DNA from: Pedosphaera sp.
GTDB taxonomy: Bacteria > Verrucomicrobiota > Verrucomicrobiia > Limisphaerales > SIBH01
Assembly (NCBI GenBank): GCA_031414955.1
Contig: JANOQV010000030.1
Coordinates: forward strand, 16,296-80,295
Reading direction: 5' to 3'
Length of the DNA: 64,000 bases
In this document: piece after piece, positions 1 to 64,000 of the stretch
Layout of the letters: each line of letters opens with the position of its first letter
Numbering within the stretch: the first letter of the stretch is position 1
Position numbers and translations under genes: made by a program
The notes under the pieces: model-generated
What the model was told of the DNA's origin: nothing
Database searches by the model: none
Seen by the model: the letters and a program-made list of their open reading frames with translations, nothing else

Positions 1-2
1 AC

Positions 3-956
3 AACAACCGGCCCCACAAGATTCGCTACTTGGTGCGCGAGGTGATCAAGGCCCGGCAAGAGTTCAACTCCAGTCCGGTCGTGACCACGCTCCACGATGG
101 CAGCGTGGTCGTGGCTTATAGCAGCAGTCGCGTTTACACCACGAACACGGTTGGTCTCAGCGAACGGGTGCGTTGGAATGATCGTCGGGAGATTTTCATC
201 ACCAACCGCACCCGCGTGCCCCTGAGTTTCAAAGCCGACGTCATGCAGGACGTTTACGTGCAGCGATTCTCTGGCACCGGAGCAAAGCTGGGCGCGGAAT
301 TTCGCGCCAACCAGTTCGCGGATTTTAACCAGCGGGATACGACCGTGGCCGCGCTTGAAAATGGCAGCTTCGTGGTGGCCTGGGCTTCGGAGCAGCAGCG
401 TACCAATTTTTATGCCGACACCTACCTGAACCCGGTCGATGTCTATGCGCGGATTTTCGATAACTTGGGCAACCCCTTGGGTGATGAGTTCCGCCTCAAC
501 ACCACCAACCGGGCCTCCGGCGGGCCGACGGTGGCCGCGACGGCGGGTGGCGCGTTCACCGTGGCTTGGACGCAGAAGTCCAATCAGCGCAGCAACGGAC
601 TCGACATTGTGGCGCGCACGTTCAACTCGGGCGGCACCGCTTCCAGCGATGTTTTTGCGGTCAACAGTTTCACCTACGGCGATCAGTACTCGCCCTCCCT
701 CGCCTCGGTCGGGGTCCAGCAAGTGGTGGTGTGGTCGAGCATGGGGCAGGATGGATCTCGGGAAGGCGTGTTTGCCCAGGCCTTGGATGGCTCCACGCCG
801 GTGGGCGCGGAGTTCCGGGTCAACGTCTCCACGCGCTTCAGCCAGTTTCATCCGCGGGTTGCGGGTGATAGCACGGGCCGGGCGCTGGTGTTGTGGTCGG
901 GCTACGCCTTGGACAGCGGGTTTGATTTGTTTGGCCGGAAATACCAGGCACCTTGA
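3..956 (+). CDS. 5'-truncated, probably exported repeat protein with 'EFRxN..Q..P.VA...G.FVVxW' repeats (probable beta-propeller)
   Basis: Frame is open from base 3 (NNRPHKIRYL...). Repeats seen: EFRANQF..NQRDTTVAALENGSFVVAWAS, EFRLNTT..PTVAATAGGAFTVAW, VFAVNSFTYGDQYSPSLA..VVVWSS, EFRVNVSTRFSQFHPRVA..LVLWS. Stop TGA at 954-956. Confidence 0.75.
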   Translation, partial: NNRPHKIRYLVREVIKARQEFNSSPVVTTLHDGSVVVAYSSSRVYTTNTVGLSERVRWNDRREIFITNRTRVPLSFKADVMQDVYVQRFSGTGAKLGAEFRANQFADFNQRDTTVAALENGSFVVAWASEQQRTNFYADTYLNPVDVYARIFDNLGNPLGDEFRLNTTNRASGGPTVAATAGGAFTVAWTQKSNQRSNGLDIVARTFNSGGTASSDVFAVNSFTYGDQYSPSLASVGVQQVVVWSSMGQDGSREGVFAQALDGSTPVGAEFRVNVSTRFSQFHPRVAGDSTGRALVLWSGYALDSGFDLFGRKYQAP

Positions 957-967
957 GCACGAATTTT

Positions 968-2386
968 ATGTTGCGGATCTGCAAAACTCTTTTGACCGGG
1001 GCGGTGACGCTGGCGGCGACGCAGTTGGCCATGGGCTTCGTGCTGCTGGGGCCGGGCGGCGCGGAAGGCAATGCCGCCAAGGACTGGCAGTTGCCAGCCC
1101 AGAATGACGGCTGGGAGATTGGTTACGGCTTGACCGGATCGATTGGCGCGCCCGTGTTTCCGTGGGAAGCCTACCGCTGCAATGTCCCGGTTCTCTACTA
1201 CGCCTTCGACCAGGCCTTCATCGCTTACTTCGGCACGAACGGCATGAAGGCCGTGGACAATGCGATGCGCATTCTGAACGAACTGCCCTCGGTTAATACC
1301 ATGTCCCGGAGCCTCTATGAGTTTCCGCTCTCGGCGCAGGGCGTTAATTATGAGGCGGCCGAGCTTGGGTTGGTGGATCTCAAATCGCAGGTGCTGCAAG
1401 CGATGCTTGAGCATTTGGGGGTGGAGGATTCGATCAACTGGGTTTACGGCATCCGCCAGCGGATCAATCTGCCCAACGATTATGGCGATTATACCGTCAT
1501 CAAGTACAACCTCGACCCCGTCACGCTCCTGACCTCCAGCTATGTGAACGGCACGCTTTGGACTTACAGCATCTTTGAAAACATCCCGACCCAGACTTCT
1601 GATGCGGTGGAAAATGTTCCGGCCGGACTCGAGAGTCAGCCCATTAACATCCCGGTGGGATCGCGTTCGTTCGCCCCGATTCCTGGCACGTTTTTCACCG
1701 GGTTGACCCGGGACGATGCTGGTGCGCTGCGCTATTTGCTCCATCCTCGCAACATCGTTCCCGAGACGCTTCTGCCCGGCATTCTGCCTGGGGGAACCGA
1801 AGGGTGGCTGCCGTTCCTTGGGACCAACTTTGCCGCCACCAACTCGACCCTGACCAACTTTCCAACCGTGGGTCTGCGGGGCGGCATCGGCAAGGTCCGC
1901 TTCCAGAAAGTCTATTTCGATTCCATCATCGGAACCGGTTTTGTCACCTTCACCAACCGCTACAAGGATTACGTTATTGCCACCAATGCGGAGTGGACCA
2001 GCCAATGGGTGCTGCGGCCGGTTCTTCAGCCGGACATCCTCTTCACGGCGGCGGATCTTGGGCCGGGACCTTACCTCAGCCGCACCACCTCGGCTGGCTG
2101 GATCAATGACGATTTGATTGCCGGCAGTTCCACTTTGGGCGGACCTGGAGTGATCACCGGTCCGGTGACCATCACTTTTAACCAGTTGCTTCCCTTCTTG
2201 AACAACATCACGCCGTCTTTCATCACCGAGCCGTTCCGCACCGACCCGCGCGCCCGCGGACTTTTAAGCCCGACTTGGGCGTCGTTTAACGGCACGACCA
2301 ACGCGCCCATCATCTACCCGCGTTTGCAGAACATTTCCCTGAACTATATCCGCAGCCTGGCCAATGAAGCGCCGGTCAACCCATGA
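968..2386 (+). CDS. Exported protein with degenerate matrixin (M10)-like motifs, probable pseudo-protease
   Basis: ATG 968 gives a signal peptide (MLRICKTLLTGAVTLAATQLAMG). DLKSQVLQAMLEHLGVEDS aligns gap-free to matrixin DLxxVAxHExGHxLGLxHS, and LTRDDAGALRYLL resembles the matrixin C-terminal helix LxxDDIxGIxxLY. Confidence 0.6.
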   Translation: MLRICKTLLTGAVTLAATQLAMGFVLLGPGGAEGNAAKDWQLPAQNDGWEIGYGLTGSIGAPVFPWEAYRCNVPVLYYAFDQAFIAYFGTNGMKAVDNAMRILNELPSVNTMSRSLYEFPLSAQGVNYEAAELGLVDLKSQVLQAMLEHLGVEDSINWVYGIRQRINLPNDYGDYTVIKYNLDPVTLLTSSYVNGTLWTYSIFENIPTQTSDAVENVPAGLESQPINIPVGSRSFAPIPGTFFTGLTRDDAGALRYLLHPRNIVPETLLPGILPGGTEGWLPFLGTNFAATNSTLTNFPTVGLRGGIGKVRFQKVYFDSIIGTGFVTFTNRYKDYVIATNAEWTSQWVLRPVLQPDILFTAADLGPGPYLSRTTSAGWINDDLIAGSSTLGGPGVITGPVTITFNQLLPFLNNITPSFITEPFRTDPRARGLLSPTWASFNGTTNAPIIYPRLQNISLNYIRSLANEAPVNP

Positions 2387-5300
2387 GCGCGACCCTCTCT
2401 CCCCTTGCCGTTATGAAGCGACTTAGCATCTTGTGGCTGGTGTTGTTCAGCGCCTTGGGAGTGTCGAAATCCTCGGGCGCGACCCCCGTGCCGCTCATCT
2501 TTGTGAACAACAATCCGGTCCAGCCGCCGGAACTGCCGCCGCAGATCGATGCCACGATTTTTTGGAATCGCGCCCTGTTCGTGGTTTCCAATGACTTCCT
2601 GTTTCCCGGCCTGTCCGTCCTGCCTTACTCGGGGAAGAGCGTGCGTTTTTGGACCAACAACAGCGTGATGCTCGGGTTGCCCGGCTTCGATTTCCAGTAT
2701 GTGCCCAATCGGGTTCATCTTACTCAGGCGCAGCGACTGCGCCGGGGTGCGAATCTGCCGCAGCCTTCCCGGCTGTTCTTCAATGACGGCCAGATCACGG
2801 TGTCCGATTACCTGTCCATTCGCGCGGTGAACATTGTCAATCCCGGCGCGCTTATCGGCGATCTGCGTGCCCGGGTCAACCTCACCACCACGAACGGGCT
2901 GGCCGACCTTTCACGCGGCGCGTTTCGTGTCGGAGAATTACCGCTCCCGGAATGTTCCACGGGGGGAGGATTTTTCTTCGATCCGCAGTTGCGCAACATT
3001 TACGCCAGCATCGGCACCAACGGTTCGGTGAACAGCAATCAGTTCTGGGCTCCCTTCACTTTGTCTTCTCTGGGTAACAGCTTCACGCCGATTGGTTCTG
3101 CCCCGCCACCCTTTCAGCGTATTCAGATCAACGCCATCTACCCCGGTGCCCCCGCGACCAACCGGAGCACGAACCTGATCTTTGGTCTCACGAACTGCGG
3201 TGATTACGGTTCTTTCGTCCACGTTGTGACCAACTTGACTACGGTCGGCTTAATCCAAGTTACCAACTTGAACGTGAACATGGTCTTCGTTCCGACGAAC
3301 GGATTCACCGAGGGCACGACCGTCGATGTGGGCTTCCCGTTCGGCGGCCTGGCGGCTCCCGTTGTGCAGTTTCGCACGCCGGATTTCGATGTCATCGGCC
3401 AGAAGTCGCTCACGAATTTTCTCAACTTCACGGACTCTGGCAATGGAGCCAGGATTTACCGGGGCCGCGACTGCTTCTTTGATACCTACCAGAAGTCCAA
3501 CACGCCCTACGCGCCCGGGCTGTTCCACGATTTCCGGTTTGAGACCAACCGGCTTTACACCTACTCGGCGTCCCTGAATCAGATCGGCAACACCAACTCG
3601 TTTTACCATACCAACCTGCTCTCCGCGCTGGTCTTCACGGAATTGGGCAAATCTCCGGCGGCGAGCGATCCGACCAATTACAACGGCCTGGTCCAGATCA
3701 AGGCACTCCGTCTAAACCTGGCCCAGGCGCGCATCCGCGGAGAAAATGCCGTGGACATTTACACCAGCAACCTGGTGGACATGACCGACTCGGCCATCGA
3801 CTCGCCCTTTATTAATTTCGATGTCAGCACGACTAACAATACCCTGGTGGTCTCCAACCTGTTCCGCCCGATCGTGAATCGTTTGCAAGCGACCTTGGAA
3901 TCGTGGACGGCGGTGTGGACGTCCAGCGTCACCAACGGATTATCCACCAACGTGGTCAATGGCACGAATGTTGTGACGCCCATCCTTGCCACTTGGAATT
4001 ATCGCGTGCTGGTGCTTGGAGCCTGCATCGCGACCGAGCAGCCGGCCATCATGCACAAATTTACGCTCCACGCGGACAACATGATCATCAGGGACAAGCT
4101 GGCGGTGAACAATGCGCTGCGTCTGGACGGGAAGACGCTGCACTTTGGGCCCGGTTCCGGCCTGTCGCTGCCTTTCAACACCAGCCTGGCTTTCACCAAC
4201 CTGATCGGCATCACCCGGCTGACCAACGAAGGAGTGCTCAACATTCCGCGGGCCGCGTTCTTCGGGTCGTTCGTGGATGGTTATGTGCAGCCTCCCAGGC
4301 GGAGGACGGGTCGCGCGCCCCGGCCGCGCCTCGTCACTTACGAGAGCCTGGTCAACCGCAACACGATTTCCGCCGCCAGCTTTTCGACCCGCGCGAACTA
4401 CGTGGAGATTGCCGGCCCTCAGTTCTTCCCCGCGCTGCTGGAGGCGAACAACGGTTTGATCGAGATCAACGGGGCCACGGTTGTGGTCAGCAACGCCGTG
4501 GTGCGGTCGCAGTCGGACATTCTAATTACCGCCGGCAATTTGCTCGCCACGAGTTCCACCTTGGTGGCCGGCACCAACGGCACGGTGGGCAATTACATTC
4601 CTGGTGCGCTGGTCATTGATGCCACGAACTCCATCACGGACGGTGGTCCCAACGCGGGCAACCGCTGGCTGGTCACGAGCGGGGCGCGGATTCTGCGTCG
4701 TCCGGCCAATGGTGGTGATCTGATGGGCACGCGCCTGGTTTCCAGGGCGAGCACCTTTGCCAAGTCCGTTATCAGTTGGGCCGGCTTGAACCTCGGCTCC
4801 AGTCCTTCCGGCTTCACCAATAATCTTGCGCTGGGCCGCCTGACCCTGGATGGCGCGGTGGGCACGAGCTTCCGTTTCAAGAGTGCCGGAACGGGTAACG
4901 CGATCTACATCGACTATCTGGAGATGATCAATTTCCCGACGAATTTCAGCCTCGCCAGCGTGCTGTCGGTGGATCCGGATTTCACCCTCTATTTTGCCGA
5001 CTCGAACATTCCAGCGGGCAACTTGACCAACAACTCAGGCGGACGCATCCGCTGGGTGAGCGACTTCGCCGGCCCGCAAAGCTCGACCAACATCACGTAT
5101 CCGAACGGCCTGACCTACACCTTCAACTCCGCTTTGGTGCGGAGCCGGGACTTGGATTCGGACGGAGACACCATTTTTAATGGCAATGATTGCACGCCGT
5201 TGGCCGTGCCCGGCTTTGACAGCACCCAGCCGTGCCCGCCCGCCCCGGATGTGGCCGGTGTTTCCGCGACGGCTTCGGCCGACCTTGGGTTGAGTATCTC

Positions 5301-5514
5301 GCTGGATGGATCGGGCCAACAAGTCGTGCTGGACTGGACTGCGCCGGCTGCCTCCGCGAACACGGTCGAGTTCAGCGACTCGGTGACGACGGATGCGTGG
5401 CAGACTTTGACGAATTTTATCAATGGTCCAGTGACAGCACGGGTGACGGTGAAGGATGCCGTAGGCGCTCCCCTGCGCGTTTACCGCGTCCGGGTGGACG
5501 CTGGCAAACCGTGA
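2383..5514 (+). CDS. Exported beta-rich hypothetical protein (1043 aa) with DxDxDG Ca-binding-like loop and shared C-terminal domain
   Basis: ATGA overlap with the upstream stop. Hydrophobic signal peptide (KRLSILWLVLFSALGV). DLDSDGDTIFNGND motif. C-terminus VVLDW...W...RVYRVRVDAGKP. Confidence 0.8.
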   Translation: MSATLSPLAVMKRLSILWLVLFSALGVSKSSGATPVPLIFVNNNPVQPPELPPQIDATIFWNRALFVVSNDFLFPGLSVLPYSGKSVRFWTNNSVMLGLPGFDFQYVPNRVHLTQAQRLRRGANLPQPSRLFFNDGQITVSDYLSIRAVNIVNPGALIGDLRARVNLTTTNGLADLSRGAFRVGELPLPECSTGGGFFFDPQLRNIYASIGTNGSVNSNQFWAPFTLSSLGNSFTPIGSAPPPFQRIQINAIYPGAPATNRSTNLIFGLTNCGDYGSFVHVVTNLTTVGLIQVTNLNVNMVFVPTNGFTEGTTVDVGFPFGGLAAPVVQFRTPDFDVIGQKSLTNFLNFTDSGNGARIYRGRDCFFDTYQKSNTPYAPGLFHDFRFETNRLYTYSASLNQIGNTNSFYHTNLLSALVFTELGKSPAASDPTNYNGLVQIKALRLNLAQARIRGENAVDIYTSNLVDMTDSAIDSPFINFDVSTTNNTLVVSNLFRPIVNRLQATLESWTAVWTSSVTNGLSTNVVNGTNVVTPILATWNYRVLVLGACIATEQPAIMHKFTLHADNMIIRDKLAVNNALRLDGKTLHFGPGSGLSLPFNTSLAFTNLIGITRLTNEGVLNIPRAAFFGSFVDGYVQPPRRRTGRAPRPRLVTYESLVNRNTISAASFSTRANYVEIAGPQFFPALLEANNGLIEINGATVVVSNAVVRSQSDILITAGNLLATSSTLVAGTNGTVGNYIPGALVIDATNSITDGGPNAGNRWLVTSGARILRRPANGGDLMGTRLVSRASTFAKSVISWAGLNLGSSPSGFTNNLALGRLTLDGAVGTSFRFKSAGTGNAIYIDYLEMINFPTNFSLASVLSVDPDFTLYFADSNIPAGNLTNNSGGRIRWVSDFAGPQSSTNITYPNGLTYTFNSALVRSRDLDSDGDTIFNGNDCTPLAVPGFDSTQPCPPAPDVAGVSATASADLGLSISLDGSGQQVVLDWTAPAASANTVEFSDSVTTDAWQTLTNFINGPVTARVTVKDAVGAPLRVYRVRVDAGKP

Positions 5515-5648
5515 TGGGGCGAGTCTTGTGCCGGCTCGCCGTCTCATCCCGTGCGCTGGCTTCGGTAGAGAAAAAGTGTCGCAGCCTGCTGGGTGAACTC
5601 GGGTTCACGCCGGTGGGAGCGTCACCAAACAGTTAAGCGCGCAATCAC

Positions 5649-8600
5649 ATGAAGACGTTTCGTTGGCTCGCGGCAGGGGTGTTTCTAGCACTCCTCATCG
5701 CGCTGGTTTTCTGGCGAACCAGCGGGAGGGACGTGGTCGGGTCATTTTCTCCCATTCCGTCGGTTTCGCCGGCCTTGGTCTCCGTCGCGCCCGCGCTGGT
5801 CGCGCCCGCCGATGTTTCCGCTCCAGTGGCCTCGCCGGTTGCGCCCGCCACCGTGTCCGGCACGAATGCTCCTCTGGTTTCCTTCGAGAGTTGGGTGCGT
5901 GATTTCTTGGTCAGCGATGTCTCGGCCCGGCCCGCGCTGGCGGCGCAAGGCGCGCAACTCGTCTCCGCCCGGCAAGAGGAGATGGCCGCTCTCATTCGCA
6001 CCAATCCCGAGGAAGCCATCCGGCGGTCCTTGCCATATAGCGTGCGCAAACAACTGCCGCCGGAAATCGCCTCCCAAATCGAGCAACCGGTGAGCGGGCG
6101 TGGTTCCTTCCGTCCGCTCTATTACGTCCCGTTGCCCGGCCGGGAGAGCGAGGTGCCGCCGACCGGTTACGAAGTCACCATGAACGGCACGGATTACGAG
6201 ACCCACGCTTACGGGGATCGGCTTCATCATCCGGCCCGGGATGGTGCTTATCTGCACGGAGTGTCGGTGAAAGAGCGCGCAAAGACGAAACCGTTGCTCG
6301 CCTTGAGCGATGAGGCCCACCGGCTGATCACAGACCGGGGAGAGGCGCGGGATTTGGTGAGCACGGGGCAACTTCAGGCCGATGCTTTATGTGGTGTCAC
6401 GAAAAAGCCTGCCTCGTCGGATCAGCCCGTGATTTCCCAATACGGCGAGCATTACTATGCCTTCTGCGAGCCGGCTCATGCGAAGCAACTGAATGCCACC
6501 TTGAAGCGGGCCAGTGCGGTGAGTTGGGCTTTGGGGGGCGCGGGCAAGGTTTCCGGTCCGAACGCCACCAATGTTCAATTCGAGGGCTTCAGCCGCACCC
6601 AAGGCCGCAAGAAGCTGCTCTACATCCGGGTGTTGTTCGCGGACGACATCAATCCACCGCAGACCGACGATCAGGCCCAGGCCACGGTGCTGGCGAACAA
6701 TCGATACTTTCATGAAGGTTCCTACGGCACGGTCTGGTGGGAATCGACCGTCACGCCGCTGATCCGTCTGCCCCAGCGCAAGAATTATTACGGTGAGAAT
6801 GAAGGCGCGCTGCTCGGAGATGCGCGCAACGGTGCCGCCGCTCTCGGTTATTTTCCCGGTGATTATTTTGGTCCCTCTTACGTGCTCTGCACCAGCATGC
6901 CCCAGTATCTCTATGGTGGTATTTCGAGCGGCGTCTTGAACGGTTCTCCCGGTGCGATCACGCATGAATTGGGCCATAACTTTAATCTGCCGCACGCGAA
7001 TTTCTGGCAACCCGAAGGCTCCCTGCCGGGCCCGGTGCAACCGCAGAACCTGTCGCCTTGGCCCATCGACCCGGATGCGCTCAACGGCCACAACGACATC
7101 AACGCGCCCTACATCATTGGACTGGGTGGTGCCCAACCCTCGCAGGAGTACGGCAATCCTCGCGACGTGATGGGCAGCGGTCCCGGTCACTTCAGCGCCG
7201 TGGCCAAGCGATACATGGACTGGCTCCCGCAGGATTTCGTCAAGACCGTCACCGTCAGCACGACCAATCGCCTCTACGCCTTTGACACCCCGCGCATCGA
7301 TCGCGGTCGGCTCTATGCCATGCAGATTCGCAAGGACGTGACCCGGGAATACTGGTTGAGCTACCGGCAGGGATTCGCGGCCAATCCATGGTTCTCCAAT
7401 GGTCTCGAAGTGGAATGGAACCTCGGCGGTGAGAACGTGGACGAAACCTTCATCATGTTCGGCAACGAACTCATCGACACCACGCCGGACACGAGCTACG
7501 GGAAAGAGGATGCCGCGCTCATCGTGGGGCGCACTCTTTCCGACCCCGCTGCCAGTCTCCACATCACGCCCATCGCCCGCGGCGGCGGGCCGGTTTCCTC
7601 TGACAAATGGATCGATGTCGTGGTCATGAAGGGAAGCTTCCCCGGCAATCAGATTCCGACCATGACTCTGGAGGCCAGTGCGCTGACCGTGGCGCAGGGT
7701 GCGATCGTGGATTTTACCGTGATCGCGCAGGACGCCGATGGTGATGCCCTGGCTTACAACTGGGACTTCGGCGACTGGACCTTCGGGACCAACGGGCCGG
7801 TGCAAAGCAAGACCTTCAACGCCAACGGCCAGTATGTGGTGCGTTGCGAGGTTTCCGACATGAAGGGTGGGCGGGCCAGCCGCCAACTCGTCCTCACCGT
7901 GGGTTCACCCACGACCTACACCATCAGCGGGCGCGTGCTCGACACCGAAGGCAATCCGGTCGAGGGCGTGCGCATCCATAACAACGGCGTGCGACCGGTC
8001 AATCCCCCCGCCGATCCTTATGCCCCTTACACGAACGCGCCGGTGGACGTCGGCACTTACCGCTACGGCTATACCGACACGGACGGCTTTTACGTGATCG
8101 GCAATGTGCCCGACGGCACCTACGTGGTGCGAGCCTTCAAGTACGGTTACAGCACCATGCCCCTGGACTTCACCGACCCGGTGAATGTGAATGGCAACGC
8201 CTCCGGCCTCAACTTCACCGCCACCAAGCTGGCGCGGGTCAGCGTCGCCTGGACCGCCGACGCCACCGAGCCGGGGGACGAGTACGATCCGGCCGAGGAC
8301 GGCGTGTTCACCATCACGCGCGAGGGCGGCGAATTTTCCCAGGACCTGCCGGTGGTGTTTACCATGAGCGGACGGGCGCTTTATGATTTCGACTACGGTC
8401 TGGCGGGCACGGACAACCTGGCCACCAATTGCGTGTACGAGACCAACGGCACGGTCATCACCACCAATTGCGTGGTCTTCACCACGCCGCGCGGGCAGTT
8501 AATCATCCCCGCCTTCCAGTCCTCGATTGATGTGCATGTGATCCCCACCAACAATTTTCTTGGCGATGGGGCCAAGTCCGCGGTCATGACGCTCATCCTG

Positions 8601-11600
8601 CAAACCAATTTCACCCGCGTGACCACGGTGCTGACCAACTTCCTCGTCACTAACCAGCCCGGCAACATTGTCGTCACCAATTCGCTCTTCGTGCAACGGA
8701 CCAACCAGTTCCGGGTGCCGGGCTGGGAATTGCGCCCCTTCGGCCCTTCCGGCACGCCGACCTGGTTCCAGACCGATCCGACCTACGTCCTCGACCAGGC
8801 CGAAGCGACCGTGAACATTCTGGATGACGACGAACCAGATCCCCCGACCGTGTCCGTCTTCACCCTGGATTTCGACGCGCACGAAGCGCGGGGGGACAGC
8901 GCCATGATGGCGATCGTTCGGCAGGGCGCGCCGTTGGACCAAGATTTAGTGGTGCATTACGAGACGCCCGACGTGAGCGCGTTTTACAGTCCGGCGCTGA
9001 ACGGAGAGGATGTGGCGCTGCTCTCGGGCACGATCACCATTCCGGCCGGACAGTCGTTTGCTCTCCTGCCCGTGGTGGCCATCAACGACCTGTTTGTCGA
9101 AGGCAACGAGATTCTCTTCGTGAACATCCTCGAGAGTCCGGAATACTTCACCGGATTTGCGGACGGCATGATCGTGGTGGATGACGACCTGCCGCAGGTG
9201 AACATCTTCACCTCGGTTTCGACCGTGGCGCGCAACGGTGGTTCGGCCCGGGTGACCCTCTCCCGCGTGGGCAGCGTGGATGAGGACTTGACCGTGAACT
9301 ACCTCGTCACGGGCACGGCCGTCAGCGGCGTGGACTTCACCACGCTCTCCGGTTCCGTGGTCCTCCCGGCCGGCCAGTTGAGTGTGGACGTGAACATCAA
9401 TCCGATTCCCACCAGCACCAATCCGCTTCCCCGCACCGTGACCATCGTGATCTCCGATTCCACGACGTATAACATCTACCAGCAGAACTCGGCCACGGTG
9501 ACGATCATCGACCAGAACCTGCCCACCGTGACCCTCGCCCGATCAGGGGACACGATTTCTGAAAATGGTGGCACCTCCACCTTTACTGTCACGCGCACCG
9601 GAGCCATCACCAACAACCTGAACGTCTTCTTCGACACCGGCGGGTCGGCCTGGGAAGGCTCGGATTACGCCAGCGTCGGCACGAACATCATCATCCCGGC
9701 CGGCTCGATCACGGCCGGCATCGTCATCACGGCCATCAACGACAGCGCCCGCGAGTTCGGCGACACCTGGGGGGACGACACCGTCATCGTACGACTGCGG
9801 GCTAACACCAACTACACGCTCGGCGGTACCGTCAGCCAGACCATCCGTATCGTGGATGATGAAGGCGACACGGCCCTGCCCTCGGTGGGATTCATGCTCC
9901 AGCGTTCGAGCGTGTTCGAAAATGCCGGTCAGGCCCGGATTTTCGTGAAGGTCACGGCCAACCCGGCCACCAACCGGCCCATCGAAATCGAGTACCGGGT
10001 AACGGCCGGCAGCGCCACGCCCAACGTGAACTACGTGAATTCCTTCCCCGATCGCCGCGACCCCACTGGCCAGAGCGTTACTGGCATTCTCAACATCACG
10101 CACTACTTTCCGCCCAACCCGCCGCCCCGGTTTTATGATCTGGAGAATGGCATTTACACCATCCCGGTGACGGTGCTCGACGACTTGGTCGCGTCCGGCG
10201 ACAAGACGGTGACCATCACGCTCTTCAACCCGACGGGCTACCAGACCAACCGCTCGCTCGTGACCAACGGTGGGATTATCTACACCAACTTCCTGATCAC
10301 CCACCTTCCGACCAATGCGTTTCTCGGGCCGGCCAGTTCCCACACCCTGACCATCCAGGATTTGAAGACCAGCACTGTGACCCTCGCGGCCACGGCGGAG
10401 CGGACCTATGAGGCCGGGCCGGTGCCGGGGCAGTTCATCTTCACGCGCGACGGTGCGACCAACGTGCCGTTGACGGTTTATTTTGCCCTGGAGGGCACGG
10501 CGGCCAGCGGCAGTGATTACGTGCCGGTCGGGACCAACATCACCATACCGGTCGGCACCAATTCCGTGGCGCTGACCCTGATGCCCATCGACGACCCCAC
10601 CGAGGAAGTGGCCGAGACCATGATCATCCGGCTGCTGCCCAGGTCTGGTTATCATTCCGCCTTGGGAGCCGGGGCCGGGATGATCATTGTGTCCGATGAC
10701 GGCACGATTCAGTTTGGCGCGGCCGAATACAATTTCAGCGAGAACGCCGGCTTTGCGGTCGTGCCCGTGGTTCGCACGGGCGGCACCAATCTGGCCGGGA
10801 CGGTCGATTACCTGATCACGGGCGGCACCGCCACCAACGGGGTGGATTACCTCGGCACGAACGGGACCCTCAGTTTCCTTCCCGGCGAAGACGTCAAATC
10901 CATCATCCTCCCGCTCGTGAACGAAAGTCTGGTGGAGCCGGATGAAACCATTCTCCTCGTGTTGACCAATGCCACGGGCGGCGTGCCCCTGGGTGGCCAG
11001 CGCACGACCACGGTCAACATCGTGAACGACGACACGGCCTTTGACTTTGCCGTGGCGGCGTTCCGGGCCAATGAGAATGCCGGACTGGGCACGGTCATCG
11101 TTACTCGCACCGGCGTGCTGACCAACACCGACACGGTGTGGGTCACGATCACGAACCTCATCCCGCCCACGGTCGGCATCGCCGGCCCACTGGACTTTGT
11201 CCCGGCCGCGCACTTGCTCACCTTCAATCCGGGCGAGACGAACCGGCCTGTGTCCTTGACCTTGCTTGATGATGAATTGTTTGAAGGGGACGAAAACATC
11301 AGTCTGCGGTTGAGCCAGCCCAGCGGCAGCCTCCAGTTGGGCGCATTGAGCAACGCGGTGCTGGTGATCGTGGACGATGAGTGCCGTCTCGACTTCGAGG
11401 TGACCGGCTACTCGGTGAAAGAGTACTCGAATTTCGTCACTCTGGTCGTGCGTCGCGTGGGCGGCACGGTCAACCCGGTCACGGCGCTTTACACCACGGG
11501 CGACGGCACGGCGACCAACGGCTTTGATTTTGCCGGCGTGACCAACACGGTTTCCTTCCTCGGCGATCAGTTGGTCGCGGACACGAACGGCTCGGGTCAG

Positions 11601-14600
11601 GTCACGTTTGTGCCTGGCGAATCCTTCCGCACCATTAACATCACGATCCTCGACGACGTGATCGGCGAAGGGAACGAGAACTTCCACATCAGCTTGAGCG
11701 ATCCGGCCAGTCCGTCCCCGGCGTCCCTGCCCGGGGCCACGCTGCTTGGGGTCAACCTCACCACCGAGGTGACGATTCTGGACAACGAAACTCCGGGCAA
11801 CGTCGATTACGAGTTTGTGGCCGGACCGAACGCGACGGTGAACTCCGTGGCCCTGGCCCCGGATCTCAAGGTGGCGATCGGCGGCGAGTTCACGCTCCTC
11901 GATGGGTTCTCCTTCAACCGCATCGCCCGGCTCCATGCCGACGGTGCGCGGGACGCAGGTTTCAATCCCGGCGCGGGCGCGAACAGCAACGTGCATGTGG
12001 TCGCCGTTCAGCCCGATGGCAAGGTTTTGGCCGGCGGCGAGTTCACCACCATGGATACCTCCAACCGGGTCCGACTCGCCCGGTTGAACGCCGACGGCAA
12101 CGTGGACTCTGGTTTCGTGGTGCCCACCAATGGCGTCAACGGCATCGTGCGCGCCATCGCGGTGCAGACCAACGGCCAGATCGTCATCGCCGGAGATTTC
12201 ACCCAGGTCAGCGGCGTGGCGCGCAGCCACATCGCCAGGCTCAACGCCAACGGGACGCTGGACGGCTCGTTCAGTCCTTCACTGAGTGGGAACGGACTCG
12301 CGCTGGCGATTCAGGCCGATGGAAAAATTGTCGTGGGCGGAGCGTTCAGCGCCGTGAACGGCCTGCCCCAGAACAACCTCGCGCGACTGAACGCCGGGGG
12401 CAGTCTGGATGGCGCGTTCCTCATCGGGAGCGGTTGCAACGGGGCCGTGAACGGGCTCGCTGTCCAGGCCAACGGGCGGATTGTCGTGGCCGGTGCGTTC
12501 ACCCTCGTGAACGGCGTGAACCGTGAATATCTCGTGCGGTTGGAGACGGGCGGAAATCTCGACGGGACGTTCCTCACCGGTGGCGGGCCGAACTCGGCGG
12601 TCAGCGCCGTGGCCGTGCATGGCAGCGGCAAAATTTTGATTGCGGGGGATTTCATCAGCTACGACGGCCGTCCGGCCAATCGTTTCGCGCGGCTCAAATC
12701 CAACGGCTCGTTTGATCCGGTCTTTGTCACTGGCACGGGCGCGAACGCCTTGGTGCGCTCCGTGGTGGTGCAGCCGGATTCGGCCGTGATCATTGGCGGT
12801 GAATTCACCGAAGTGAACGGGATCGCGCGCTCTTATGTGGCGCGCATCCACGGCGACGAACGCTCCAGCATTCCCACCGTGGATTTCGGCGCGGCCAACT
12901 TCACCGTGGACGAGACGGCGGTCAGCGCCGTCATTCCGGTGGTGCGCAGTGGTTCGACCAACCAGGCGTTTGTCATTCAGTACTGGTCCACCAATGGCAC
13001 GGCCACGGCGGGACAGGATTACACCGGGGTGACGAACACGCTGGTCTTCGCCGCCGGGCAATTGACCAACAGCTTTGCCATTCTGATTCAGGATGATCTG
13101 CTGATCGAAGGCGACGAGACGGTGAACCTTTCGCTGACCAACGTGACGCCCAACGTGGATGTCAGCGGCCAGTCCACGGCCGTGCTGACGATTCTGGACA
13201 ACGAGCGGTTCGTCCAGTTCAGCGCGACCAACTACGTGATCCGGGAAGACTCGAACACGGTTGCCATCACCCTCACGCGCACCGGCGGGTTGTCGGGCGT
13301 GATCACGGTGCTGCTGACCACGAGCAACGGCACGGCGCTGGCCGGCAGCGATTATTTCTCTTTCTCGAACACTGTGACCTTCGCCGCCGGGCAGATCACG
13401 GCCACGGCCTCCATCGCGCTGGTCAACGATCTGGTGGGGGAGGCGGCGGAGAGATTCCATCTGAGCCTCTCCACGCCCACGGGCGGTCTGCTGGGAACTC
13501 CGGCGTCGGCCACCGTGACCATTCTTGATGACGACATCAACTTCGGCACCTTCAATTACACGAACCCCAATGCCATCGTCATCCTGGATGCCGCCCCGGC
13601 CGCGCCCTATCCCTCTTCCATCTCGGTCTCGAATCTCACCGGCGTGGTGAGCCGGGTGGTGGTGTCGCTGGTCGGGTTCACCCACACTTTCCCCTCGGAT
13701 GTGGACGTGCTGCTGGTCGGGCCGCAAGGGCAGAAGACTTTGCTTATGTCCGACTCGGGCGGGAGCGGCGATGTTTTCGGCCTCAATCTGCGTTTCGAGG
13801 ACTCGGCGGCCAGCTTGCTCTCCGATACCGCGCTGCTCGTCGCCAGCACCAACCATCCGACCGATTACGCGCCGGTGGATGGCTTCGCGGCTCCGGCTCC
13901 GGCCGGCCCGTATGCGACGGAACTGGCTGTCTTCAACGGCACGGTCGGCAACGGAACCTGGTCGCTCTATGTCGTGGATGATCGTGGCAACGACTCGGGC
14001 GTGATCAGCAATGGCTGGCGCATGACCATCACCACGGTGGACGCGGCCTCGGCCAGCGATCTGGGTTTAACCATGACCGACGCGCCCGATCCCGTCGCTG
14101 CCGGGGACACCTTGATTTACGCGCTGTTCGTGACCAATCGCGGACCGCTCGGTGTGACCGGGGTGCAGTTGACCAATTACCTTTCGCCCAACGTGGAGTT
14201 CATCAGCGCCGTGGCCTTGCAGGGCACTTGCACCAACCTCAATGGCGTCGTGGCTTGTGGTCTTCTCGACCTGCCGGCGGGGGGCAGTGATTACGTTTGG
14301 ATCAGCGTGCGGCCGCTGGTGCAGGGAACGGTGACGAATCGCGCCGTGGTCAGCGCCAACGAGCCGGATGTCATCACCACCAACAACAGCGCCACGGTGA
14401 TCACGACGGTGACGCCGGGCACGACGGCGGATTTGCGCGTGACCCTGACCGATGCGCCGGACCCGGTGTTCGCCGGCCAGAATGTCACGTATCATTTCAC
14501 CGTCACGAATCGCGGGCCGATCACAGCCACCGGGTTGCTCATCACGAACCGTTTTCCGGAGAACGGCAGCCTGGTTTCCGCCAGCTCGACCGCCGGATCG

Positions 14601-17096
14601 ATCATTAACTCGGGCACGGAGCTGATCATCAATGTTGGCACGCTGCTGAACGGCGCGGGTCTGATGGGCGATGTGGTGGTGTTGAGCCGCTTTGGCGGCA
14701 CGATGACCAATACCATTGCGGCGCGCGCCGCCCAGCCGGACTTCTCGCCGGCCAACACGGCGACGGAGATTACCGAGGTGATTCCAGCCGCCGATCTGGC
14801 CGTGTTCATGAGCGACTCGCGCGATCCGGTCGGGCCGGGCGCGAACGTGATTTACACCGTCACGGTGGTGAACAACGGACCGAACCACGCGCACAACGTG
14901 ACCTTGTTCGATACGCTGCCGATCCCGTTCAACGTCGTCTCGTTCACGAATTCGCAGGGCACTAGTTACGATGCCGCCGGGGTGCTGGTCTTCGAGTTTG
15001 GCACCGTGAGCAACGGGGCCAGTGCCAGCGCCACCATCATCGTCCAGACCATCGCCACGGGCATTTACACCAACCTCGCCACGGCGGTGGCGCAGGAGGG
15101 CGATATTTCCCCGGCCAACAACACGGCGGTGGAATCGACCACGGTGCAGGGCGGTGGTGGCACGGTGACGGCCTCCGGCATCATCGACAATGGCACCATC
15201 CAGCTCGGGGTGAATCCGGCGGCCGACTTGAACGTGCGCAACGGGCCGCCTTCCTTGGGCGGGACCACTTCGGTGGGTCTGCGCTATCTGCCGACCGGGG
15301 CGGAGAGCACGGCGCCTGGTTGCTTGTGCGAGGGTTGGGGTGTGGCCAACGGCTTGAGCGGTGCGGCGGGCGGGGCCAACGAAGCCTCGGACGGTGGGGC
15401 CTTTGGTCTGGTGGTGGAAAGTTTCGTGGCCGACGGGGTGACGGCGCGCTCGGTAGTGCGGGTGCATGGTTCGAGTGTCTTTGGCGGGGTGGACACGGGT
15501 ACTCCGGCGACGTTCCGGGTGACGCACTACTATCATCCCTCGGCGGCGACGACCAACCTCTATCAGGTGGATGTGACGATTGAAAACATTTCGACCAACG
15601 TGGTGGAGGTGCTTTACCGCCGGGTCATGGACTGGGACATCGAGCCGACGCCTTTCAACGAGTATTCGACCATCATCAAGGGCGACTCGACGAATCTGGT
15701 CTTCACCAGCGATAATGGATTTGCCAGCGGGAATCCGCAGGTGGGGCCGAGCCAGATTTTAGCGGTGGGTACTTTCATCGACAGCGGCCCGGCGGATCAC
15801 GGCGCGCTGTTCGACTTTAACTTTGGCCAGTTGAATCCTGGCCAGAGCAAGTCGTTCGTCACTTACTACGGCGCCGCCGGGACGGAGCGTGATGCGGTGA
15901 CGGCGATTGCGCGGGTCGGCACGGAGGCTTACTCGTTCGGCCAGTCGAGCACGCCCGGGGGCAAGACCAATGGCACGCCCAACACCTTCATCTTTGGCTT
16001 TGGCGGTATCGGCGGGTCGGCGCTGGCCGGCTCGGATCTGGCGGTGGATGTGAGCACGCCGAGCGCGCTGGTCTCAGCGGGTTCCGTGTTCAACTATACG
16101 GTGGTGGTGACCAATCCCGGGCCGGACATCGCCACGGCGGTATTTCTTACCAACACTTTCCTCTCTCCAGCGGTGAATATCACTGCGGTCACGCCCAGCC
16201 AGGGCGTGCTCGCGCTCTCCAGCAACTCCCTGGTGCTCAACATTGGCGACATGCCGCCGCGCACCATCGTGACGCTCAACCTTTCTGTGATCGCCACCGC
16301 CGAGGGTTTCCTGACCAATCGCGCGGATGTGACCACGACGCAGATTGACTTCAACACCAGCAACAACACGGATGAAAACGTGGTGACGGTGGTTTCGCCG
16401 GGCACTTATGCCAATCCCAACCCGATCACCATTTATGACGCCGGTCCCGCGCTGCCTTATCCCTCGATCATCCGGGTCTCGAACGCGCCGCCGCGGGTGA
16501 CGGCGGTCACGGCCACTTTGCTCGATATCAACCATACTTATCCGGCTGATCTCGACGTGCTGCTGGTCGGGCCGCAAGGGCAGAAGGTGCTGCTGATGTC
16601 GGATGCGGGGGGCGGATATGATCTGAACGGGGTCACGCTCAAATTTGATGATGAGGCTGGTTTATTCTTGCCGGCGGCGGCGCAGATTGTGGCCGGGAGC
16701 TATAAGCCGAGCAATGTGGGCGGAGGAGATTTCTTCTTCAGCCCGGCGCCGCCTCCGCCGTATGCCGCGTTCATGTCCAGCTTCAATGGCACGGATCCGA
16801 ATGGTGACTGGTCGCTTTATATTCTGGACGATCAAGGTTCGGACGTGGGCCTGGTGGGCAGCGGATGGCGGATGAGTTTTGTGTTCAACGTGGCCCTGCG
16901 CATTGAGCGCCTCGGTTCCAGTGTCGTGCTTTCCTGGCCGTCCTCGGAGACGGGTTACACGTTGGAGAGCGCGCCGGCCCCGACGGGTCCTTGGGGCGTG
17001 GTGACGTCTGCTCCGCCGCTGGTCGGCGGGCGCTTCACGGTGATCGTGCCGGCGGGCGGGGCTAACCAGTTGTATTTCCGACTGCGGAAGCCGTAA
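5649..17096 (+). CDS. Giant exported multidomain zinc metalloprotease/adhesin (3815 aa): M11/M6-like metzincin, PKD, Calx-beta repeats, delta-60 propeller, two P-domains, DUF11 repeats, shared C-terminal domain
   Basis: N-terminal hydrophobic segment. HELGHNFNLPH at 6963-6995 followed by a Met-turn-like EYGNPRDVMG. PKD-like DADGDALAYNWDFGD. Many GTA..G.DY / I.DD...EG.E / TI.DDD Calx-beta motifs. AVQPDGKxxxGG.F repeats at ~11810-12860. HTFPSDVDVLLVGP P-domains. ADL.V...D..DPV DUF11 motifs. Confidence 0.85.
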   Translation: MKTFRWLAAGVFLALLIALVFWRTSGRDVVGSFSPIPSVSPALVSVAPALVAPADVSAPVASPVAPATVSGTNAPLVSFESWVRDFLVSDVSARPALAAQGAQLVSARQEEMAALIRTNPEEAIRRSLPYSVRKQLPPEIASQIEQPVSGRGSFRPLYYVPLPGRESEVPPTGYEVTMNGTDYETHAYGDRLHHPARDGAYLHGVSVKERAKTKPLLALSDEAHRLITDRGEARDLVSTGQLQADALCGVTKKPASSDQPVISQYGEHYYAFCEPAHAKQLNATLKRASAVSWALGGAGKVSGPNATNVQFEGFSRTQGRKKLLYIRVLFADDINPPQTDDQAQATVLANNRYFHEGSYGTVWWESTVTPLIRLPQRKNYYGENEGALLGDARNGAAALGYFPGDYFGPSYVLCTSMPQYLYGGISSGVLNGSPGAITHELGHNFNLPHANFWQPEGSLPGPVQPQNLSPWPIDPDALNGHNDINAPYIIGLGGAQPSQEYGNPRDVMGSGPGHFSAVAKRYMDWLPQDFVKTVTVSTTNRLYAFDTPRIDRGRLYAMQIRKDVTREYWLSYRQGFAANPWFSNGLEVEWNLGGENVDETFIMFGNELIDTTPDTSYGKEDAALIVGRTLSDPAASLHITPIARGGGPVSSDKWIDVVVMKGSFPGNQIPTMTLEASALTVAQGAIVDFTVIAQDADGDALAYNWDFGDWTFGTNGPVQSKTFNANGQYVVRCEVSDMKGGRASRQLVLTVGSPTTYTISGRVLDTEGNPVEGVRIHNNGVRPVNPPADPYAPYTNAPVDVGTYRYGYTDTDGFYVIGNVPDGTYVVRAFKYGYSTMPLDFTDPVNVNGNASGLNFTATKLARVSVAWTADATEPGDEYDPAEDGVFTITREGGEFSQDLPVVFTMSGRALYDFDYGLAGTDNLATNCVYETNGTVITTNCVVFTTPRGQLIIPAFQSSIDVHVIPTNNFLGDGAKSAVMTLILQTNFTRVTTVLTNFLVTNQPGNIVVTNSLFVQRTNQFRVPGWELRPFGPSGTPTWFQTDPTYVLDQAEATVNILDDDEPDPPTVSVFTLDFDAHEARGDSAMMAIVRQGAPLDQDLVVHYETPDVSAFYSPALNGEDVALLSGTITIPAGQSFALLPVVAINDLFVEGNEILFVNILESPEYFTGFADGMIVVDDDLPQVNIFTSVSTVARNGGSARVTLSRVGSVDEDLTVNYLVTGTAVSGVDFTTLSGSVVLPAGQLSVDVNINPIPTSTNPLPRTVTIVISDSTTYNIYQQNSATVTIIDQNLPTVTLARSGDTISENGGTSTFTVTRTGAITNNLNVFFDTGGSAWEGSDYASVGTNIIIPAGSITAGIVITAINDSAREFGDTWGDDTVIVRLRANTNYTLGGTVSQTIRIVDDEGDTALPSVGFMLQRSSVFENAGQARIFVKVTANPATNRPIEIEYRVTAGSATPNVNYVNSFPDRRDPTGQSVTGILNITHYFPPNPPPRFYDLENGIYTIPVTVLDDLVASGDKTVTITLFNPTGYQTNRSLVTNGGIIYTNFLITHLPTNAFLGPASSHTLTIQDLKTSTVTLAATAERTYEAGPVPGQFIFTRDGATNVPLTVYFALEGTAASGSDYVPVGTNITIPVGTNSVALTLMPIDDPTEEVAETMIIRLLPRSGYHSALGAGAGMIIVSDDGTIQFGAAEYNFSENAGFAVVPVVRTGGTNLAGTVDYLITGGTATNGVDYLGTNGTLSFLPGEDVKSIILPLVNESLVEPDETILLVLTNATGGVPLGGQRTTTVNIVNDDTAFDFAVAAFRANENAGLGTVIVTRTGVLTNTDTVWVTITNLIPPTVGIAGPLDFVPAAHLLTFNPGETNRPVSLTLLDDELFEGDENISLRLSQPSGSLQLGALSNAVLVIVDDECRLDFEVTGYSVKEYSNFVTLVVRRVGGTVNPVTALYTTGDGTATNGFDFAGVTNTVSFLGDQLVADTNGSGQVTFVPGESFRTINITILDDVIGEGNENFHISLSDPASPSPASLPGATLLGVNLTTEVTILDNETPGNVDYEFVAGPNATVNSVALAPDLKVAIGGEFTLLDGFSFNRIARLHADGARDAGFNPGAGANSNVHVVAVQPDGKVLAGGEFTTMDTSNRVRLARLNADGNVDSGFVVPTNGVNGIVRAIAVQTNGQIVIAGDFTQVSGVARSHIARLNANGTLDGSFSPSLSGNGLALAIQADGKIVVGGAFSAVNGLPQNNLARLNAGGSLDGAFLIGSGCNGAVNGLAVQANGRIVVAGAFTLVNGVNREYLVRLETGGNLDGTFLTGGGPNSAVSAVAVHGSGKILIAGDFISYDGRPANRFARLKSNGSFDPVFVTGTGANALVRSVVVQPDSAVIIGGEFTEVNGIARSYVARIHGDERSSIPTVDFGAANFTVDETAVSAVIPVVRSGSTNQAFVIQYWSTNGTATAGQDYTGVTNTLVFAAGQLTNSFAILIQDDLLIEGDETVNLSLTNVTPNVDVSGQSTAVLTILDNERFVQFSATNYVIREDSNTVAITLTRTGGLSGVITVLLTTSNGTALAGSDYFSFSNTVTFAAGQITATASIALVNDLVGEAAERFHLSLSTPTGGLLGTPASATVTILDDDINFGTFNYTNPNAIVILDAAPAAPYPSSISVSNLTGVVSRVVVSLVGFTHTFPSDVDVLLVGPQGQKTLLMSDSGGSGDVFGLNLRFEDSAASLLSDTALLVASTNHPTDYAPVDGFAAPAPAGPYATELAVFNGTVGNGTWSLYVVDDRGNDSGVISNGWRMTITTVDAASASDLGLTMTDAPDPVAAGDTLIYALFVTNRGPLGVTGVQLTNYLSPNVEFISAVALQGTCTNLNGVVACGLLDLPAGGSDYVWISVRPLVQGTVTNRAVVSANEPDVITTNNSATVITTVTPGTTADLRVTLTDAPDPVFAGQNVTYHFTVTNRGPITATGLLITNRFPENGSLVSASSTAGSIINSGTELIINVGTLLNGAGLMGDVVVLSRFGGTMTNTIAARAAQPDFSPANTATEITEVIPAADLAVFMSDSRDPVGPGANVIYTVTVVNNGPNHAHNVTLFDTLPIPFNVVSFTNSQGTSYDAAGVLVFEFGTVSNGASASATIIVQTIATGIYTNLATAVAQEGDISPANNTAVESTTVQGGGGTVTASGIIDNGTIQLGVNPAADLNVRNGPPSLGGTTSVGLRYLPTGAESTAPGCLCEGWGVANGLSGAAGGANEASDGGAFGLVVESFVADGVTARSVVRVHGSSVFGGVDTGTPATFRVTHYYHPSAATTNLYQVDVTIENISTNVVEVLYRRVMDWDIEPTPFNEYSTIIKGDSTNLVFTSDNGFASGNPQVGPSQILAVGTFIDSGPADHGALFDFNFGQLNPGQSKSFVTYYGAAGTERDAVTAIARVGTEAYSFGQSSTPGGKTNGTPNTFIFGFGGIGGSALAGSDLAVDVSTPSALVSAGSVFNYTVVVTNPGPDIATAVFLTNTFLSPAVNITAVTPSQGVLALSSNSLVLNIGDMPPRTIVTLNLSVIATAEGFLTNRADVTTTQIDFNTSNNTDENVVTVVSPGTYANPNPITIYDAGPALPYPSIIRVSNAPPRVTAVTATLLDINHTYPADLDVLLVGPQGQKVLLMSDAGGGYDLNGVTLKFDDEAGLFLPAAAQIVAGSYKPSNVGGGDFFFSPAPPPPYAAFMSSFNGTDPNGDWSLYILDDQGSDVGLVGSGWRMSFVFNVALRIERLGSSVVLSWPSSETGYTLESAPAPTGPWGVVTSAPPLVGGRFTVIVPAGGANQLYFRLRKP

Positions 17097-17196
17097 TCAA
17101 CTTGCGCCTAGAATTATCTGTGTGCGAGAACTTGCGCCCTCCGAACGAAGCGAACGGCGCGGAGCGGGAATTCCGGGCATTTTAGAGTTTTTGAGT

Positions 17197-20100
17197 ATGC
17201 GAACATTGCTATTTGCGGCTGCGGTGAAACGCGGTTTCGCCGGTTTTTTTGGACTTGTGATCCTGTGTCTGGCGGCCCCTGTCGCCACCGCGCAGACCAT
17301 TGAGTTCCTGCCCGGTGCGCCGAGCGTTTACGAGAACGGCCTGGGGGGCGGAACCAACGTCACCATCATCGTCACGCGCTCGCCGGCGATTGGGATTTCG
17401 ACGGTTGATTTCAGCACGGCGGACGGCTCGGCCACTTCGCCGGCTGATTACACCGGGGCGGCCTTTCAGCTCTCCTTCACCAATGGCGAATCCTTTAAGG
17501 TCATCTCGATCCTGGTGGTGGATGACCTCCTCCAGGAAGGGACGGAGACATTCTTCGTCCGGTTGGACAATGTGGTGGGTGGAACGCTTGGCGCGAGTAG
17601 CAACGTGACCGTGACTATTTTCGACAACGACAACTTCTTCCGCTTTATCCCCACCACCAACCAACTGGTGTTGGAAGATCAGACCAACGCAGTAATTCTG
17701 GTGGAGCGGGTCGGCGATCTAAACGGATCGGCCTCGGTGGACTTCTTTACCCGTGATGGGACGGCGGTGTCCGCGCCGCCGGCCTTGGCTGATTTCACCA
17801 GCCAGTCCGGCTCGCTGATTTTCACCAACGGACAGGGCACCAATGAGCTTTTGATCCCCATCACCGAAGACTGCCGCATTGAGCCGACGGAGTTTTTTCA
17901 GGTCGTGCTGACCAACGGCATCGGAGGCACGGTGGACCCGCTGGCCGACGTGATGACCGTGGGCATCGCGAACAACGATACGGCGGCCGGCACGGTTGAG
18001 TTCGGGGCGCTCAGCGTGGACGTCCTCCCGCTCGTCCTGGGCGACCCGGTCAACCCGCTCATCTATGAGCACCTCACTCGCGTCATCACCGTGCGAGTGG
18101 TGCGACGCCAGGCCTGCGACGTCAACAACGTCCCGGTCGCGTTCGGCGGCGCCGCCACGGTTGATGTCAATGATTTGAACAACGGCCTTTTTGATTGTCC
18201 GGGCACGGATCTAGCCCGTCGCGGAATCGACTACACCATTCCCGGCATGAACGGGAACGGAGTGCTCACCCTGAATTTGCCCAACGCCAACCCGGTCACC
18301 TTCACCATCCTTGTCACCGAGGATTTGTTCGTGGAATTGGACGAGGCCATCCGGCTTCAGCTTTCCATTCCGAATCAAACCCCGCTGCCGGCCTTGGGCG
18401 ATCGCCGGTCGCAGAACATCATCATCCGTTCCGACGAATTGCCCGCCGGCGGGGTCGTGCCGTACTACAATCCGTTGAGCATCCTCAACCCGACCCCGGG
18501 TGCGAACAACGCGGTCTATGCCGTGGCGGTGGTTCCCTTCACCGTGCCCCAGAGCGGCGGCATGAGCTATCTGGGCGGCGATTTCACGGGCGTGGACGGC
18601 GTGGTGCGCAACCGCATCGCGCGGGTGAACAGTTTCGGGTTGGTGGATACGGGTTTCGATCCGGGCAGCGGCGCGGACGGCTTCGTGGAAACCATCGCGG
18701 TGCAGACGGACGGGCGGGTGCTGATCGGCGGTGGTTTCACCTCCGTGAATAACGTGAGCCGCGCAGGCGTGGCCCGTTTGAACGAGGATGGTTCGCTCGA
18801 CGCCGGATTCCTTCCGGGCAACGGCGTGCAGGGCATTGTGCATTCCATCGTCCTGCAACCGGATGGCATGATCCTTTTGGGCGGCGAATTCGACGCCTAT
18901 AACGACCAGCCGGTGCGAAACGTGGCGCGCCTTTTCCCGAACGGCTTGCTCGACATCTCGTTTGATCCCGGGGTGGGACCGGACGGAGCCGTTTGGTCGC
19001 TCGCCCTGAGCCCGTTCGGGCCGGAGGTTTACGCCGGGGGCGATTTTACCACCTTTGCCAACCAGACCCGCAATCACATCGTGCGTTTGACCGGCACCGG
19101 CGGCGTGGACGCAGGCTTCGTCCCGCTCTTCGGCGCGGATGACGCGATCTACTCGATCACCGTGACCGCCAACGGCCAGCCGATGGTAGCCGGTGCCTTC
19201 ACCCAATTCGACGGCCAGGCGCGTGCTGGCGTGGCTCGTCTTACGGCCAATGGTTTGCTCGACCCGACCTTTGATCCGGGAACCGGCGTGGAGGGAACAG
19301 TCTATTCTCTCCAGCTCCAGGCCAACGGCCAGCCCATCATCGCGGGAGATTTTCTCAGTGTGAATGGCACGCCGCGCAAGTCCATTGCCCGTCTCAATCT
19401 GGACGGGACCGTGGACACCAGCTTCCTCGACGTTCACTACAATCAGACCCAGCCCGGAGTGGATGGGTTCATTAACGCCGTGGGCTTGGATTTCACCGGC
19501 AACCTGATGGTTGGTGGCACCTTTGCCACCGTGGGTGGCGGGCTGGATACCTTCGGCGGCATGGTGACCAACGCGGTCACGCCCAAGTTTAACTACGCGC
19601 AATTGATGGGCGGGGCCAATCCCGAGGCCTTCAACATGCCGGGCAACGTGCAGTTCGTTTCCGCGCAATACTCCATTGATGAGAATGTGCTGGGCGGTTT
19701 TCTGACCATCACCATGGTGCGAACCAATGGCCGTTACGGGCCGCTCACGGTCAACTGCCGCACCGAGGATGGCACCGCCGTGGCGGACGTGGATTATGTC
19801 GGTCAGTCCAACACCGTGACTTGGGCGGATTGCGAGTTTGGCATTCTAACCTTCACCATCCGCATTCTGGACAACGCGCTGATCGAGGGCAATCGCACCT
19901 TCAAGCTGGTGGTTTCCGACCCCATCAGTGTCGGCGGCGTCGCGCCGGCCTATCCCTCGCTCGCCGCGCGCTCGAAAGCCACCGTCACTATCATCGACAA
20001 TGATTTTCCGCGCGGTGTGCTCGGCTTCAGCCAGCCGGTCTTCACGGCGGGCGAGGCGGATGGGAATGCGCTGGTCACGGTCACGCGGACCAACGGGAGC

Positions 20101-23100
20101 GTGGGCCAGGTGACGGTGGAGTACGCGACCTTCAACCAGACCGCGACCTCGGGCGTGGGCAACGATTACACCCTGAAGGCGGGGACGCTGACCTTCGCCT
20201 CCGGAGTGACGAACCAGACCATCAGCGTGACGATCAACAATGACACCGCCTCGGAGAATGAGGAGTGGTTCGGACTCCGGCTCACGAACGTAACCGGCGG
20301 CGCCTCGCTCTCCCTCAGCAATACCACCGTGCTCATCCTCGATAACGAGCCGAGCAGTCACGGCAGCGTCGGCTTCGCGTCCGGCGGGTTCTCGGTCAAC
20401 GAGAGCAACGCCACGGCCACCATTGTCCTGCGTCGGACCAGCGGTGCGCTGGGGGCCATCAACGTATCCCTGGCCTCCTTTGATTTCCCGCCGGCCAACG
20501 GCAACGCGCGCTCCAACGTGGACTATGTTGAGCTCACGACCAACGTGACCTTTGCCACGGGCGTGCTCACTCAGCTCGTGACGGTGCCGATTTTTAACGA
20601 CCATTTCGTGGAGGGGAACGAGCAGCTCGGTCTCACCATCACCTCGGTTTCCGGTGGCACCCTGGGCTTCCGGAGTAACGCGGTCCTGACTGTTGTGGAC
20701 GACGACTCGTATGGCGTGCTCTCGCTCACCGAGGTCAATTACTTCGTCAACGAACTGGGCTCCAGTGTCCTGGTCAACGTCGTGCGCACGGCCGGCGATG
20801 CCGAGGAAGTGTCGGTGGACTTCGCCACCACGGCGCTCACCGCCACCGATGGCGCGGATTATCGGGGCACCAACGGCACGCTGATCTTTCCCGACGGCGT
20901 ATTGAGCGCGAGCTTCACCATTGCGATCCTCAACGACCCGGACCTCGAATACAACGAGACGCTCGCCATCACGCTGACCAATTTTCAGAAGGCGGGACAG
21001 GGAGCGTTCACCAACGCGCTGCTGACCATCATCGACGACGAGGCGCTCGACGTGGACGCCGGATCGGTGGACACCGGTTTCGAGAGTCATCCGAACGGGT
21101 TCGTCAACGCGCTCGGGCTGCAATCAGACGGACGTCTCATCATCGGCGGCGACTTCACCACCGTGAGCGGTTTTCCGTTCAACCGCCTCGCGCGACTTAC
21201 GGTCGCTGGCACGCTCGATCCCCTGTTTCATCCCGGCTCGGGCGCGAACGACAAGGTTCATGCCCTGGTCGTGCAGCCGGACAACAAGATCATCATCGGC
21301 GGGCGCTTTACCCAGTTCGACACCACCAACCGCGGACGGGTGGCCCGGCTTAAGGCCGACGGCACCCTCGATGCCTCCTTTAATCCGGGTGCGGGAGCGG
21401 ACAACCCGGTCTTCGCCCTGGCGCTCACACCGCAAGGCAAGGTCGTGCTGGGCGGCTCCTTTACCACGGTGAACGGCGTCACGCGTCCCAACGTCGCGTT
21501 GCTCGGCACCAACGGCACGCCGGACGTGGGCTTCAACACCGGCGCGGGCGTGAACGGAACCGTGTATGCGGTGGCCGTGCAGCCGGACGGGAAGATTCTC
21601 ATCGGCGGAGATTTCACGACCGTGAACAACACCAACCGGGCCCGCATCGCGCGGCTCCACCCGAACGGTTCGTTGGATTTGAGTTTCAACGCGGGCAGCG
21701 GTCCGGACGCGGCCGTGCGCGCCCTCGCAGTGCAGGCGGACGGATTCATCGTCGTCGGCGGATCTTTCACCAACCTCAGCGGTGCCTCCGCCCGGCGCAT
21801 TGCCCGGCTGACGCCTCTGGGCGCGATGGATTCCGGGTTCACGCCCGGTCAGGGCACGGATGGACCGGTGCTTGCGCTCACGGTGCTGCCGAACAACCAG
21901 ATTATCGCGGTGGGTGACTTTCACCTTTTCAACGGCGTCAGCCGCAACCGCATCACGCGCTTGAACGCGAATGGCACGGTCGATCCGACCATCAACTTCG
22001 GCACCGGGGCGAACAGTTTCATCTCGGCTGTGCTGGTGCAGCCCAACGAAGAGATCGTCGTGGGCGGAGGGTTCACCGAGTTTAACGGCACCCCGCGCGA
22101 TTACGTGGCCCGTCTGGTCGGAGGGCAGAATCCCGGCGCCGGTGAGTTCGCCTTCCTCAGTTCCGTCTTTTCCGTGGATGAGAACGGCACCAATGTCGTC
22201 ATCACGGTGCGGCGGCTGGGCGGAACGACCGGATCGGCGCAAGTGCATTTTGCCACGTCCGACGGCGTGGATTTTCCGCCCTACGTCGGCGCGGTCGCGC
22301 CCGGCGATTACGCCGAGACGAACAGTGATCTTATTTTCCCGCAGGGCGAGACCCTGCAAACCTTCCTGGTGCGGGTGAACAATGATTCCGAGGTCGAAGG
22401 CGACAAACTCCTCTTCCTCTCCCTCAGCGCGGCGACGGCCGGGGCGGGGATCAATGCGGCCGGGGCCGATGCGGCGATGATCATTCGTGAGGATGATTCC
22501 TCGGTGGGCTTTATCACCGCCAGTTTCAGCGTGAACGAGGGGGCCGTGGCCGGCCACGCCAGCATCACTTTGCTGCGGACCGGTTCAACGAACTCGGCGG
22601 TGTCCGTCCTCTTCACGACGCTGCCGGGCACGGCCACGGCCGGGCCGGATTACACGCCCACCGCTGGACTGGTGCTGTTCGGCCCCGGCGAAACCGCGAA
22701 GGTCACGACGGTGCCGGTCTCGGAAGATGCCATAGTCGAGGGGTCGGAGACGGTGGACCTGCTGTTGATCAGCCCGGTGGTGGTGAACCGGCCGGACTCG
22801 ACGGCGGTGCTGGGCCTGAGCACGGCCACGCTGACGATCGTGGACAACGATTTCCTGCCCGGTGAATTCACCTTGGTCGTGGCGAGCAACTTCGTGAACG
22901 AAGGGGCCGGACTGGTGACGATCACCGTGCTGCGCACGAACGGCAGTTCCGGGATCGTCTCGGTTGATTATTCGCTGGTGGACGGGACGGCGGTGGCGGG
23001 CCAGGACTATGTGAACACCAGCGCGACGCTTTCCTACGCCGACGGCGAAACGGTGAAGACCTTTCAGGTGCCGATTCTTAACGACGCTTTCCTGGAAGGA

Positions 23101-25149
23101 GACGAATTCCTGAATCTGGTCCTCTCCAACCCGCAAGGGGACGCCACGCTGGGCGCGATGACCTCCTCGATCCTGAACATCCTGGACGACGATTACATTG
23201 GTTTCTCGACCAACATCTTTTCCGTGAATGAGTCCGACGGGGTGGCCACCATTACCGTGCTCCGGGCCGGCAACACCAACCTGGCCTTCTATGTCGATTT
23301 CACCACCAGCAATGGCACGGCCCAGGCGACCTTCGATTACGCCGTCACCAACGGCCGGCTGTCGTTCGCCGCCGGGGAACTGAGCCGGACGTTTGACGTG
23401 CGCGTGTTTGACGACGCGCTGGTCGAGCCGGTGGAAACGGTGATCCTGCTGCTGACCAATGCCTCGCCCAATGTCGATCTGAGCGGCGTGGTTTCGGCCC
23501 AGTTGAACCTCATCGACAGCACCAAAGTGGTCTCGTTCAGCACCAATGCCTTCTCGATCGGGGAAGGGGAGACCAACGCCACGATCCAGGTGGTGCGGGC
23601 CGGGAATCTGGCCGACGGACTCACGGTCACGTTGAGCACGCACGATCTCACCGCCGGCCACGGCTACGATTACACTGGCTTCACGAACTTGATCACCTTC
23701 ACCAATGGCGAAGTGGTCAAAACCGTGCTGGTGCCGATCTATGACGACACCCAGCCGGAGTTCACCGAGACGTTGGTTCTTTCGCTGGCCCCGCCCGGCT
23801 CGGGTTATGTCACGAGCCCGAGCAATGCGGCCTTGAGCATTGTGGACAATGATTTCGGGCCGGGCTTCCCGGACACCTCCTTCGATCCCGGCGCGGGCGC
23901 GAGCCGCTTTGTGCGCGCGCTGGCCTTGCAACCCGATGGCCGGCTGCTGGTCGGCGGAGCCTTCACCAACTTCGGGAACGTGAATTTGAACTACCTCGCG
24001 CGGCTGCTGACCAACGGAGTGGTGGACACGAACTTCACTCCGGGCACGGGACCCAATGCGCTCGTCTCCAGCTTCGGCCTGTCCTCGGGCGGCCACATTG
24101 CGGTGGGTGGTTCGTTCTCGACTTACAACGGTTCCAACTTCAACCGCGTGGTGCGCCTGACCAGCAACGGCCTGCCCGATGCCCTGTTCACTCAGCCGAC
24201 TACTTTTGACGCCGCAGTCCATGCGCTCGTCTCGCAGGTGGACGGGAAGATCGTGGCCGGCGGTGCCTTCGCGCTGCCCCTTTCCCGTGTGGCCCGGGTG
24301 CGGGTTAATGGCACCCTCGACTTGCAGTATGATCCCGGCACGGGCGCGGATGGGACGGTGCATGCCCTGGCCCTCCAGCCCGACGGGCAGGTCGTGCTGG
24401 GTGGCACCTTCACCAACGTGGCGGGGTTCACCTATCCTCGCCTGGCCCGGCTTGGTTCCAATGGTGTGGTGGACTCGACGCTGCTGCCCCTCACCATCAC
24501 GAACGGAAACATCTTTGCCCTGGCCCTCACCCCAGGCGGAAAAATCCTGATTGGCGGCAACTTCCGATACGTGAACGGCGTGGCGCGCGGCGGGATTGCG
24601 CGCCTTCATGCCGACGGGTCGCTCGATACCGGCTTTGCGCCTTTCATCGGCGTCACCGGCACGGTGTATACGGTCAGTGCGCTGGCGGACGGCTCGGTCT
24701 TCATCGGCGGTGATTTTACTTCGGTGAACGGTCTGCCCCGGAATCGCTACGCGTTGTTGCAAGCGGGCGGGGCGGTGGAAACCACCTTCGACGCCAGCCT
24801 GGGCGCGGACAACACGGTCTATGCTTCCTTGGTCACCTCGGATCAGAAGATCGTCATCGGCGGTGATTTCACGACCGTGGGCGGGCTGACGCGGCGCGGT
24901 GTGGCGCGCTTGAATGTGGGCGATGCCACGGCCTTTTCGGTCTCGGGTCCGTACCTCTCGTTTAAGGCCGCGCGCATCCGGCTCAATGCCGTGCCGGGAC
25001 GGGCCTACATTCTGGAAGGCAGCCTGGACCTGTCCACCTGGTCGGGGCTTTCGACCAACGTGGCCGCCGGCGTATTTTTGGATCTCACGGATCCCAATGC
25101 GGACATCAACAGCCGTCGCTACTATCGGGCGCGGCGTTTTGGACCCTGA
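17197..25149 (+). CDS. Giant exported Calx-beta / delta-60 beta-propeller repeat protein (~2650 aa) with shared C-terminal domain
   Basis: ATG 17197 gives a signal peptide ending ...LAAPVATA-Q. Calx-beta blocks alternate with three delta-60 blocks (~18490-19610, 21050-22120, 23860-24920). Ends RRYYRARRFGP. No catalytic motif seen. Confidence 0.85.
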   Translation: MRTLLFAAAVKRGFAGFFGLVILCLAAPVATAQTIEFLPGAPSVYENGLGGGTNVTIIVTRSPAIGISTVDFSTADGSATSPADYTGAAFQLSFTNGESFKVISILVVDDLLQEGTETFFVRLDNVVGGTLGASSNVTVTIFDNDNFFRFIPTTNQLVLEDQTNAVILVERVGDLNGSASVDFFTRDGTAVSAPPALADFTSQSGSLIFTNGQGTNELLIPITEDCRIEPTEFFQVVLTNGIGGTVDPLADVMTVGIANNDTAAGTVEFGALSVDVLPLVLGDPVNPLIYEHLTRVITVRVVRRQACDVNNVPVAFGGAATVDVNDLNNGLFDCPGTDLARRGIDYTIPGMNGNGVLTLNLPNANPVTFTILVTEDLFVELDEAIRLQLSIPNQTPLPALGDRRSQNIIIRSDELPAGGVVPYYNPLSILNPTPGANNAVYAVAVVPFTVPQSGGMSYLGGDFTGVDGVVRNRIARVNSFGLVDTGFDPGSGADGFVETIAVQTDGRVLIGGGFTSVNNVSRAGVARLNEDGSLDAGFLPGNGVQGIVHSIVLQPDGMILLGGEFDAYNDQPVRNVARLFPNGLLDISFDPGVGPDGAVWSLALSPFGPEVYAGGDFTTFANQTRNHIVRLTGTGGVDAGFVPLFGADDAIYSITVTANGQPMVAGAFTQFDGQARAGVARLTANGLLDPTFDPGTGVEGTVYSLQLQANGQPIIAGDFLSVNGTPRKSIARLNLDGTVDTSFLDVHYNQTQPGVDGFINAVGLDFTGNLMVGGTFATVGGGLDTFGGMVTNAVTPKFNYAQLMGGANPEAFNMPGNVQFVSAQYSIDENVLGGFLTITMVRTNGRYGPLTVNCRTEDGTAVADVDYVGQSNTVTWADCEFGILTFTIRILDNALIEGNRTFKLVVSDPISVGGVAPAYPSLAARSKATVTIIDNDFPRGVLGFSQPVFTAGEADGNALVTVTRTNGSVGQVTVEYATFNQTATSGVGNDYTLKAGTLTFASGVTNQTISVTINNDTASENEEWFGLRLTNVTGGASLSLSNTTVLILDNEPSSHGSVGFASGGFSVNESNATATIVLRRTSGALGAINVSLASFDFPPANGNARSNVDYVELTTNVTFATGVLTQLVTVPIFNDHFVEGNEQLGLTITSVSGGTLGFRSNAVLTVVDDDSYGVLSLTEVNYFVNELGSSVLVNVVRTAGDAEEVSVDFATTALTATDGADYRGTNGTLIFPDGVLSASFTIAILNDPDLEYNETLAITLTNFQKAGQGAFTNALLTIIDDEALDVDAGSVDTGFESHPNGFVNALGLQSDGRLIIGGDFTTVSGFPFNRLARLTVAGTLDPLFHPGSGANDKVHALVVQPDNKIIIGGRFTQFDTTNRGRVARLKADGTLDASFNPGAGADNPVFALALTPQGKVVLGGSFTTVNGVTRPNVALLGTNGTPDVGFNTGAGVNGTVYAVAVQPDGKILIGGDFTTVNNTNRARIARLHPNGSLDLSFNAGSGPDAAVRALAVQADGFIVVGGSFTNLSGASARRIARLTPLGAMDSGFTPGQGTDGPVLALTVLPNNQIIAVGDFHLFNGVSRNRITRLNANGTVDPTINFGTGANSFISAVLVQPNEEIVVGGGFTEFNGTPRDYVARLVGGQNPGAGEFAFLSSVFSVDENGTNVVITVRRLGGTTGSAQVHFATSDGVDFPPYVGAVAPGDYAETNSDLIFPQGETLQTFLVRVNNDSEVEGDKLLFLSLSAATAGAGINAAGADAAMIIREDDSSVGFITASFSVNEGAVAGHASITLLRTGSTNSAVSVLFTTLPGTATAGPDYTPTAGLVLFGPGETAKVTTVPVSEDAIVEGSETVDLLLISPVVVNRPDSTAVLGLSTATLTIVDNDFLPGEFTLVVASNFVNEGAGLVTITVLRTNGSSGIVSVDYSLVDGTAVAGQDYVNTSATLSYADGETVKTFQVPILNDAFLEGDEFLNLVLSNPQGDATLGAMTSSILNILDDDYIGFSTNIFSVNESDGVATITVLRAGNTNLAFYVDFTTSNGTAQATFDYAVTNGRLSFAAGELSRTFDVRVFDDALVEPVETVILLLTNASPNVDLSGVVSAQLNLIDSTKVVSFSTNAFSIGEGETNATIQVVRAGNLADGLTVTLSTHDLTAGHGYDYTGFTNLITFTNGEVVKTVLVPIYDDTQPEFTETLVLSLAPPGSGYVTSPSNAALSIVDNDFGPGFPDTSFDPGAGASRFVRALALQPDGRLLVGGAFTNFGNVNLNYLARLLTNGVVDTNFTPGTGPNALVSSFGLSSGGHIAVGGSFSTYNGSNFNRVVRLTSNGLPDALFTQPTTFDAAVHALVSQVDGKIVAGGAFALPLSRVARVRVNGTLDLQYDPGTGADGTVHALALQPDGQVVLGGTFTNVAGFTYPRLARLGSNGVVDSTLLPLTITNGNIFALALTPGGKILIGGNFRYVNGVARGGIARLHADGSLDTGFAPFIGVTGTVYTVSALADGSVFIGGDFTSVNGLPRNRYALLQAGGAVETTFDASLGADNTVYASLVTSDQKIVIGGDFTTVGGLTRRGVARLNVGDATAFSVSGPYLSFKAARIRLNAVPGRAYILEGSLDLSTWSGLSTNVAAGVFLDLTDPNADINSRRYYRARRFGP

Positions 25150-25176
25150 CGGACAGCAGCAATTTTGCGAAGAACT

Positions 25177-28100
25177 ATGAAGAGTATTTTCGAGCGAGGC
25201 AGTGTGAATCAACGCCCCGGTCCGATCCGGGGCTGGGCCTGCAAAGTGTTTCTGCTGCTGATCGCGTTCGCTTCCAGCCTCGTCCCGCGACTCGCCGCGC
25301 AACAGCCGGTGAACGACAATTTCACCAATGCCACGGTCATCGCTGGTTTCGTCGGGAGCGCCCTCGGCATCACCACCGGAGCCACGGCCGAGCCGGGCGA
25401 GCCGAACCACTGGCCAACCACGCTCACGGGCCGGTCGGTCTGGTATTCCTGGGTTGCGCCGGCGGACGGCACGGTCAGCATCGACACCCTGGGCAGTGCT
25501 TACGATACGATCCTCGCGGTTTACACCGGATCGAACGTGGCCGCGCTCAACCTGATCGCCAATGACGACGACAGCGGATTTGGTCTGGAGAGCCAGGTGA
25601 TTTTCTTCGGCGTGGCGGGTACGACCTACAACATCGCGGTGGATGGCTACAATTATAACGACGGGCTGGGGCCGCGCAATGGGCCGTTCCGTCTGAACTG
25701 GGCCTCGGCCACGAACTTTGTCGCGGCTCCGACCAATGAGATTCAATTCGCCGCGACCAACTTCACGGCGGCCGAGAATGCCCCCGGCTTCGCGGTCATC
25801 ATCGTCAACTACGGCGGCGGGGCGGCGGGACCTGTTTCCATTGATTACGCCACGGCGGACGGCACCGCCCTGGTCGGAACCGATTACCTCAGGGTGACGA
25901 ACACCCTGACTTTTCAAGTGGGCGAGTCGAACAAGAGTTTCACCGTGCCGATTCTGGACAACGCCGTGCAAAACAGTAACAAGACCGTGCTGCTCTCGCT
26001 GGCCAATCCCACGGGCGGCGCGGTGCTCGGCGCGTTGAGCAACGCGGTGCTGACCATTCAGGATGATGAGACGCTGCCTGTCGTGAGCGCAGCCGGCGTG
26101 TTCAACTTCTCCCTGCCCGCGTATGTAGTGACAGAGAATGAAACCTTCCGCGCCCCTTTCCCTGGAGCCTCCATCAATTTTCCCTCCCGGAGCCCGCTCG
26201 GAGCGCTGGTGATGGTGACGCGAACCGGTGGTGCCTCTGGCCGGGTGCTGGTGGACGTGGGCGTGGGTGTGGCCGTGGGTGGAGTGTTCCCCCTTACTCA
26301 GACCCTGGCTTTCGACGATCAACAGATGAGCGCGACCTTCGTGGTGGACATACCGCAGGTTGGCGCCGGGATCATCAACCTCACCCTGTTGAACCCGCGG
26401 GCGGACCCGCTGGAGGATCCGCTCACCATCATTCCCACCATTGGCTTCCCTCTGTCCTCCATCCAGATCCTGGCGGTGAACACGCCGACACCCGCCAGCT
26501 ACAGCATTGAGCGCAGGACTTATCGCGTGGATGAGTACAATCCATTCGATCCGTTCAACTTCGGTCTGACCAACCTGCTTAATTTCATCGACATCGACAT
26601 CATCAACCCCAGCGGACTGGGAGGGTCAGTGGGGATCGAAACGCGGGCCAACGTCTATGGCTACTTGGTCCAGGATGGATCCGACTATCCCGAAGCACAG
26701 AACTTCATCTTTCCCGAGACGCCTTACACCGACGGCTTTGCTGGAATTACCAATTTCATCGATTACATCCCGTTCGATATCACGGTCAACTTTCCGAACG
26801 GAACCACTCGCCGGACCATCCGGCTGGTGGTGACCAATGATGCCACGGTCGAGTTTAACGAGGATGTGCAGTTGCGGTTGCACGACCCGGACAACCAACA
26901 TGTCCTGCGCAACGCCCTGGCCAACGTCACCATCATGTATGACGAGCAGCCGGCTGGGCAGGCCGACCGGGAATGGAATCCGGAAGGCGTCTCGTTCTCA
27001 CAGCCACCTTTCAACGCCACGCCGGGCGCGAACAACACCGTCTCCGCCGTGGCCGTGCAGGCGGATGGCCGGACCGTGCTGGTGGGCGATTTCACGGCGG
27101 TGAACAGCGTCTCGCGCTTTCGGGTCGCGCGCATGAACGTGGATGGCTCGCTGGACTTGACCTTTAATCCCGGCTCGGGCGCGGATGGCTTCATCGAGGC
27201 GCTGGTCATTTATCCGCCCACTCTTGGGACCAACGGCAACAAGATTCTGATCGCGGGCGGTTTCAGCGCCGTGAACAACGTGAGCCGGCATGGTCTGGCG
27301 CGTTTGAACGTGAACGGCTCGCTGGACAACTCGTTCTTCGTGGGCAACGGGGCGGATGGCTTCGTGCATACCCTCACCCTTCAGTCTGACGGCAAGGTCT
27401 TGGTCTCGGGCGATTTCACCCATTGGAACGACGTGGCCGTGCCTGGCTTGATGCGCCTTAACCAGGACGGCTCGCTCGACCCCTCGTTCAATGCCGGCCT
27501 GGCTGCGAACAACACCATCTGGAGCGTGGCCGTGCGCGACACGCCCCAGTCCATCTTCGTGCCGCGCGATGCGGCCGGCACCCAGTTCGAAGACGTGAAC
27601 GTGATCGAGACTGGATCGACTGCGGGCACCATCACCATTACCTACGACTTTTATGGTATTCCCGACACCATCCGGGTGTTTTACCAAGGGGCCATGATCC
27701 TCGATCTCACCACCAACCTGGCGGGGAGTTTGACCCTCGCCTACGGTCCCGGCCTGGCCACGGATTTCACCATCATCATGAACCAGGGCATCGGCCTGCC
27801 GGGCACGGCCTGGGAATACAAAGTTTCGGTCCTGCCCGTCATCACCGCACGCACCATTTATCTCGGTGGTGACTTCACGGAATTCAACGGCCTGACCCGC
27901 AACGGCGTGGTCCGGTTGCTCGACAACGGCACGGTTGATCCGACGTTCGATCCGGGCCTGGGGGTGGACGGCAGCGTCTTCGCGGTGGCGGTGCAGCCGG
28001 ACAACAAGTTGCTGGTGGGCGGCGCGTTTCATCGGTTCCACACCAGCGAGCGCAACTCCATCGTGCGCCTGCGTAACACCGGTGCGCTGGATGCGGATTA

Positions 28101-31100
28101 CAACGTGGGCACGGGTTTCAACGATTCAGTCTATTGCATCACCTTGCAGCCGGACAACAAGGCCCTCATCGGCGGCCTCTTCCAGGAGTTTGACGGAGTG
28201 CGGCGCATGGGGCTGACCCGTTTGTTTGTCGGCGGCTCGCTCGACACCAGCTTCATGGACACGGCTTACAACCAGTTTTCCGGCCTGCCCCGGACTTTCA
28301 GCTTCGATCCGCCGCGCTACGTGAATTCCATCGCCCTCCAGGCGGACGGCAATCTCATGATCGGCGGCTCCTTCACCAATCTGGGCGGCAACTACTCGAT
28401 CTACCGGGCGATCCGTAACAACTACACGGTCTTCACCCGGGCGGACAAGACGACGCGCTTCAACATCGCGCGCGTCCTGGGAGGCTACACTCCGGGGCCG
28501 GGCAACACGGAATTCGATCCGTCCGCCTTTCCCTTCACCATTGATGAAAACGGGCCCATCTTCTACGCCACCATGCGCCGGGTGGATGGCCGGTTGGGTA
28601 CGGCCCAGGTCATCGCCACCAACTCCAACGTCACGGCCAACAGTCCCGGAGATTTTTTCAACCAGGGCGTTCCGCAAATCTGGCCCGAATTCGCCTACGC
28701 CGCGCCGGACAGCGTGGGTTACGTCGGGGTCAACTATTTCGCCATCCCGATTTTGGAGGATACGTTCCAGGAGGGCGATGAGACCTTCCATGTGGGCGCG
28801 GTGATTCCCAGCGGCAGCATCACGCTGGGTGGCGAGTTCGTCCCGCTCGGGGCGGCGCGGGGCCGGTTCGACGCCTCGATGGTGACCATTGCCGACAACG
28901 ACTTCTCGCCCGGCGAGTTCAACTTCAACCTTTCGGGCTACATCACCAACGAGGGAGCCAGCTTCGCCCTCATCACGGTCATCCGCACCAATGGCACCGC
29001 GGGCGGAGTGTCGGTGGATTATCTGACCCGGCCCGGCCCGGTGGCCGCCGCCACGACCAATGCGGACTTCTCGCCCGTGCGCGGCACGCTCAGTTTTTCC
29101 TCGGGCCAGGCGGTGCGAACCTTCCAGGTGCCGATCGTCAATGACGCGGTGGTCGAATTCGATGAGACCATCACGCTCGTGCTGACCAACGCAACCGGCG
29201 GAGCCAAGCTGCCCGGCGGCACGCCGACCTCCGTGGCCACGGCGACGCTGACCATTGTGGACAATGACTTCCTGCAAGGACGTTTGAACTTTGCCACCTC
29301 GGGTTTCACCAACAACGAGAATGAGACCGTGGCCACGATCATCGTGACCCGCACCGGCGGCAACGTCGGGGCCATGACCGTGCAGGTCAGGACGGCCAAT
29401 GGCACGGCCACTCATCCGGCGGACTACACCGGGGTGACCAACACTTTGAGCTGGGCGGACAGCGACAGTTCGGCCAAGTCGTTCACCATTCCGCTGGTCT
29501 TGGATGGCCTGGTGGAAGGAACGGAAACCGTGAACCTGTTCCTCTACAACCCCGCCATCAACGGGGCGCTCGGGGCGCGGACCAACGCCGTGCTCGGCAT
29601 CGCGGACGCGGATAATTTCGGCGTGCTCAGTCTGAGCCAGCCTTTCTACGAAGTGGATGAGAACGGCTCCGCGCCGGTCATCACCGTGAATCGCAGCGGC
29701 GGCATCGCGGGCACGGCCACGGTCAATTTTGCCACCGCCGTGCTCACCGCCACTCCGGGGGTCGATTACAACAATGTCTCCGGCACGCTGACCTTTTTGC
29801 CGGGCGAGACGAGCCACAATTTCGTCGTTCCCATTCTGGACGACCTGGTGCCGGATGGCGACAAAGCCATTCTGATCACGTTGCAGAACGCGACCAATGG
29901 CAGCGTGGGTTCGCTCTCGAATTCGGTTCTCACGTTCATCGACAATGAATCGTTCAACCTGCCGGCCGGTTCGCCCGATCCCAGCTTTCATTCCGTGGCC
30001 AACGATGTGGTCTATGCTCTCGCCTTGCAGAACGACGGACGCATCCTGATGGCGGGCGAGTTTACCTTGGTCAACGATGTGCCCCGCAACCGGTTGGCGC
30101 GGGTCAAGCCCTCCGGAGTGCTGGACGAGACTTTCAACATCGGCCCTGGCGCCAACGGCTCGATTCGCACCCTGGCCTTGCAGCCGGATGGCAAGCTGCT
30201 GGTGGGCGGTCTTTTCACGGTCATCAACAGCACCAACCGGAATCATCTGGCCCGCCTTGGCACCGATGGCTCCATGGACGCGTTCTTCAATCCCGGTGCG
30301 GGCGCGGATAATCCGGTGTATGCCCTCGCCCTCCAGGGCGACGACAAGATCGTGGTCGGCGGCTCCTTCGCCACGTTCAATGGTTTCATTCGTCCCGGGG
30401 TCGTGCGGCTGAACACCAACGGTTCGGTGGACTTGAACTTCACGCCCGGGACCGGAGTGAACGGGACGGTCTATGCGCTGGCGGTGCAGAGTGACGGGAA
30501 GATTCTGGTGGGCGGCGATTTTACCTCCTTCAATGGCGTGGCCCGGACTAATTTGATTCGCCTCAACCTCAACGGAACGCTCGACAACACCTTTAATCCC
30601 GCGTTCTCCATCAACGGAGTGGTAAGTGCGCTGCTGGTGCAGCCCGACGGAAAGATTCTGCTCGGCGGATCATTCACCAACGTCAACGGAACGCTGCGGC
30701 GCGGGCTGGCGCGGCTTCTGTCCGGCGGTGGGCTGGATGGCTCGTTCCTCGCCGGATGGAGCGGGGCGGATGACGCCGTGTTTGACCTCAAGCAGCAGGT
30801 GGATGGTCGTTTGGTGGTGGCCGGGGCGTTCCGGACCTTCAACGGCGTGACCCGCCGGGGCGTGACCCGTCTGCTCGCAGACGGCGCGACCGATCCGGCG
30901 ATCAACTTCGGGAACGGGGCCAACGCCTTCGTGGCTGCGCTGCTCATTCAGCCCGATCGTCACATCGTTTTTGGCGGCGGCTTCACAGAGTACGATGACC
31001 AGGCGCACGCACACCTCGTTCGGATTTATGGTGGTTCCATCGCCGGCTCGGGCGCGCTGGAATTCAGCGCGCCGCTCTTTACCGCGAGCGAGTCCGGCAG

Positions 31101-34100
31101 CAATGCCGTCATCACCCTGCGCCGCCGTTATGGCACCTTTGGCGAAGTGCGGGTCGAGGCGTTCACGCAGGACGGCACGGCCGTGGCCGGGACTGATTAT
31201 ACCGGCGTCACCAACACGCTCATCTTTCCCCAAGGCGAAACGCGGGTGCAGTTGGTTGTGCCCGTCACGGCCAACGCCATCCCGAACGACGATCGCACGG
31301 TGTTGCTGGGACTGCGAAATTTCCTCGGAGCCGACACCGGCCCGCAGCCGGTGGCGACGCTGGTCATTCAGGATGACGATGCGTCGCTCAGTTTCAGCGG
31401 AGCCAATTACGTGGTGAATGAGAATGCCGTCAGTGGCAACGCCACCATCCTGCTGACCCGCCAGGGCGGCACCAACCAGACGTTGACCGTGGACGTCGGC
31501 ACGGTGGCCGGCGGCACGGCCACGGCGGGAGCAGACTACACTCCCACCACGGCTCCGCTTAGTTTTGGCCCCGGTGAGTTGAGCAAGCTCTTCACGGTGC
31601 CCATCGCCAATGACACTGTGCTGGAGGGGAATGAGACCATCCTGCTGGCCCTGTCCAATCCCGGCGCGGGCGTGACCCTGGGCCTCGCCAGCGCGGTGCT
31701 CAACGTGATTGACGACGAACTGCTCAACGGCCAGTTCCTCTTCCAGACCAATAATTTCATCGGCCAGGAAGGCGAGGGCGTGGCCCAGGTCGTGATTGTT
31801 CGCACCAACGGCGCGGTGGGCATCGTCTCGGTGCGCCTGACCACCAGCAACCTTTCCGCCCTGGCCGGTTCCGATTATGTGAACACTAACATCTTGGTGA
31901 CCTTTGACGACGGCGTGACCAACAAGGTCGTGCCCATCGTCTTGATCAACAATGCGGTGGCCGAACCGGACGAAGCCTTCCTGCTCACTCTCTCCCAGCC
32001 GACTGGCGGAGCCACCATCCTCCAGACCAATGCCACGGTCACCATTTACGACGATGAGATTTTGCCGGGCTTCCTCGGTTTCCAGACGAACGAATTCTTC
32101 GTCAACGAGACGGCGGGATTTGCGACCATCAACGTGGTGCGGGCCAACAGCCGGCGCGGCGTGGTCTCGGTGGATTTCTCGGTCAGCAACGGCAGCGCCA
32201 CGGCCGGGCTGGATTACACCACCAACAGCGGCACGCTGACCTTCGCCGATGGCGAGGATTTGAAATCATTTCTCATCCCGATCATCAACGACGTGGAAGG
32301 CGAGGGGAACGAGACGGTCCGGTTGAGCCTGACCAACCTGCAAGGGACGAACACGACCCTGACCCTGCCGACCGCGAACCTGAACATCGTGGACGACGAC
32401 ACGGCGCTGCGCTTCTCCTCCGCCACTTATTCGGCGGGTGAAACTCAGGGCGGAACGGTCATCACGGTGTTGCGCGGCGGCATCATCAACACCGCCGCCA
32501 CCGTCGATTATCTCACCGTGCCCGGGGGCACGGCCGCGGGTGGGCTTGACTACACACCGGTGAGCGGCACGCTGGCCTGGTCGGCGGGCGACGCCACGCC
32601 CAAAACCTTCCTCGTGCCGATCATCGACAACACCAGTTGGCAGGCGGATCGCACGGTGCTGTTGGTGCTGACCAACGCGGTCGGACTGGCGGTCTATGTC
32701 GGCACTCCCTCCAACGCGGTGCTCACCATCATCAACGACGAAACGCAGAACCCGGTGGCCGGCCCCGTGGATCCGACCTTTAATGCGAACTTCGGAGCCG
32801 TCGGCTCCGTGCAGTCGATTTCTTACGACTCCGCATCCCGGCTTTACGTTGGCGGTGACTTCAGCCGCTTCCACGGCACGGCGGCCAATCGCCTGGTGCG
32901 CCTGCAGACGAACGGGGCGCTGGATCCGACCTTCAACCCCGGCAGCGGAGCCGACCAGATTGTTTACTCGGTGACGGCGTTGACCAATGGTGCGTACGTG
33001 GCCGGTGCCTTCACTAATGTGAACGGTGTGCCCGCCGGGCGCGTGGCGCGCTTGCTGGCCAACGGCAGCGTGGATGTCACATTCCTCTCGACGGTTGGTG
33101 CGAACGGCCCCGTTCGGGCCGTGGCCTTGGCGGCGGCCGATCAGTTGGTCCTCGGCGGTGAGTTCCTGGCTTATGATGGCAACCCGGCCGCGCGTGTGGC
33201 GCGTTTGAATTCGAACGGCACTCTCGACACCTCATTCATCGTGGGCAGCGGCCCGAACAACACGGTGCGCGCCGTGGCCGTGCAGCCCAACGGGCAGGTT
33301 CTCATTGGCGGCGACTTCACCAGCGTGAGCGGTTTCATCGTCTCGCATCTCGCCCGCCTCAATGTTGACGGTTCGCTCGACACTACCTTCGACACGGGAT
33401 TGGGCGCGGATGGACCGGTGAACGCCCTTGCTCTCCAGGCGGACGGTAGGATTTTGGTGGGCGGCGAATTTGTGACCATCAACGGCGTGCCGCGCGACCG
33501 GCTGGCCCGGCTTAATGCCGGCGGTTCGGTGGACACGAGCTTCATCATTGGTGACGGAGCCGACGATGTGGTGCGGGCGGTGGCCTTGGATCTCGACGGC
33601 CATGTGTTGGTGGCCGGTGCTTTCAACACCTTCAACACGCACTTGCTGCGCGGGGTGGCCCGGCTCAATAGCGATGGCTCGCTCGATCCGGCCTTCAACG
33701 TGGGCTACGGCGCGGATGCTCCGGTGAACGCCCTCAGCGTGGTGAACCGGGCCTTGCCGCCGGCGGTGGCGGTGATGAATTTCAACGCCCTCATCGCCTC
33801 GAACTCGACGCCGTACACGACTCATACCGAAAACTTCATCACCTTTGGCAGTTTGGTCGGCGGAAGTTTCCTCGCCGTGAGCAACGGCAATCTGATTACC
33901 GGCGCGGAGCTGGGCTCATTTTCCTCGCCCTATGAAATCAGGCTGGCGGGTGGCTACAGCTTCACCTTGCAGAGCATCACCTTCTCCAACCTGACCGCGC
34001 CGGTGACGATCACCTCGTCGCGGGGCGGAACGGTGGCGGTGGTGACGAGCGGTCCGTTCTTTTTCGATGCCAGCTTCGCCGGGGTGAGTTGGGTGCAACT

Positions 34101-37100
34101 CAGCGCGGCGGGCGTGGCCATCGTGGATGATCTCGTCGTCCTGCCGGGTGCGGATGCATTTGCCAGTCCGTCGTTTGCCCTCGGCGGCGACTTCGAGAAG
34201 TTCAACCAAATCCAGCGCGGCGGGGTCGTGGTGCTGGGCAGCGGCGGTTCGGCCACGTTCGACTTTGACCCGCGGAACATTGCGGCGCGTTCGGTTTACG
34301 CGTCGGGCATTTACACGAACTCCGCGCAGCCGGGCACGCTTGGAAAAGTGGTGGTGGGCGGTGATTTCACCGCGCTCGTCGGTGTGGATCGGGTCAACCG
34401 TCTGGCCCGTTTGAACATTGATGGTACGCTCGACTCGAGCTTCGCCTCGGGCGTGGGTGCGGACGGCCCGGTGCGCGCGCTGGCCATTCAGCCCGATGGT
34501 CGCACGGTCTTCGGTGGATATTTCACGACTTACGATTTCCTCACGCGCGCCTACCTGGCCCGGGTAAATGCCGATGGCACGCTGGACAACAGCTTCAACT
34601 TCGGGGCCGGTCTCGACAACGCGGTCCTGGCCCTCGCTCTCCAGGCGGACGGAAAAGTGGTGGTGGGCGGATTGTTCACCACGGTTTATGGCGTGCCGCG
34701 CCAGTCCATTGCGCGCATGAACACAAACGGCACGGTGGACGCGAGCTTCACCGTGGGGGCCGGCGCAGATGGCGCGGTGCGCGCGGTGGCCGTGCAGGCC
34801 GACGGCAAGATTTTGATCGGCGGCGATTTTCAGACCGTAAACGGCCTGCCCCGTGCCCACATCGCGCGGCTCAATGCCAACGGCACAGTGGACGGAACTT
34901 TCAACCCCGGCCTGGGCGCGGATGGCCCGGTGAACGCGATTGCCCTCACCAGCACGGGCGGCATTCTCATTGGCGGTGCCTTCACCAATTACCACGGCGC
35001 TCCCGCTCCACGCCTCGTTCAACTCACCAGTGGCGGCGCACTCGACGGTTCGTTCAATCCCGGCTCGGGCGCGAACGACTTCGTCAGCTCCATCGTCCTC
35101 CAGCCGAACGGACTGGCCCTGGTCGGGGGCAGTTTCACCACTTTCAACGGTCAGATTCGCCATCGCCTCGTGCGGTTGACCACCACCGGCGCGCTGGATC
35201 CGACGATCAATTTTGGCGCGGGAGCGAACGACCTGATCAACACCATCGCTCTTCAAAATTACGATGGGAAGATGGTCATTGGCGGACGGTTCACGGCAGT
35301 CGATGGCCTGACGCGCGTGGCCGTGGCCCGGCTGTTCGGGGGGACAAATGCTGGTGGCGGTGCCTTCCAATTCAGCACTCTGGCCTACTTCGTCAATGAG
35401 CACGGCGGCAGCGCGGTGCTGACCGTCCACCGCACCGGCGGCACGCTGGGCGCGGCCTCGGTGGCCTTTGCCACGGGCAATGGTTCCGCCACCTCGCCCA
35501 CCGACTACACGGCCACCATTGGCACGTTGAACTTTGCCGAGGCGGAGTCGGTGAAACAGATCACGGTGCCCATCATCGACAACTCGATCACCAACGTGGA
35601 CCGGACGTTTATCGTCACGCTCTCCAACCCGAGTCCCGGTTCCAGCCTCGGCTCGAACACCACGGCGTCAGTCATCATCCAGGACAACGACAGCGTGATT
35701 GGGTTCAGCGCCGCCTCCTATTTGGTCAACGAGAACGGCCTGGTGGCGCGGATCACGGTGCAGCGCACTGGCGGTGCGGCGGACGCCGTCGCGGTGGAAT
35801 ATGCGACTGGCACCAACGGGACGGCCACGGCCGGATTGGATTTCACCCCGGCGGGCGGCATTCTGGTCTTTCCCTCCGGCGTTCGGTCCCAGACCTTCGA
35901 CGTGCTGATCACGGATGATGTTTTCAATGAATTCCATGAAACCGTGCCGCTCACTTTGCTCAATCCGGCCGGCCCGGCTGTGCTCGGGCTGGCGGCGGCC
36001 ACCCTCACCATCGTCGAGAACGACGCCGGGGCGGGCGTGATTACTTTCGGCACCAACTCCTACTTCGCCAGCGAAGAGGTGGGCCTGGCCTTTGTCGAAG
36101 TGCTGCGGACCAACGGCCACAGCGGCGCGGTGGCGGTGAATTTCCAGACCCTGACTGGTTCGGCCACGCCGGGAATCGACTTTGTGGTGACCAACGGCAG
36201 CGTGAGTTTTGGCGATGGAGTGACCAGCGCTTTTCTCGCCGTGCGCCTGCTCGACAATGTGGTGCAGGAGGGCGACGAGACGGTGCCCGTCCGGCTCTTC
36301 GGCCCAAGCGGCGGGGCGACCCTCGGACTGAACCTGGCGAATCTGACCATCGTGGACAACGACGCGCCCGGCACCTTCGTCTTCAGTTCGCCGCTCTACA
36401 CCGTTTCCGAGGCCGGTGCCTTTGTCACCGTGACCATCCTCCGCACTAACGGCAACCAGGGCGCGGCCAGCGTGACCTTGGTGACCAGCGGTGGCACGGC
36501 CACGCCCACGGCGGATTACGCGCCCGTCTCGAATGTGCTGAACTTTGCCTCGGGCCAGTCGGTGGGTACGGTGAACATCGCCATCCTGCAGGATGGCCTG
36601 GTCGAGGGCACGGAGACGGTGGGCCTGCTGCTGGCCAACGCGGTCGGGGCCACCAATTCCCTCGGGACCGCCACGATTCAAATCCATGACGATGAAGTGG
36701 CGGTCGGTTTCAGCGCGGCCACCTACGATGTGACCGAGAGCACGACCAACGTGACCATCACGCTCCTGCGCACCGGCGACACGAACAGCCCGTTCTCCGC
36801 CCTGGTCAACACCAGCGACGGCACGGCCTTCGCGCCCGGCGATTATCTCGGCAACTCGGTGCTGATGAGTTTCGCCGCCGGCCAGACCAGCCGGACCTTC
36901 ATCGTTACGGTGATCGACGACACGCTGGCGGAAGGGGACGAGTTCGTGAACCTGACGCTCTCCAATCCTTCCCCCGGACTTTCGCTCGGGCCGGTGGCCA
37001 CCGCCCGGCTGAACATTTTGGACAATGACACGGTGGTGCAATTTAGCGCGCCGCTTTACGCGACCAACGAAGCCACCGTGGTCATGCTCATCCCGGTGAT

Positions 37101-39483
37101 TCGCAGCGGCTTCCTCGGCGGAACCTCGCTGGTGGACTGCGCCGTTGCTCCCGGCGGCACCGCCACCGCCGGAGTTGATTTCTTCGGGGCCAACACGCCC
37201 TTGACCTTCGCCGTGGGGCAGGCCCTCCAGCTTTTCCAGGTCACGCTGCTGGATGATTTCCTGGTCGAAGGGGATGAGACGATTTTCGTGAGCCTGAGCA
37301 ATCCTCTGGGCACTCTGATCGGAGCGCAGTCCAGCTCCGTCATTAACATCGTGGACAACGACACCACGGTCGGATTCTCCCAGACTAATTATGTGGTGAA
37401 CGAGAAGGTGACCAACGCCCTCATCACCATCGTGCGCAATGGCTCGCCGTTTCAGGCCATCTCCGTGCAGTTCCGCACCATCAACGGCAGCGCGAGCAAC
37501 GGACTGGATTACGTGTTCACTTCGAACAACTTGAGTTGGGCGGCCAACGACATTTCGCCGCGCCTCGTGGCGGTGCCGGTGCTTGATGATGCCCTGGCCG
37601 AGGGATCGGAATACGTTCAGCTCCAGTTGGTGAACCCGACCAATGCCCTGGCTGATCCGCTGACGGGCCTGGCCACGCTGACCATCGTGGATGATGCCGG
37701 TGCCATTGCCTTCGCCGCCACGTCCTTCAGCGTGATCGAGGGCGCGACGAACGCCTTGATCCAGCTCGTTCGCACCGGAGGCTCCAATGGCACGGTGAGC
37801 GTGGCCTGGACTGTGACTGGCGGCACGGCCACCGCCGGCTCGGATTACACCGGCACCACCGGCACGGTGGTCTTCGCCGCCGGCGAAACCACCAAGCAAA
37901 TCATCCTGCCCATCGCCGAAGATGCTCTCGTCGAAGGCATCGAGAACGTGATCCTGGCCCTGAGCAATGCCTCCAATGGCGCCCGCGTGGGCGGACCGTC
38001 GAGCGCGACCCTCTCCATTCTCGACAATGACACCGGCATCATCGTCGCGTCGGGCACGGCCCTGACCTTCGAGAGTTTGGTTCCGACCAACCGCGTGATC
38101 GAGCCGAACGAACGGGTCACGATTCAGTTCGGCCTGCGCAACGCCGGCCTGGTGGACGCCAACAATGTCTCGGCCACGATCGTTTACGCGAACGGCATCA
38201 CTCACACCAACGCCCAGACCCAAAGCTACGGCGCGCTGCTTGCGAGCGGCCACACCGTGGCCCGGCCCTTTAACTTCACCGCGCTGGGCACCAACGGCAC
38301 GCGCATCACGGCCACGCTGCTCCTCACGAACAATGGGGTGTTCCTCGGCCCGGTCTCCTTCGACTTTGTCCTTGGGAGCCAGAGTTTGAACTTCCAGAAC
38401 GCCAATGCCATCGCGCTGAACGTCCTCGGTTCGGCCACGCCTTACCCGGCCGGAATCACGGTGGCTGGCCTGGCCGGCCCGGTGAACCGTGTGACGGTGG
38501 CCCTGCACAACATCACTCATCCTTTCCCTGACGATCTCGACATCCTGCTGGTGGCTCCAAACGGCGCGCGGGTCATGCTCATGTCGGATGCCGGCGGCGG
38601 CAACGCCTTGAACAATGTCACGCTCACGTTTGATGACGCGGCTGCGCTGGCCATTCCGGACAACACCGCCATTTCCGCCGGCACTTATCGTCCGGGCAAC
38701 TATCTGATTCAGAACGATCCGTTCGCCGCGCCGGCTCCGGCTGCGCCTTACAGCAATACGCTCGCGGCCTTCAATGGGAGCGCCGCCAACGGTGTCTGGT
38801 CGCTCTACATCACGGATGATTCGGAGTTCTCGCTTGGGGCCATCGCCAACGGCTGGAGCTTGAACATTTCGACGGCGGACACGGTGGTCTCGGGCGCGGA
38901 TCTGGCCGTGGTGGTCACCGATGCGCCCGATCCAGCGACCACCGGCGGCCCGGTGACTTACACCATCGCGATCACGAATTACGGTCCGGCCACGGCCACT
39001 TCGGTGGTGCTGACGAACCTGCTGCCGTCGGCGGCGAGTCTCCCGATCGTGAGTGGGCCGGGCACGCACACGCTGAACGGCAACGTGCTCTCCAGTGTCT
39101 TGGGCAGTCTGGCCCTCGGGTCCGGCACGGTGGTAACCGTGACCATGACCGCTCCGGCGACGAACGCCTTGCTGACTTTTGATTCGACGGTGGCCTCGTC
39201 CGAGGTTGATCCCAATCCAGGCAACAACCACGTTTCGATCAAGACGACGGTGGGAGCCGCCCCGGATGTGCCGCCGTTATTTGTGGCGCGCAAGAACAGC
39301 CAGTTGGTGCTCAGTTGGCAGGATGCCTCGACCAATGTGGTGTTGAGAACCGCCGCGACCATTGGCGTGGCCGCTGACTGGTCGGGGGTGCCGAATGCCC
39401 CGGTGATCAGCAACGGCGTGAGCACCGTGACGATGCCCATGGACAGTGGGTTGAAGTTCTTCCGGTTGCAGCGAGTTCCTTAG
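25177..39483 (+). CDS. Giant exported adhesin-like protein (~4770 aa): N-terminal 'PxNDNF.NA' PPC-like domain, Calx-beta repeats, delta-60 propellers, P-domain, DUF11, shared C-terminal domain
   Basis: Signal peptide (KVFLLLIAFASSLVPRLAA-Q). PVNDNFTNA...GATAEPGEP..SVWYSW.AP..DT.GS.YDT.LAVYTG. Repeated Calx-beta and QPDGK propeller motifs. HPFPDDLDILLVAP P-domain. Ends LKFFRLQRVP. Confidence 0.85.
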   Translation: MKSIFERGSVNQRPGPIRGWACKVFLLLIAFASSLVPRLAAQQPVNDNFTNATVIAGFVGSALGITTGATAEPGEPNHWPTTLTGRSVWYSWVAPADGTVSIDTLGSAYDTILAVYTGSNVAALNLIANDDDSGFGLESQVIFFGVAGTTYNIAVDGYNYNDGLGPRNGPFRLNWASATNFVAAPTNEIQFAATNFTAAENAPGFAVIIVNYGGGAAGPVSIDYATADGTALVGTDYLRVTNTLTFQVGESNKSFTVPILDNAVQNSNKTVLLSLANPTGGAVLGALSNAVLTIQDDETLPVVSAAGVFNFSLPAYVVTENETFRAPFPGASINFPSRSPLGALVMVTRTGGASGRVLVDVGVGVAVGGVFPLTQTLAFDDQQMSATFVVDIPQVGAGIINLTLLNPRADPLEDPLTIIPTIGFPLSSIQILAVNTPTPASYSIERRTYRVDEYNPFDPFNFGLTNLLNFIDIDIINPSGLGGSVGIETRANVYGYLVQDGSDYPEAQNFIFPETPYTDGFAGITNFIDYIPFDITVNFPNGTTRRTIRLVVTNDATVEFNEDVQLRLHDPDNQHVLRNALANVTIMYDEQPAGQADREWNPEGVSFSQPPFNATPGANNTVSAVAVQADGRTVLVGDFTAVNSVSRFRVARMNVDGSLDLTFNPGSGADGFIEALVIYPPTLGTNGNKILIAGGFSAVNNVSRHGLARLNVNGSLDNSFFVGNGADGFVHTLTLQSDGKVLVSGDFTHWNDVAVPGLMRLNQDGSLDPSFNAGLAANNTIWSVAVRDTPQSIFVPRDAAGTQFEDVNVIETGSTAGTITITYDFYGIPDTIRVFYQGAMILDLTTNLAGSLTLAYGPGLATDFTIIMNQGIGLPGTAWEYKVSVLPVITARTIYLGGDFTEFNGLTRNGVVRLLDNGTVDPTFDPGLGVDGSVFAVAVQPDNKLLVGGAFHRFHTSERNSIVRLRNTGALDADYNVGTGFNDSVYCITLQPDNKALIGGLFQEFDGVRRMGLTRLFVGGSLDTSFMDTAYNQFSGLPRTFSFDPPRYVNSIALQADGNLMIGGSFTNLGGNYSIYRAIRNNYTVFTRADKTTRFNIARVLGGYTPGPGNTEFDPSAFPFTIDENGPIFYATMRRVDGRLGTAQVIATNSNVTANSPGDFFNQGVPQIWPEFAYAAPDSVGYVGVNYFAIPILEDTFQEGDETFHVGAVIPSGSITLGGEFVPLGAARGRFDASMVTIADNDFSPGEFNFNLSGYITNEGASFALITVIRTNGTAGGVSVDYLTRPGPVAAATTNADFSPVRGTLSFSSGQAVRTFQVPIVNDAVVEFDETITLVLTNATGGAKLPGGTPTSVATATLTIVDNDFLQGRLNFATSGFTNNENETVATIIVTRTGGNVGAMTVQVRTANGTATHPADYTGVTNTLSWADSDSSAKSFTIPLVLDGLVEGTETVNLFLYNPAINGALGARTNAVLGIADADNFGVLSLSQPFYEVDENGSAPVITVNRSGGIAGTATVNFATAVLTATPGVDYNNVSGTLTFLPGETSHNFVVPILDDLVPDGDKAILITLQNATNGSVGSLSNSVLTFIDNESFNLPAGSPDPSFHSVANDVVYALALQNDGRILMAGEFTLVNDVPRNRLARVKPSGVLDETFNIGPGANGSIRTLALQPDGKLLVGGLFTVINSTNRNHLARLGTDGSMDAFFNPGAGADNPVYALALQGDDKIVVGGSFATFNGFIRPGVVRLNTNGSVDLNFTPGTGVNGTVYALAVQSDGKILVGGDFTSFNGVARTNLIRLNLNGTLDNTFNPAFSINGVVSALLVQPDGKILLGGSFTNVNGTLRRGLARLLSGGGLDGSFLAGWSGADDAVFDLKQQVDGRLVVAGAFRTFNGVTRRGVTRLLADGATDPAINFGNGANAFVAALLIQPDRHIVFGGGFTEYDDQAHAHLVRIYGGSIAGSGALEFSAPLFTASESGSNAVITLRRRYGTFGEVRVEAFTQDGTAVAGTDYTGVTNTLIFPQGETRVQLVVPVTANAIPNDDRTVLLGLRNFLGADTGPQPVATLVIQDDDASLSFSGANYVVNENAVSGNATILLTRQGGTNQTLTVDVGTVAGGTATAGADYTPTTAPLSFGPGELSKLFTVPIANDTVLEGNETILLALSNPGAGVTLGLASAVLNVIDDELLNGQFLFQTNNFIGQEGEGVAQVVIVRTNGAVGIVSVRLTTSNLSALAGSDYVNTNILVTFDDGVTNKVVPIVLINNAVAEPDEAFLLTLSQPTGGATILQTNATVTIYDDEILPGFLGFQTNEFFVNETAGFATINVVRANSRRGVVSVDFSVSNGSATAGLDYTTNSGTLTFADGEDLKSFLIPIINDVEGEGNETVRLSLTNLQGTNTTLTLPTANLNIVDDDTALRFSSATYSAGETQGGTVITVLRGGIINTAATVDYLTVPGGTAAGGLDYTPVSGTLAWSAGDATPKTFLVPIIDNTSWQADRTVLLVLTNAVGLAVYVGTPSNAVLTIINDETQNPVAGPVDPTFNANFGAVGSVQSISYDSASRLYVGGDFSRFHGTAANRLVRLQTNGALDPTFNPGSGADQIVYSVTALTNGAYVAGAFTNVNGVPAGRVARLLANGSVDVTFLSTVGANGPVRAVALAAADQLVLGGEFLAYDGNPAARVARLNSNGTLDTSFIVGSGPNNTVRAVAVQPNGQVLIGGDFTSVSGFIVSHLARLNVDGSLDTTFDTGLGADGPVNALALQADGRILVGGEFVTINGVPRDRLARLNAGGSVDTSFIIGDGADDVVRAVALDLDGHVLVAGAFNTFNTHLLRGVARLNSDGSLDPAFNVGYGADAPVNALSVVNRALPPAVAVMNFNALIASNSTPYTTHTENFITFGSLVGGSFLAVSNGNLITGAELGSFSSPYEIRLAGGYSFTLQSITFSNLTAPVTITSSRGGTVAVVTSGPFFFDASFAGVSWVQLSAAGVAIVDDLVVLPGADAFASPSFALGGDFEKFNQIQRGGVVVLGSGGSATFDFDPRNIAARSVYASGIYTNSAQPGTLGKVVVGGDFTALVGVDRVNRLARLNIDGTLDSSFASGVGADGPVRALAIQPDGRTVFGGYFTTYDFLTRAYLARVNADGTLDNSFNFGAGLDNAVLALALQADGKVVVGGLFTTVYGVPRQSIARMNTNGTVDASFTVGAGADGAVRAVAVQADGKILIGGDFQTVNGLPRAHIARLNANGTVDGTFNPGLGADGPVNAIALTSTGGILIGGAFTNYHGAPAPRLVQLTSGGALDGSFNPGSGANDFVSSIVLQPNGLALVGGSFTTFNGQIRHRLVRLTTTGALDPTINFGAGANDLINTIALQNYDGKMVIGGRFTAVDGLTRVAVARLFGGTNAGGGAFQFSTLAYFVNEHGGSAVLTVHRTGGTLGAASVAFATGNGSATSPTDYTATIGTLNFAEAESVKQITVPIIDNSITNVDRTFIVTLSNPSPGSSLGSNTTASVIIQDNDSVIGFSAASYLVNENGLVARITVQRTGGAADAVAVEYATGTNGTATAGLDFTPAGGILVFPSGVRSQTFDVLITDDVFNEFHETVPLTLLNPAGPAVLGLAAATLTIVENDAGAGVITFGTNSYFASEEVGLAFVEVLRTNGHSGAVAVNFQTLTGSATPGIDFVVTNGSVSFGDGVTSAFLAVRLLDNVVQEGDETVPVRLFGPSGGATLGLNLANLTIVDNDAPGTFVFSSPLYTVSEAGAFVTVTILRTNGNQGAASVTLVTSGGTATPTADYAPVSNVLNFASGQSVGTVNIAILQDGLVEGTETVGLLLANAVGATNSLGTATIQIHDDEVAVGFSAATYDVTESTTNVTITLLRTGDTNSPFSALVNTSDGTAFAPGDYLGNSVLMSFAAGQTSRTFIVTVIDDTLAEGDEFVNLTLSNPSPGLSLGPVATARLNILDNDTVVQFSAPLYATNEATVVMLIPVIRSGFLGGTSLVDCAVAPGGTATAGVDFFGANTPLTFAVGQALQLFQVTLLDDFLVEGDETIFVSLSNPLGTLIGAQSSSVINIVDNDTTVGFSQTNYVVNEKVTNALITIVRNGSPFQAISVQFRTINGSASNGLDYVFTSNNLSWAANDISPRLVAVPVLDDALAEGSEYVQLQLVNPTNALADPLTGLATLTIVDDAGAIAFAATSFSVIEGATNALIQLVRTGGSNGTVSVAWTVTGGTATAGSDYTGTTGTVVFAAGETTKQIILPIAEDALVEGIENVILALSNASNGARVGGPSSATLSILDNDTGIIVASGTALTFESLVPTNRVIEPNERVTIQFGLRNAGLVDANNVSATIVYANGITHTNAQTQSYGALLASGHTVARPFNFTALGTNGTRITATLLLTNNGVFLGPVSFDFVLGSQSLNFQNANAIALNVLGSATPYPAGITVAGLAGPVNRVTVALHNITHPFPDDLDILLVAPNGARVMLMSDAGGGNALNNVTLTFDDAAALAIPDNTAISAGTYRPGNYLIQNDPFAAPAPAAPYSNTLAAFNGSAANGVWSLYITDDSEFSLGAIANGWSLNISTADTVVSGADLAVVVTDAPDPATTGGPVTYTIAITNYGPATATSVVLTNLLPSAASLPIVSGPGTHTLNGNVLSSVLGSLALGSGTVVTVTMTAPATNALLTFDSTVASSEVDPNPGNNHVSIKTTVGAAPDVPPLFVARKNSQLVLSWQDASTNVVLRTAATIGVAADWSGVPNAPVISNGVSTVTMPMDSGLKFFRLQRVP

Positions 39484-39588
39484 CGAATGGAATGAAGTTA
39501 GGTGGCGCGAAGAGCGCTTGAATTTATCGCCGGACGCAGGCGGGACGTTTCCGCCCGCGTTCGCGCGTTTTTTGGATGGTTAAGTGAT

Positions 39589-42500
39589 ATGAAACGCACT
39601 CTTGTTGCTGTGTCGGCCCTGTTGGCGGTCTCCGCCCTGGCGGTTCTCCCTCCCGGGAGAGCACCGCTGCCCAACCTCGATCGGCGTGCCTCGCGGGCCG
39701 CGAACCTGCCCAACGAAGTGGCGCCCGAGCAGGCGGTCGCCGTGTCGGCCTTGCGCTCCCGCGTGCCGGGCCTGAAGGTCACGCGCAGCGTGGTGCTGGG
39801 ATCGCCGGTCTTTTTCTCCTCGACCGACGCGCTGCTCACCGGGCCGGACGCGCAGGGTCTGGGCGTGCTGCCGGCCACGGCCCAAGGCATCCCATCCAAC
39901 GATCCGCATCGCGCGGTCAAAGCCTTTCTCAACGAACACGCCGGATTGATCGGATACAACGCCAGTGCCCTGACGGGTGCCCGCGTGAGCCGCGACTACG
40001 TGGCCACGCACAACGGGATGCGGACCGTGGTCTGGCAGCAGGAGTTGAACGGGCTGCCGGTCTTCGAGGCCATCACCATGGGGCACATCACTTCCCAGGG
40101 CGAACTGGTGAACCTCTATTCGCATTTTCTGCCCGACGCCAGCACGGCGGCGGCGCGCGGTTTGAAGGGGCGGGCTACGGTCGCGGCGGCGGCGGGTGCG
40201 GTTCAAATCTCGGTGCTGACGGCCATGTCCGTTGCGGCCGGCAATCTCGGGGATGTGGTTGCTCCTGGATCGTTGACCAGCCTCGGCGCGGCCCAGGGTC
40301 CGGCGCTCAAGCAGACGTTTCGTGGCTCGGGCGCGCTCAATGGCGACCAATACGGCGAACTGGTCTGGCTGCCTATGAACTCCGGCCTGGCCCGGCTCTG
40401 CTGGCAGGTCATCATCACCAGCAAGGCGCGCGGTGAAATGTTCCTGCTCCTGGTCGATGCCGAGACCGGCGAGGTTTTGCTGCGGCGCAATCTGACCAGT
40501 TACATCACCAACTCGACCTACAACGTGTGGACCAGCGACAGCCCTTCTCCCTTCTCGCCCGGTTATCCCACGCCCGGAAATCCGGCCCAGCCGGCGGTCA
40601 TCGCCCGGACTCTCGTGACCATCCCGGCTTTGAACACCAACGCCTCGCCGCTCGGCTGGATCGCCGAGACCGTGAACGAGACGCTGGGCAACAACGTCGA
40701 TGCGCACACCGACCACAACGACAACAACCAAGCCGACCTCCCGCGGCCGACGGGCAATCCGTTCCACGTTTTTGATTTTCCGATCGATTTGGCCAAGTCG
40801 CCGACCAATTACAGCACGGGCGCGGTGGTGCAGCTCTTCTACTGGAACAATTTCGTGCATGACAAATTGTGGGAGATGGGTTTCACCGAGGCGGCGGGCA
40901 ATTTTCAGACGACGAATTTTGGGCGTGGTGGCCTGGGCAATGATGCGGTGCAGGCCGATGCCCAGGATGGTGGAACCCTGAACGACGGGTTTCATGTCAA
41001 CAACGCCAACATGTTCACGCCGCCCGACGGTTTTCCGGCGCGGATGCAAATGTATCTGTTCGATGGCACGGATCCCGACCGGGATGGCGATTTCGACGCG
41101 GAGATCATCATCCACGAATACATGCATGGCCTGAGCAATCGCCGGGTTGGAGGCGGCATCGGGATTAGCACCCTGCAAGCGGCGGGCATGGGGGAAGGGT
41201 GGGGGGATTTTTACGGCTTGAGCATGCTCAGTGAATCCAACGACCCCATCAACGGCGAATGGGCCATGGGCGGTTATGCCACACTCAATTTTGCCGGCCT
41301 CAACCTGACGGATAATTACTACTTCGGCATCCGCCATTTTCCGTACTCCACGAATCTTTTGAAGAACCCGTTCACCTTCAAGGACATCGACCCGACTCAG
41401 ATCAGTCCTCATGCTGGGATTCCCCGCAGTCCGCTGTACCTTCCGTACACTCCCTTCGAGGCCGATGAGGTTCACCATCAGGGCGAAGTGTGGTGCGTAA
41501 CCTTGTTCGAGATGCGGGCCAATCTCATTGCGAAGTACGGCTTCGCGGGCAACCGGGTCGCGCTCCAACTCGTGACCGATGCCATGGCCTTGTGCCCGCC
41601 CAACCCTAACTTCCTCCAATCGCGCGATGCCATTCTGCAGGCCGACGTGGTCAACAACACCAACGCCAATTACGCCGAGATTTGGAAAGCATTTGCCAAG
41701 CGTGGCATGGGGAGCAGCGCGACCTCGCCGAACAGCACGACCACCGTGGGCGTCCATGAGTCCTTTGACTTCCCGGGCCTGGCGGTTACGACGGTCGCGG
41801 TGAATGACGTCTTCTCCGGCAATGGCAACGGGGCCATCGATTTCAATGAATGCGTCGAGATTTCGGTGGGGTTGCGCAATAACTCCGTCACCACGGCCCG
41901 CTCGGTGTCCGGCACCCTGCGGACTACGACTCCGGGGGTGACCATCGCCCAGTCCAACGCCGTCTATGCGGATCTGGCGCCGGGTGCCTCGGGGTTGAAC
42001 CTCACGCCTTACCGTGTTTATACCGATCCGACCTTTGTTTGCGGCACCCCTATTCAGTTCGCGCTCGTGGCTTCGGCCATCACCACCACGCAGTCCGTGA
42101 CCACGAATTTGTTTCAGTTGCGCAGTGGCTTCGTGAGCCTCAACCCCACGTTGATCAACAACAGCACGCCGGCCAGCATCCCGGACGGCAGCACCAACGG
42201 GGTGGAGTCGTTGATCAATGTTTCTGGTCTCGCGGCCGCCGTGGGCAAGATCACAGTTTCTCTCCATCTTACCCACACCTACGCCAGCGACCTTCTCCTC
42301 CAGTTGATCGGCCCGGATGGCACCACGGTGGACCTCTCCCAAAATCAAGGCGGGGCCGGGCAGAATTTTGGGGCGAGCTGCAGCCCGACGACCTTGCGCA
42401 CCACTTTTGATGACAACGCGCCCCAGGCGCTGAGTTCCGCAGTCGCACCCTTCATCGGCACGTTCCGTCCGGATGAAACTTTGACCGCCTTCGCGGGTAA

Positions 42501-45500
42501 ATCCGGCGCGGCTTTGAACGGCACCTGGCGTCTGCGGATCGTGGACGGCTTCCCGCAGGATGCCGGGACGTTGCAGTGCTGGACCTTGGCGCTTTATCCC
42601 ACGCTCTGCACCAATGGCGGAGGCACCTGCGTTTCCGACGTGGCGCTGAACGCCACCGCCGCGCCCGACCCGGCTGTGGCGGGCTTTGATCTGACCTATC
42701 AACTTGCCGTGACCAACAGCCGCCCGATCCCGGCCTCCGCTGTGGTGCTCACCCATGTCCTTTCCTCGAACGCCACCTTCGTTTCCGCCCTCTCCAGCCA
42801 GGCGGCTTGTGCGTTCAACAACGGCACCGTGACATGCGTGTTCGGCACCTTGCCGGTTGGGGCCAATGCCAGTGCCACCATCGTGATCCGGCCGCTCGCC
42901 GTGGGCCTCATCAGCAGCGTCTTCTCCGCTGGCTCCTCCACGCCGGACTCCAACCTTTCCAACAATGTCGTCACGCTGAACTCGGTCGTAATCGGGCCGG
43001 CTCCGGCCTTTGCTGCCGCCGGCGCGCAGGTCGTCGCCGAGAGCATCGCGCCGCCAACCGGTGGCATTGAGGCCGGAGAGACGGTGTCCGTGAACCTGGG
43101 CCTGCGTAACGTCGGGCCGATTGCCTCGGGGAACCTCGTGGCCACTCTCATCGAGGGCAACGGAGTAATCGCTCCTGGTGCCGCCCAGAGTTACGGCGCG
43201 ATTGCTTCGGGCGGCGTGGGGACGCAGTTGTTTTCCTTCTCGGCTCCGGGCGCGCCCGGCACCTCCATCGACGCCGTGTTGCAACTTCAGGATGGGGTGC
43301 AAAACCTGGGTGTTGTTACCTTCCACTTCACCGTCGGTGGCGAGGTCACGTTCGAGAACAACGCCCCCATCGTGATCAACCAGTTTGGGGCCTCGACGCC
43401 GTATCCGTCCGTGATCAACGCCGGCGGCGTGGTCGGCTCGCTGGCCGGGGTGCGGGCCACGTTCACCAAGCTCACCCACAGCTTTCCCGATGACATCGAC
43501 GCTTTGCTGGTCAGCCCGCAGGGGCAGAGGCTACTGCTCATGTCAGACGCGGGAGGCAACGTCGCGATCACCAACCGTACGCTTACTTTCGACGATGCGG
43601 CGGCCGGCCCGTTGCCCAACGAGACGGGCCTGGTGGCGGGCAGCTTCCGTCCCTCAAATTTCGATTCCGGCACCGAGCCGGGCGGAGACATCTTTCCCGC
43701 GCCCGCGCCCGTCGGTTCACTCATCACTTCCCTGGCGGGCTTTGCCGGCAGCGATCCGAACGGGCCTTGGTCGCTGTTCATTCACGACGATGGCGGTGGG
43801 GATGCCGGCTCGGTTTCCGGTGGTTGGTCGCTGACTTTGAACACGGTTTATCCGGTCAATCCCTTGGCCGATCTCGCCGTGACGGCCGTGGCGGTTCCCG
43901 CTGCGCCCATCCTTGATGAGCCGCTCACCCTGATCCTGACTGTGACCAATCTTGGCCCTAGCAATGCGCCTTCCGTGGTCCTGACCGACGTTCTCCCGGC
44001 CGGCAGTTCCTTCGTGAACGGTTCCGCCAGCCAAGGCGGGGGAGTGAGTTTCGCTGCTGGAGTCGTGACGGCGAATCTTGGCTCGATGAACGTCGGCTCC
44101 AGCGCCACGGTCACGATTCAATTGACACCCACAGCCCTCGGCCTGGCCGTCAACAGCGCCACCGTCTCGGGTGCTTTGACTGATCTGGTGCCCGTCAACA
44201 ACACCGCTATCACGGCGCTCACGGTGGGCAGTCCCGTGGGTGATGTGTCGCTGTCGGTCGTCGCTTCGGCCCAGCCGGTGTTCCTCTCCAGCAATGTCGT
44301 CTTCACCGTGCTCATCACCAATCGCGGTCCGAACCACGCCGCCCATGTGCAGGCCGGCACTTTCATGGCCTCCGTGCTGAGCGTGGTCTCCGCTGTCACG
44401 ACGCAGGGTGGATGTGTTTTCGCCAGTGGCCAGGCGCTCTGCGACCTCGGCGATCTTCCGGCCAACGGCAGCGCGGTCGTGACCATTACCGCCGTGGCTT
44501 CGTCCATCGGTTCGGCCCCGGCCAATTTCGCCGTGAGTTCCGACCCGACCGACCCCGTGCCGGCCAACAACTCGACCAACCTGCTTTGCACGGTCATTCC
44601 GACCTCGCCGGTGATTGTTCCGGCTGGCTCCGCGCTGCTCAACGAAGCCCTTCCGGCCAACGGCTCCATTGAATCAGGCGAGACCGTGACCTTGAGCTTC
44701 GGCCTGCGTAACGTCGGCAACGCCGACGCCGCGGACCTCATCGCCACGCTCCTTCCAACCGGTGGCGTCACTGGCCCGGGCGGACCGTTCCATTTCGGTG
44801 CGCTGCTCGCGAACGGTCCCACCGTCTCGAAGCCTTACAGTTTCACCGCGGGCGGCGCTCCGGGCAGCGCGCTCACGGCCACATTCCAGTTGTCGGACAA
44901 CGGGCAAAGCCTCGGCACGGCGGTGTTCGCCTTTACCTTGAGCGCGAGTCGCTCCTTCACGAACAGCAACCTGATCATCATTCCCAACCAGGGACAGGCC
45001 ACGAATTATCCTTCAACGCTCAACGTCTCCGGCATTGCCGGCGCGGCCAGCCGGGTGACCGTGAATATCAAACAGTTGACTCACACCTTCCCCGAAGACA
45101 TCGACCTGCTCCTCGTTGGTCCCGCCGGGCAGAAAGTGCTGCTCATGTCCGACGCGGGCGCGGGCAATGCCGTCAGCGGCGTCAACCTGACTTTCGACGA
45201 CGCGGCCACGGCGCTGCCGTTTAGTTCTATTATTTCCAGTGGCACCTATCATGGGACGGATTATCCGCCTGGCGACACGTTCCCGGCTCCCGCTCCGGCT
45301 GGGCCTTACGGCACCAATCTCGCCGTGTTCAACGGGATCAATCCCAACGGCACCTGGTCGCTCTACATCTTTGATGACGCCGTCGGCGACGCGGGCCGTG
45401 TCGATGGTGGTTGGACCCTGAACATCCAGACCGCCGCTCCCATCGTCTCCGCTGCGGATGTCGCGGTGACGGCGATCGCCCCGACGGTCGTCGAATCTGG

Positions 45501-46014
45501 CACGCCTTTCAGCTACGTGCTGACGGTGGCAAATTTCGGACCGGCACCCGCCACTGGCGTCACTTTGAGTGATTCGTTGCCGGCGGGTTTCATCCTCAGT
45601 GGCGTCACGGTCAGTCAGGGCAGCTACAGCACTGGTCCTGGCACCATCACGGCAAACCTTGGAGCGCTCGCCCTTGGTGCCACCGCCACCGTCACCGTGA
45701 ATGGTGCCGCCGTCGGGCCGATCACTCTCGTGAATCTCGTCTCCGTCAGCGCGGTTCAGGCCGATCCCAATCCGGCCAACAATCTCCTCGCGCCGGCGAC
45801 GACGGTGAACGCGCTTGCCCTCACCATCCAGCGCAGCGATGGCAACGTAATCATCACCTGGCCGTTCCCGGCCCCGGGCTACGTCCTGCAATCCGCCGCC
45901 ACCATCGAGGGGCCGTTTACCAACTCGGGCCTTTCCGTCACGACGGTCAACGGTCGGAACCAGGTCGTCGCGCCCGCCACCGGATCGACCTACTACCGCC
46001 TCCAGAAACCGTAA
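39589..46014 (+). CDS. Exported M36 (fungalysin-type) metallopeptidase (~2140 aa) with FTP/PepSY-like propeptide, three P-domains, DUF11 repeats, shared C-terminal domain
   Basis: Signal peptide MKRTLVAVSALLAVSALA. Propeptide motifs WQQELNGLPVFE and LVDAETGEVL. GFTEAAGNFQ, NNANMFTPPDG..RMQMY, HEYMHGLSNR at 41113 and GMGEGWGD are M36 signatures. Ends TYYRLQKP. Confidence 0.9.
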   Translation: MKRTLVAVSALLAVSALAVLPPGRAPLPNLDRRASRAANLPNEVAPEQAVAVSALRSRVPGLKVTRSVVLGSPVFFSSTDALLTGPDAQGLGVLPATAQGIPSNDPHRAVKAFLNEHAGLIGYNASALTGARVSRDYVATHNGMRTVVWQQELNGLPVFEAITMGHITSQGELVNLYSHFLPDASTAAARGLKGRATVAAAAGAVQISVLTAMSVAAGNLGDVVAPGSLTSLGAAQGPALKQTFRGSGALNGDQYGELVWLPMNSGLARLCWQVIITSKARGEMFLLLVDAETGEVLLRRNLTSYITNSTYNVWTSDSPSPFSPGYPTPGNPAQPAVIARTLVTIPALNTNASPLGWIAETVNETLGNNVDAHTDHNDNNQADLPRPTGNPFHVFDFPIDLAKSPTNYSTGAVVQLFYWNNFVHDKLWEMGFTEAAGNFQTTNFGRGGLGNDAVQADAQDGGTLNDGFHVNNANMFTPPDGFPARMQMYLFDGTDPDRDGDFDAEIIIHEYMHGLSNRRVGGGIGISTLQAAGMGEGWGDFYGLSMLSESNDPINGEWAMGGYATLNFAGLNLTDNYYFGIRHFPYSTNLLKNPFTFKDIDPTQISPHAGIPRSPLYLPYTPFEADEVHHQGEVWCVTLFEMRANLIAKYGFAGNRVALQLVTDAMALCPPNPNFLQSRDAILQADVVNNTNANYAEIWKAFAKRGMGSSATSPNSTTTVGVHESFDFPGLAVTTVAVNDVFSGNGNGAIDFNECVEISVGLRNNSVTTARSVSGTLRTTTPGVTIAQSNAVYADLAPGASGLNLTPYRVYTDPTFVCGTPIQFALVASAITTTQSVTTNLFQLRSGFVSLNPTLINNSTPASIPDGSTNGVESLINVSGLAAAVGKITVSLHLTHTYASDLLLQLIGPDGTTVDLSQNQGGAGQNFGASCSPTTLRTTFDDNAPQALSSAVAPFIGTFRPDETLTAFAGKSGAALNGTWRLRIVDGFPQDAGTLQCWTLALYPTLCTNGGGTCVSDVALNATAAPDPAVAGFDLTYQLAVTNSRPIPASAVVLTHVLSSNATFVSALSSQAACAFNNGTVTCVFGTLPVGANASATIVIRPLAVGLISSVFSAGSSTPDSNLSNNVVTLNSVVIGPAPAFAAAGAQVVAESIAPPTGGIEAGETVSVNLGLRNVGPIASGNLVATLIEGNGVIAPGAAQSYGAIASGGVGTQLFSFSAPGAPGTSIDAVLQLQDGVQNLGVVTFHFTVGGEVTFENNAPIVINQFGASTPYPSVINAGGVVGSLAGVRATFTKLTHSFPDDIDALLVSPQGQRLLLMSDAGGNVAITNRTLTFDDAAAGPLPNETGLVAGSFRPSNFDSGTEPGGDIFPAPAPVGSLITSLAGFAGSDPNGPWSLFIHDDGGGDAGSVSGGWSLTLNTVYPVNPLADLAVTAVAVPAAPILDEPLTLILTVTNLGPSNAPSVVLTDVLPAGSSFVNGSASQGGGVSFAAGVVTANLGSMNVGSSATVTIQLTPTALGLAVNSATVSGALTDLVPVNNTAITALTVGSPVGDVSLSVVASAQPVFLSSNVVFTVLITNRGPNHAAHVQAGTFMASVLSVVSAVTTQGGCVFASGQALCDLGDLPANGSAVVTITAVASSIGSAPANFAVSSDPTDPVPANNSTNLLCTVIPTSPVIVPAGSALLNEALPANGSIESGETVTLSFGLRNVGNADAADLIATLLPTGGVTGPGGPFHFGALLANGPTVSKPYSFTAGGAPGSALTATFQLSDNGQSLGTAVFAFTLSASRSFTNSNLIIIPNQGQATNYPSTLNVSGIAGAASRVTVNIKQLTHTFPEDIDLLLVGPAGQKVLLMSDAGAGNAVSGVNLTFDDAATALPFSSIISSGTYHGTDYPPGDTFPAPAPAGPYGTNLAVFNGINPNGTWSLYIFDDAVGDAGRVDGGWTLNIQTAAPIVSAADVAVTAIAPTVVESGTPFSYVLTVANFGPAPATGVTLSDSLPAGFILSGVTVSQGSYSTGPGTITANLGALALGATATVTVNGAAVGPITLVNLVSVSAVQADPNPANNLLAPATTVNALALTIQRSDGNVIITWPFPAPGYVLQSAATIEGPFTNSGLSVTTVNGRNQVVAPATGSTYYRLQKP

Positions 46015-46035
46015 TCGTCCTCCGGCGTCGCACGG

Positions 46036-46632
46036 ATGAAACTCTTCGGGCTGACCGGCGGGATCGGGATGGGCAAATCCACCTCGGCCGGCCTGCTCTC
46101 CCTCGGCGGGATTCCTGTCCTCGACACCGACGTCATCGCGCGGGAAATCGTCGAGCCGGGGCAGTCAGCCCTCACTGAGATCGCTGCGGCGTTTGGGGTT
46201 GAACTGATTGATGCCGAAGGGAAACTCCGCCGCGCCGCGCTCGCTGAGATTGTCTTTTCCTCGCCGGAGAAATTGAAGGAACTCGAAGCCATCCTGCATC
46301 CTCTCATCCGCGAACGCTGGCGCGGCCAGGCGGCGCTCTGGCGGCGGGAAGGCCGGTTGGCCGGCGTGGTCATCATTCCTCTTTTGTTCGAGACCGGTTC
46401 TCAGTCGTACTTCGATTCGATCCTTTGCACCGTCTGCTCACCGCGCACCCAGCAGGAACGATTGGTCGCGCGGGGTTGGCCAGAACACCAGATCCAGCAG
46501 CGCCTGGCTGCGCAATGGCCGGTGGAAAAAAAGGTGGCCGCCTCGAATTTTGTGATCTGGACCGAGGGCGTGATGGAAATCCATCTCCTCCAGTTGCGGC
46601 GTATCCTCGGCGATTACCTGCCCCCACGCTGA
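46036..46632 (+). CDS. coaE: Dephospho-CoA kinase
   Basis: GLTGGIGMGKST P-loop, DTDVIARE, LEAILHPLI, IPLLFE. Confidence 0.95.
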   Translation: MKLFGLTGGIGMGKSTSAGLLSLGGIPVLDTDVIAREIVEPGQSALTEIAAAFGVELIDAEGKLRRAALAEIVFSSPEKLKELEAILHPLIRERWRGQAALWRREGRLAGVVIIPLLFETGSQSYFDSILCTVCSPRTQQERLVARGWPEHQIQQRLAAQWPVEKKVAASNFVIWTEGVMEIHLLQLRRILGDYLPPR

Positions 46633-47018
46633 TTCCAACTCGACAGACCGGAGAGCACGAGCACGAGCGTGCCGAAGATCGTCCCGCTGATGGGGGTGGG
46701 AATGCCCGCCAGGACTCCTCCGAGCAAGCCTTTGAGCAAAGCGCCGCCGAAGCTGTCGCCGTTGCGCCGGCGCTGGATCCAGAATACACCCGCCGTGGTG
46801 ATGAGGAAGGCCAGGGGCGCGGTGATGATGGCGGCGGCTTCGGCGGTCACGGCTTCCGGTGCGAAGAAGAACCAATCGACCGCGAGAATGAGCAGACCGC
46901 TCGTGGGGTGAAGCCAGAACCTGGTGCGTGGCCGTGGGGTTGGGCCGGCATCCTCGTATCTCTGGAGGCGCACGGGGATTTGCGGTGGCACCACGGCCGG
47001 CTTTTCCTGCTCGTTCAC
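46614..47018 (-). CDS. Small hypothetical membrane protein
   Basis: GTG start preceded by a promoter-like motif. Several hydrophobic segments (GLLILAVDWFFF, AIITAPLAFLITTAGVFWI, GLLGGVLAGIPTPISGTIFG). Confidence 0.65.
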   Translation of the reverse strand: MNEQEKPAVVPPQIPVRLQRYEDAGPTPRPRTRFWLHPTSGLLILAVDWFFFAPEAVTAEAAAIITAPLAFLITTAGVFWIQRRRNGDSFGGALLKGLLGGVLAGIPTPISGTIFGTLVLVLSGLSSWNQRGGR

Positions 47019-47053
47019 GCGGCCACCCTAAGCCAGGCCGGGCGTGATTGGAA
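47019..47053 (-). promoter_or_regulatory. Putative sigma70 promoter for a leaderless transcript
   Basis: Minus strand reads TTCCAA-17nt-TAGGGT-6nt-GTG. Confidence 0.4.
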
Positions 47054-47097
47054 CATCGAGATTTGGAGCTTCGTTGGAATTTGGAATTTGGTGTTTC
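47047..47097. repeat. Degenerate heptamer tandem array (TTGGAAT-like) between divergent genes
   Basis: ttggaac...tttggag cttcg ttggaat ttggaat ttggtgt. Confidence 0.6.
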
Positions 47098-47121
47098 CCG
47101 CGGGTCTGGCATCCTCCGGCC

Positions 47122-49326
47122 ATGATTCTGTCACCCGCGGAACTCGAGACCCTCATCCAGGTCAGGCATCGCTCACCCCACACGCTGCTCGGCATGCACC
47201 CGCTCGGGGACGGTTCGGGCGTCGTGGTGCGCGCGTATGCGCCGGGCGCGGCCAGCGTCGCCATCGAGCCGACCCACGAGAAGAAGAAGCCTTCCATCAA
47301 GCTGCAGCGCATTCACGAGAGCGGTCTGTTCGAGGGCATGAGCAAGGAGGCCGGCCACGTTTATGCCTACGACCTGGTGGTGACGGACGCGGCGGGCAAG
47401 CCGTGGCGGATGCGTGACGCTTATTCTTTCCTGCCCACGCTGGGTGAGCAGGACCTGTATCTCTTCGGCAAGGGCGACGAGAGGAAAATTTTCGACAAGC
47501 TGGGCGCGCACCTGCGGGTCATCGACGGCGTGCATGGCACAAGCTTCGCCGTGTGGGCTCCGAACGCCCAGCGCGTCAGCGTGGTCGGCGACTTTAACAA
47601 CTGGGATGGTCGCGTTTACCCGATGCGGAGTCTGGGCGCCTCGGGCGTGTGGGAGATTTTCATTCCCGGCGTGGGCGAGGGTGCGCTCTACAAATTTGAG
47701 ATCCTGGACGCGCATGGGAACATCGTGGTGAAGACGGATCCGTTTGGCTTCTTCTACGAACTGCCACCCAAGCAGGCCGCCATCGTCTGGAACAACCAGA
47801 AGCACCAGTGGCACGACGGCGTGTGGATGACCAATCGACGCAAGCACGATCCGCTGCGCCGCCCCATGAGCATCTACGAAGTGCATCTCGGCTCGTGGAT
47901 GAAGAAGTCGGAGGGCGAGTCGTGGGGCTACCGCGAAGTGGCGCCCAAGCTCGTCGATTACGTGCGCAAGCTGGGCTTCACGCACATCGAGTTCCTGCCG
48001 CTGGCCGAGCACGCCTACTATCCATCGTGGGGCTACCAGGTCACTGGCTTCTACGCGCCCACGAGCCGCTACGGCACGCCGGACGATTTTCAATTCCTCG
48101 TCGATGCCCTGCACGACGCGGACATCGGCGTGATTGTCGATTGGGTGCCCGCGCACTTCCCGCGCGACGAGTGGGCGCTGGCGAAGTTCGACGGCACCGC
48201 GCTCTTTGAGCATGAAGATCCGCGGCAAGGCTCCCATCAGGATTGGGGCACGCTCATTTTTAATTTCGGCCGGCACGAGGTGAGCAACTTTCTCGTGGCC
48301 AACGCGCTCTTCTGGTGCGACCGCTTTCACATCGACGGCCTGCGCGTCGATGCCGTGGCCTCGATGCTCTACCTCGACTACTCGCGCAAGCAGGGCGAAT
48401 GGGTTCCCAACCAGTTCGGCGGGCGCGAGAACATCGAGGCCGTCGAGTTCCTGAAGAAGTTTAACCACGTCGTCCACACGGAATGTCCCGGCGTCATCAC
48501 CATCGCCGAGGAATCAACCGCCTGGCCGCAGGTCACGCGCCCGCCCTATCTCGGTGGGCTGGGCTTCACGCTCAAGTGGAACATGGGCTGGATGCACGAC
48601 ACGCTCGGCTACTTCGGGCGCGAGCCGGTGCATCGCAAGTATCATCAGAACGACCTGACGTTCGCGATGATCTATCACTATCACGAGAACTTCGTCCTCC
48701 CGCTCTCGCACGACGAAGTGGTCCACGGCAAAGGCTCGTTGCGCACACGCATGCCGGGCGACGACTGGCAGGGCTTCGCCAATCTCCGTGCGCTCCTCGC
48801 CTATCAATGGCTCTTCCCCGGCAAGAAGCTGATGTTCATGGGCGGAGAACTCGGCCAGCGCGCCGAGTGGAACGAGAACAGTCAGCTCAATTGGGGGTTG
48901 CTCAACGAAGGCCCGTTCCATCGCGGCACGCAACGCTTCGTCGAGGATTTGAACAAGCTCTACACCCGTGAGCCGGCGCTCTGGGAGACCGACTACGACT
49001 ACGAAGGCTTCTTCTGGATCGACTGCACGAATGCCGAGCAAAGCGTGCTCTCCTTCGTGCGCCAGAGCCGCAACGGCCAGAGCATGATTCTCGTGGTGCT
49101 CAACCTCACGCCCCTGCCGCGCGAGAAATACCGCCTCGGACTCCCGCGCGGCGGACACTGGAGCGAAGTCTTGAACAGCGACGCCGAAATTTACGGCGGC
49201 AGCAACCAGGGCAACCTCGGCGGCGTGACCGCCGCCGACTACCAAGTCCACGGCCAGCCCTTCTCCGCTGAACTTACTCTGCCCCCGTTGGGCGTGGTCG
49301 CGTTCCGGGCGGATGCGCCCGCTTGA
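47122..49326 (+). CDS. glgB: 1,4-alpha-glucan branching enzyme (GH13)
   Basis: [63 protein letters not shown] 47122 preferred over 47044. Confidence 0.97.
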
Positions 49327-49376
49327 CCGTTCGCTCCACGGCCAGCATCGCCCAGGCCACGCCGTCGCGCCGCTTC

Positions 49377-49404
49377 TTGCAATCGCAAGTCAGCATTCTA
49401 CACT
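49377..49404 (+). promoter_or_regulatory. Putative sigma70 promoter for hisI-trpE
   Basis: TTGCAA-16nt-TACACT, 10 nt upstream of ATG 49415. Confidence 0.55.
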
Positions 49405-49414
49405 CCGCCCTCGC

Positions 49415-49804
49415 ATGAGCTTTTATGACAAGCTGAAGTTCAACCCGGACGGCCTGATTCCGGCCATCGTGCAGGAGCAGTCCACCGGACGCGTTCTGAT
49501 GATGGCCTGGATGAACCGCGCCTCGTTGGAGACGACGCTGATGACGGGTCGCACGCATTTCTGGAGCCGCTCGCGGCAGAAGTTTTGGATGAAGGGCGAA
49601 TCCAGCGGCCACACCCAGCAGGTGAAGGACGTGGCCTTCGATTGCGACGGCGACACGCTGCTGATTCAGGTCGAACAGATTGGCGCGGCCTGTCACGAGG
49701 GCTACAAGTCGTGCTTCTTCCGCTCGGTGGAGGCGGACGCGGCGAGTTTCAAGACGACGGAGTTGCAGTTGCAAACCCCCGAAGATATTTACGGGAAGAA
49801 GTAA
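49415..49804 (+). CDS. hisI: Phosphoribosyl-AMP cyclohydrolase
   Basis: [48 protein letters not shown]. Confidence 0.95.
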
Positions 49805-49837
49805 CCACGGCCCGGAGTCCCACGATTAATCGCACTC

Positions 49838-51367
49838 ATGTATTCACCGTCCCAACCTGAGTTTCTGAAGCTGGCGGAGCAGGGGAATCTGATTCCGGTC
49901 ACGCGCCGTCTGCTGGCCGACTTCGAGACGCCGCTCTCGGCCTATAAAAAGATTCGCGGCCAGGGGGAATCATTCCTCTTCGAGTCCGTGGAAGGCGGCG
50001 AGCATCTGGGTCGCTACTCGTTCGTGGGTTGCAACCCGCGCTCCATCATCAAACAGACCGGTTCACTCATCGAAGTCATTGAGAACGGGAAGGTCATTGA
50101 GCGGTTCACCGTCAGCGCCAACCCAGCGGAGCAGGGCGGGCAAGTTGTGCGCGACGGGTTGGAAGTCGTGGAGCGCATCCTGCGCCGCTTCCAGGCGGTC
50201 AGCGTGGCCGGCCTGCCGCGTTTCACCGGCGGCGCGGTTGGCTTCATCGGTTACGAGTTCATTCACGATGTCGAACCCATCGTGCCGCGACCCGCGCACG
50301 ATGAACTCGGCACGCCGACGATGTATTTTCTCATTGCGGACGAACTGCTCATCTTCGATCGCGTCAGCCAGACCATCACCGTCCTCGTCAACGCCATCAT
50401 CGAGAACGGCGGGACGCCTGCCGAGGCCTACGAGGACGCGATCGGGGAAATCGACCGTCTGGTTTCGCTGCTCGAACAGCCGCTGGAAGAAACGCCCGTC
50501 ACCGTGCCGAAGGAAGCGCCCCACATTCCGTTCGAGTCGAACGTGCCGAAGGAGAAGTTTTTCGTCAACGTGCTCAAGGCCAAGGAATACATCGTCTCGG
50601 GCGACATCATCCAGGTGGTGGGTTCGCAGCGTTTTTCCGCGCCGGTCACGGCTGCGCCGCTGGACATCTACCGGGCCGCGCGCTCGGTGAATCCGTCGCC
50701 CTACATGTTTCTCCTCGAACTGAATGGCTTCGCGCTGGCGGGGGCTTCGCCGGAGATTCATGTGCGTTGCGAGGAGCGCCAGATCGAGATTCGCCCCATC
50801 GCCGGCACACGCCGCCGGGGGCAGACGCCGGACGAGGATGTGGCGCTGGAAAAGGATCTGCTCGCCGATCCCAAGGAACGCGCTGAGCACGTCATGCTCG
50901 TGGATCTGGCGCGCAACGATCTGGGCCGCGTGTGCGATTTCGGCTCGGTGCAGGTGAAGGATCTGATGATCGTCGAGCGTTACAGCCACGTCATGCACAT
51001 CGTCTCGCAGGTCGAGGGCAGGCTGGCGGCGGACAAGACTCCGTATGATCTGATGCGCGCGACGTTCCCGGCCGGCACCTTGAGCGGCGCGCCGAAAGTC
51101 CGCGCCATGCAGATCATTTCCGAACTGGAGCAGACCACCCGAGGGCCGTACGGCGGCTGCGTCGGTTACTTCTCGTTCAATGGCAACCTCGATTGCTGCA
51201 TCACCATCCGCACGGCCTTGCTCAAGGATGGAAAAGCCTACGTGCAGGCCGGCGGCGGCTGGGTGAATGATTCCACGCCCGAGGCCGAGTACCAGGAGAC
51301 GGTGAACAAAGCGAAGGCGATGTTCAAAGCTCTCGCCTTGGCGCAGCAGTTTCGGGTGGAGAGTTGA
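49838..51367 (+). CDS. trpE: Anthranilate synthase component I
   Basis: DFETP..AY, FLFESVEGGE..GRYS, NPSPYM, RPIAGTR.RG, EHVMLVDLARND, FPAGTLSGAPKVRAM. Confidence 0.93.
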   Translation: MYSPSQPEFLKLAEQGNLIPVTRRLLADFETPLSAYKKIRGQGESFLFESVEGGEHLGRYSFVGCNPRSIIKQTGSLIEVIENGKVIERFTVSANPAEQGGQVVRDGLEVVERILRRFQAVSVAGLPRFTGGAVGFIGYEFIHDVEPIVPRPAHDELGTPTMYFLIADELLIFDRVSQTITVLVNAIIENGGTPAEAYEDAIGEIDRLVSLLEQPLEETPVTVPKEAPHIPFESNVPKEKFFVNVLKAKEYIVSGDIIQVVGSQRFSAPVTAAPLDIYRAARSVNPSPYMFLLELNGFALAGASPEIHVRCEERQIEIRPIAGTRRRGQTPDEDVALEKDLLADPKERAEHVMLVDLARNDLGRVCDFGSVQVKDLMIVERYSHVMHIVSQVEGRLAADKTPYDLMRATFPAGTLSGAPKVRAMQIISELEQTTRGPYGGCVGYFSFNGNLDCCITIRTALLKDGKAYVQAGGGWVNDSTPEAEYQETVNKAKAMFKALALAQQFRVES

Positions 51368-51436
51368 TCGTGCTTGCGCCCATTCGCATGGTCTCTCGCG
51401 TTGCTTGCCGTGCTGGCGACCGCTAGTTTCACGGCG

Positions 51437-51886
51437 ATGTCCGTTTCAGGAATTTCCAGTCAGGCCACGCTGTGGCAGCTCCAGCAGCAGCGGCTCGCGC
51501 CCTTGCTTGAGATCAAAGATCCACAACGCCGGCTGGCCTGTTTGGTCGAGGAAGCCCGCCATCGTCCCTCGCTCCACGACTCCTTGCGCAACGACAGCCA
51601 TCGCGTCGAAGGCTGTCTCGTGCGGGTCTGGTTCGTGCCGGAGTTCCGCGCCGGGAAATGTTTTTTCCGCTGTGACTCCGACGCGGTGAGCCTGAAGGCG
51701 GTGGGCGGTTTGCTTTGTGAACTGTTCAGCGGCGTGCCTGCGCGGGAGATTGTCTTGTTCAGCCCCGGCGTGCTTCAGCCACTGGGCATTCTCCACCACC
51801 TGGCCGAGAATCGTCAGCGCACGCTTGCGCGCATTGAGGAGAACATTCAGGTGTTCGCCACCGCACAACTGCCCAAGGCTGGTTAA
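51437..51886 (+). CDS. SufE/CsdE-family sulfur acceptor protein
   Basis: RVEGCLVRVW resembles SufE V.GCxS.VW. FRCDSDA..K..GG, then L..L...R. ATG 51437 follows TTGCTT-17-TAGTTT. Confidence 0.75.
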   Translation: MSVSGISSQATLWQLQQQRLAPLLEIKDPQRRLACLVEEARHRPSLHDSLRNDSHRVEGCLVRVWFVPEFRAGKCFFRCDSDAVSLKAVGGLLCELFSGVPAREIVLFSPGVLQPLGILHHLAENRQRTLARIEENIQVFATAQLPKAG

Positions 51887-51889
51887 CCC

Positions 51890-52687
51890 GTGCCATTCTA
51901 CGACGCGCACAACCACCTCCAGGATGAACGGTTCACCGACCGCGCGGAGATCGTGGCCGCCGCCGCGCGCGAAGGCGTCGTTCGCATGGTGGTGAACGGA
52001 TCGTGCGAGGAGGACTGGCCGCTGGTCCGCGAACTCGCGCAGCAGTTTCCGCAGGTGCTTCCATCCTTCGGTTATCACCCTTGGTATCTGCGCGAGCGCA
52101 GGGCGGACTGGCAGCGCACCTTGATCGAATTCCTGGAGAGTGTTCCCTCTGCCGTCGGTGAGATTGGCCTGGATCATTGGAAGCCTGGTCTGCCGTACGA
52201 TGGGCAGGAGGAGGCTTTTGTGTGGCAACTGCGCCTCGCGGCGGAGCGCAATCTCCCGGTCAGCATTCATTGCCTGCAAGCATGGGGGAGGCTGCACGAA
52301 CTGCTCCGTGACCACCCGCGTCCGGCGGGCGGCTTTCTGCTGCATTCCTACGGTGGCTCGCGGGAAATGGTCGCGCCGCTGGCCGCGCTCGGCGCGTATT
52401 TTTCGTTTCCCGGCTACTTCATGCACGAGCGCAAGGCGCGTCAGCGCGAAACATTTGGGGCGGTGCCATTGGATCGTTTGCTCATTGAGACGGATGCACC
52501 GGATCAATTGCTGCCGGACGAGATGAATCGCTTCCCACTCCACGATGCGAACGGCCGGGCCATCAACCACCCGGCCAATCTCGCGGCGGTGTATGAGTTT
52601 ATGGCCAAGGAGCGCGGAATGCCGCCGGAGGAATTGGCCCAGAGGATCGGAGAGAACTTTCGGAACTGGTTCGTTGGTTGGAACTAG
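51890..52687 (+). CDS. TatD-family metal-dependent nuclease/hydrolase
   Basis: DAHNHL, GYHPWY, VGEIGLD, PVSIHC, LHSYGGS, LLIETDAPD, N.PAN. Confidence 0.93.
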   Translation: MPFYDAHNHLQDERFTDRAEIVAAAAREGVVRMVVNGSCEEDWPLVRELAQQFPQVLPSFGYHPWYLRERRADWQRTLIEFLESVPSAVGEIGLDHWKPGLPYDGQEEAFVWQLRLAAERNLPVSIHCLQAWGRLHELLRDHPRPAGGFLLHSYGGSREMVAPLAALGAYFSFPGYFMHERKARQRETFGAVPLDRLLIETDAPDQLLPDEMNRFPLHDANGRAINHPANLAAVYEFMAKERGMPPEELAQRIGENFRNWFVGWN

Positions 52688-52708
52688 CCGCCGGCCTGCG
52701 GTCGGCAC

Positions 52709-52975
52709 TCAGTCGAAAAACTCGATCAGGGCCAGGCCCAGCGCACCTGCTCCCGCGCCGTACGCCCCCCAGTGCATGCCTCCGATGATGCCTTTGAGGC
52801 GGTTGAGCGTGCAGAGGCGGGTGATGACCCCGGCCAGCATCCCGCCGACCAGACCGAACAGTGCTCCCACCAGTCCGGCAAAGAAGATCTCGATCGGACC
52901 CTCGATGGCGCCGGTTCCACCCGGCCCCGAAACCATGAGTCCGGCAAAATTGATCTTTTTCAGGCGCTCGTGCAT
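52709..52975 (-). CDS. Small Gly-rich membrane protein (88 aa)
   Basis: Hydrophobic GxxxG helices (FFAGLVGALFGLVGGMLAG; GAYGAGAGALGLAL). TTGATT-16-CACTAT-6nt-ATG upstream. Confidence 0.6.
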   Translation of the reverse strand: MHERLKKINFAGLMVSGPGGTGAIEGPIEIFFAGLVGALFGLVGGMLAGVITRLCTLNRLKGIIGGMHWGAYGAGAGALGLALIEFFD

Positions 52976-53035
52976 GGCGGAATAGTGCCAGCCCGGGCGG
53001 GAGAATCAATCTGGTTGTGGCGGGGATAATCGCGG

Positions 53036-53137
53036 CGGAGCGCGACCCACCGACGTCGCGCTGGGCGGTGGCACTTGAAGCGCCTCGCGCACTCCGCGTG
53101 TCGTGTGGCCAACGCGACGTCGGTGTGTCGCGCTCCG
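53036..53137. repeat. REP doublet / MITE-like inverted repeat
   Basis: Arms 53036-53060 and 53113-53137 are reverse complements at 24 of 25 bases. Each arm is itself a hairpin (CGCGAC..GTCGCG). Confidence 0.75.
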
Positions 53138-53148
53138 TGGAATGGCGA

Positions 53149-53484
53149 TCAAGCTGGCACCACGGTGAGAGGGCCGTCGAAGATGGTCAGGCTCACCACT
53201 TCGGTCTTCGCCGTGTGCGGTCCGTGGGCAGTGCCTTTGGGCGCGAAGAAGTACGCGCCATTTGTGTAGATCACGCCGGATTCTTCCCATTCGCCCGAGA
53301 GCACGTAAACCGACTCATTGGCCTGCGGATGCAGGTGGGCGGGCACGGTCACGCCAGCCTTGAACTTGCGCAGCACGGTGACGCCGCCGGTCGTTTCGTG
53401 CTTATGCAAGACGAGCAATTCCACGCCTTCGTAGGGGCCGGGTTGCCATGCTTTGTCCGCCGTCAATGTGGTGTAAGGAAACAT
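53149..53484 (-). CDS. Cupin-domain protein (ChrR-like)
   Basis: PAHLHP..ESVYVLSG and GAYFFAPKG.AHGPH cupin motifs. Confidence 0.85.
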   Translation of the reverse strand: MFPYTTLTADKAWQPGPYEGVELLVLHKHETTGGVTVLRKFKAGVTVPAHLHPQANESVYVLSGEWEESGVIYTNGAYFFAPKGTAHGPHTAKTEVVSLTIFDGPLTVVPA

Positions 53485-53619
53485 GCCGGAATGGAAAGGG
53501 CTGGCCGGGCGAATTCAAGTTCCCAGTCAGGAAATCGCGAAGCGGCCCGGTGGAAAGCCTCGCGCGGCGAGGCGAGGGAGCGCGAGCGGAGGCACCTGCC
53601 TCGTGCCGCCGTGAAACTT

Positions 53620-54996
53620 TCAATCCCCGTAGTTGAACGGGTCCGAGAACTTCGCATCTGTCGTCAGGCCGGTATCCGTCAGCGTCCTGAGGAAGGCGAC
53701 GAGCGCGGCTTTCTGAGCCAGGGTCAGATTGAGTCGCCGGGCGGACGGCGGCTGGCCGGGCACGGGAGGCGCGCGCAGCGGCGGCGGCAGGTTGGGGTTG
53801 AACACCACCCCCGAGTTGTAGAACTCCACCACTTCATCCAGCGTGGCGAATCGTCCGTCGTGCATGTAAGGCGCGGTCAGTTCGATGTTGCGCAGCGAGG
53901 GAGATTTGAACAGACCCTGATCCTGCGGGCGGGCGGTGATGCCGCCGACGCCCGGATCCACGTAGGGAAATTCCAGACCGTTGTTATTGATCGTCGGCGC
54001 GGTGTGGGCATCGGTGCCGTGGCAGGCGGCGCAGGTCGCGTTGCCCACCTGGCCGAGGAAAATCTGCCGGCCCAAATTCTCCTGCGTGGTGAGGTTGGTG
54101 AAACCGACCGGCACGCCGGCGTCATACTTCGAGCGCGTCGAGACCAGGGAGCGCACGAACTGCGCGAGGGCGCGCGCGATGCGGTTGGTGTCCACCGTCG
54201 TCGTGCCGAAAGCGTTGGCGAAGAGGTTGGTGTAGAACGGTTCCGCCTCCAGCCGCGCGACCAGTGCGGGCAGAGTCAGGCCCATCTCAACGGAATTTTG
54301 AATCGGTTGCAGCACTTGTTCCTCCAGTGTGGCGGCCCGCTCATCCCAGAAAAATCGGCCGCGCGCATAATAGCGAGCGTTGCCCAGGCCCATGGAGTTG
54401 CGCCCGGTCAAGCCTCCGGCGAAGCCCACGCTGAAGGCGCGCGGATCGGAGAAGCCGGCTGACTGCTGGTGGCACGAGGAGCAGGAGACAGTGCCGTTGA
54501 TCGAGAGCCGCTGGTCGTAGAAGAGCACGCGCCCGAGCGTCGCGGCGGGGTTGGTCACGACGTTGTTGGTGGGCGTGTTGTCCTGGTTGCGCACGGGAGG
54601 CGCGAGGTAATGCGGGGGCAGCGGCGGCGAATAATTGGAGAGCGGAGTGGGCAGGAGCAAAGCGTTCGTCGTGGTGCTGGGGATGTCCTGGCGGGCCGGG
54701 TCGGACAGGGAGCGATAGTAAAGGTGCGCGTTCGCACCGCTGTTCAGCGTGCGGTGAAAACGGCCATTGTGGATTTTCCACGAATCGATTTCCGTCCAGG
54801 CAGCAAGATTGGACGAGGTTTGCAGAATCCAGACGTGATTGCCCGGATCGTTGATTGTGACGCGGGACGCGGACGGGCTGGACGGAGCGATGGTCAGGGC
54901 GGCGTGGGCGGGAATCTGCGCCGGAGTGACTGAGGCGTGCAGGAGCAGGGCCGCGATGAGCGCCACGGCCGGGCGGTTGAGGTTGCTGGTCTTCAT
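53620..54996 (-). CDS. Di-haem cytochrome c peroxidase / MauG-family protein with an extra N-terminal beta domain
   Basis: Signal peptide. LGRVLFYD.RLS, CSSCH, FFWDERA..LEEQ, CAACH, FKSPSLRNI..TAPYMHDG.F.TL, LVAFL.TLT. Confidence 0.9.
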   Translation of the reverse strand: MKTSNLNRPAVALIAALLLHASVTPAQIPAHAALTIAPSSPSASRVTINDPGNHVWILQTSSNLAAWTEIDSWKIHNGRFHRTLNSGANAHLYYRSLSDPARQDIPSTTTNALLLPTPLSNYSPPLPPHYLAPPVRNQDNTPTNNVVTNPAATLGRVLFYDQRLSINGTVSCSSCHQQSAGFSDPRAFSVGFAGGLTGRNSMGLGNARYYARGRFFWDERAATLEEQVLQPIQNSVEMGLTLPALVARLEAEPFYTNLFANAFGTTTVDTNRIARALAQFVRSLVSTRSKYDAGVPVGFTNLTTQENLGRQIFLGQVGNATCAACHGTDAHTAPTINNNGLEFPYVDPGVGGITARPQDQGLFKSPSLRNIELTAPYMHDGRFATLDEVVEFYNSGVVFNPNLPPPLRAPPVPGQPPSARRLNLTLAQKAALVAFLRTLTDTGLTTDAKFSDPFNYGD

Positions 54997-55036
54997 GGGT
55001 GCATCAACGTCCAATTCCTGCGCCGCGCCAAACAAC

Positions 55037-55083
55037 TTTACCCGTGCTTCACCGAAGTCCGCCCACTTTTACCAGGCCTTAAC
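55037..55083. promoter_or_regulatory. Two pairs of 11-bp-period direct repeats (OmpR/PhoB-family-like boxes) in a divergent intergenic region
   Basis: TTTAC(55037)/TTCAC(55048) and TTTAC(55068)/TTAAC(55079). Confidence 0.4.
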
Positions 55084-55209
55084 AATTGGAGGCGTGGTCG
55101 GGCCGGGTCGCGGTTTGAATTCTGATTCACCAAATGCCCGTAACCGCGCCTCCCGCGCCGTCCTCTTGATCCAGAGCGAAACCGAATTCACCAAAACAAA
55201 GGCATTCTC

Positions 55210-56610
55210 ATGAAACATGGAACCGCAGTGTTGGCTTTGATCACTTCCTTCAGTGTCGGCGGCTCGCTCGCGCAGGACTGGCCGCAATGGCGCGGCCCCA
55301 ATCGCGACGCCAGCACGGCGGGCTTCGAGGCGCCGAAAACCTGGCCCAAGGAACTCACCGAGAAATGGAAAGTCACCGTCGGCGACGGCGTGGCCACGCC
55401 CGCCCTGGTCGGGGATCGGCTCTACGTCTTCTCCCGCGAGAACGGCAACGAAATCCTCCGCTGCCTGAATGCCGCCGATGGCAAGGAGCTGTGGCAGGAC
55501 AAGTATGAAGCCCTCGGCGCGACCGGGCCGGCGGCGAGTTTTAACGGCCCGCGCAGTTCGCCCGCCGTGGCGAATGGCAAAGTGGTGACGCTCGGCGTGC
55601 GCGGCATGTTGTCCTCGGTGGACGCCACCACCGGCAAAGTGCTGTGGCGCAAGGATGACTTCCGCGCCTATCCGATGTTTCATCCCTCCAGCTCTCCGAT
55701 GATCGTCGATGGTCTGGCCATGGCCCAACTCGGCGGACGCGAGAACGGCGCGCTCGTGGCCTATGACTTGAGCACCGGCGCGGAGAAATGGCGCTGGAGC
55801 GGGCCAAGTCCATCCTATGCGTCCCCGGTTCTGCTCAACGTGGGCGGGGCGAAAATGATCGTGGCGAACACCGAGGGCAAGACGGTGGCCATCCATGCGG
55901 CGGATGGCAAGCTCGCCTGGGAATCTGCGGCGGCGGAAGTAGCGGGTGGACCCGGAACCGGCGGAGGCCGTGGCGGCGGTGGCGGGCGCGATTACAAGGC
56001 GGCCACACCGCTCGTGGATGGCCAGACGATCATCATGGCCGGGCGTGGTGTCACGGCGGTGAGAATCGAGAAGGCCGGCGACAAATTTGTGGGCCGACCC
56101 GCTTGGGCGAATCCGGACAAGTCCGTGCAGTTCAACACTCCGGTGGTTAAGAACGGATTGCTCTACGGCCTCTCGGGCAACAACGATCTTTTTTGCCTGA
56201 GTTCCAAGGATGGCAAGACGGCTTGGGCCGCGCCGTTGCCGAGCGGTGTGCCCGCCACTCCTGCGCGGGCGGCGCTGGAACGACTTGAAATCGGCCCAAC
56301 CGCATTCGGGCTGCAAGCCCCTGCGGAGCCAGCAGGATCGGGACGCCCCGGTGGACCAGGTGGTGGTCGCCGAGGCGGCATGGGCGGAGGTGGAGGTGGA
56401 GGTGGCTACGGGACCATTGTCGACGCCGGCTCCGCATTACTCGCGCTGACTCCGGCCGGACAACTCGTGGTCTTCGAGCCGAGCGACAAGGAGTTCAAAC
56501 AACTCGGCAGCTACAAAGTCGGCAGTCAGACTCATTCGTACCCGGTGGCGTCCGGCCAGCGCCTGTTCATCAAGGACAAGGATTCCCTGACGCTCTGGTT
56601 GGTAAAATAA
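55210..56610 (+). CDS. Exported PQQ-like (BamB-type) beta-propeller repeat protein
   Basis: Signal peptide then DWPQWRGPNRD. Repeats DA.TGK.LW, GPRSSP, SYASP. C-terminal YPV.SG.RLFIKD. Confidence 0.88.
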   Translation: MKHGTAVLALITSFSVGGSLAQDWPQWRGPNRDASTAGFEAPKTWPKELTEKWKVTVGDGVATPALVGDRLYVFSRENGNEILRCLNAADGKELWQDKYEALGATGPAASFNGPRSSPAVANGKVVTLGVRGMLSSVDATTGKVLWRKDDFRAYPMFHPSSSPMIVDGLAMAQLGGRENGALVAYDLSTGAEKWRWSGPSPSYASPVLLNVGGAKMIVANTEGKTVAIHAADGKLAWESAAAEVAGGPGTGGGRGGGGGRDYKAATPLVDGQTIIMAGRGVTAVRIEKAGDKFVGRPAWANPDKSVQFNTPVVKNGLLYGLSGNNDLFCLSSKDGKTAWAAPLPSGVPATPARAALERLEIGPTAFGLQAPAEPAGSGRPGGPGGGRRGGMGGGGGGGGYGTIVDAGSALLALTPAGQLVVFEPSDKEFKQLGSYKVGSQTHSYPVASGQRLFIKDKDSLTLWLVK

Positions 56611-56707
56611 CCCGGCCGGGAAAGCTTGGAGCGTTCACGGTCGGGTTCGATCCGGCTCGGGTCGTTCGGGGCCACCGGTGCGACCGGCCAGCGGACGGCC
56701 TGGCCGA

Positions 56708-57019
56708 TTAAATCCCCAACCCAGCCAGCGTGTTTGCGAGGTGGTTCACGATCTGGGTTGCCCTGGGATGGCTGTCCTCGAACTCCTCGACCGAACTGCG
56801 CAGGTGGTTCACATCATCCTGAAGCGTTTTCACCTCCGAGACCTCACCCAGCGGATCAGCGGGCGGAGGAGGGGCGGGAAGCCTGGTGCTGGCGGGCAGA
56901 TCCCTGGCCTCTGCGCGCAGCTTGGCCAGCAGAGCCAGCAGTTCGGCGCGCGATTCTGGCGCGAGGGTTGTGGAAGCACCCAGTCGGGCCTCCATTTGTC
57001 GAATGGTTTCCTCGATCAT
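56708..57019 (-). CDS. DUF4404-like small helical protein
   Basis: C-terminal FE.SHP....VN.LA..LA.LGI. Confidence 0.7.
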   Translation of the reverse strand: MIEETIRQMEARLGASTTLAPESRAELLALLAKLRAEARDLPASTRLPAPPPPADPLGEVSEVKTLQDDVNHLRSSVEEFEDSHPRATQIVNHLANTLAGLGI

Positions 57020-57058
57020 AGTTCTTGATGGAGTCCAAGCTTCAGCTTGTCCTTCCGG

Positions 57059-57595
57059 CTAAGTGTTGAACTGCCCCTCCTTGTTGCGGAACAGCACGTT
57101 GAAAGTCGTCATCGAACCGTAGCAGCGCGTGATGTATTGCTGCATGTCAATCTTCTCCGCTTCGCCCAGCTTTTCGTGCGCGTTAATCTTTTGCTCCAGC
57201 ACGCGCAGGTTGTTCCGCATCATCACAATTTTGTGGAAGAACACGTCCAGTTCCACTTCCTTGGTTTGCAAGGTCGGGTCGGCGGGGTGCAGCACGACTT
57301 TCCCGCGATGCCAGCGCAGGGCGAGTTCCTCCACGAACGACTCGGGTTTCTCCAGCCCCAGCGCCGCCACGGTGGCGCGCGCCGTTTCTTCCACGAACAT
57401 TTTCAGCGGTTGGCTGAGACCGCGCACCTCCACCTGTGGCTCGGCTGGCTCCAGCCCCGCCGCTTCTGGTGCGATCGGACGCGGGCCGTCATCAAATCGA
57501 ATCTCCGCCGTCTGCTCCGAAATGGTCCGAACAGTGCCGATGCCGTACTGCGGATGGCGCACTTTCATGCCGACGTGCAACGCTGCGATGTTCAT
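57059..57595 (-). CDS. Hypothetical protein with N-terminal Tudor/SH3-like domain
   Basis: VGMKVRHPQYGIGTV...IRF resembles the PcrA/UvrD C-terminal Tudor-like motif. Helical C-terminus FFHKIVMMRNNLRVLEQ. Confidence 0.7.
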   Translation of the reverse strand: MNIAALHVGMKVRHPQYGIGTVRTISEQTAEIRFDDGPRPIAPEAAGLEPAEPQVEVRGLSQPLKMFVEETARATVAALGLEKPESFVEELALRWHRGKVVLHPADPTLQTKEVELDVFFHKIVMMRNNLRVLEQKINAHEKLGEAEKIDMQQYITRCYGSMTTFNVLFRNKEGQFNT

Positions 57596-57664
57596 GCCCG
57601 CAGTGTGTGGTCGCGCGGGGAAGAAAGCGAGGGCGGAACTGGGGGGCACGACCGTGAAACTGGA

Positions 57665-58048
57665 TCACAGCCGCTCGCGCCCGGCAAACCCCGAATCCAG
57701 TTCGTGCCAGAACTCGATGTCGTCGTCCTCCAGTTCCCAGCAGAGGAAGACTTCCCGGCCCTCGAGGAGGGAGGGGAAATCGATCAGACCCCGGTCGATG
57801 TCTTTGATTTGAATCTCGCGGGTGTGGAATTCCCGGACCACGCGCTGTAGTTCCGCGAGGAGCCGGGCCTGGCTTTGCACCGAGTCGCCGCCGATGTCGG
57901 CCCCGCCCGCGAGCAGTTGCTCGATGCGTTGGTCGAGGGGTTGGAGCTGGCGGCGGAACTGCTGGACCTTGAGCAGCCAGGCCCGGATTTGCGGCAGGAG
58001 CGCACGGGCCTCCTCCAGCGTGTAGTGCTTGCGAAACGCGCGGGGCAT
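57665..58048 (-). CDS. DUF2203-family protein
   Basis: YTLEEA.ALLP, IKD.D.GLIDFPS...GREVFLCW...D..I.FWH....GFAGR. Confidence 0.85.
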   Translation of the reverse strand: MPRAFRKHYTLEEARALLPQIRAWLLKVQQFRRQLQPLDQRIEQLLAGGADIGGDSVQSQARLLAELQRVVREFHTREIQIKDIDRGLIDFPSLLEGREVFLCWELEDDDIEFWHELDSGFAGRERL

Positions 58049-58049
58049 A

Positions 58050-59753
58050 TCAGGGGCTTTTAGAGGTCGGTGGGCCGCTGGCTTTGAGCTTCTTTTCGAT
58101 TTCCTTGTTCGGCTCGATCTTCAAGGACTTGTTCCAGGCCTCGCGCGCCTGATCGGTTTGGCGAAGTTCCGAGTAAACGTCTCCCAGATGATCGTAGAGG
58201 GTGGCGTCCGGCTCCTCGTTCAGCTCGACGGCCTTGCGGATGGGCTCGAGCGCCTCCTGCGCATGACCCTGTTTGAAGAGCACCCACCCGAGACTGTCAA
58301 GATACGCCGCGTTGGTGGGATCGAGCTTCACCGCCTTCTCAATCATCGCCCGGGCCCGGACCAAATTGGTGCCGCGCTCGGCCCACATGTAGCCGAGGTA
58401 GTTGAGCGCGGAAGGAAACTCCGGCGACATGAGAAGGGATCGTTCAAAATAGCGCTCCGCCTCGGGGATTTTCCCGGCGCGCTCGTGGGCCGCGCCCAAC
58501 TCGAAGTAGAATCCGTGAGTGAGCCGGTTGGTCTCGGTGGCCTTGGCGACGATCTCGGCGGTGGTGAAATGCCCGAGCGCGTTGGTGTATTCCTTGAGCC
58601 GCATGTAGCAGAGGCCGGAGAAAAATTCGCCCACGAAACTCTGCTTGTACCGCTGGCGCGCCTTCTGGAGCGTGTCGAGCGCCTCGCGGGGCTTTTGCTG
58701 CGCGAGCTGGGTGGAGGCGATGTCGAAATAAAGCTGCTGCGTGTCCAGGCCGAGGAGCAAAGCCTTGCGGTAATTGTCCAGCGCGTCGTCAAAGCGCTTC
58801 TCCTCATAGGCGATGGCCCCGAGGAAATAGTAGGCCTGCGGATTGGTGGGGGTCTCCCGCACGAGCAGTTTCAATTGCTCGCCTGCGTCCTTGGGATTGT
58901 TGTCCCGCAGGTAAAGCTCGACCAGGGCTTCGCGCACACCGATCAGGTCGGAGTCTTCTTTCAGGATTTTGAGATAAGCTTCGGCGGCGTGCTTCGGGTC
59001 GCCCACGAACAAGAAGCCTTGGGCCAGTTTCTGGAGGGAAATCAAGTTCGTGTTCTCCATGCTGGCGGCACGCCGGAGCAATTCCTTGGCTCGTAATCGC
59101 GCCGGAGTATTGGTCGCGCGCGGCGCTTCGGCGTCGAGGGTGAGGTGGAGGTGGGCCAGGTCGATCAGGAAGGTCGCGTCGGGCTTGGGCTGGCGCGCGG
59201 CCTGTTCGATGACCTTGCGCGCCTCGTTGGTCTGGCCCAGCGCGCGTTGGAGGTGGAACAAACTTTGATACCCGGCCATCGAGGCGGGCGCGCGTTTGAT
59301 CGCGGCGCGGCTGGCTTCAAGGGCCGCGTTGGTCTGGCCCTGCTGGAGATAGGCGAGCGAGAGCCGGGCAAACATCAGCCCGGAAGCCCCCGGAGCGGCG
59401 GCGCATTTTTTGAGCGCGGCGATGGCCTTGGCGTAATCCTTCCGCTGCATGTAGCGGCGGGAAAGATCCACGGCCAAATCCTCGTGGCCCGGCTGGAGAG
59501 CCAGCGCCAATTCATATTCCGCCAGCGCGCTTTCAACCTGGTTGGCTTGGTCCAGGCTGAGTCCGGTGAGGAAATGCGCGTGCGCCTCGGCCCGCTTTTC
59601 GGATTGCTCGGGCGTCTCGACGGGGACGTTCTCCACCGCAGAGGCGTCCTTGATGGCACCCAGTCCAGGACTTTTTCGCGCCGGGACAGAGCAGCCGGTG
59701 ACGCCGAGGCACAGCGCCATCGTCGTTGACAGCCAGAGAGATCGAAACCGCAT
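58050..59753 (-). CDS. TPR-repeat lipoprotein
   Basis: ATG 59753 with lipobox-like LGVTG-C. Many TPR helices. ALNYLGY.WA and AYLDSLGWV motifs. Confidence 0.85.
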   Translation of the reverse strand: MRFRSLWLSTTMALCLGVTGCSVPARKSPGLGAIKDASAVENVPVETPEQSEKRAEAHAHFLTGLSLDQANQVESALAEYELALALQPGHEDLAVDLSRRYMQRKDYAKAIAALKKCAAAPGASGLMFARLSLAYLQQGQTNAALEASRAAIKRAPASMAGYQSLFHLQRALGQTNEARKVIEQAARQPKPDATFLIDLAHLHLTLDAEAPRATNTPARLRAKELLRRAASMENTNLISLQKLAQGFLFVGDPKHAAEAYLKILKEDSDLIGVREALVELYLRDNNPKDAGEQLKLLVRETPTNPQAYYFLGAIAYEEKRFDDALDNYRKALLLGLDTQQLYFDIASTQLAQQKPREALDTLQKARQRYKQSFVGEFFSGLCYMRLKEYTNALGHFTTAEIVAKATETNRLTHGFYFELGAAHERAGKIPEAERYFERSLLMSPEFPSALNYLGYMWAERGTNLVRARAMIEKAVKLDPTNAAYLDSLGWVLFKQGHAQEALEPIRKAVELNEEPDATLYDHLGDVYSELRQTDQAREAWNKSLKIEPNKEIEKKLKASGPPTSKSP

Positions 59754-59759
59754 GGACGG

Positions 59760-59787
59760 AGAATACTGACAACCACCCCGAACGCAA
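59760..59787 (-). promoter_or_regulatory. Putative sigma70 promoter for a leaderless TPR gene transcript
   Basis: Minus strand reads TTGCGT-16nt-TATTCT-6nt-ATG. Confidence 0.55.
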
Positions 59788-59993
59788 AACACAAAGGCAT
59801 GGGCGAACAAAATTCGGCGGCGGGACAACTTCCCGGTGGAACAGCAACTTTCCCCGGTCGGTGTGGATAAACAAACCGGCCGGACTGGTGCCTAATCACC
59901 AAAGGATTGGAAAGGACCGGAGCGCGGCGGGGAGGATGGTTTGGAAGTGGGGTGTGGTCGCGCGCAGCGTCCTTTCCATCCGGGGTTGAACCC

Positions 59994-60057
59994 GCCCCGT
60001 AAAGCCTTCGGCCACGGGGCAGGCTCCCGTAAAAGCCTGGCGGCTCACGGGGCAGGC
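59994..60057. repeat. Two tandem REP-like hairpins
   Basis: CCCGT-aaagccttcggcc-ACGGGGCAGGC followed by CCCGT-aaaagcctggcggctc-ACGGGGCAGGC. Confidence 0.65.
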
Positions 60058-60191
60058 CCGTCGAACTCGCGGTTCGTCCTGTCTCTTGCCTTTTGCTTTT
60101 TCGTCTCTCTTCCGCCCGGGCGCGTCCGCTCCGGCTCCGCCCGGCCGCTCGGAACCTCTCCGCCCCGCCGGTCCTGTCTCGGAAGTCGGGC

Positions 60192-60770
60192 TTATCTCTC
60201 CCCGGAGGTCGGGGCCGCGTAGGCCTCCGGCTTGAGCACGCCGACGAAGGGGAGGTTGCGGTAGCGCTCGGCGTAATCGAGGCCGTAGCCGACCACGAAC
60301 AGATCGGGAATCTGGAACCCGACGTAGTCCGCGCGGACCTTCTCGGTGCGGCGCGCTTTCTTCTCCAGCAGCACGCAAATCTTGATGCGTTTTGGTTTGT
60401 GGCCGCGCAACACCGCCACGACCCGCTTGAGCGTCCGACCGGTGTCGAGGATGTCATCCACGACCAGCACGTCGCGTCCGCGCACATCAAGCCGGAGTTG
60501 CTTGGTGAAAATCAGTTCGCCCGTTTCGGTGCGCGCGCCGTAGCTGGACACGCCCATGAAATCCAACCGCAGGGGCAGCGAAAGATGACGCACGAGGTCG
60601 GCGAGGAACATGACCGTGCCGCTGAGCAGCGAGACGATGACGAGGTCGCGCCCGGCAAAGTCCTTCTCCAATTTTCGGGTGAGCTGTCGCACGCGTCGCG
60701 CGAGTTGATCCTCGGTGATGAGGATGCGTTCTATCTCGTTCCGCCAGTTGCGGTGGCTGTTGCGTTTCAT
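60192..60770 (-). CDS. hpt: Hypoxanthine phosphoribosyltransferase
   Basis: LDFM.VSSYG, VLVVDDILDTG.TL, FVVGYGLDYAE.YRNLP. Start overlaps the upstream stop (ATGA). Confidence 0.95.
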   Translation of the reverse strand: MKRNSHRNWRNEIERILITEDQLARRVRQLTRKLEKDFAGRDLVIVSLLSGTVMFLADLVRHLSLPLRLDFMGVSSYGARTETGELIFTKQLRLDVRGRDVLVVDDILDTGRTLKRVVAVLRGHKPKRIKICVLLEKKARRTEKVRADYVGFQIPDLFVVGYGLDYAERYRNLPFVGVLKPEAYAAPTSGER

Positions 60771-62188
60771 GACTTGCCCAAGGCGCGTTGTATTTCCTCC
60801 GCGATCAGATCGCATTCACGCTGACCGCGGACGCTGGTGGCGAGCGTGAATTTTTCCCCTGCAACGGTGACGGCCTGCACGTCGTAATACTTCGTGTGGC
60901 CCGCCGACCAACTGAACCTGGTCTGGACGCAGGCGAGTTGACCGTGAGCCACAGCCTTGCGGCGCGGGAGGAACAGCCAGCGCCGCGTAACCAGAAGTCC
61001 ATTGGCATCGACGCGGACGCGGCTCCAGGCCGTCCACATGGAGAGGCACTGAAAGAGGAAGAAGGCCGAGAGCAAGGCCCAGACGATGAGGAACAGGTTG
61101 TGGTTTTTCGGCTTCACCGGCAGTTGATACGCGGCCAGGCAAACTGCGGCGACCAGCGTCATCATCACGGCCGCCCCCTTGTTTCGCGCAGCGGCAAAGG
61201 TGAACTCGGTGCCAGCGCCCACGCGGTGGATTCGCACGCCGGAGGCCGCCATGACCTTGGCGGGATCAGTCGGCACCTCGTAGCGCGCGGCGAACTCCGA
61301 GTCATTGGCTGGCCGGCGCTTTTCCGCAGCCACCTCGAACACCGGCACCTCGAAGGACGTTTCAAAATCGAGGCCGGGAGTTTCGGCTTTGGCGGCGAGT
61401 TGCCACGAGATGTTCTGGGCCAGACTTGTGGCGGAACAACTGGCCGGGATGCTGAACAAAACGGGGATGCCAGACTGGCGGGCTGTGTCGGTGGACAATC
61501 CATGCACGTCCTTTTGAACCTCCCACAACACCCGCTCCTCGGTGTGGCGGTTCTTGCCGGAGCCGGTGGTGATGCGTTGCACGCAGCGCAGGGTCAGGCG
61601 GAAATCATCGGAGGGAATTTTCATTCCGGTCTCGATGAAACCGGACAAGGAGCCGCCGATTTCGCCGGGGACGGAGAGCATCTTCAATCGCGACGAACCG
61701 TATTTCCTGAATCGAAGAGTGGTGCGAATGGCCTGGTAAATTAGGAACACGCCCACGACCGGGAAGAGGAAGAACACGTAGAGAATATTGTCGCCGCTTC
61801 CTTTGATCATGTCGGGCAAACGGAACGCGACCGGCATGGAGATGGCGTTCCAGAACACAGCGAAAAACCAGACAACCCAGACGTTCGTTTTGTCCGAGGA
61901 AATGATTTCGCCCGCCCGCCAGTCCGCGCGGTAGGCCCACAGTTCTTCCGGTTGGCTGCTGGTGAGTTCAGCCTGGTGCCGGGCCGCCCGGGCGCTGAAT
62001 CGTGCGAGGATGACGATGCCTGCGCCAACGAAGGTGAATACGAAGCCCACTACGACCGGAACCCAGGCATTGTGCTCGCGGTTCGCCAGCGCGTTCCCTC
62101 CGACGAACAGCCCAGTGAATCCCGCTCCAACAAAGCACAACCCAAACAGGGTCAGACAACCGCCGCCGGGGTTGACGCGCTGGGCCAT
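60767..62188 (-). CDS. Hypothetical multi-pass membrane protein
   Basis: About 6 TM segments in three pairs (LFGLCFVGAG, WFFAVFWNAIS, LFPVVG...), with a soluble beta domain between pairs. Confidence 0.75.
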   Translation of the reverse strand: MAQRVNPGGGCLTLFGLCFVGAGFTGLFVGGNALANREHNAWVPVVVGFVFTFVGAGIVILARFSARAARHQAELTSSQPEELWAYRADWRAGEIISSDKTNVWVVWFFAVFWNAISMPVAFRLPDMIKGSGDNILYVFFLFPVVGVFLIYQAIRTTLRFRKYGSSRLKMLSVPGEIGGSLSGFIETGMKIPSDDFRLTLRCVQRITTGSGKNRHTEERVLWEVQKDVHGLSTDTARQSGIPVLFSIPASCSATSLAQNISWQLAAKAETPGLDFETSFEVPVFEVAAEKRRPANDSEFAARYEVPTDPAKVMAASGVRIHRVGAGTEFTFAAARNKGAAVMMTLVAAVCLAAYQLPVKPKNHNLFLIVWALLSAFFLFQCLSMWTAWSRVRVDANGLLVTRRWLFLPRRKAVAHGQLACVQTRFSWSAGHTKYYDVQAVTVAGEKFTLATSVRGQRECDLIAEEIQRALGKS

Positions 62189-62191
62189 GAC

Positions 62192-62572
62192 TCAAATGTG
62201 CTTCGAGTCGTCGTGATCCTTTTCCGTGTAGCCGGACTCCTGGCGCTTGAAGTTGACCTCGTTCTTTTTCACGTAGGCGGCGAAGACGTCGTCGGCGCTC
62301 ATGCCCAGCACCTGGGCCAGGCTGATGAGGAAGTGGAACAGATCGACGACTTCCACGCGGGCGTTCTGCTCGTCGAACTTCTGGTACTTGGCCCACCATT
62401 TCCAGGGCACGCTGTCGGTCAGTTCAGCCATCTCCTGGGACATGGCGCGGCAGTAGTTGAGCACCCATTTCGTCTTCTCCTCCTCGGTCATGCTGTAGGT
62501 ATGCACGCCGATGCGCTCGTTGAGCGCCTTTTGCATGCGGAAGAGTTCGCGAAGCTGGTCGGGATTTTCCAT
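62192..62572 (-). CDS. Dimeric (all-alpha) dUTPase
   Basis: E.AEL.DSVPWKWW, EVVDL.HF..S, Y.KKN.VN..RQ..GY. Confidence 0.85.
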   Translation of the reverse strand: MENPDQLRELFRMQKALNERIGVHTYSMTEEEKTKWVLNYCRAMSQEMAELTDSVPWKWWAKYQKFDEQNARVEVVDLFHFLISLAQVLGMSADDVFAAYVKKNEVNFKRQESGYTEKDHDDSKHI

Positions 62573-62577
62573 GGCGG

Positions 62578-62676
62578 GAGTTTCGGGTTTCGGGTTTCGG
62601 GTTTGAAGTTAAAAATTTCCGCACGCTGGCCAAGGAAGGGACTTGGTCAACTCGAAACTCTAAACCCGAAACTCGG
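62578..62676. repeat. Inverted pair of heptamer tandem arrays (GTTTCGG)n ... (AACYCGA)n
   Basis: gagtttcgggtttcgggtttcgggtttgaagtt at 62578-62610 and aactcgaaactctaaacccgaaactcgg at 62649-62676. Confidence 0.75.
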
Positions 62677-62706
62677 AACAGTTTGTGCCGTCGCGAACTT
62701 TGACCT

Positions 62707-62735
62707 TTGAACCTGGAGCGTTGAACTCCTATAAA
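62707..62735 (+). promoter_or_regulatory. Putative sigma70 promoter for a leaderless exbB-like transcript
   Basis: TTGAAC-17nt-TATAAA-6nt-ATG 62742. Confidence 0.55.
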
Positions 62736-62741
62736 GTCGGC

Positions 62742-63431
62742 ATGTTCGCAGAAGCATTCCTGTTCAGCGCCTCGCTCGCGGCCTCTGACCTTGCCGCCCA
62801 GGCGCGCAACGCGCTGCCCAATCTGATCACGCAGGGCGGGCTGATGATCTGGGTGCTGCTGGCCGCCAGCGCGGCGGCCATCCTCGTCTTCGCCGAGCGC
62901 CTGTTGCATTACCACCGCGCGCAGATCAACTCGATGGAGTTCCTGAGCGGCGTGCGCAACGTGCTCAAGCGCGACAACATTGTGGAGGCCCTTTCCATCT
63001 GCGACGCGACGCCCGGCCCGGTGGCACGCCTGGTCAAAGTGGCCGTGCTCAACCGCGAACGCGGTCGCGACGGCGTGCGCGAGGCGCTCGAAGAGGCCGG
63101 CCTGATGGAAGTGCCGCGGCTCGAAGAGAAGTTGAACGTGCTGGCCACGCTGGCGCAGATCGCTCCACTGCTCGGCCTGCTCGGCACGGTGCTCGGCTTC
63201 CTCCAAATTTTCAACGCCCTCCAAATATCGGGCGCGCAGGCCAACATGGAGCAGCTCGCCGGCGGAGTGTGGAAGGCGCTCATCTCGACTGCGGCGGGCA
63301 TCGCCGTCGCCATTCCCTGCTATGCCGGCTACAACTACCTGGTTGGTCGCGTCAACTCGATCGTGCTCGACATGGAAAAAGCGGCGTCCGAGATCGTGAA
63401 TATCGTCACCGAGAACGGAGCCAAGCAATGA
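62742..63431 (+). CDS. MotA/TolQ/ExbB proton-channel family protein
   Basis: GG..IW.LL, LATLA.IAPLLGLLGTV.G, LAGGV..AL..TAAGI.VAIP. Confidence 0.93.
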   Translation: MFAEAFLFSASLAASDLAAQARNALPNLITQGGLMIWVLLAASAAAILVFAERLLHYHRAQINSMEFLSGVRNVLKRDNIVEALSICDATPGPVARLVKVAVLNRERGRDGVREALEEAGLMEVPRLEEKLNVLATLAQIAPLLGLLGTVLGFLQIFNALQISGAQANMEQLAGGVWKALISTAAGIAVAIPCYAGYNYLVGRVNSIVLDMEKAASEIVNIVTENGAKQ

Positions 63432-63524
63432 CGAAGGCCGAAGGTCGAAGGTCGAAAACGGGACCGACTGCATGGGCCGGCCTTGCTCCTTCATTCGTCA
63501 TTCGTCATTCGTCATTCGTCCTTT
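63427..63524. repeat. Inverted pair of heptamer tandem arrays (AAGGTCG/AATGACG)n ... (TCATTCG)n
   Basis: aatgacg aaggccg aaggtcg aaggtcg and ttcattcgtcattcgtcattcgtcattcgtcctt. Confidence 0.75.
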
Positions 63525-63529
63525 CCTAA

Positions 63530-63997
63530 ATGCGTTTCCCCCGCAACAAACAAATTTTCCGCGGCCAGCTCGATGTGGCGGCTTTCATGGGCGTGCTGTT
63601 TCTGCTTCTCATCTTCATTCTGCTGCGCTCCCAACTTGTGTTCACCCCGGGCGTCCCCATCCGGTTGATCGAAGCGGATGACATGCCGGGCGTGATCGGA
63701 CGCAGCGTGGTGGTGGCGGTTGATTCGAGCGGGCAGTACTACTTTGATAATCAGCTCATCCATGAGCGCCTCTTGCGGCAGCAGTTAAAGGTCAAGGTGG
63801 AGGAATCGGGCGAGCCGCTCACGCTGATCATTCAAGGCGACAGGTCCGTGAACCTGGAGCAACTGGTGCGCGTAGGGGAAATGGGCTATAAAGCGGGCGT
63901 GGGGGGGGGCGGTATAACCGCCCCCCCCGCGCGGCACCCCAAACCCCCCCCCCCAAAAAAACCCCAGGGGGCCCGTGGTGACCCCGCGCCAGGGTGA
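63530..63997 (+). CDS. ExbD/TolR family protein; 3' end unreliable
   Basis: TM segment (AFMGVLFLLLIFILL), VVAVD..G.YYF, LIIQGD..V....V.V. Sequence after ~63890 is homopolymer-rich. Confidence 0.8.
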   Translation: MRFPRNKQIFRGQLDVAAFMGVLFLLLIFILLRSQLVFTPGVPIRLIEADDMPGVIGRSVVVAVDSSGQYYFDNQLIHERLLRQQLKVKVEESGEPLTLIIQGDRSVNLEQLVRVGEMGYKAGVGGGGITAPPARHPKPPPPKKPQGARGDPAPG

Positions 63998-64000
63998 GGG

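Follow-up and report, generated by a model that had tools for sequence, protein, structure and literature searches.

A variable slot for giant exported proteins behind a secretin operon and three order-conserved genes in Limisphaerales

Results

The window, a stretch of 64,000 nucleotides from Pedosphaera sp., carries between positions 3 and 46014 seven co-oriented open reading frames on the plus strand with intergenic gaps of 134 bp or less, at the place where an earlier note on this DNA had put such an array. We refer to the first three as core genes A to C and to the remainder as slot genes D to G. The features discussed below are as follows, with positions preceded by L001 numbered on the longer locus record.

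L001:8274-10196, + strand, PilM/N, upstream of the window
L001:10198-11070, + strand, PilO-like, upstream of the window
L001:11073-11891, + strand, PilP-like, upstream of the window; no family hit, assigned by position
L001:11917-14745, + strand, secretin, upstream of the window; PF00263 above cut-off
L001:14790-15695, + strand, 5'-3' exonuclease between the secretin and A
1..956, + strand, 3' part of core gene A (full ORF L001:15629-17251)
968..2386, + strand, core gene B, 472 aa; largely single-copy, order-specific, metzincin-like pseudo-protease without a zinc-binding motif
1379..1429, + strand, degenerate active-site helix of B, from an alignment of 134 B proteins
2383..5514, + strand, core gene C, 1043 aa; rich in Thr-Asn, with the shared tail at its C-terminus
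5296..5511, + strand, tail on C
5649..17096, + strand, slot gene D, 3815 aa; metzincin domain, PKD, 9 Calx-beta, delta-60 propeller, P-domains, DUF11, tail
6963..6995, + strand, zinc-binding motif HExxHxxNxxH of D; Met-turn near residue 508
16878..17093, + strand, tail on D, predicted six-stranded FN3-like beta-sandwich
17197..25149, + strand, slot gene E, 2650 aa; 11 Calx-beta, 18 delta-60/DUF5122 stretches, tail
24931..25146, + strand, tail on E
25177..39483, + strand, slot gene F, 4768 aa; 18 Calx-beta, 25 delta-60/DUF5122 stretches, P-domain, DUF11, tail
39265..39480, + strand, tail on F
39589..46014, + strand, slot gene G, 2141 aa; FTP propeptide, M36 fungalysin-type metallopeptidase, P-domains, DUF11, tail
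45796..46011, + strand, tail on G
46036..46632, + strand, coaE (dephospho-CoA kinase); closes the slot downstream and is the ancestral neighbour of the secretin operon

Likely ATG starts of B to G lie at 968, 2383, 5649, 17197, 25177 and 39589, and the gaps from A-B to F-G are, in order, 11, -4 (an ATGA overlap), 134, 100, 27 and 105 bp. With these starts the six complete proteins B to G comprise 14,889 aa, in keeping with the earlier estimate of about 15,000 aa. Hydrophobic, export-like N-termini are visible by eye on full-length A and on all six complete proteins, to which export signals had previously been assigned, although that of D looks more like a signal anchor that is probably uncleaved. 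The first reading frame of the earlier note covers only the 3' portion of its gene, whose start lies beyond the window. As coaE starts 21 bp after G, the co-oriented run comprises 13 genes over about 54.6 kb, and the upstream boundary of the locus lies outside the window, where the secretin operon ends on the same strand 1,551 bp before base 1; the earlier statement that no secretion channel was seen thus holds within the window but not beyond it. A promoter and terminator scan of positions 1-18000 gave counts like those of shuffled sequences (5 versus 3.3 and 16 versus 17.3, respectively). Recent DNA duplication among the giants was rejected, as the best internal matches reach 72-80% over 82-300 bp, together with one 39-bp repeat.

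The description of the array as Calx-beta/delta-60 giants applies to D, E and F but not to A, B, C or G, none of which has Calx-beta or delta-60 repeats. Acidic Calx-beta motifs are kept in many repeats. No catalytic motif was found in E or F, which agrees with their designation as non-catalytic. The M36 assignment of G is firm (PF02128, E 2.8e-106, 356 versus a Pfam cut-off of 23.3 bits), with HExxH and the downstream Glu intact; its FTP propeptide scores 20.9 against a cut-off of 21 bits, and the protein falls below the cut-offs of three sortase- or T9SS-dependent M36 models. D has the features of the metzincin clan (HExxHxxG/NxxH and a Met-turn), with the Gly replaced by Asn here and kept in four orthologues in the same slot of relatives (G003, G007, G009 and G336). 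The proposal that D is an M11/M6-like protease therefore survives as a metzincin assignment only: TIGR03296 scores 17.2 against a cut-off of 110.8 bits, weak M66/M12B matches alone were obtained, M11 gave no match, and the protease region had 0 matches at E 1 or better among PDB sequences. RTX repeat arrays are absent, as had been reported, but one isolated GGxGxD hexamer occurs in G and none in the other six proteins.

Core gene A encodes a protein of about 490-540 aa, with a likely start near L001:15785 that gives about 488 aa here. It is repeat-built and likely a beta-propeller, has no family match in domain searches and 0 matches at E 1 or better in the PDB sequence search, and gives weak GH43 matches in 6/34 members. 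A here lacks the C-terminal tail described below, which most relatives' A proteins carry. C has neither a family match in domain searches nor a named match in the Atlas; it is present, mostly in single copy, in 129/151 genomes of the order and follows B in 68/69 evaluable loci.

B is found in 141/151 genomes of the order and, as a weak match, in 1/250 genomes elsewhere in the phylum. Its AF2 model is confident (pLDDT 90.2, pTM 0.90), and fold comparison places many metzincins among the top rows, all weakly (Z 3.3-4.2; for MMP-20, Z 3.7, rmsd 2.7 and 96 aligned residues). The Atlas lead scored 0.81, Foldseek gave no match at E 0.001 or better, the alignment had 0 matches at E 1 or better against PDB sequences, and a single-protein query across named genomes returned no match. 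At the active-site helix the first His position is mostly S/G/A, the catalytic Glu position holds a hydrophobic residue, the second His position is Glu in 121/134 proteins and the third is mostly D/S/E. None of the 134 aligned proteins has the intact zinc ligands and catalytic Glu, and HExxHxxG is found in 0/81 further B-type reading frames; the earlier note had described a dead-protease-like gene upstream of the giants. The predicted structure suggests that B is metzincin-like, perhaps a dead metzincin, and it has no close solved fold.

Five of the seven genes (C, D, E, F and G) share a C-terminal domain that the earlier reading missed. This tail of about 65-70 aa is uncatalogued and ends in Y/F-R-x-x-x-P. 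The AF2 model of the D tail (pLDDT 88.9) is best matched by FN3 domains (VIA, Z 6.6, rmsd 2.7, 70 aligned), no T9SS tail being listed among the fold-comparison rows, and a Foldseek search gave nothing at E 0.001 or better. Genome-wide, 201 reading frames match the tail, which is terminal in 185 and internal or N-terminal in 16, while reversed reading frames, used as a control, gave 0 matches. The 185 tail-bearing reading frames encode 243,619 aa in all, which amounts to roughly a tenth of the genome, and the largest run of such exoproteins (14.5 k aa; the next has 6.1 k aa) is the one described here. The genome has 4 secretins, and only 8/185 have one of these within 50 kb; the other 177 are spread over 105 contigs. 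T9SS models did not detect the tail (0/5 window tails in NCBIfam TIGR04183; 0/47 tails to PF18962). Outside the order it occurs in 108/250 genomes of the phylum, almost all without B, so A-B-C cannot be a general tail receptor. In one genus that holds over-cut-off secretins, the secretin family is present in 20/20 genomes and the tail in 1/20. A literature search, mostly at the level of listings and abstracts, found no account of the tail or of A-B-C.

The PilM/N-PilO-PilP-secretin operon is distantly homologous to Amuc_1098-1101, and TIGR01175 is above cut-off (141.8 versus 133 bits). Two pilin genes lie 7 kb upstream, and there are no minor-pilin genes within the co-oriented run. The genome, which is 95.9% complete, encodes 5 PilT-family ATPases over cut-off as well as 4 or more full-length PilB/GspE-type ATPases whose scores fall slightly short of both cut-offs. 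GspK, the type II secretion minor pseudopilin, had 0 matches, and its control matched in 10/14 genomes. The 5 PilT and the lack of a GspK match point to a pilus that retracts more than to a dedicated secretion system. Neither PilY1 (PF05567) nor the SprA translocon (TIGR04189) matched in the genome, the controls for both being likewise silent.

The secretin, with or without the exonuclease, is found together with A and B in 32/34 relatives, 31 of which also have C. In a further set of 80 loci, which may overlap the genomes of the 34 relatives, the secretin is upstream in 60/63 evaluable cases; all 80 records are titled as MAGs. A is directly upstream of B in 75/77 evaluable loci, and 58 of those A proteins carry a tail. 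Dozens of families retain A-B-C directly after the secretin, with identities of about 25-60%. The giants behave differently. The order D-E-F-G was found in 0/34 relatives and proteases on both sides in 1, so that two stalks between two proteases are not a fixed design, and 6/31 core-bearing relatives have no large tail-tagged slot gene, so that the giants are not the conserved unit either. Synteny, which the note had proposed as a check, does hold for the locus, as the recurrence of secretin-A-B shows. Proteases and Calx-beta/delta-60 giants both recurred in the same slot across many families. The first slot gene is a protease in 27/58 loci (13 S8, 10 M36 and 4 metzincin), whereas in 12/58 it is a Calx-beta/delta-60 protein in which no protease was recognised, and slot proteins reach 9,640 aa in relatives. 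In 9/58 loci coaE directly follows C, showing that giants need not be linked to the core.

Secretins of this family occur almost throughout the phylum, yet none of 20 genomes outside the order has A, B or C downstream of the secretin. In 12 of these, coaE lies within about 4 kb of the secretin, and together these observations indicate that A-B-C and the slot were inserted into an ancestral operon. In same-class genomes of other orders a large exported protein directly follows the secretin in 5/8, two being metzincin-like giants that end in a tail-like motif, and in another class the same position is held by an unrelated Dpy19-like gene.

Thr-Asn is in excess 2.36-fold in tail proteins, 2.05-fold in signal-like proteins and 1.16-fold in cytoplasmic-like proteins, and N-x-S/T is enriched just 1.2-fold versus 2.4-fold for T-N. 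This excess, confined to exported proteins, is a candidate glycosylation signal, as judged from composition; the literature search, of the same scope as above, found no Thr-Asn signal in Verrucomicrobiota. Three candidate transferases were rejected: PglB/STT3 N-glycosylation, for which PF02516 has no match in the genome (the control matched in 4 archaea); a YfhO-like gene 5 kb upstream of PilM, which is absent from the fetched regions of relatives and matched in 1/250 phylum genomes; and the Dpy19-like gene of the other class, which has no match in this genome.

Discussion

Gene order, conservation, domain content and the shared tail define a variable slot of giants behind a pilus-type secretin and the order-conserved A-B-C. 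We tentatively propose that the locus encodes a surface adhesion-and-proteolysis coat exported via the adjacent secretin, a reading to which we give somewhat less than an even chance (about 45%). Judging by their N-termini, all seven proteins would cross the inner membrane by Sec, and their Thr-Asn excess suggests that they may then be glycosylated in the periplasm. Linkage points to the secretin machine as the apparatus that would carry these proteins over the outer membrane and to the FN3-like tail as a possible sorting or docking tag; the neighbouring secretin operon, together with the shared tail, is thus a candidate for the export route that had been left unassigned. A (propeller-like), B (a presumed dead metzincin with a binding or scaffolding role) and C could form a fixed platform on which lineages swap cargo. 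With calcium bound, the Calx-beta arrays would keep a rigid distance and bear delta-60 propellers for binding, as well as S8, M36 or metzincin domains that may digest proteinaceous particles or matrix. Linkage alone need not mean shared function, since the same run includes the housekeeping genes for the exonuclease and coaE. A broader version, in which the Amuc_1098-type secretin and platform A-B-C would constitute an undescribed Limisphaerales display pathway that exports and anchors about 185 tail proteins after a transferase has glycosylated them at a new Thr-Asn signal, the slot holding interchangeable primary cargo, we regard as doubtful.

The linkage might reflect neighbourhood only, A-B-C and the giants being ordinary tail-tagged exoproteins gathered in a strongly expressed operon and exported by a separate phylum-wide pathway, while the secretin serves the pilus alone. 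The scatter of 177 tail reading frames away from secretins, the differing distributions of tail and secretin, a slot that is variable and sometimes empty, and the Dpy19-like gene at the same position in another class all speak for this. A passive landing site would not, however, be expected to keep A-B-C behind the secretin across dozens of families at such low identity, and unrelated giants take the post-secretin position in other orders; we consider this explanation credible but somewhat unlikely. Alternatively, in this order A-B-C may stand in for the PilY1-type tip or priming proteins of a retractile type IV pilus, with the giants as tip-borne or shed accessory adhesins and proteases that help to capture particles or prey, like Akkermansiaceae MUL2, which has been described as a type IV-like pilus attaching to glycans (PMC13174399). 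The PilM/N-O-P-Q-like genes homologous to Amuc_1101/1100/1098, the nearby pilins, the PilT and PilB/GspE-type ATPases, and the propeller-like A with its occasional weak GH43 matches are consistent with such a role. It is nonetheless unlikely, as the run is without minor-pilin genes, the tail of C and of relatives' A is common to about 180 unrelated enzymes, most members of the phylum run the pilus operon without A-B-C, and no PilY1 similarity was seen, though the control was silent too.

Sec-type N-termini alone predict just a periplasmic location, and the proteins could instead form a periplasmic or S-layer-like lattice in which the tail would serve polymerisation or wall docking instead of export. 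In favour of this are the tail's small FN3-like sandwich fold and its occasional non-terminal position, as well as the near-universal presence of the core in the order, as is often the case with envelope genes. Turnover of S8, M36 and metzincin cargo and proteins of up to 9,640 aa better fit an outward-facing, niche-dependent role, and the closest M36 models of G are all surface-sorted types, making an envelope scaffold highly improbable.

Giant Calx-beta adhesins of the LapA, BpfA and RTX type, exported by T1SS, consist of many calcium-binding beta-sandwich repeats in a row and carry their binding domains distally. Unlike these, the proteins described here have N-terminal export signals and no RTX arrays, and no T1SS genes were seen in the locus. 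Bacteroidota T9SS cargo (TIGR04183/PF18962) offers a parallel in that over 100 exported proteins of diverse kinds, M36 peptidases among them, end in a beta-sandwich of about 70 aa, but the tails found here have no sequence match to T9SS models and their best folds are generic FN3 domains. The PilM-N-O-P-Q alignment and secretin genes, PilT, extension ATPases and pilins of the type IVa pilus are all present. The Akkermansia Amuc_1098-1102/MUL2 locus has the same order as that found here, PilM/N, an Amuc_1100-like gene, a gene in the Amuc_1099 position and a TPR-bearing secretin, with matches to Amuc_1101 (E 5e-147, 491 bits), Amuc_1100 (E 9e-26, 91 bits) and Amuc_1098 (E 5e-104, 349 bits) that are all below the NCBIfam cut-offs of 650, 180 and 750 bits, respectively. 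It differs in that no A-B-C or giant slot follows the secretin in the 20 genomes outside Limisphaerales and in that the tail is rare in the genus holding over-cut-off secretins. The Akkermansia secretin is reported to be an abundant outer-membrane protein (PMC4960237). The giant adhesion and degradation proteins of Omnitrophota, also of the PVC group, are described in a preprint as having variable domains, as being preceded by a conserved, T2SS-like secretin-type locus, and as much larger, some with C-terminal membrane anchors and SecA-like domains (10.1101/2023.11.21.568195); the giants of the present locus span 2,100-4,800 aa, with 9,640 aa as the maximum among relatives, begin with Sec-type N-termini, end in an FN3-like tail and lie beside a fixed A-B-C core.

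Most Limisphaerales, an order of Verrucomicrobiota, are uncultured. In the genome studied here about a tenth of the DNA codes for exported proteins that bear an uncatalogued tail, and the literature searched describes no outer-membrane route for them. The locus offers a short, order-wide list of candidate machinery, the secretin operon and A-B-C, together with natural cargo. B is near-universal and order-specific, its model is confident and no solved fold comes close to it, which makes it both a marker gene and a structural target. The Thr-Asn bias predicts, from sequence, a bacterial glycosylation signal. These findings carry what is known of Amuc_1098-1101 in Akkermansia over to a second lineage, whose version of the system seems to have been re-equipped.

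The gene run A-G and the operon upstream

Seven co-oriented plus-strand ORFs, A to G, occupy window 3 to 46014, A being truncated at the window edge. Taking likely ATG starts, they are separated by gaps of 11, -4, 134, 100, 27 and 105 bp, and G is followed after 21 bp by coaE, which bears out the earlier note's account of seven same-strand genes with gaps of at most 134 bp. The six complete proteins, B (472 aa), C (1043), D (3815), E (2650), F (4768) and G (2141), total 14,889 aa, in agreement with the ~15,000 aa given there; export signals of the A-G proteins were assessed by eye alone. Pfam and NCBIfam searches placed 9, 11 and 18 Calx-beta and 6, 18 and 25 DUF5122/delta-60 stretches in D, E and F, respectively, and P-domains and DUF11 in D, F and G. 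The description of the run as Calx-beta/delta-60 giants thus holds for D, E and F, while no such repeats were reported for A, B, C or G; A, B and C had no useful family match in either database. The M36 protease proposed at 39589 was confirmed by a domain in G scoring far over the cut-off, but the M11/M6-like label for D was not (M6 score under the cut-off, no M11 match), although D has an HExxHxxNxxH motif and a Met-turn. The domains of the giants D-G are already known. A common 65-70-aa domain, the tail, closes C, D, E, F and G and has a Y/F-R motif near its terminus.

The window comes from an 80-kb contig on which genes for a PilM/N fusion, PilO-like and PilP-like proteins, a secretin and a 5'-3' exonuclease lie upstream on the same strand, ending just before A. 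The earlier remark that no secretion channel was seen therefore stands for the window itself but not for the contig. PilM, the PilO-like protein and the secretin are distant homologues, below family cut-offs, of Akkermansia Amuc_1101, Amuc_1100 and Amuc_1098. In the parts of the literature covered, Amuc_1098 is a secretin abundant in the outer membrane (PMC4960237), and its neighbours, the MUL2 genes, are described as encoding a type IV-like pilus for attachment, conserved among Akkermansiaceae (PMC13174399). Two pilin genes lie a further 7 kb upstream and possibly form a pilin glycosylation pair with an adjoining gene that is not syntenic in relatives.

Pilin region upstream of the window (L001, own contig)
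294-638 and 768-1112, plus strand: tandem type IV pilins, 114 aa each
1052-3421, minus strand: YfhO-like GT-C membrane protein

The genome encodes four secretins, five PilT-family ATPases over the cut-off and at least four full-length PilB/GspE-type ATPases, with no match to GspK. The three other secretins (contigs C54, C146 and C22; L160, L161 and L163), which include a paralogue (43%) of the adjacent secretin, are candidate alternative channels. Window 46036-64000 holds housekeeping genes (coaE, glgB, hisI, trpE, sufE and tatD) and the features below.

Other features of the downstream part of the window
55210-56610: PQQ-repeat propeller
58050-59828, minus strand: TPR protein
60767-62188, minus strand: unannotated membrane protein
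62685-63997: ExbB/ExbD pair

A, B and C form a core conserved across Limisphaerales

The small genes, not the giants, are the conserved part of the locus. B was found in 35 of the first 41 relatives searched and in 141 of 151 genomes of the order at least 90% complete (C in 129/151), while one of 250 other genomes of the phylum gave a match, a weak one. Among 34 relatives picked for long contigs and spread over families, secretin-(exonuclease)-A-B was intact in 32 and C came next in 31, the A-position gene of one relative being identified through position and tail alone; the two misses were B paralogues distant from any secretin. The expectation that gene order would recur across genomes was thus borne out for this core. 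A separate scan (best 80 of 239 loci, possibly overlapping the 34 relatives) placed, where flanks sufficed, the secretin upstream of B in 60/63 loci, A upstream in 75/77 and C downstream in 68/69. As A, B and C were absent downstream of the secretin in all 20 genomes examined outside the order, 12 of which have coaE within ~4 kb of the secretin, A-B-C and the giants are an order-specific insertion in an older secretin-exonuclease-coaE neighbourhood. One bin with 4% contamination, G015, carries two complete secretin-A-B-C loci (contigs C2 and C37; L050-L053), reflecting either duplication or mixed binning. In another class, the A-B-C position between exonuclease and coaE is taken by a Dpy19-like (GT-C) membrane protein of ~690 aa; its family, PF10034, occurs in 52/250 phylum genomes and in none of the same-class families listed.

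Dpy19-like proteins (and equivalents)
L128:171-2261, plus strand
L130:13819-15906, minus strand

The helix corresponding to the metzincin active site lacked HExxH in all 134 B sequences, with Glu at the second His position in 121; the string occurs elsewhere in the protein in two. A confident AF2 model of B (pLDDT 90.2, pTM 0.90) had no Foldseek match, and in a wide structure search Z did not exceed 4.6; MMPs, astacin and ADAMTS scored 3.3-4.2, the MMP and astacin alignments covering residues ~25-263. An Atlas result, Peptidase_M10, is a lead only. B may thus reasonably be regarded as a conserved pseudo-protease: the "dead-protease-like" label given earlier fits its active-site helix, but the link to the metzincin fold is weak. 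Some B homologues, of 700-1,640 aa, have big Thr-Asn-rich insertions at one internal point and sometimes a C-terminal Ig domain, and certain small genomes have several B paralogues distant from the secretin.

Enlarged B homologues
L094:3692-8602
L079:14660-17032
L092:13993-18234

The slot between C and coaE is variable

Among the 31 relatives having A-B-C, certain of whose contigs stop within the slot, a large tail-bearing slot gene was present in 25 and absent from six, a Calx-beta/delta-60 giant lay in the slot in 13 (and just beyond coaE in two more), and 18 had a recognisable protease there. None had the order D-E-F-G and one had giants flanked by proteases, which argues against the earlier-noted arrangement of two giants between two protease giants being a set design. 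The first slot gene at 58 loci (from the best 80 of 239) was a protease in 27 (13 S8, assigned from one Pfam scan and BLAST, 10 M36 and 4 D-like), and otherwise Calx-beta/delta-60 (12), coaE (9), unannotated (7) or tail-only (3). The largest slot protein, of 9,640 aa, belongs to a relative with slot genes of 9,640, 4,791, 1,971 and 4,186 aa (L094:11316 onward, L095, L149 and L150). The G002 slot (L033) has a 2,808-aa giant and its tail in two overlapping frames, probably through a frameshift or assembly error. Taken genome-wide, delta-60 proteins are present in 119 of the 151 order genomes. A large exported protein directly follows the secretin in five of eight same-class genomes from other orders, including two giants that look tail-like at their C-termini by eye, with no score from the tail profile; these are apparently an independent use of the same post-secretin slot.

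Metzincin-like giants with PPC repeats, directly after the secretin in another order
L139:255-13982, plus strand: 4,576 aa
L141:10415-19684, minus strand: 3,090 aa

Tail and Thr-Asn excess in exported proteins

Across the genome, 201 ORFs matched tail profiles and reversed ORFs gave no matches; the tail is terminal in 185 of the 201 (243,619 aa). Pfam and NCBIfam hold no convincing model for it, and its predicted fold is a six-stranded FN3-like sandwich. A carries the tail at 58 of 75 loci (best 80 of 239). With 108 of 250 other phylum genomes positive, the tail is more broadly distributed than B.

In 109 tail proteins, Thr-Asn occurred 2,239 times versus 933 expected from composition, far over every other dipeptide; Ser-Asn was unenriched and Asn-Thr depleted, and Pro and Asp were rare directly after the dipeptide, as were Lys, Arg, Glu and Asp at the second position after it. 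The excess is genome-wide and takes in window 2383-46014. When uncurated ORFs were sorted into rough hydropathy classes, the ratio was 2.36 for tail proteins, 2.05 for signal-like ones and 1.74 for membrane proteins, against 1.16 for cytoplasmic-like proteins. Of 33 genomes of the order, this one among them, 27 reached a ratio of 2 or more, and the six below it had <3,000 aa sampled. All six proteins taken from the class's other orders gave ~1 or less, and 12 of the 14 from several families belonging to other classes gave 1.9-3.7; locus L122 had no scored protein. Thr-Asn sites fall in many different columns of the B and C alignments; some of them are fixed and many are rare. This compartment- and lineage-specific bias fits the expectation for a periplasmic glycosylation signal, for which Thr-Asn is a candidate on sequence grounds; alternatively, it may reflect a structural preference in proteins rich in beta structure. 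None of the candidate enzymes checked was identified as glycosylating Thr-Asn, and the passages covered of an O-glycosylation review do not list such a signal (PMC12645811).

A proposed export and display system

The nearest published precedent for secretin plus giants, in the part of that report covered, is in Omnitrophota, where giant genes are preceded by a T2SS-like locus (10.1101/2023.11.21.568195). No description was found, in the literature searched, of a secretin-A-B-C core kept throughout the order with a slot for interchangeable proteases and adhesins, of the B and C families, which are uncatalogued, or of the Thr-Asn signal.

A tight tie between tail and adjacent secretin is counted against by proximity, only 8 of the 185 terminal-tail ORFs lying within 50 kb of a secretin, and by differing distributions: of the 250 genomes scored for the tail, 173 have the secretin family, which in one genus is present in 20/20 genomes against 1/20 for the tail. 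A separate export route, with A-B-C and the giants merely neighbours of the secretin, is nevertheless rather unlikely given how regularly the core follows that gene. A role at the pilus tip, which the upstream pilus genes would suit, seems less probable still, and an envelope scaffold is improbable.

We favour, at a probability of about 0.45 for the scheme taken whole, export of the A-G proteins by Sec, glycosylation in the periplasm and outer-membrane passage via the adjacent secretin, in which the tail would act as a sorting or docking tag. Calcium stiffening is established Calx-beta behaviour, and acidic motifs are retained in many of the repeats here. A-B-C would then constitute a fixed platform, and the Calx-beta arrays may serve as calcium-stiffened spacers bearing propellers and proteases.

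Follow-up and report, generated by a model that had tools for sequence, protein, structure and literature searches.

A portable module of about 70 residues at the ends of exported Verrucomicrobiota proteins and its co-occurrence with a type II secretion system

The window studied here, a stretch of 64,000 nucleotides from Pedosphaera sp. (contig JANOQV010000030.1), holds a cluster of genes on the + strand (Table 1), five of which were noticed in the first-pass annotation to encode otherwise different proteins with like tails, taken there as a candidate secretion or anchoring signal. All five tails are in-frame translations on the + strand and each runs up to the stop codon of its ORF (ORFs of 1,043-4,772 aa). 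It was also remarked that all seven cluster proteins end in Pro. The sequence bears this out, but the module is missing from the two upstream genes, and just 2 of 12 relatives keep the terminal Pro of the second of them, the 477-aa gene, so this part of the claim is weak. Homologues of this 477-aa gene were found in 34 of 40 relatives by whole-genome search, though a scan of the genome contigs gave 0 matches, and 1 of 12 inspected homologues carries the module. Orthologues of one and the same gene may gain or lose it: the module is present on the orthologue of the exported repeat protein in 6 of 11 relatives. Among relatives' orthologues of the 1,043-aa protein with the 3' end in view, it is terminal in 8 of 10. 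On the other strand, a possible N-terminal copy (E = 0.002, short of the threshold of 1e-3 used for counts) lies in an ORF assigned to Pfam CCP_MauG. Immediately upstream of the cluster there is an Amuc_1098-type secretin operon, an order kept in 11 of 12 relatives; the cluster adjoins this operon and not gsp genes.

Table 1. Module copies and neighbouring genes of the cluster, in window coordinates
Feature	Position	Strand	Remarks
Exported repeat protein, 3' part, start upstream of window	30..956	+	Module absent here
477-aa signal-peptide protein	953..2386	+	Without module, no Pfam family
Terminal module, 1,043-aa protein	5281..5514	+	Gene 2383-5514, no Pfam family
Terminal module, 3,815-aa PKD/Calx-beta/delta-60/DUF11/P-domain protein	16890..17096	+	Gene 5649-17096; copy used for model 1
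Terminal module, 2,675-aa Calx-beta/delta-60 protein	24934..25149	+	Gene 17122-25149
Terminal module, 4,772-aa Calx-beta/delta-60/P-domain/DUF11 protein	39271..39483	+	Gene 25165-39483
Terminal module, 2,170-aa M36 metallopeptidase	45814..46014	+	Gene 39502-46014
Weak possible N-terminal module copy, di-haem cytochrome c peroxidase-family protein	54691..54954	-	ORF 53620-55035

A profile was seeded with the five tails and carried through three unbiased iterations over the genome, a copy being called terminal when it lies no more than 10 residues from the stop codon. This genome-wide count, which had been proposed together with the original observation, gives 223 copies, 201 of them terminal where 9.3 are expected under uniform placement. 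The likeness of the tails is far beyond chance: even the starting profile, made from the five alone, matches dozens of further places in the genome, nearly all C-terminal. The median pairwise identity among copies is 21%, despite which the Trp is conserved in 98% and the Arg in 90%, and Pro is the last residue of 143 of the 201 tagged proteins, whereas it ends 9% of the other long ORFs. The description as a C-terminal domain holds for most copies, but the module is neither strictly C-terminal nor always single: about 9 of the 22 non-terminal copies directly follow a signal peptide, internal copies also exist, and arrays with as many as about 10 copies in tandem occur, although 221 of the 222 carriers in this genome have one copy each. 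By a simple heuristic other than SignalP, a signal-peptide-like start is seen in 123 of 156 tagged proteins versus 698 of 2,499 controls, while a membrane-helix-like stretch (hydrophobic 19-residue window) occurs in 3 of 201 tails. The module is carried by 52 of the 64 ORFs of at least 2,000 aa, and the roughly 200 tagged proteins take up 12.3% of this genome's bases. The family comprises 80,304 clusters at 50% identity, and the look-alikes found in the atlas are all unnamed Verrucomicrobiota clusters. Searches of the five tails against Pfam and NCBIfam gave no family match, a literature search whose coverage lay outside subscription journals and bioRxiv supplements gave no description of the domain, and sequence search gave no solved structure of a member, the profile matches in the PDB being weak and confined to FN3 and CBM32 chains.

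As to the fold, model 2 is predicted with six strands (pLDDT 93) and model 1 with five long strands and short bridges, so the module is predicted to be a fibronectin-III-like sandwich without the last strand, its strands being those which we take to be A-B-C-C'-E-F, and to end on a conserved R-F-[YF]-R strand. The best structural matches are middling (Z 7.0 with rmsd 2.6 over 71 residues for 8avc, and Z 6.8 with rmsd 2.6 over 70 for 2vtf) and, among the matches listed, all are to common FN3/Ig folds; the Fn3 domain of Pel3 (4u49) shares a Z of 5.7 with many other rows. The alignments cover residues 9-76 of 90 (7jgu), 2-72 of 89 (9y5y), 11-84 of 101 (8oty) and 10-79 of 96 (3mpc), after which the module chain ends; the matches stop 14-20 residues short of the end of the FN3 domain, which means that the module would have no G strand. 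At E <= 1, 0 of 45 members matched Pfam fn3, and neither the five tails nor 45-46 members matched a T9SS model (PF18962, TIGR04183 or TIGR04131); the T9SS C-terminal domain is absent among the best 50 rows of each of three fold searches, which leaves a shared fold possible. These results support the proposal of an uncatalogued, Verrucomicrobiota-typical beta-sandwich, distinct from the T9SS domain, in the terminal slot of signal-peptide proteins, and none of the contrary outcomes named beforehand occurred: no characterised family is matched, the placement is non-random and the cargo is not cytoplasmic.

The same slot is used in other genomes. Terminal placement was found for 24 of 29 copies in 18 loci of other genomes and for 27 of 30 in one of them (G081), on unrelated enzyme families. 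M36 homologues with shuffled middles end in the module in 94 of 120 cases, and NCBIfam divides the same M36 enzyme into T9SS-, myxosortase- and rhombosortase-dependent forms. The M36 enzymes of Planctomycetota and Acidobacteriota (0 of 27 in each) have other terminal modules instead. Of the complete passenger-repeat (PATR) proteins, 4 of 5 have the module and not a barrel as terminus. Regular expressions for PEP-CTERM and Calx-beta gave mostly false matches and no matches, respectively, and neither was used in the results. The recurrent neighbours of carrier genes in the 18 loci are limited to sulfatases, one ABC-type cluster common to two close kin and scattered pairs.

Across genomes, the module is near-confined to Verrucomicrobiota, being found in 131 of 300 other genomes of this phylum versus 1 of 151 of Planctomycetota, where the counts are of genomes related by descent and are not independent. 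Akkermansia has no GspD-type secretin (0 of 22 genomes) and 8 of the 22 have the module, in 1-7 divergent copies each; 11 of 12 inspected copies are terminal, and the profile-profile probability of homology is 94.6%. One Akkermansia copy sits on a GH18-BACON enzyme. The first two profiles nearly missed the Akkermansia copies, and lineages scored negative may therefore hide further divergent variants. Several apparent exceptions and marginal cases were inspected: the two copies in G070 are one duplicated gene on a contig of 55% GC with insertion-sequence-like ORFs, versus 39% at a chromosomal locus; the weak matches in G115, G220 and G186 are non-terminal and resemble F5/8-type (CBM32) domains; and G118, G253, G266 and G292 are marginal, the second profile having dropped G118 and G292 and left G253 and G266 with partial, non-terminal matches.

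The new observation is that a GspD-type type II secretion system (T2SS) is present in each of the 104 genomes with at least three copies, compared with 163 of 300 genomes overall. A GspD-type secretin was matched in 103 of the 104, at a cut of E <= 1e-25 chosen after the bimodal score distribution was seen, and in the remaining genome the gspF-M-D operon is full but an assembly gap falls within gspD. An apparent exception, G092, does carry a T2SS, and 0 of 20 non-Akkermansia genomes without GspD matched the module even with the third profile. The distribution of the module is thus nested inside that of the GspD-type system, and it is abundant only in genomes also carrying a T2SS. The converse does not hold: among 39 GspD-positive genomes negative by profile A1, 30 remain negative, so the machine does not need the module. 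In the genome of the window, gspE-L-M-D lie on contig C22 and gspF-K on contig C249, which together were judged a complete gsp system, with GspD and GspE scores just under the NCBIfam cut-offs, while the GspD of a second genome (G089) scores above. GspC had no match in five genomes, and profiling with one GspL-like query lacked sensitivity. Two runs predicting a complex between the module and GspD N0-N2 scored 0.00 and count neither for nor against such a contact. Other secretins were considered and set aside. The presence of any secretin is uninformative as a marker (all 24 carriers and 24 of the 27 non-carriers have one), a PilMNOPQ-type secretin was unseen in G018, G021 and G171, which have just two secretins each, and the adjacent Amuc_1098-type operon is rejected as a general cognate machine by the absence of the Amuc_1101-type system from 18 of the 104 carrier-rich genomes; the secretin tree was built by a quick method with long branches flagged. 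The cognate machinery, regarded as unknown in the first-pass annotation, can probably be narrowed down, and the T2SS is probably the main export route of the tagged proteins. The co-occurrence points to an export route but fits an export tag and a surface anchor alike, since an anchor on proteins that leave by the T2SS would produce it just as well.

The explanation we favour, tentatively and with slightly less than even confidence, is that the portable module is a recognition tag by which the T2SS takes Sec-exported enzymes and giant adhesin-like proteins through the outer membrane. The cargo would cross the inner membrane by Sec and fold in the periplasm, where the module, with its conserved Trp, Glu/Gln and Arg and a free edge strand, would be shown to a periplasmic part of the T2SS; as no GspC was detected, we guess at the N-domains of GspD, at GspL/M or at the tip of the pseudopilus as a possible receptor. 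A more specific form, which we consider doubtful, is that a GspC-less Verrucomicrobiota T2SS picks hundreds of cargo proteins of up to 500 kDa via one dedicated, transplantable FN3 tag whose missing seventh strand is supplied by the machine, so that a T2SS would use an address label in the manner of the T9SS. A binding module would be no less consistent with the N-terminal, internal and tandem copies and with the gain and loss seen among orthologues.

Such a binding module is the content of a somewhat unlikely alternative, by which other signals direct the protein to export by the T2SS, the module serving afterwards as a non-covalent surface anchor or docking handle for a surface polymer, a pilus or a scaffold. 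SLH, dockerin and choline-binding modules serve for surface docking elsewhere. Copies at either chain end, the gain and loss on orthologues, the module kept in Akkermansia without GspD, and the M36 slot filled by dockerin-like tails in Planctomycetota or FG-GAP tails in Acidobacteriota all speak for an anchor, which would account indirectly for the T2SS co-occurrence; so do the tandem arrays, whose last copy still lies at the chain end in 132 of the 149 best-ranked proteins with several copies, but these proteins were picked by summed score and are not a random sample. Against it stand the single copy on nearly every carrier of this genome and the near-universal presence on those giant exported proteins that are complete, which is what an obligatory tag would show, and no scaffold or ligand gene recurs near carriers in the 18 loci.

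The tag could instead be read by more than one kind of secretin-family machine, the T2SS as well as the Amuc_1098-type system, or there could be some factor or translocon common to them that reads it. Each inspected carrier genome has a GspD-type or an Amuc-type system, with Akkermansia having only the latter and family f25 a GspD-type system without an Amuc_1101-type gene; lineages f8 and f11, which have neither, have no copies, and the window cluster stays syntenic with the Amuc-type operon in relatives. We nevertheless regard this as quite improbable, in view of the Amuc-type system in 48 of 48 f20 and 21 of 21 f27 genomes, all without the module, and of the fall from 97 copies in G081 to 0-7 in Akkermansia, where only the Amuc-type system remains. 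Still less probable is an FN3-derived cap or spacer that is passive, plays no part in sorting and was spread by domain shuffling among extracellular proteins: the middling matches to common FN3/Ig folds and the internal copies would suit it, but the strong terminal excess, the conservation of Trp and Arg at so low an identity, the phylum-wide use on unrelated enzymes and the tie to the T2SS distribution would not. We give hardly any credence to the idea that the module is a divergent form of the T9SS C-terminal domain and that a hidden T9SS serves it. This idea has in its favour a like size, terminal position, basic last strand and sandwich topology class (PMC11285876); the module is predicted to have six strands and not seven, its members match no T9SS model, and neither SprA nor TIGR04183 was matched in this genome (95.9% complete), though control queries were equally silent.

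How the T2SS chooses its cargo is, to our knowledge, a long-standing question, which remains open because no common signal has been found. If the module is the tag, its presence as one unit of 70 residues on about 200 proteins per genome would make this choice directly testable by deletion and fusion. In either case, tag or anchor, the surface proteome of a phylum whose members are major degraders of polysaccharides can be predicted from the profile, and Akkermansia, a cultured host with no GspD system, offers a natural control through its few copies.

Among known systems, the Amuc_1098-1102 secretin/pilus system (NF042912, NF045709) adjoins the cluster, yet its distribution does not follow that of the module. 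The T9SS type A domain of Bacteroidota (Por_Secre_tail, PF18962/TIGR04183) is, like the module, a soluble beta-sandwich of 70-80 residues that ends unrelated Sec-exported proteins, with hundreds per genome; both have a basic last strand and fill the terminal slot on M36 peptidases. The T9SS domain has seven strands in a 3+4 sandwich with the signal in strand 7 (PMC11285876), whereas the module, predicted with six, would end at the equivalent of strand 6, has no sequence match to it and occurs also N-terminally and in tandem. The fibronectin type III domain (PF00041 clan) shares the predicted strand order and A-F strand pattern, but the module would lack the G strand, has no Pfam fn3 match and is strongly end-restricted. 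T2SS signals known so far are composite and spread over the cargo, and in Pel3/PelI the loops of an Fn3 domain are a secretion signal, as one part of a composite signal in one enzyme family (PMC7949064). The GlyGly-CTERM/rhombosortase, MYXO-CTERM/myxosortase and PEP-CTERM/exosortase systems likewise use a C-terminal sorting tag common to unrelated proteins. Their signals are a short motif, a membrane helix and a basic tail cut by a membrane protease, while the module is a folded domain without a membrane helix and no processing enzyme for it was identified; the first two of these systems deliver their cargo to the T2SS, which that cargo needs (10.1101/2023.06.07.544157).

The first-pass annotation had noticed that five otherwise different proteins of the window end alike, and this holds: the five stretches are the final 66-77 residues of five successive plus-strand ORFs (1,043, 3,815, 2,675, 4,772 and 2,170 aa), four of them mosaic proteins built from Calx-beta, delta-60, DUF11, P-domain, PKD and M36 peptidase domains. 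None of the five tails has a match in Pfam or NCBIfam, and no sorting family was matched when 45-46 diverse members were scanned singly at E <= 1. The proposed genome-wide profile count was carried out with three iterations on the own genome's 56,942 stop-to-stop frames (minimum length 60 aa), accepting matches at E <= 0.001 wherever they were placed in an ORF, and extends the five tails to a family of 223 domains on 222 ORFs with a strong positional bias, 201 copies ending no more than 10 residues from the stop, where 9.3 would be expected. Median pairwise identity among the copies is 21%, with a Trp conserved in 98% and the Arg of the terminal R-F-[YF]-R strand in 90%, and 143 of the 201 terminally tagged proteins end in Pro (9% in comparison ORFs). 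About nine of the 22 non-terminal copies directly follow a signal peptide, two more lie near a start, one is truncated by a contig end, and the others are tandem, internal or fragments. By a heuristic, 123 of the 156 complete carriers with at least 300 aa begin with a signal-peptide-like stretch, versus 698 of 2,499 other ORFs. Among 64 ORFs of at least 2,000 aa, 52 bear the module, and the tails of another two are visibly related to it; carrier genes make up 12.3% of the genome. A hydrophobic 19-residue window is present in 3 of the 201 tails.

Labelled homologues place the own genome in Verrucomicrobiota and probably in Limisphaerales. Profile A1, for which no more than 19 candidates per genome were scored, has matches in 131 of the 300 other Verrucomicrobiota genomes and in 84 of 149 genera including the own one. 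It gave 80,304 clusters at 50% identity, the top 150 of which are multi-copy by construction, and the last copy is terminal in 132 of the 149 top multi-copy clusters with a scored copy; terminal placement in other genomes was seen for 24 of 29 copies in one set and 27 of 30 in another. Sampling beyond Verrucomicrobiota covered Planctomycetota, with one match in one of 151 genomes, and Acidobacteriota, with no match in two genomes. Among the cargo are proteases, glycoside hydrolases, esterases, oxidases and PATR proteins. Of 120 close homologues among M36 peptidases, 94 have the module at their end regardless of what makes up the middle, and several of the other 26 are variants or partial. After eight of 76 named M36 loci had been dropped as open or short, the module was terminal in nine of ten labelled Verrucomicrobiota loci and in two close matches with doubtful labels, and in none of 27 Planctomycetota-type, 27 Acidobacteriota and two unlabelled loci. 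The M36 peptidases of these last three groups carry tails of their own; that of Planctomycetota (see table), in the one case scanned, is without a Pfam match and is a candidate for a second sorting domain.

The cognate machinery had been taken to be unknown; the genomic profile now points to a type II secretion system (T2SS). SprA and TIGR04183 had no match in the own genome, where the controls gave no match either, and four secretin-domain matches are present there (see table). The proposed phylogenetic profiling for outer-membrane genes, run over the same 300 genomes with a GspD N0-N2 profile, produced bimodal scores, and at E <= 1e-25, a cut set once this bimodality was known, 163 genomes have a GspD-type secretin. 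Both GspD and A1 matches occur in 124 genomes, the module only in 7, GspD only in 39 and neither in 130. At least three module matches were counted in 103 GspD-positive genomes versus one GspD-negative genome, which has a complete gsp operon with an assembly gap in gspD. With the broader profile A2, for which nearly all candidates were scored, weak matches appeared once each in 4 of the 130 GspD-negative, A1-negative genomes and one to three times in 9 of the 39 GspD-only genomes. The adjacent Amuc-type operon is excluded as a general partner by the distribution of the Amuc_1101-type gene: with four candidates scored per genome, it was found in 264 of 300 genomes, among them all 69 from two families without the module, and no match was found in 18 of the 104 genomes rich in the module (tallied by hand), all nine of family f25 among these.

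Features of the window (G000:C30:16296-80295), the own genome (G000) and comparison genomes (other G; C, contig; L, extracted locus)
Feature	Location	Description
Secretin 1, own genome		Amuc_1098-type operon, one gene upstream of the window cluster
Secretin 2, own genome		PilMNOPQ-type operon
Secretin 3, own genome		gspE-L-M-D operon; gspF-K on another contig
Secretin 4, own genome	G000:C54:5037-8165	partial, at the end of a 1,042-aa fusion protein, behind a BlaI-like regulator gene
Amuc_1098-type operon and following genes	L001:8274-15695 and window 30-5514	pilM-O-P-secretin, stand-alone 5'-3' exonuclease, three uncharacterised exported proteins
477-aa exported protein	window 953-2386	no Pfam family; in 34 of 40 relatives
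Modelled module copy	window 16878-17093	pLDDT 85.8
Genes after the cluster	window 46036-64000	coaE, glgB, hisI, trpE, sufE, tatD, cytochrome c peroxidase, PQQ-propeller protein, TPR protein, phosphoribosyltransferase, exbB/exbD; all ordinary genes
NHL-repeat-like protein, 913 aa	L043:5429-8170 (G000:C146:70428-73169)	directly after the PilMNOPQ-type secretin; stops just past the Asp-rich motif
Planctomycetota M36 terminal module	L210, L212, L216, L219, L220, L223, L225, L228, L230, L231, L234, L235	common, ~130 residues, Cys-containing
T2SS operons	L171-L190, L062-L098	mostly without recognisable gspC; GspL looks PilM-PilN-type
Genomes with many secretins	G002, G006, G010, G013, G016, G203, G197	11-16 secretin matches each; several genomes, other classes of the phylum
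Reduced secretin set	L084 (G090)	0.9-Mb genome; only secretin kept is of type III secretion (SctC above cut-off)
Duplicated block	G070:C2 (L119, L120)	~9 kb, 55% GC, small contig; chromosomal locus 39% GC

The operon at 35 gspD loci mostly reads (E)-F-G-H-I-J-K-L-M-D. GspC (PF11356) was not found in five genomes, the same profile matching 3 of 14 controls, and a divergent GspC could be encoded by the unassigned ORFs that precede gspD in G081, G005 and G300. In family f4 a conserved gene of 185-290 aa comes after gspD at all seven loci. The duplicated block of G070 reads as foreign DNA or contamination.

We prefer, at somewhat short of even confidence, the reading that the module would be an export tag that the T2SS recognises. 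Precedents exist: Fn3 loops are described as part of the T2SS signal in Pel3/PelI (PMC7949064), and two CTERM systems are described as feeding a T2SS (10.1101/2023.06.07.544157; PMC6219818). The weightiest objection is that co-occurrence would look the same for a tag and for a surface anchor on proteins exported by the T2SS; such an anchor seems rather unlikely to us. The counts moreover ignore kinship, the GspD-negative set amounting to about six or seven lineages, several with reduced genomes.

Akkermansia speaks against the preferred reading and bears on a further one, a tag serving several or unknown machines, which we consider improbable, below the anchor. With three Akkermansia copies as seeds, a third profile detected 1-7 copies per genome in 8 of the 22 Akkermansia genomes; an additional three matches are marginal or belong to another domain. 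It detected no copy in 20 other GspD-negative genomes, and 97 copies in G081, a GspD-positive relative of Akkermansia that is itself partly seed. The Akkermansia variant is homologous to the module, and similar variants could be hidden in lineages without seeds. One carrier is a GH18-BACON protein, assumed here to be Amuc_2164, which is listed as the GH18 of A. muciniphila (PMC12834350).

Beside the Amuc-type operon, the order pilM-O-P-secretin-(exonuclease)-548 aa-477 aa-1,043 aa gene is kept at 11 of the 12 loci from relatives, to the extent that each contig covers it, and these proteins may therefore work with the Amuc-type system; the three exported proteins are putative pilus-associated or cargo subunits. 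The exonuclease and exported proteins lie between secretin and coaE, a block conserved in many families of the order, and secretin and coaE adjoin directly in G300 and G081. Some homologues of the 477-aa protein are 700-1,260 aa long, with extra sequence inserted centrally. In the own genome and in loci L121-L150 of G081, the module is frequently preceded directly by a TSP3-like Asp-rich motif, and 31 of the 48 ORFs bearing this motif end in the module; the motif is possibly a calcium-binding linker or processing site. No module lies downstream of the 913-aa NHL-repeat-like protein in any frame.

No curated family, solved member or description of the module was found in the literature searched; T2SS genes are reported in Verrucomicrobiota genomes, with such a domain unmentioned in the accessible parts of those reports (PMC13274419, PMC5148204). 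The new elements are the profile that points to the T2SS, the ruling out of the neighbouring operon as general partner, and the module copies in Akkermansia. On fold, for which comparison with FN3/Ig domains had been proposed, a divergent copy was predicted with six strands (pLDDT 93.4) in addition to the window copy, and the top matches listed are FN3-type domains with middling Z of 7.0 and 6.8, the alignments to short FN3 chains ending 14-20 residues short of the FN3 chain end. With the FN3 strand names applied, the models read as strands A-F without G. An alternating residue pattern runs along the module sequences, by which the conserved Glu/Gln and Arg would point away from the core. GspC binds the GspD N0 domain by strand addition, and solely by analogy with that case the free edge strand of the module might engage in the same way. 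The first-pass annotation had supposed a T9SS-like but distinct sandwich. T9SS C-terminal domains are described as 3+4 sandwiches of seven strands, of which strand 7 carries an essential motif (PMC11285876); the module is predicted to lack that strand. The topology class would thus be common to both, and position and cargo are alike, whereas the module, predicted to be six-stranded and with FN3-type domains as its best listed matches, is not a member of that family.

Follow-up and report, generated by a model that had tools for sequence, protein, structure and literature searches.

In the 64,000-nucleotide stretch of Pedosphaera sp. DNA analysed here (the window), a TPR lipoprotein carries Thr immediately before 9 of its 19 Asn residues compared to 0.9 expected (binomial p = 5e-8; Thr makes up 4.6% of the mature chain), which raises the question of whether Thr-Asn is a signal in exported proteins and, if so, what reads it. 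None of the nine sites is an N-x-S/T sequon. A preliminary description of this DNA had counted Thr-Asn pairs by hand in this protein, in the protein at 2383-5514, in the giant proteins, in the PQQ propeller and in the proteins that it called TrpE (49838-51367) and GlgB (47122-49326), and all of these counts were reproduced, with no pair in TrpE and two in GlgB (other features in Table 1). The window's propeller is not typical of its family, as the 22 PQQ propeller proteins found genome-wide hold 70 pairs versus 39 (here and below, paired counts of sites are observed versus expected).

Table 1. Features bearing on the Thr-Asn signal. Coordinates without a prefix are those of the window; TN, Thr-Asn; NT, Asn-Thr.
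Feature	Coordinates	Strand or location	Details
Exported protein, no Pfam family	953..2386	(+)	7 TN vs 2.8
Exported 1043-aa protein, no Pfam or NCBIfam family	2383..5514	(+)	27 TN vs 8.1 expected; 6 NT
Giant Calx-beta/DUF5122/DUF11 protein	5649..17096	(+)	64 TN vs 24.8
Giant Calx-beta/DUF5122 protein	17122..25149	(+)	38 TN vs 18.2
Giant Calx-beta/DUF5122 protein	25165..39483	(+)	65 TN vs 35.9
M36 peptidase/DUF11 protein	39502..46014	(+)	18 TN vs 13.2 (weak)
Exported di-haem cytochrome c peroxidase	53620..54996	(-)	6 TN vs 3.0
Exported PQQ-type propeller	55210..56610	(+)	0 TN vs 0.8; counter-example, alone not significant
TPR lipoprotein	58050..59753	(-)	ATG start, 567 aa, presumed lipobox Cys21, TPR repeats, nine Thr-Asn sites
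T141-N142 (QTNAA)	59328..59333	(-)	Helix first turn; both residues 100% in 41 near orthologues
T175-N176 (QTNEA)	59226..59231	(-)	Helix first turn
T214-N215 (ATNTP)	59109..59114	(-)	Long loop
T235-N236 (NTNLI)	59046..59051	(-)	Loop immediately preceding helix
T303-N304 (PTNPQ)	58842..58847	(-)	Loop ahead of helix; Pro after Asn
T390-N391 (YTNAL)	58581..58586	(-)	Helix first turn; present in 105/116 orthologues
T408-N409 (ETNRL)	58527..58532	(-)	Inter-helix turn; present in 100/116 orthologues
T462-N463 (GTNLV)	58365..58370	(-)	Loop immediately preceding helix
T480-N481 (PTNAA)	58311..58316	(-)	Loop immediately preceding helix
GT117 candidate enzyme, main PF11028 copy	G000:C241:30017-33748	Outside window	PF11028 over cut-off, GT-C fold
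Small single-pass membrane protein, 130 aa	C241:33749-34141	Between GT117 gene and sigma gene	Directly after sigma gene

The nine sites of the TPR lipoprotein are conserved beyond their surroundings. Among the homologues listed by our search, 116 of 120 were of sufficient length, and together they contain 774 Thr-Asn pairs versus 113. Conservation of 95% or more at both residues is seen for every one of the nine sites across the 41 near orthologues (identity 64-88%), compared to 20 of the 102 remaining polar pairs; among single residues outside the sites, 3 of 14 Thr and 2 of 9 Asn reach this level. In the 74 far orthologues, some sites change as a pair (TN or KE/KD) and others keep Asn alone: T141-N142 changes at both residues together (30 TN, 2 with Thr only, none with Asn only, 42 with neither), T480-N481 retains Asn and mostly loses Thr (KN in 44 of 74), and the position of T303-N304 often reads TS, TD or AN. 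This last site breaks the statistical rule described below by its Pro after Asn and may have a structural role. The predicted structure (pLDDT 89.6) places all nine sites at helix starts or turns, where they are accessible, yet where capping residues are common.

The same excess pervades the source genome (G000, of the order Limisphaerales; 6.5 Mb, 62% G+C, 95.9% complete). Its 4585 genes were called with a single-codon model and its exported proteins sorted by a hydrophobicity and signal-peptide heuristic, procedures whose errors blur the contrast between exported and cytoplasmic proteins rather than create it. The 1409 predicted exported proteins contain 6548 Thr-Asn pairs versus 3033 expected, and no other pair among the 1600 tested with gaps of 1-4 is as over-represented (z = 64, the next being 26.5). 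Of these proteins, 822 carry the motif, and the genome has about 2900 excess sites. Proteins with neither signal nor helix have 1471 pairs versus 1147 (2105 proteins, ratio 1.28), a set that includes missed exported proteins such as the TPR lipoprotein itself; in the 495 no-signal proteins with tightly coupled starts, the count falls to 266 versus 240 (ratio 1.11). The proposal that exported and not cytoplasmic proteins bear the excess is thus upheld. The excess also survives correction for composition, the ratio being 1.97-2.09 relative to local shuffles in windows of 10-50 residues. The motif originally put forward was (S/T)-N, and here the data require a correction to T-N: Ser-Asn occurs 2728 times versus 2570 in the exported set (ratio 1.06; 1.03-1.06 across counts). 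Other related pairs are not enriched there either, with ratios of 0.85 for NT, 0.88 for TD and 0.70 for TQ.

Several trivial origins of the excess were ruled out. It is equal in every protein length class and along the whole chain, and 574 exported proteins without a paralogue keep it (855 versus 398), so that it is not an artefact of paralogues or giant proteins. It is the same for both Asn codons and for three of the four Thr codons, the low value of ACT reflecting a general avoidance of this codon before any A, and independence from codon choice dismisses a codon-pair or DNA-level cause. Nor is it a canonical sequon with Thr at -1, given that it is equal outside sequons (5329 versus 2491) and inside them (1213 versus 530); N-x-S/T without Thr at -1 has a ratio of 1.11 in exported proteins. 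We regard it as very probable that Thr-Asn is a real recognition signal for a reader in the envelope.

The signal extends beyond the dipeptide itself. In the exported set, the probability that Thr precedes Asn is 0.09 if Pro comes next, compared to a background of 0.075, and it is 0.05-0.09 with K, R, D or E at +2 versus 0.20-0.24 with V, F, P, T, L or I at that position; in the cytoplasmic set, it is flat across contexts. The rule was derived in the source genome and then tested in 80 Limisphaerales loci, with the candidate enzyme introduced below left out. In the 185 predicted exported proteins of these loci, permissive sites numbered 270 versus 115, non-permissive sites 42 versus 40.5 and Ser-Asn 100 versus 98, and the effect of Pro after Asn was weaker in these relatives (0.10 versus a background of 0.065). 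The motif is therefore T-N with no Pro after Asn and usually an uncharged residue at +2.

The side of the membrane on which a segment lies also matters. In 38 membrane Ser/Thr kinases, Thr-Asn is found 8 times versus 14.3 inside and 111 times versus 48.1 outside. Loops of multi-pass proteins sided by the positive-inside rule gave no contrast (2.08 for one side versus 1.91 for the other), probably because of parity errors, and only three histidine kinases were usable for the comparison of inside and outside. Helical, propeller, sulfatase and cytochrome folds all show the excess. It is lacking in predicted Tat substrates (22 proteins, 12 versus 15.1, from few and related families), and 17 DUF1501-like paralogues, likewise predicted Tat substrates, have 3 pairs versus 14.9. 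Tat substrates are exported in the folded state, and their lack of excess fits a reader of unfolded chains. BamA was of no use as a reporter, the pair being depleted in the BamA of the order. The modification system first proposed as general cannot, given the Tat substrates and BamA, be general for all exported proteins. The Tat, lipobox, DUF1501, sulfatase and kinase labels in these counts are presumptive assignments from short motifs and not from library scans.

The preliminary description had suggested a search for a co-distributed oligosaccharyltransferase of GT-C fold. STT3 (PF02516) was not found in the source genome at its 95.9% completeness and occurs in 6 of 80 genomes without relation to the excess, which rules it out. 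The candidate is a TMEM260-like protein labelled GT117, one of two copies of PF11028 (TMEM260-like/DUF2723) in the source genome. Human TMEM260 matches the profile of its clade at E = 2e-42, and the order of domains is GT-C, palm and C-terminal TPR. According to the accessible parts of a study of the human protein, for which structures exist (PDB 9RQL, 9RQM and 9RQN), D52, H67, R264 and Y267 are donor residues, D441 is the base, and extended chains are modified (10.64898/2026.03.17.711096). The equivalents of the four donor residues are invariant in our clade alignment. By contrast, the loop that is R-G-D441-L-P-G in the human enzyme is G-G-T-D-P-G in almost every one of the 150 clade representatives that cover it, with Thr in the D441 column and Asp one place later; the model of the enzyme has pLDDT below 50 there. 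This replacement makes activity and chemistry putative. The model matches the GT-C folds of ArnT, Emb, PglB and AglB, and 9RQL was not among the fold-search matches. The second PF11028 paralogue, present in 22 of 24 genomes of the order, is without the donor residues and has S-D-D-P in the palm.

The enzyme itself bears the signal. Across 119 clade members less than 50% identical to each other, the outer tails contain 107 permissive Thr-Asn sites versus 40.7, compared to no excess of Ser-Asn (54 versus 53.7), D-S/T (93 versus 104) or N-x-S/T (179 versus 193).

The distribution of PF11028 follows that of the excess in part. It occurs in 49 of 80 genomes: all 23 relatives in the order (G165 having the second paralogue only), G005, G153 and, below threshold, G012 of 22 other genomes of the class, with none in the remaining 19, and 22 of 34 other genomes. 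Of 14 control genomes, B. thetaiotaomicron alone has it. In pooled 20-kb samples, the order relatives have 269 Thr-Asn pairs versus 94 (131 versus 54 without the richest locus), compared to 36 versus 39 in 20 class genomes and 11 versus 13 in 13 further genomes of the phylum that are without PF11028, which makes the excess specific to a lineage. The 21 phylum genomes outside the class that possess PF11028 have 88 versus 49, or about 46 versus 37 without G023 and G032; single 20-kb samples are underpowered, the gene caller is poor at low G+C, and G165, G194 and G011 were left out of further sampling. Ratios from DNA patterns differ between 37 genomes with the enzyme and 20 without (p = 7e-6), a comparison that is noisy per genome, treats non-independent kin, drops 23 of 80 genomes below 54% G+C and counts G006 and G012, which have weak PF11028 matches, as lacking the enzyme. 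The DUF5122 giants make a further point, with 226 pairs versus 116 in the source genome and 92 versus 54 in G187 compared to 50 versus 82 (ratio 0.61) in eight genomes of other orders without the enzyme, and this difference between lineages indicates that the fold is not the cause. The related-loci scan and protein searches returned only Verrucomicrobiota-type matches among the named matches listed. Outside the order, the named proteins in the enzyme clade come from Kiritimatiellia, and we infer that the phylum genomes with PF11028 outside the class belong to this group.

Genomes with a clear excess have the TMEM260-like enzyme. The converse fails: G153 (12 versus 13.9 in nine 20-kb stretches) and G161, which lies inside the order (12 versus 10.5, its DUF5122 giant 10 versus 18.6), carry an intact enzyme and no excess, G005 has the enzyme and a weak excess (16 versus 11.5), and G048 shows a weak excess without PF11028 (33 versus 21.6, p = 0.01). 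The suggested co-distribution of a GT-C enzyme with the excess thus holds roughly. The enzyme is at best necessary, not sufficient, as G153 and G161 demonstrate, and G161 also rules out the enzyme and its paralogue as a sufficient pair. A functioning system need not enrich its own signal, and such escape also weakens the test by co-occurrence, which in any case rests on two or three lineages and would be fitted by any gene of that range. Genome profiling covered two of the dozen or more GT-C candidates besides STT3.

The genes around the enzyme provide a different kind of evidence. An ECF sigma factor gene lies upstream of it in 51 of 80 loci; none was found in G161, G153 and G005, which have no clear excess, nor in phylum-level loci, some with excess, most of which hold 1.5 kb upstream. 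The small membrane protein encoded between the two genes has an outer tail of about 65 residues with a mean identity of 26% over 55 aligned copies, and a first pass found Thr-Asn in this tail for 49 of 52 copies (87 versus 22.6); after a length filter, 54 of 55 carry it (96 versus 25), with two or more in 58%. The 55 copies are kin and measure conservation rather than serve as 55 trials. In comparison, composition-matched windows of exported proteins have one pair in 60% and two in 24%, and of six other anti-sigma-like tails, a thin control, three show a single pair and none shows two. The pairs occupy two places, one in the sequence W-T-N and one in T-N-x-L at the end of the tail, and their T and N columns rank with the best conserved of the tail; the first site often has a non-preferred residue at +2. 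Searches with two relatives of the small protein gave no NCBIfam match, and a single-sequence search for it was too insensitive, recovering 14 of 57 and missing G162, G180 and G183, where it is present.

Based on these data, we propose that T-N, without Pro after Asn and usually with an uncharged +2, would be the signal in exported proteins for the GT117 enzyme, whose TPR and palm domains would capture unfolded chains as they emerge from the Sec channel. That the TMEM260-like enzyme is the reader we consider probable. That it attaches a lipid-carried sugar at Thr-Asn, probably on Thr, is a more tentative proposal, in which the sugar itself is inferred. Thr is preferred as the acceptor because the family is O-linking, human TMEM260 being a protein O-mannosyltransferase (PMC10214176; 10.64898/2026.03.17.711096), and because the five human sites named in the accessible parts of these reports are all Thr (T582, T676 and T761 in PMC10214176; T822 and T703 in 10.64898/2026.03.17.711096). 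For the small membrane protein, gene order suggests the role of an anti-sigma factor, and its outer tail would itself be a substrate: unmodified Thr-Asn in the tail would free the ECF sigma factor and lead to more synthesis of the enzyme.

Two observations sit awkwardly with a Thr-linked sugar. O-linking enzymes usually accept Ser too, yet Ser-Asn is not enriched, and the nine sites of the TPR lipoprotein all sit in turns or at the beginning of helices, positions that favour Thr and Asn in any case. The same enzyme might instead place a sugar on the Asn amide, an N-glycosylation by GT117 with Thr at -1 and an uncharged +2. The N-glycosylation sequon is N-x(not P)-S/T, and the disappearance of the excess at Asn before Pro resembles it, although this rule would suit any enzyme that binds an extended chain; TD, TQ and SN do not substitute for TN, almost every clade member has Thr in place of the base for O-transfer and Asp one position further on, and STT3 is lacking from the source genome. 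Set against this, no amide-activating site was found in the enzyme and the characterised family member is O-linking in the accessible parts of its reports (PMC10214176; 10.64898/2026.03.17.711096), and we judge the amide reading unlikely. Somewhat less improbable, though still doubtful, is that another component of the envelope reads Thr-Asn, in which case GT117 would either be inherited alongside it with no part in the reading or be one more substrate. The source genome encodes many GT-C-like proteins, and G153, G161 and G048 speak for this reading; what it leaves unexplained is the conservation of Thr-Asn at 26% identity in the membrane protein adjoining GT117. Candidates include an Agl23-like TIGR03663 protein, three YfhO-like proteins, a TMTC-like protein, a Wzy_C-TPR protein and an orphan GT-C protein (C184:18848-20635) as well as, beyond GT-C, a non-sugar modifier (acyl, phospho-form or methyl), a chaperone or a protease. 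Against the orphan stands its presence in six genomes without excess, and it was not found in G007.

It is also conceivable that nothing reads the pair, and that this lineage fixed Thr-Asn either as a unit that caps helices or forms turns, favoured in exported folds, or through biases in composition or codon pairs. The placement of the nine TPR sites agrees with this, as do the Asn retained without Thr at T480-N481 and T235-N236 in far orthologues and the conservation of T303-N304 despite its Pro. It is nonetheless already largely refuted, and we hold it to be very unlikely: the same folds elsewhere give the DUF5122 deficit noted above, the excess runs through four kinds of fold and 574 unrelated proteins, it is independent of codon choice and ends at the membrane, and Ser, generally known as an equally good cap, is not enriched.

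Comparison with known systems sets the GT117 reading in context. It shares with STT3, PglB and AglB an Asn-centred signal, a bar on Pro after Asn and a restriction to exported proteins, and differs in that STT3 is lacking, the hydroxy residue precedes Asn and N-x-S/T hardly departs from expectation once Thr at -1 is set aside. With human TMEM260 it shares the order of domains, the donor-residue equivalents and, in the human case, action on extended chains while they are exported; unlike the bacterial proteins, which have 950-1800 residues, an altered loop and a second paralogue without donor residues, the human enzyme serves IPT domains via a long Pro/Gly signature, as far as its reports are accessible, and moves mannose from lipid-phosphate-mannose to Thr or Ser of these domains. 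The general O-glycosylation of Bacteroidota uses the motif D-(S/T)-(A/I/L/V/M/T) (PMC8729774, PMC10897501), and the accessible parts of a review describe it as the only known motif-driven bacterial O-glycosylation, with its core machinery unidentified and its metG-wzx-glycosyltransferase locus (LFG) not conserved even within Bacteroidota (PMC12871550). In both systems, non-cytoplasmic proteins throughout a lineage are enriched in a short motif with a hydrophobic residue downstream, and substrates number in the hundreds, whereas the motif here is T-N-x-uncharged, Ser is no substitute, and the glycan is a proposed one; D-(S/T)-hydrophobic is under-represented in the exported proteins of the source genome (1764 versus 2200, ratio 0.80). 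No report of the Thr-Asn motif or of a function for bacterial TMEM260 relatives was found in the literature outside subscription papers.

In its fullest form, the proposal is that Limisphaerales and Kiritimatiellia have proteome-wide glycosylation with the code T-N-x-uncharged, about 3000 sites per genome, an enzyme of TMEM260 type whose catalytic loop has been remodelled, possibly an Asn-amide linkage independent of STT3, and an anti-sigma tail that senses occupancy of its own Thr-Asn; we regard this combination as speculative and on balance rather unlikely. If the GT117 reading itself holds, it would provide a second bacterial lineage with abundant motif-driven modification beside Bacteroidota, read from a new signal, and the first function for bacterial TMEM260 relatives. 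It would also make the TMEM260 family a candidate for the missing Bacteroidota enzyme, and a tag of three to four residues would be useful for glyco-engineering. The candidate enzyme, the putative sensor peptide and a cultured host, Pontiella desulfatans, are named, which makes the claim directly testable.

The sugar donor for the TMEM260-like enzyme would be a polyprenyl-phosphate sugar. Directly upstream of the enzyme, G005 and G008 encode a GT2 resembling a polyprenyl-phosphate sugar synthase, and G004 and G101 a decaprenyl-phosphate phosphoribosyltransferase; in all, 4 of the 28 loci listed have a neighbour like a lipid-phosphate-sugar synthase, and the source genome encodes a GT2 48% identical to that of G008.

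In BamA proteins of the Limisphaerales, the Thr-Asn (TN) pair is depleted, with 37 observed against 61 expected (loci L041-L070), while BamA proteins of other orders carry close to the expected number (54 observed against 56; loci L005-L034). A T-N-(I/V/L)-P site is found in 14 of the 30 BamA proteins from outside the order, and inside it the same site reads T-D, T-E, T-Q or S-D in 30 of 30. This change may reflect avoidance of the signal, or it may descend from a single ancestral change.

Across the Pedosphaera genome, 173 proteins, many of them giants, have a C-terminal domain with an aromatic-aromatic-Arg motif that looks like a sorting domain, and TN reaches 3.85 times expectation in their last 90 residues. 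In G005 and G048, two genomes with weak or doubtful TN excess, the top TN-rich proteins are the products of pilin-like genes (locus L196 in G048), and the TN system may be restricted to pilins there. Within the window, the run of large exported genes comprises two genes without a family, three Calx-beta/DUF5122 giants and one M36 peptidase.

Features of the window and of related loci
Feature	Position	Remarks
Run of large exported genes	window 3-46014	all on one strand
Small protein gene	window 62192-62572 (-)	presumably a dimeric dUTPase/MazG-type pyrophosphatase
Gene immediately ahead of the window	C30:11917-14745	similar to secretin-like ORF of locus L097
Second TMEM260-like gene	G000:C14:50536-53424 (L281)	lacks donor-binding residues
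Agl23-like GT-C gene	G000:C198:10317-12014 (L283)	TIGR03663 match over cut-off
G153 GT117	L184:12975-16043
G003 GT117	L073:1270-3542	two frames, 327 + 462 aa
G005 pilin-like genes	L188:15470-17579

GT117, the TMEM260-like (PF11028) candidate reader of TN, is itself TN-rich in G153, a genome with no TN excess (5 pairs in the enzyme against 0.9 expected); the enzyme may be a recent import or may modify itself. The broken G003 copy is attributable to a frameshift or an assembly error. Among 14 control genomes PF11028 was found only in Bacteroides thetaiotaomicron, whose protein is a candidate for the initiating enzyme of Bacteroidota O-glycosylation.

The second TMEM260-like gene is kept in 22 of 24 genomes of the order, and its product is possibly a non-catalytic partner or substrate recruiter. 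A search of the order's genomes did not find this paralogue in G194, the genome with the lowest TN ratio in the order. STT3-like genes occur in 6 of 80 genomes (L312-L316), and the one in G194 sits within a 1628-aa frame.
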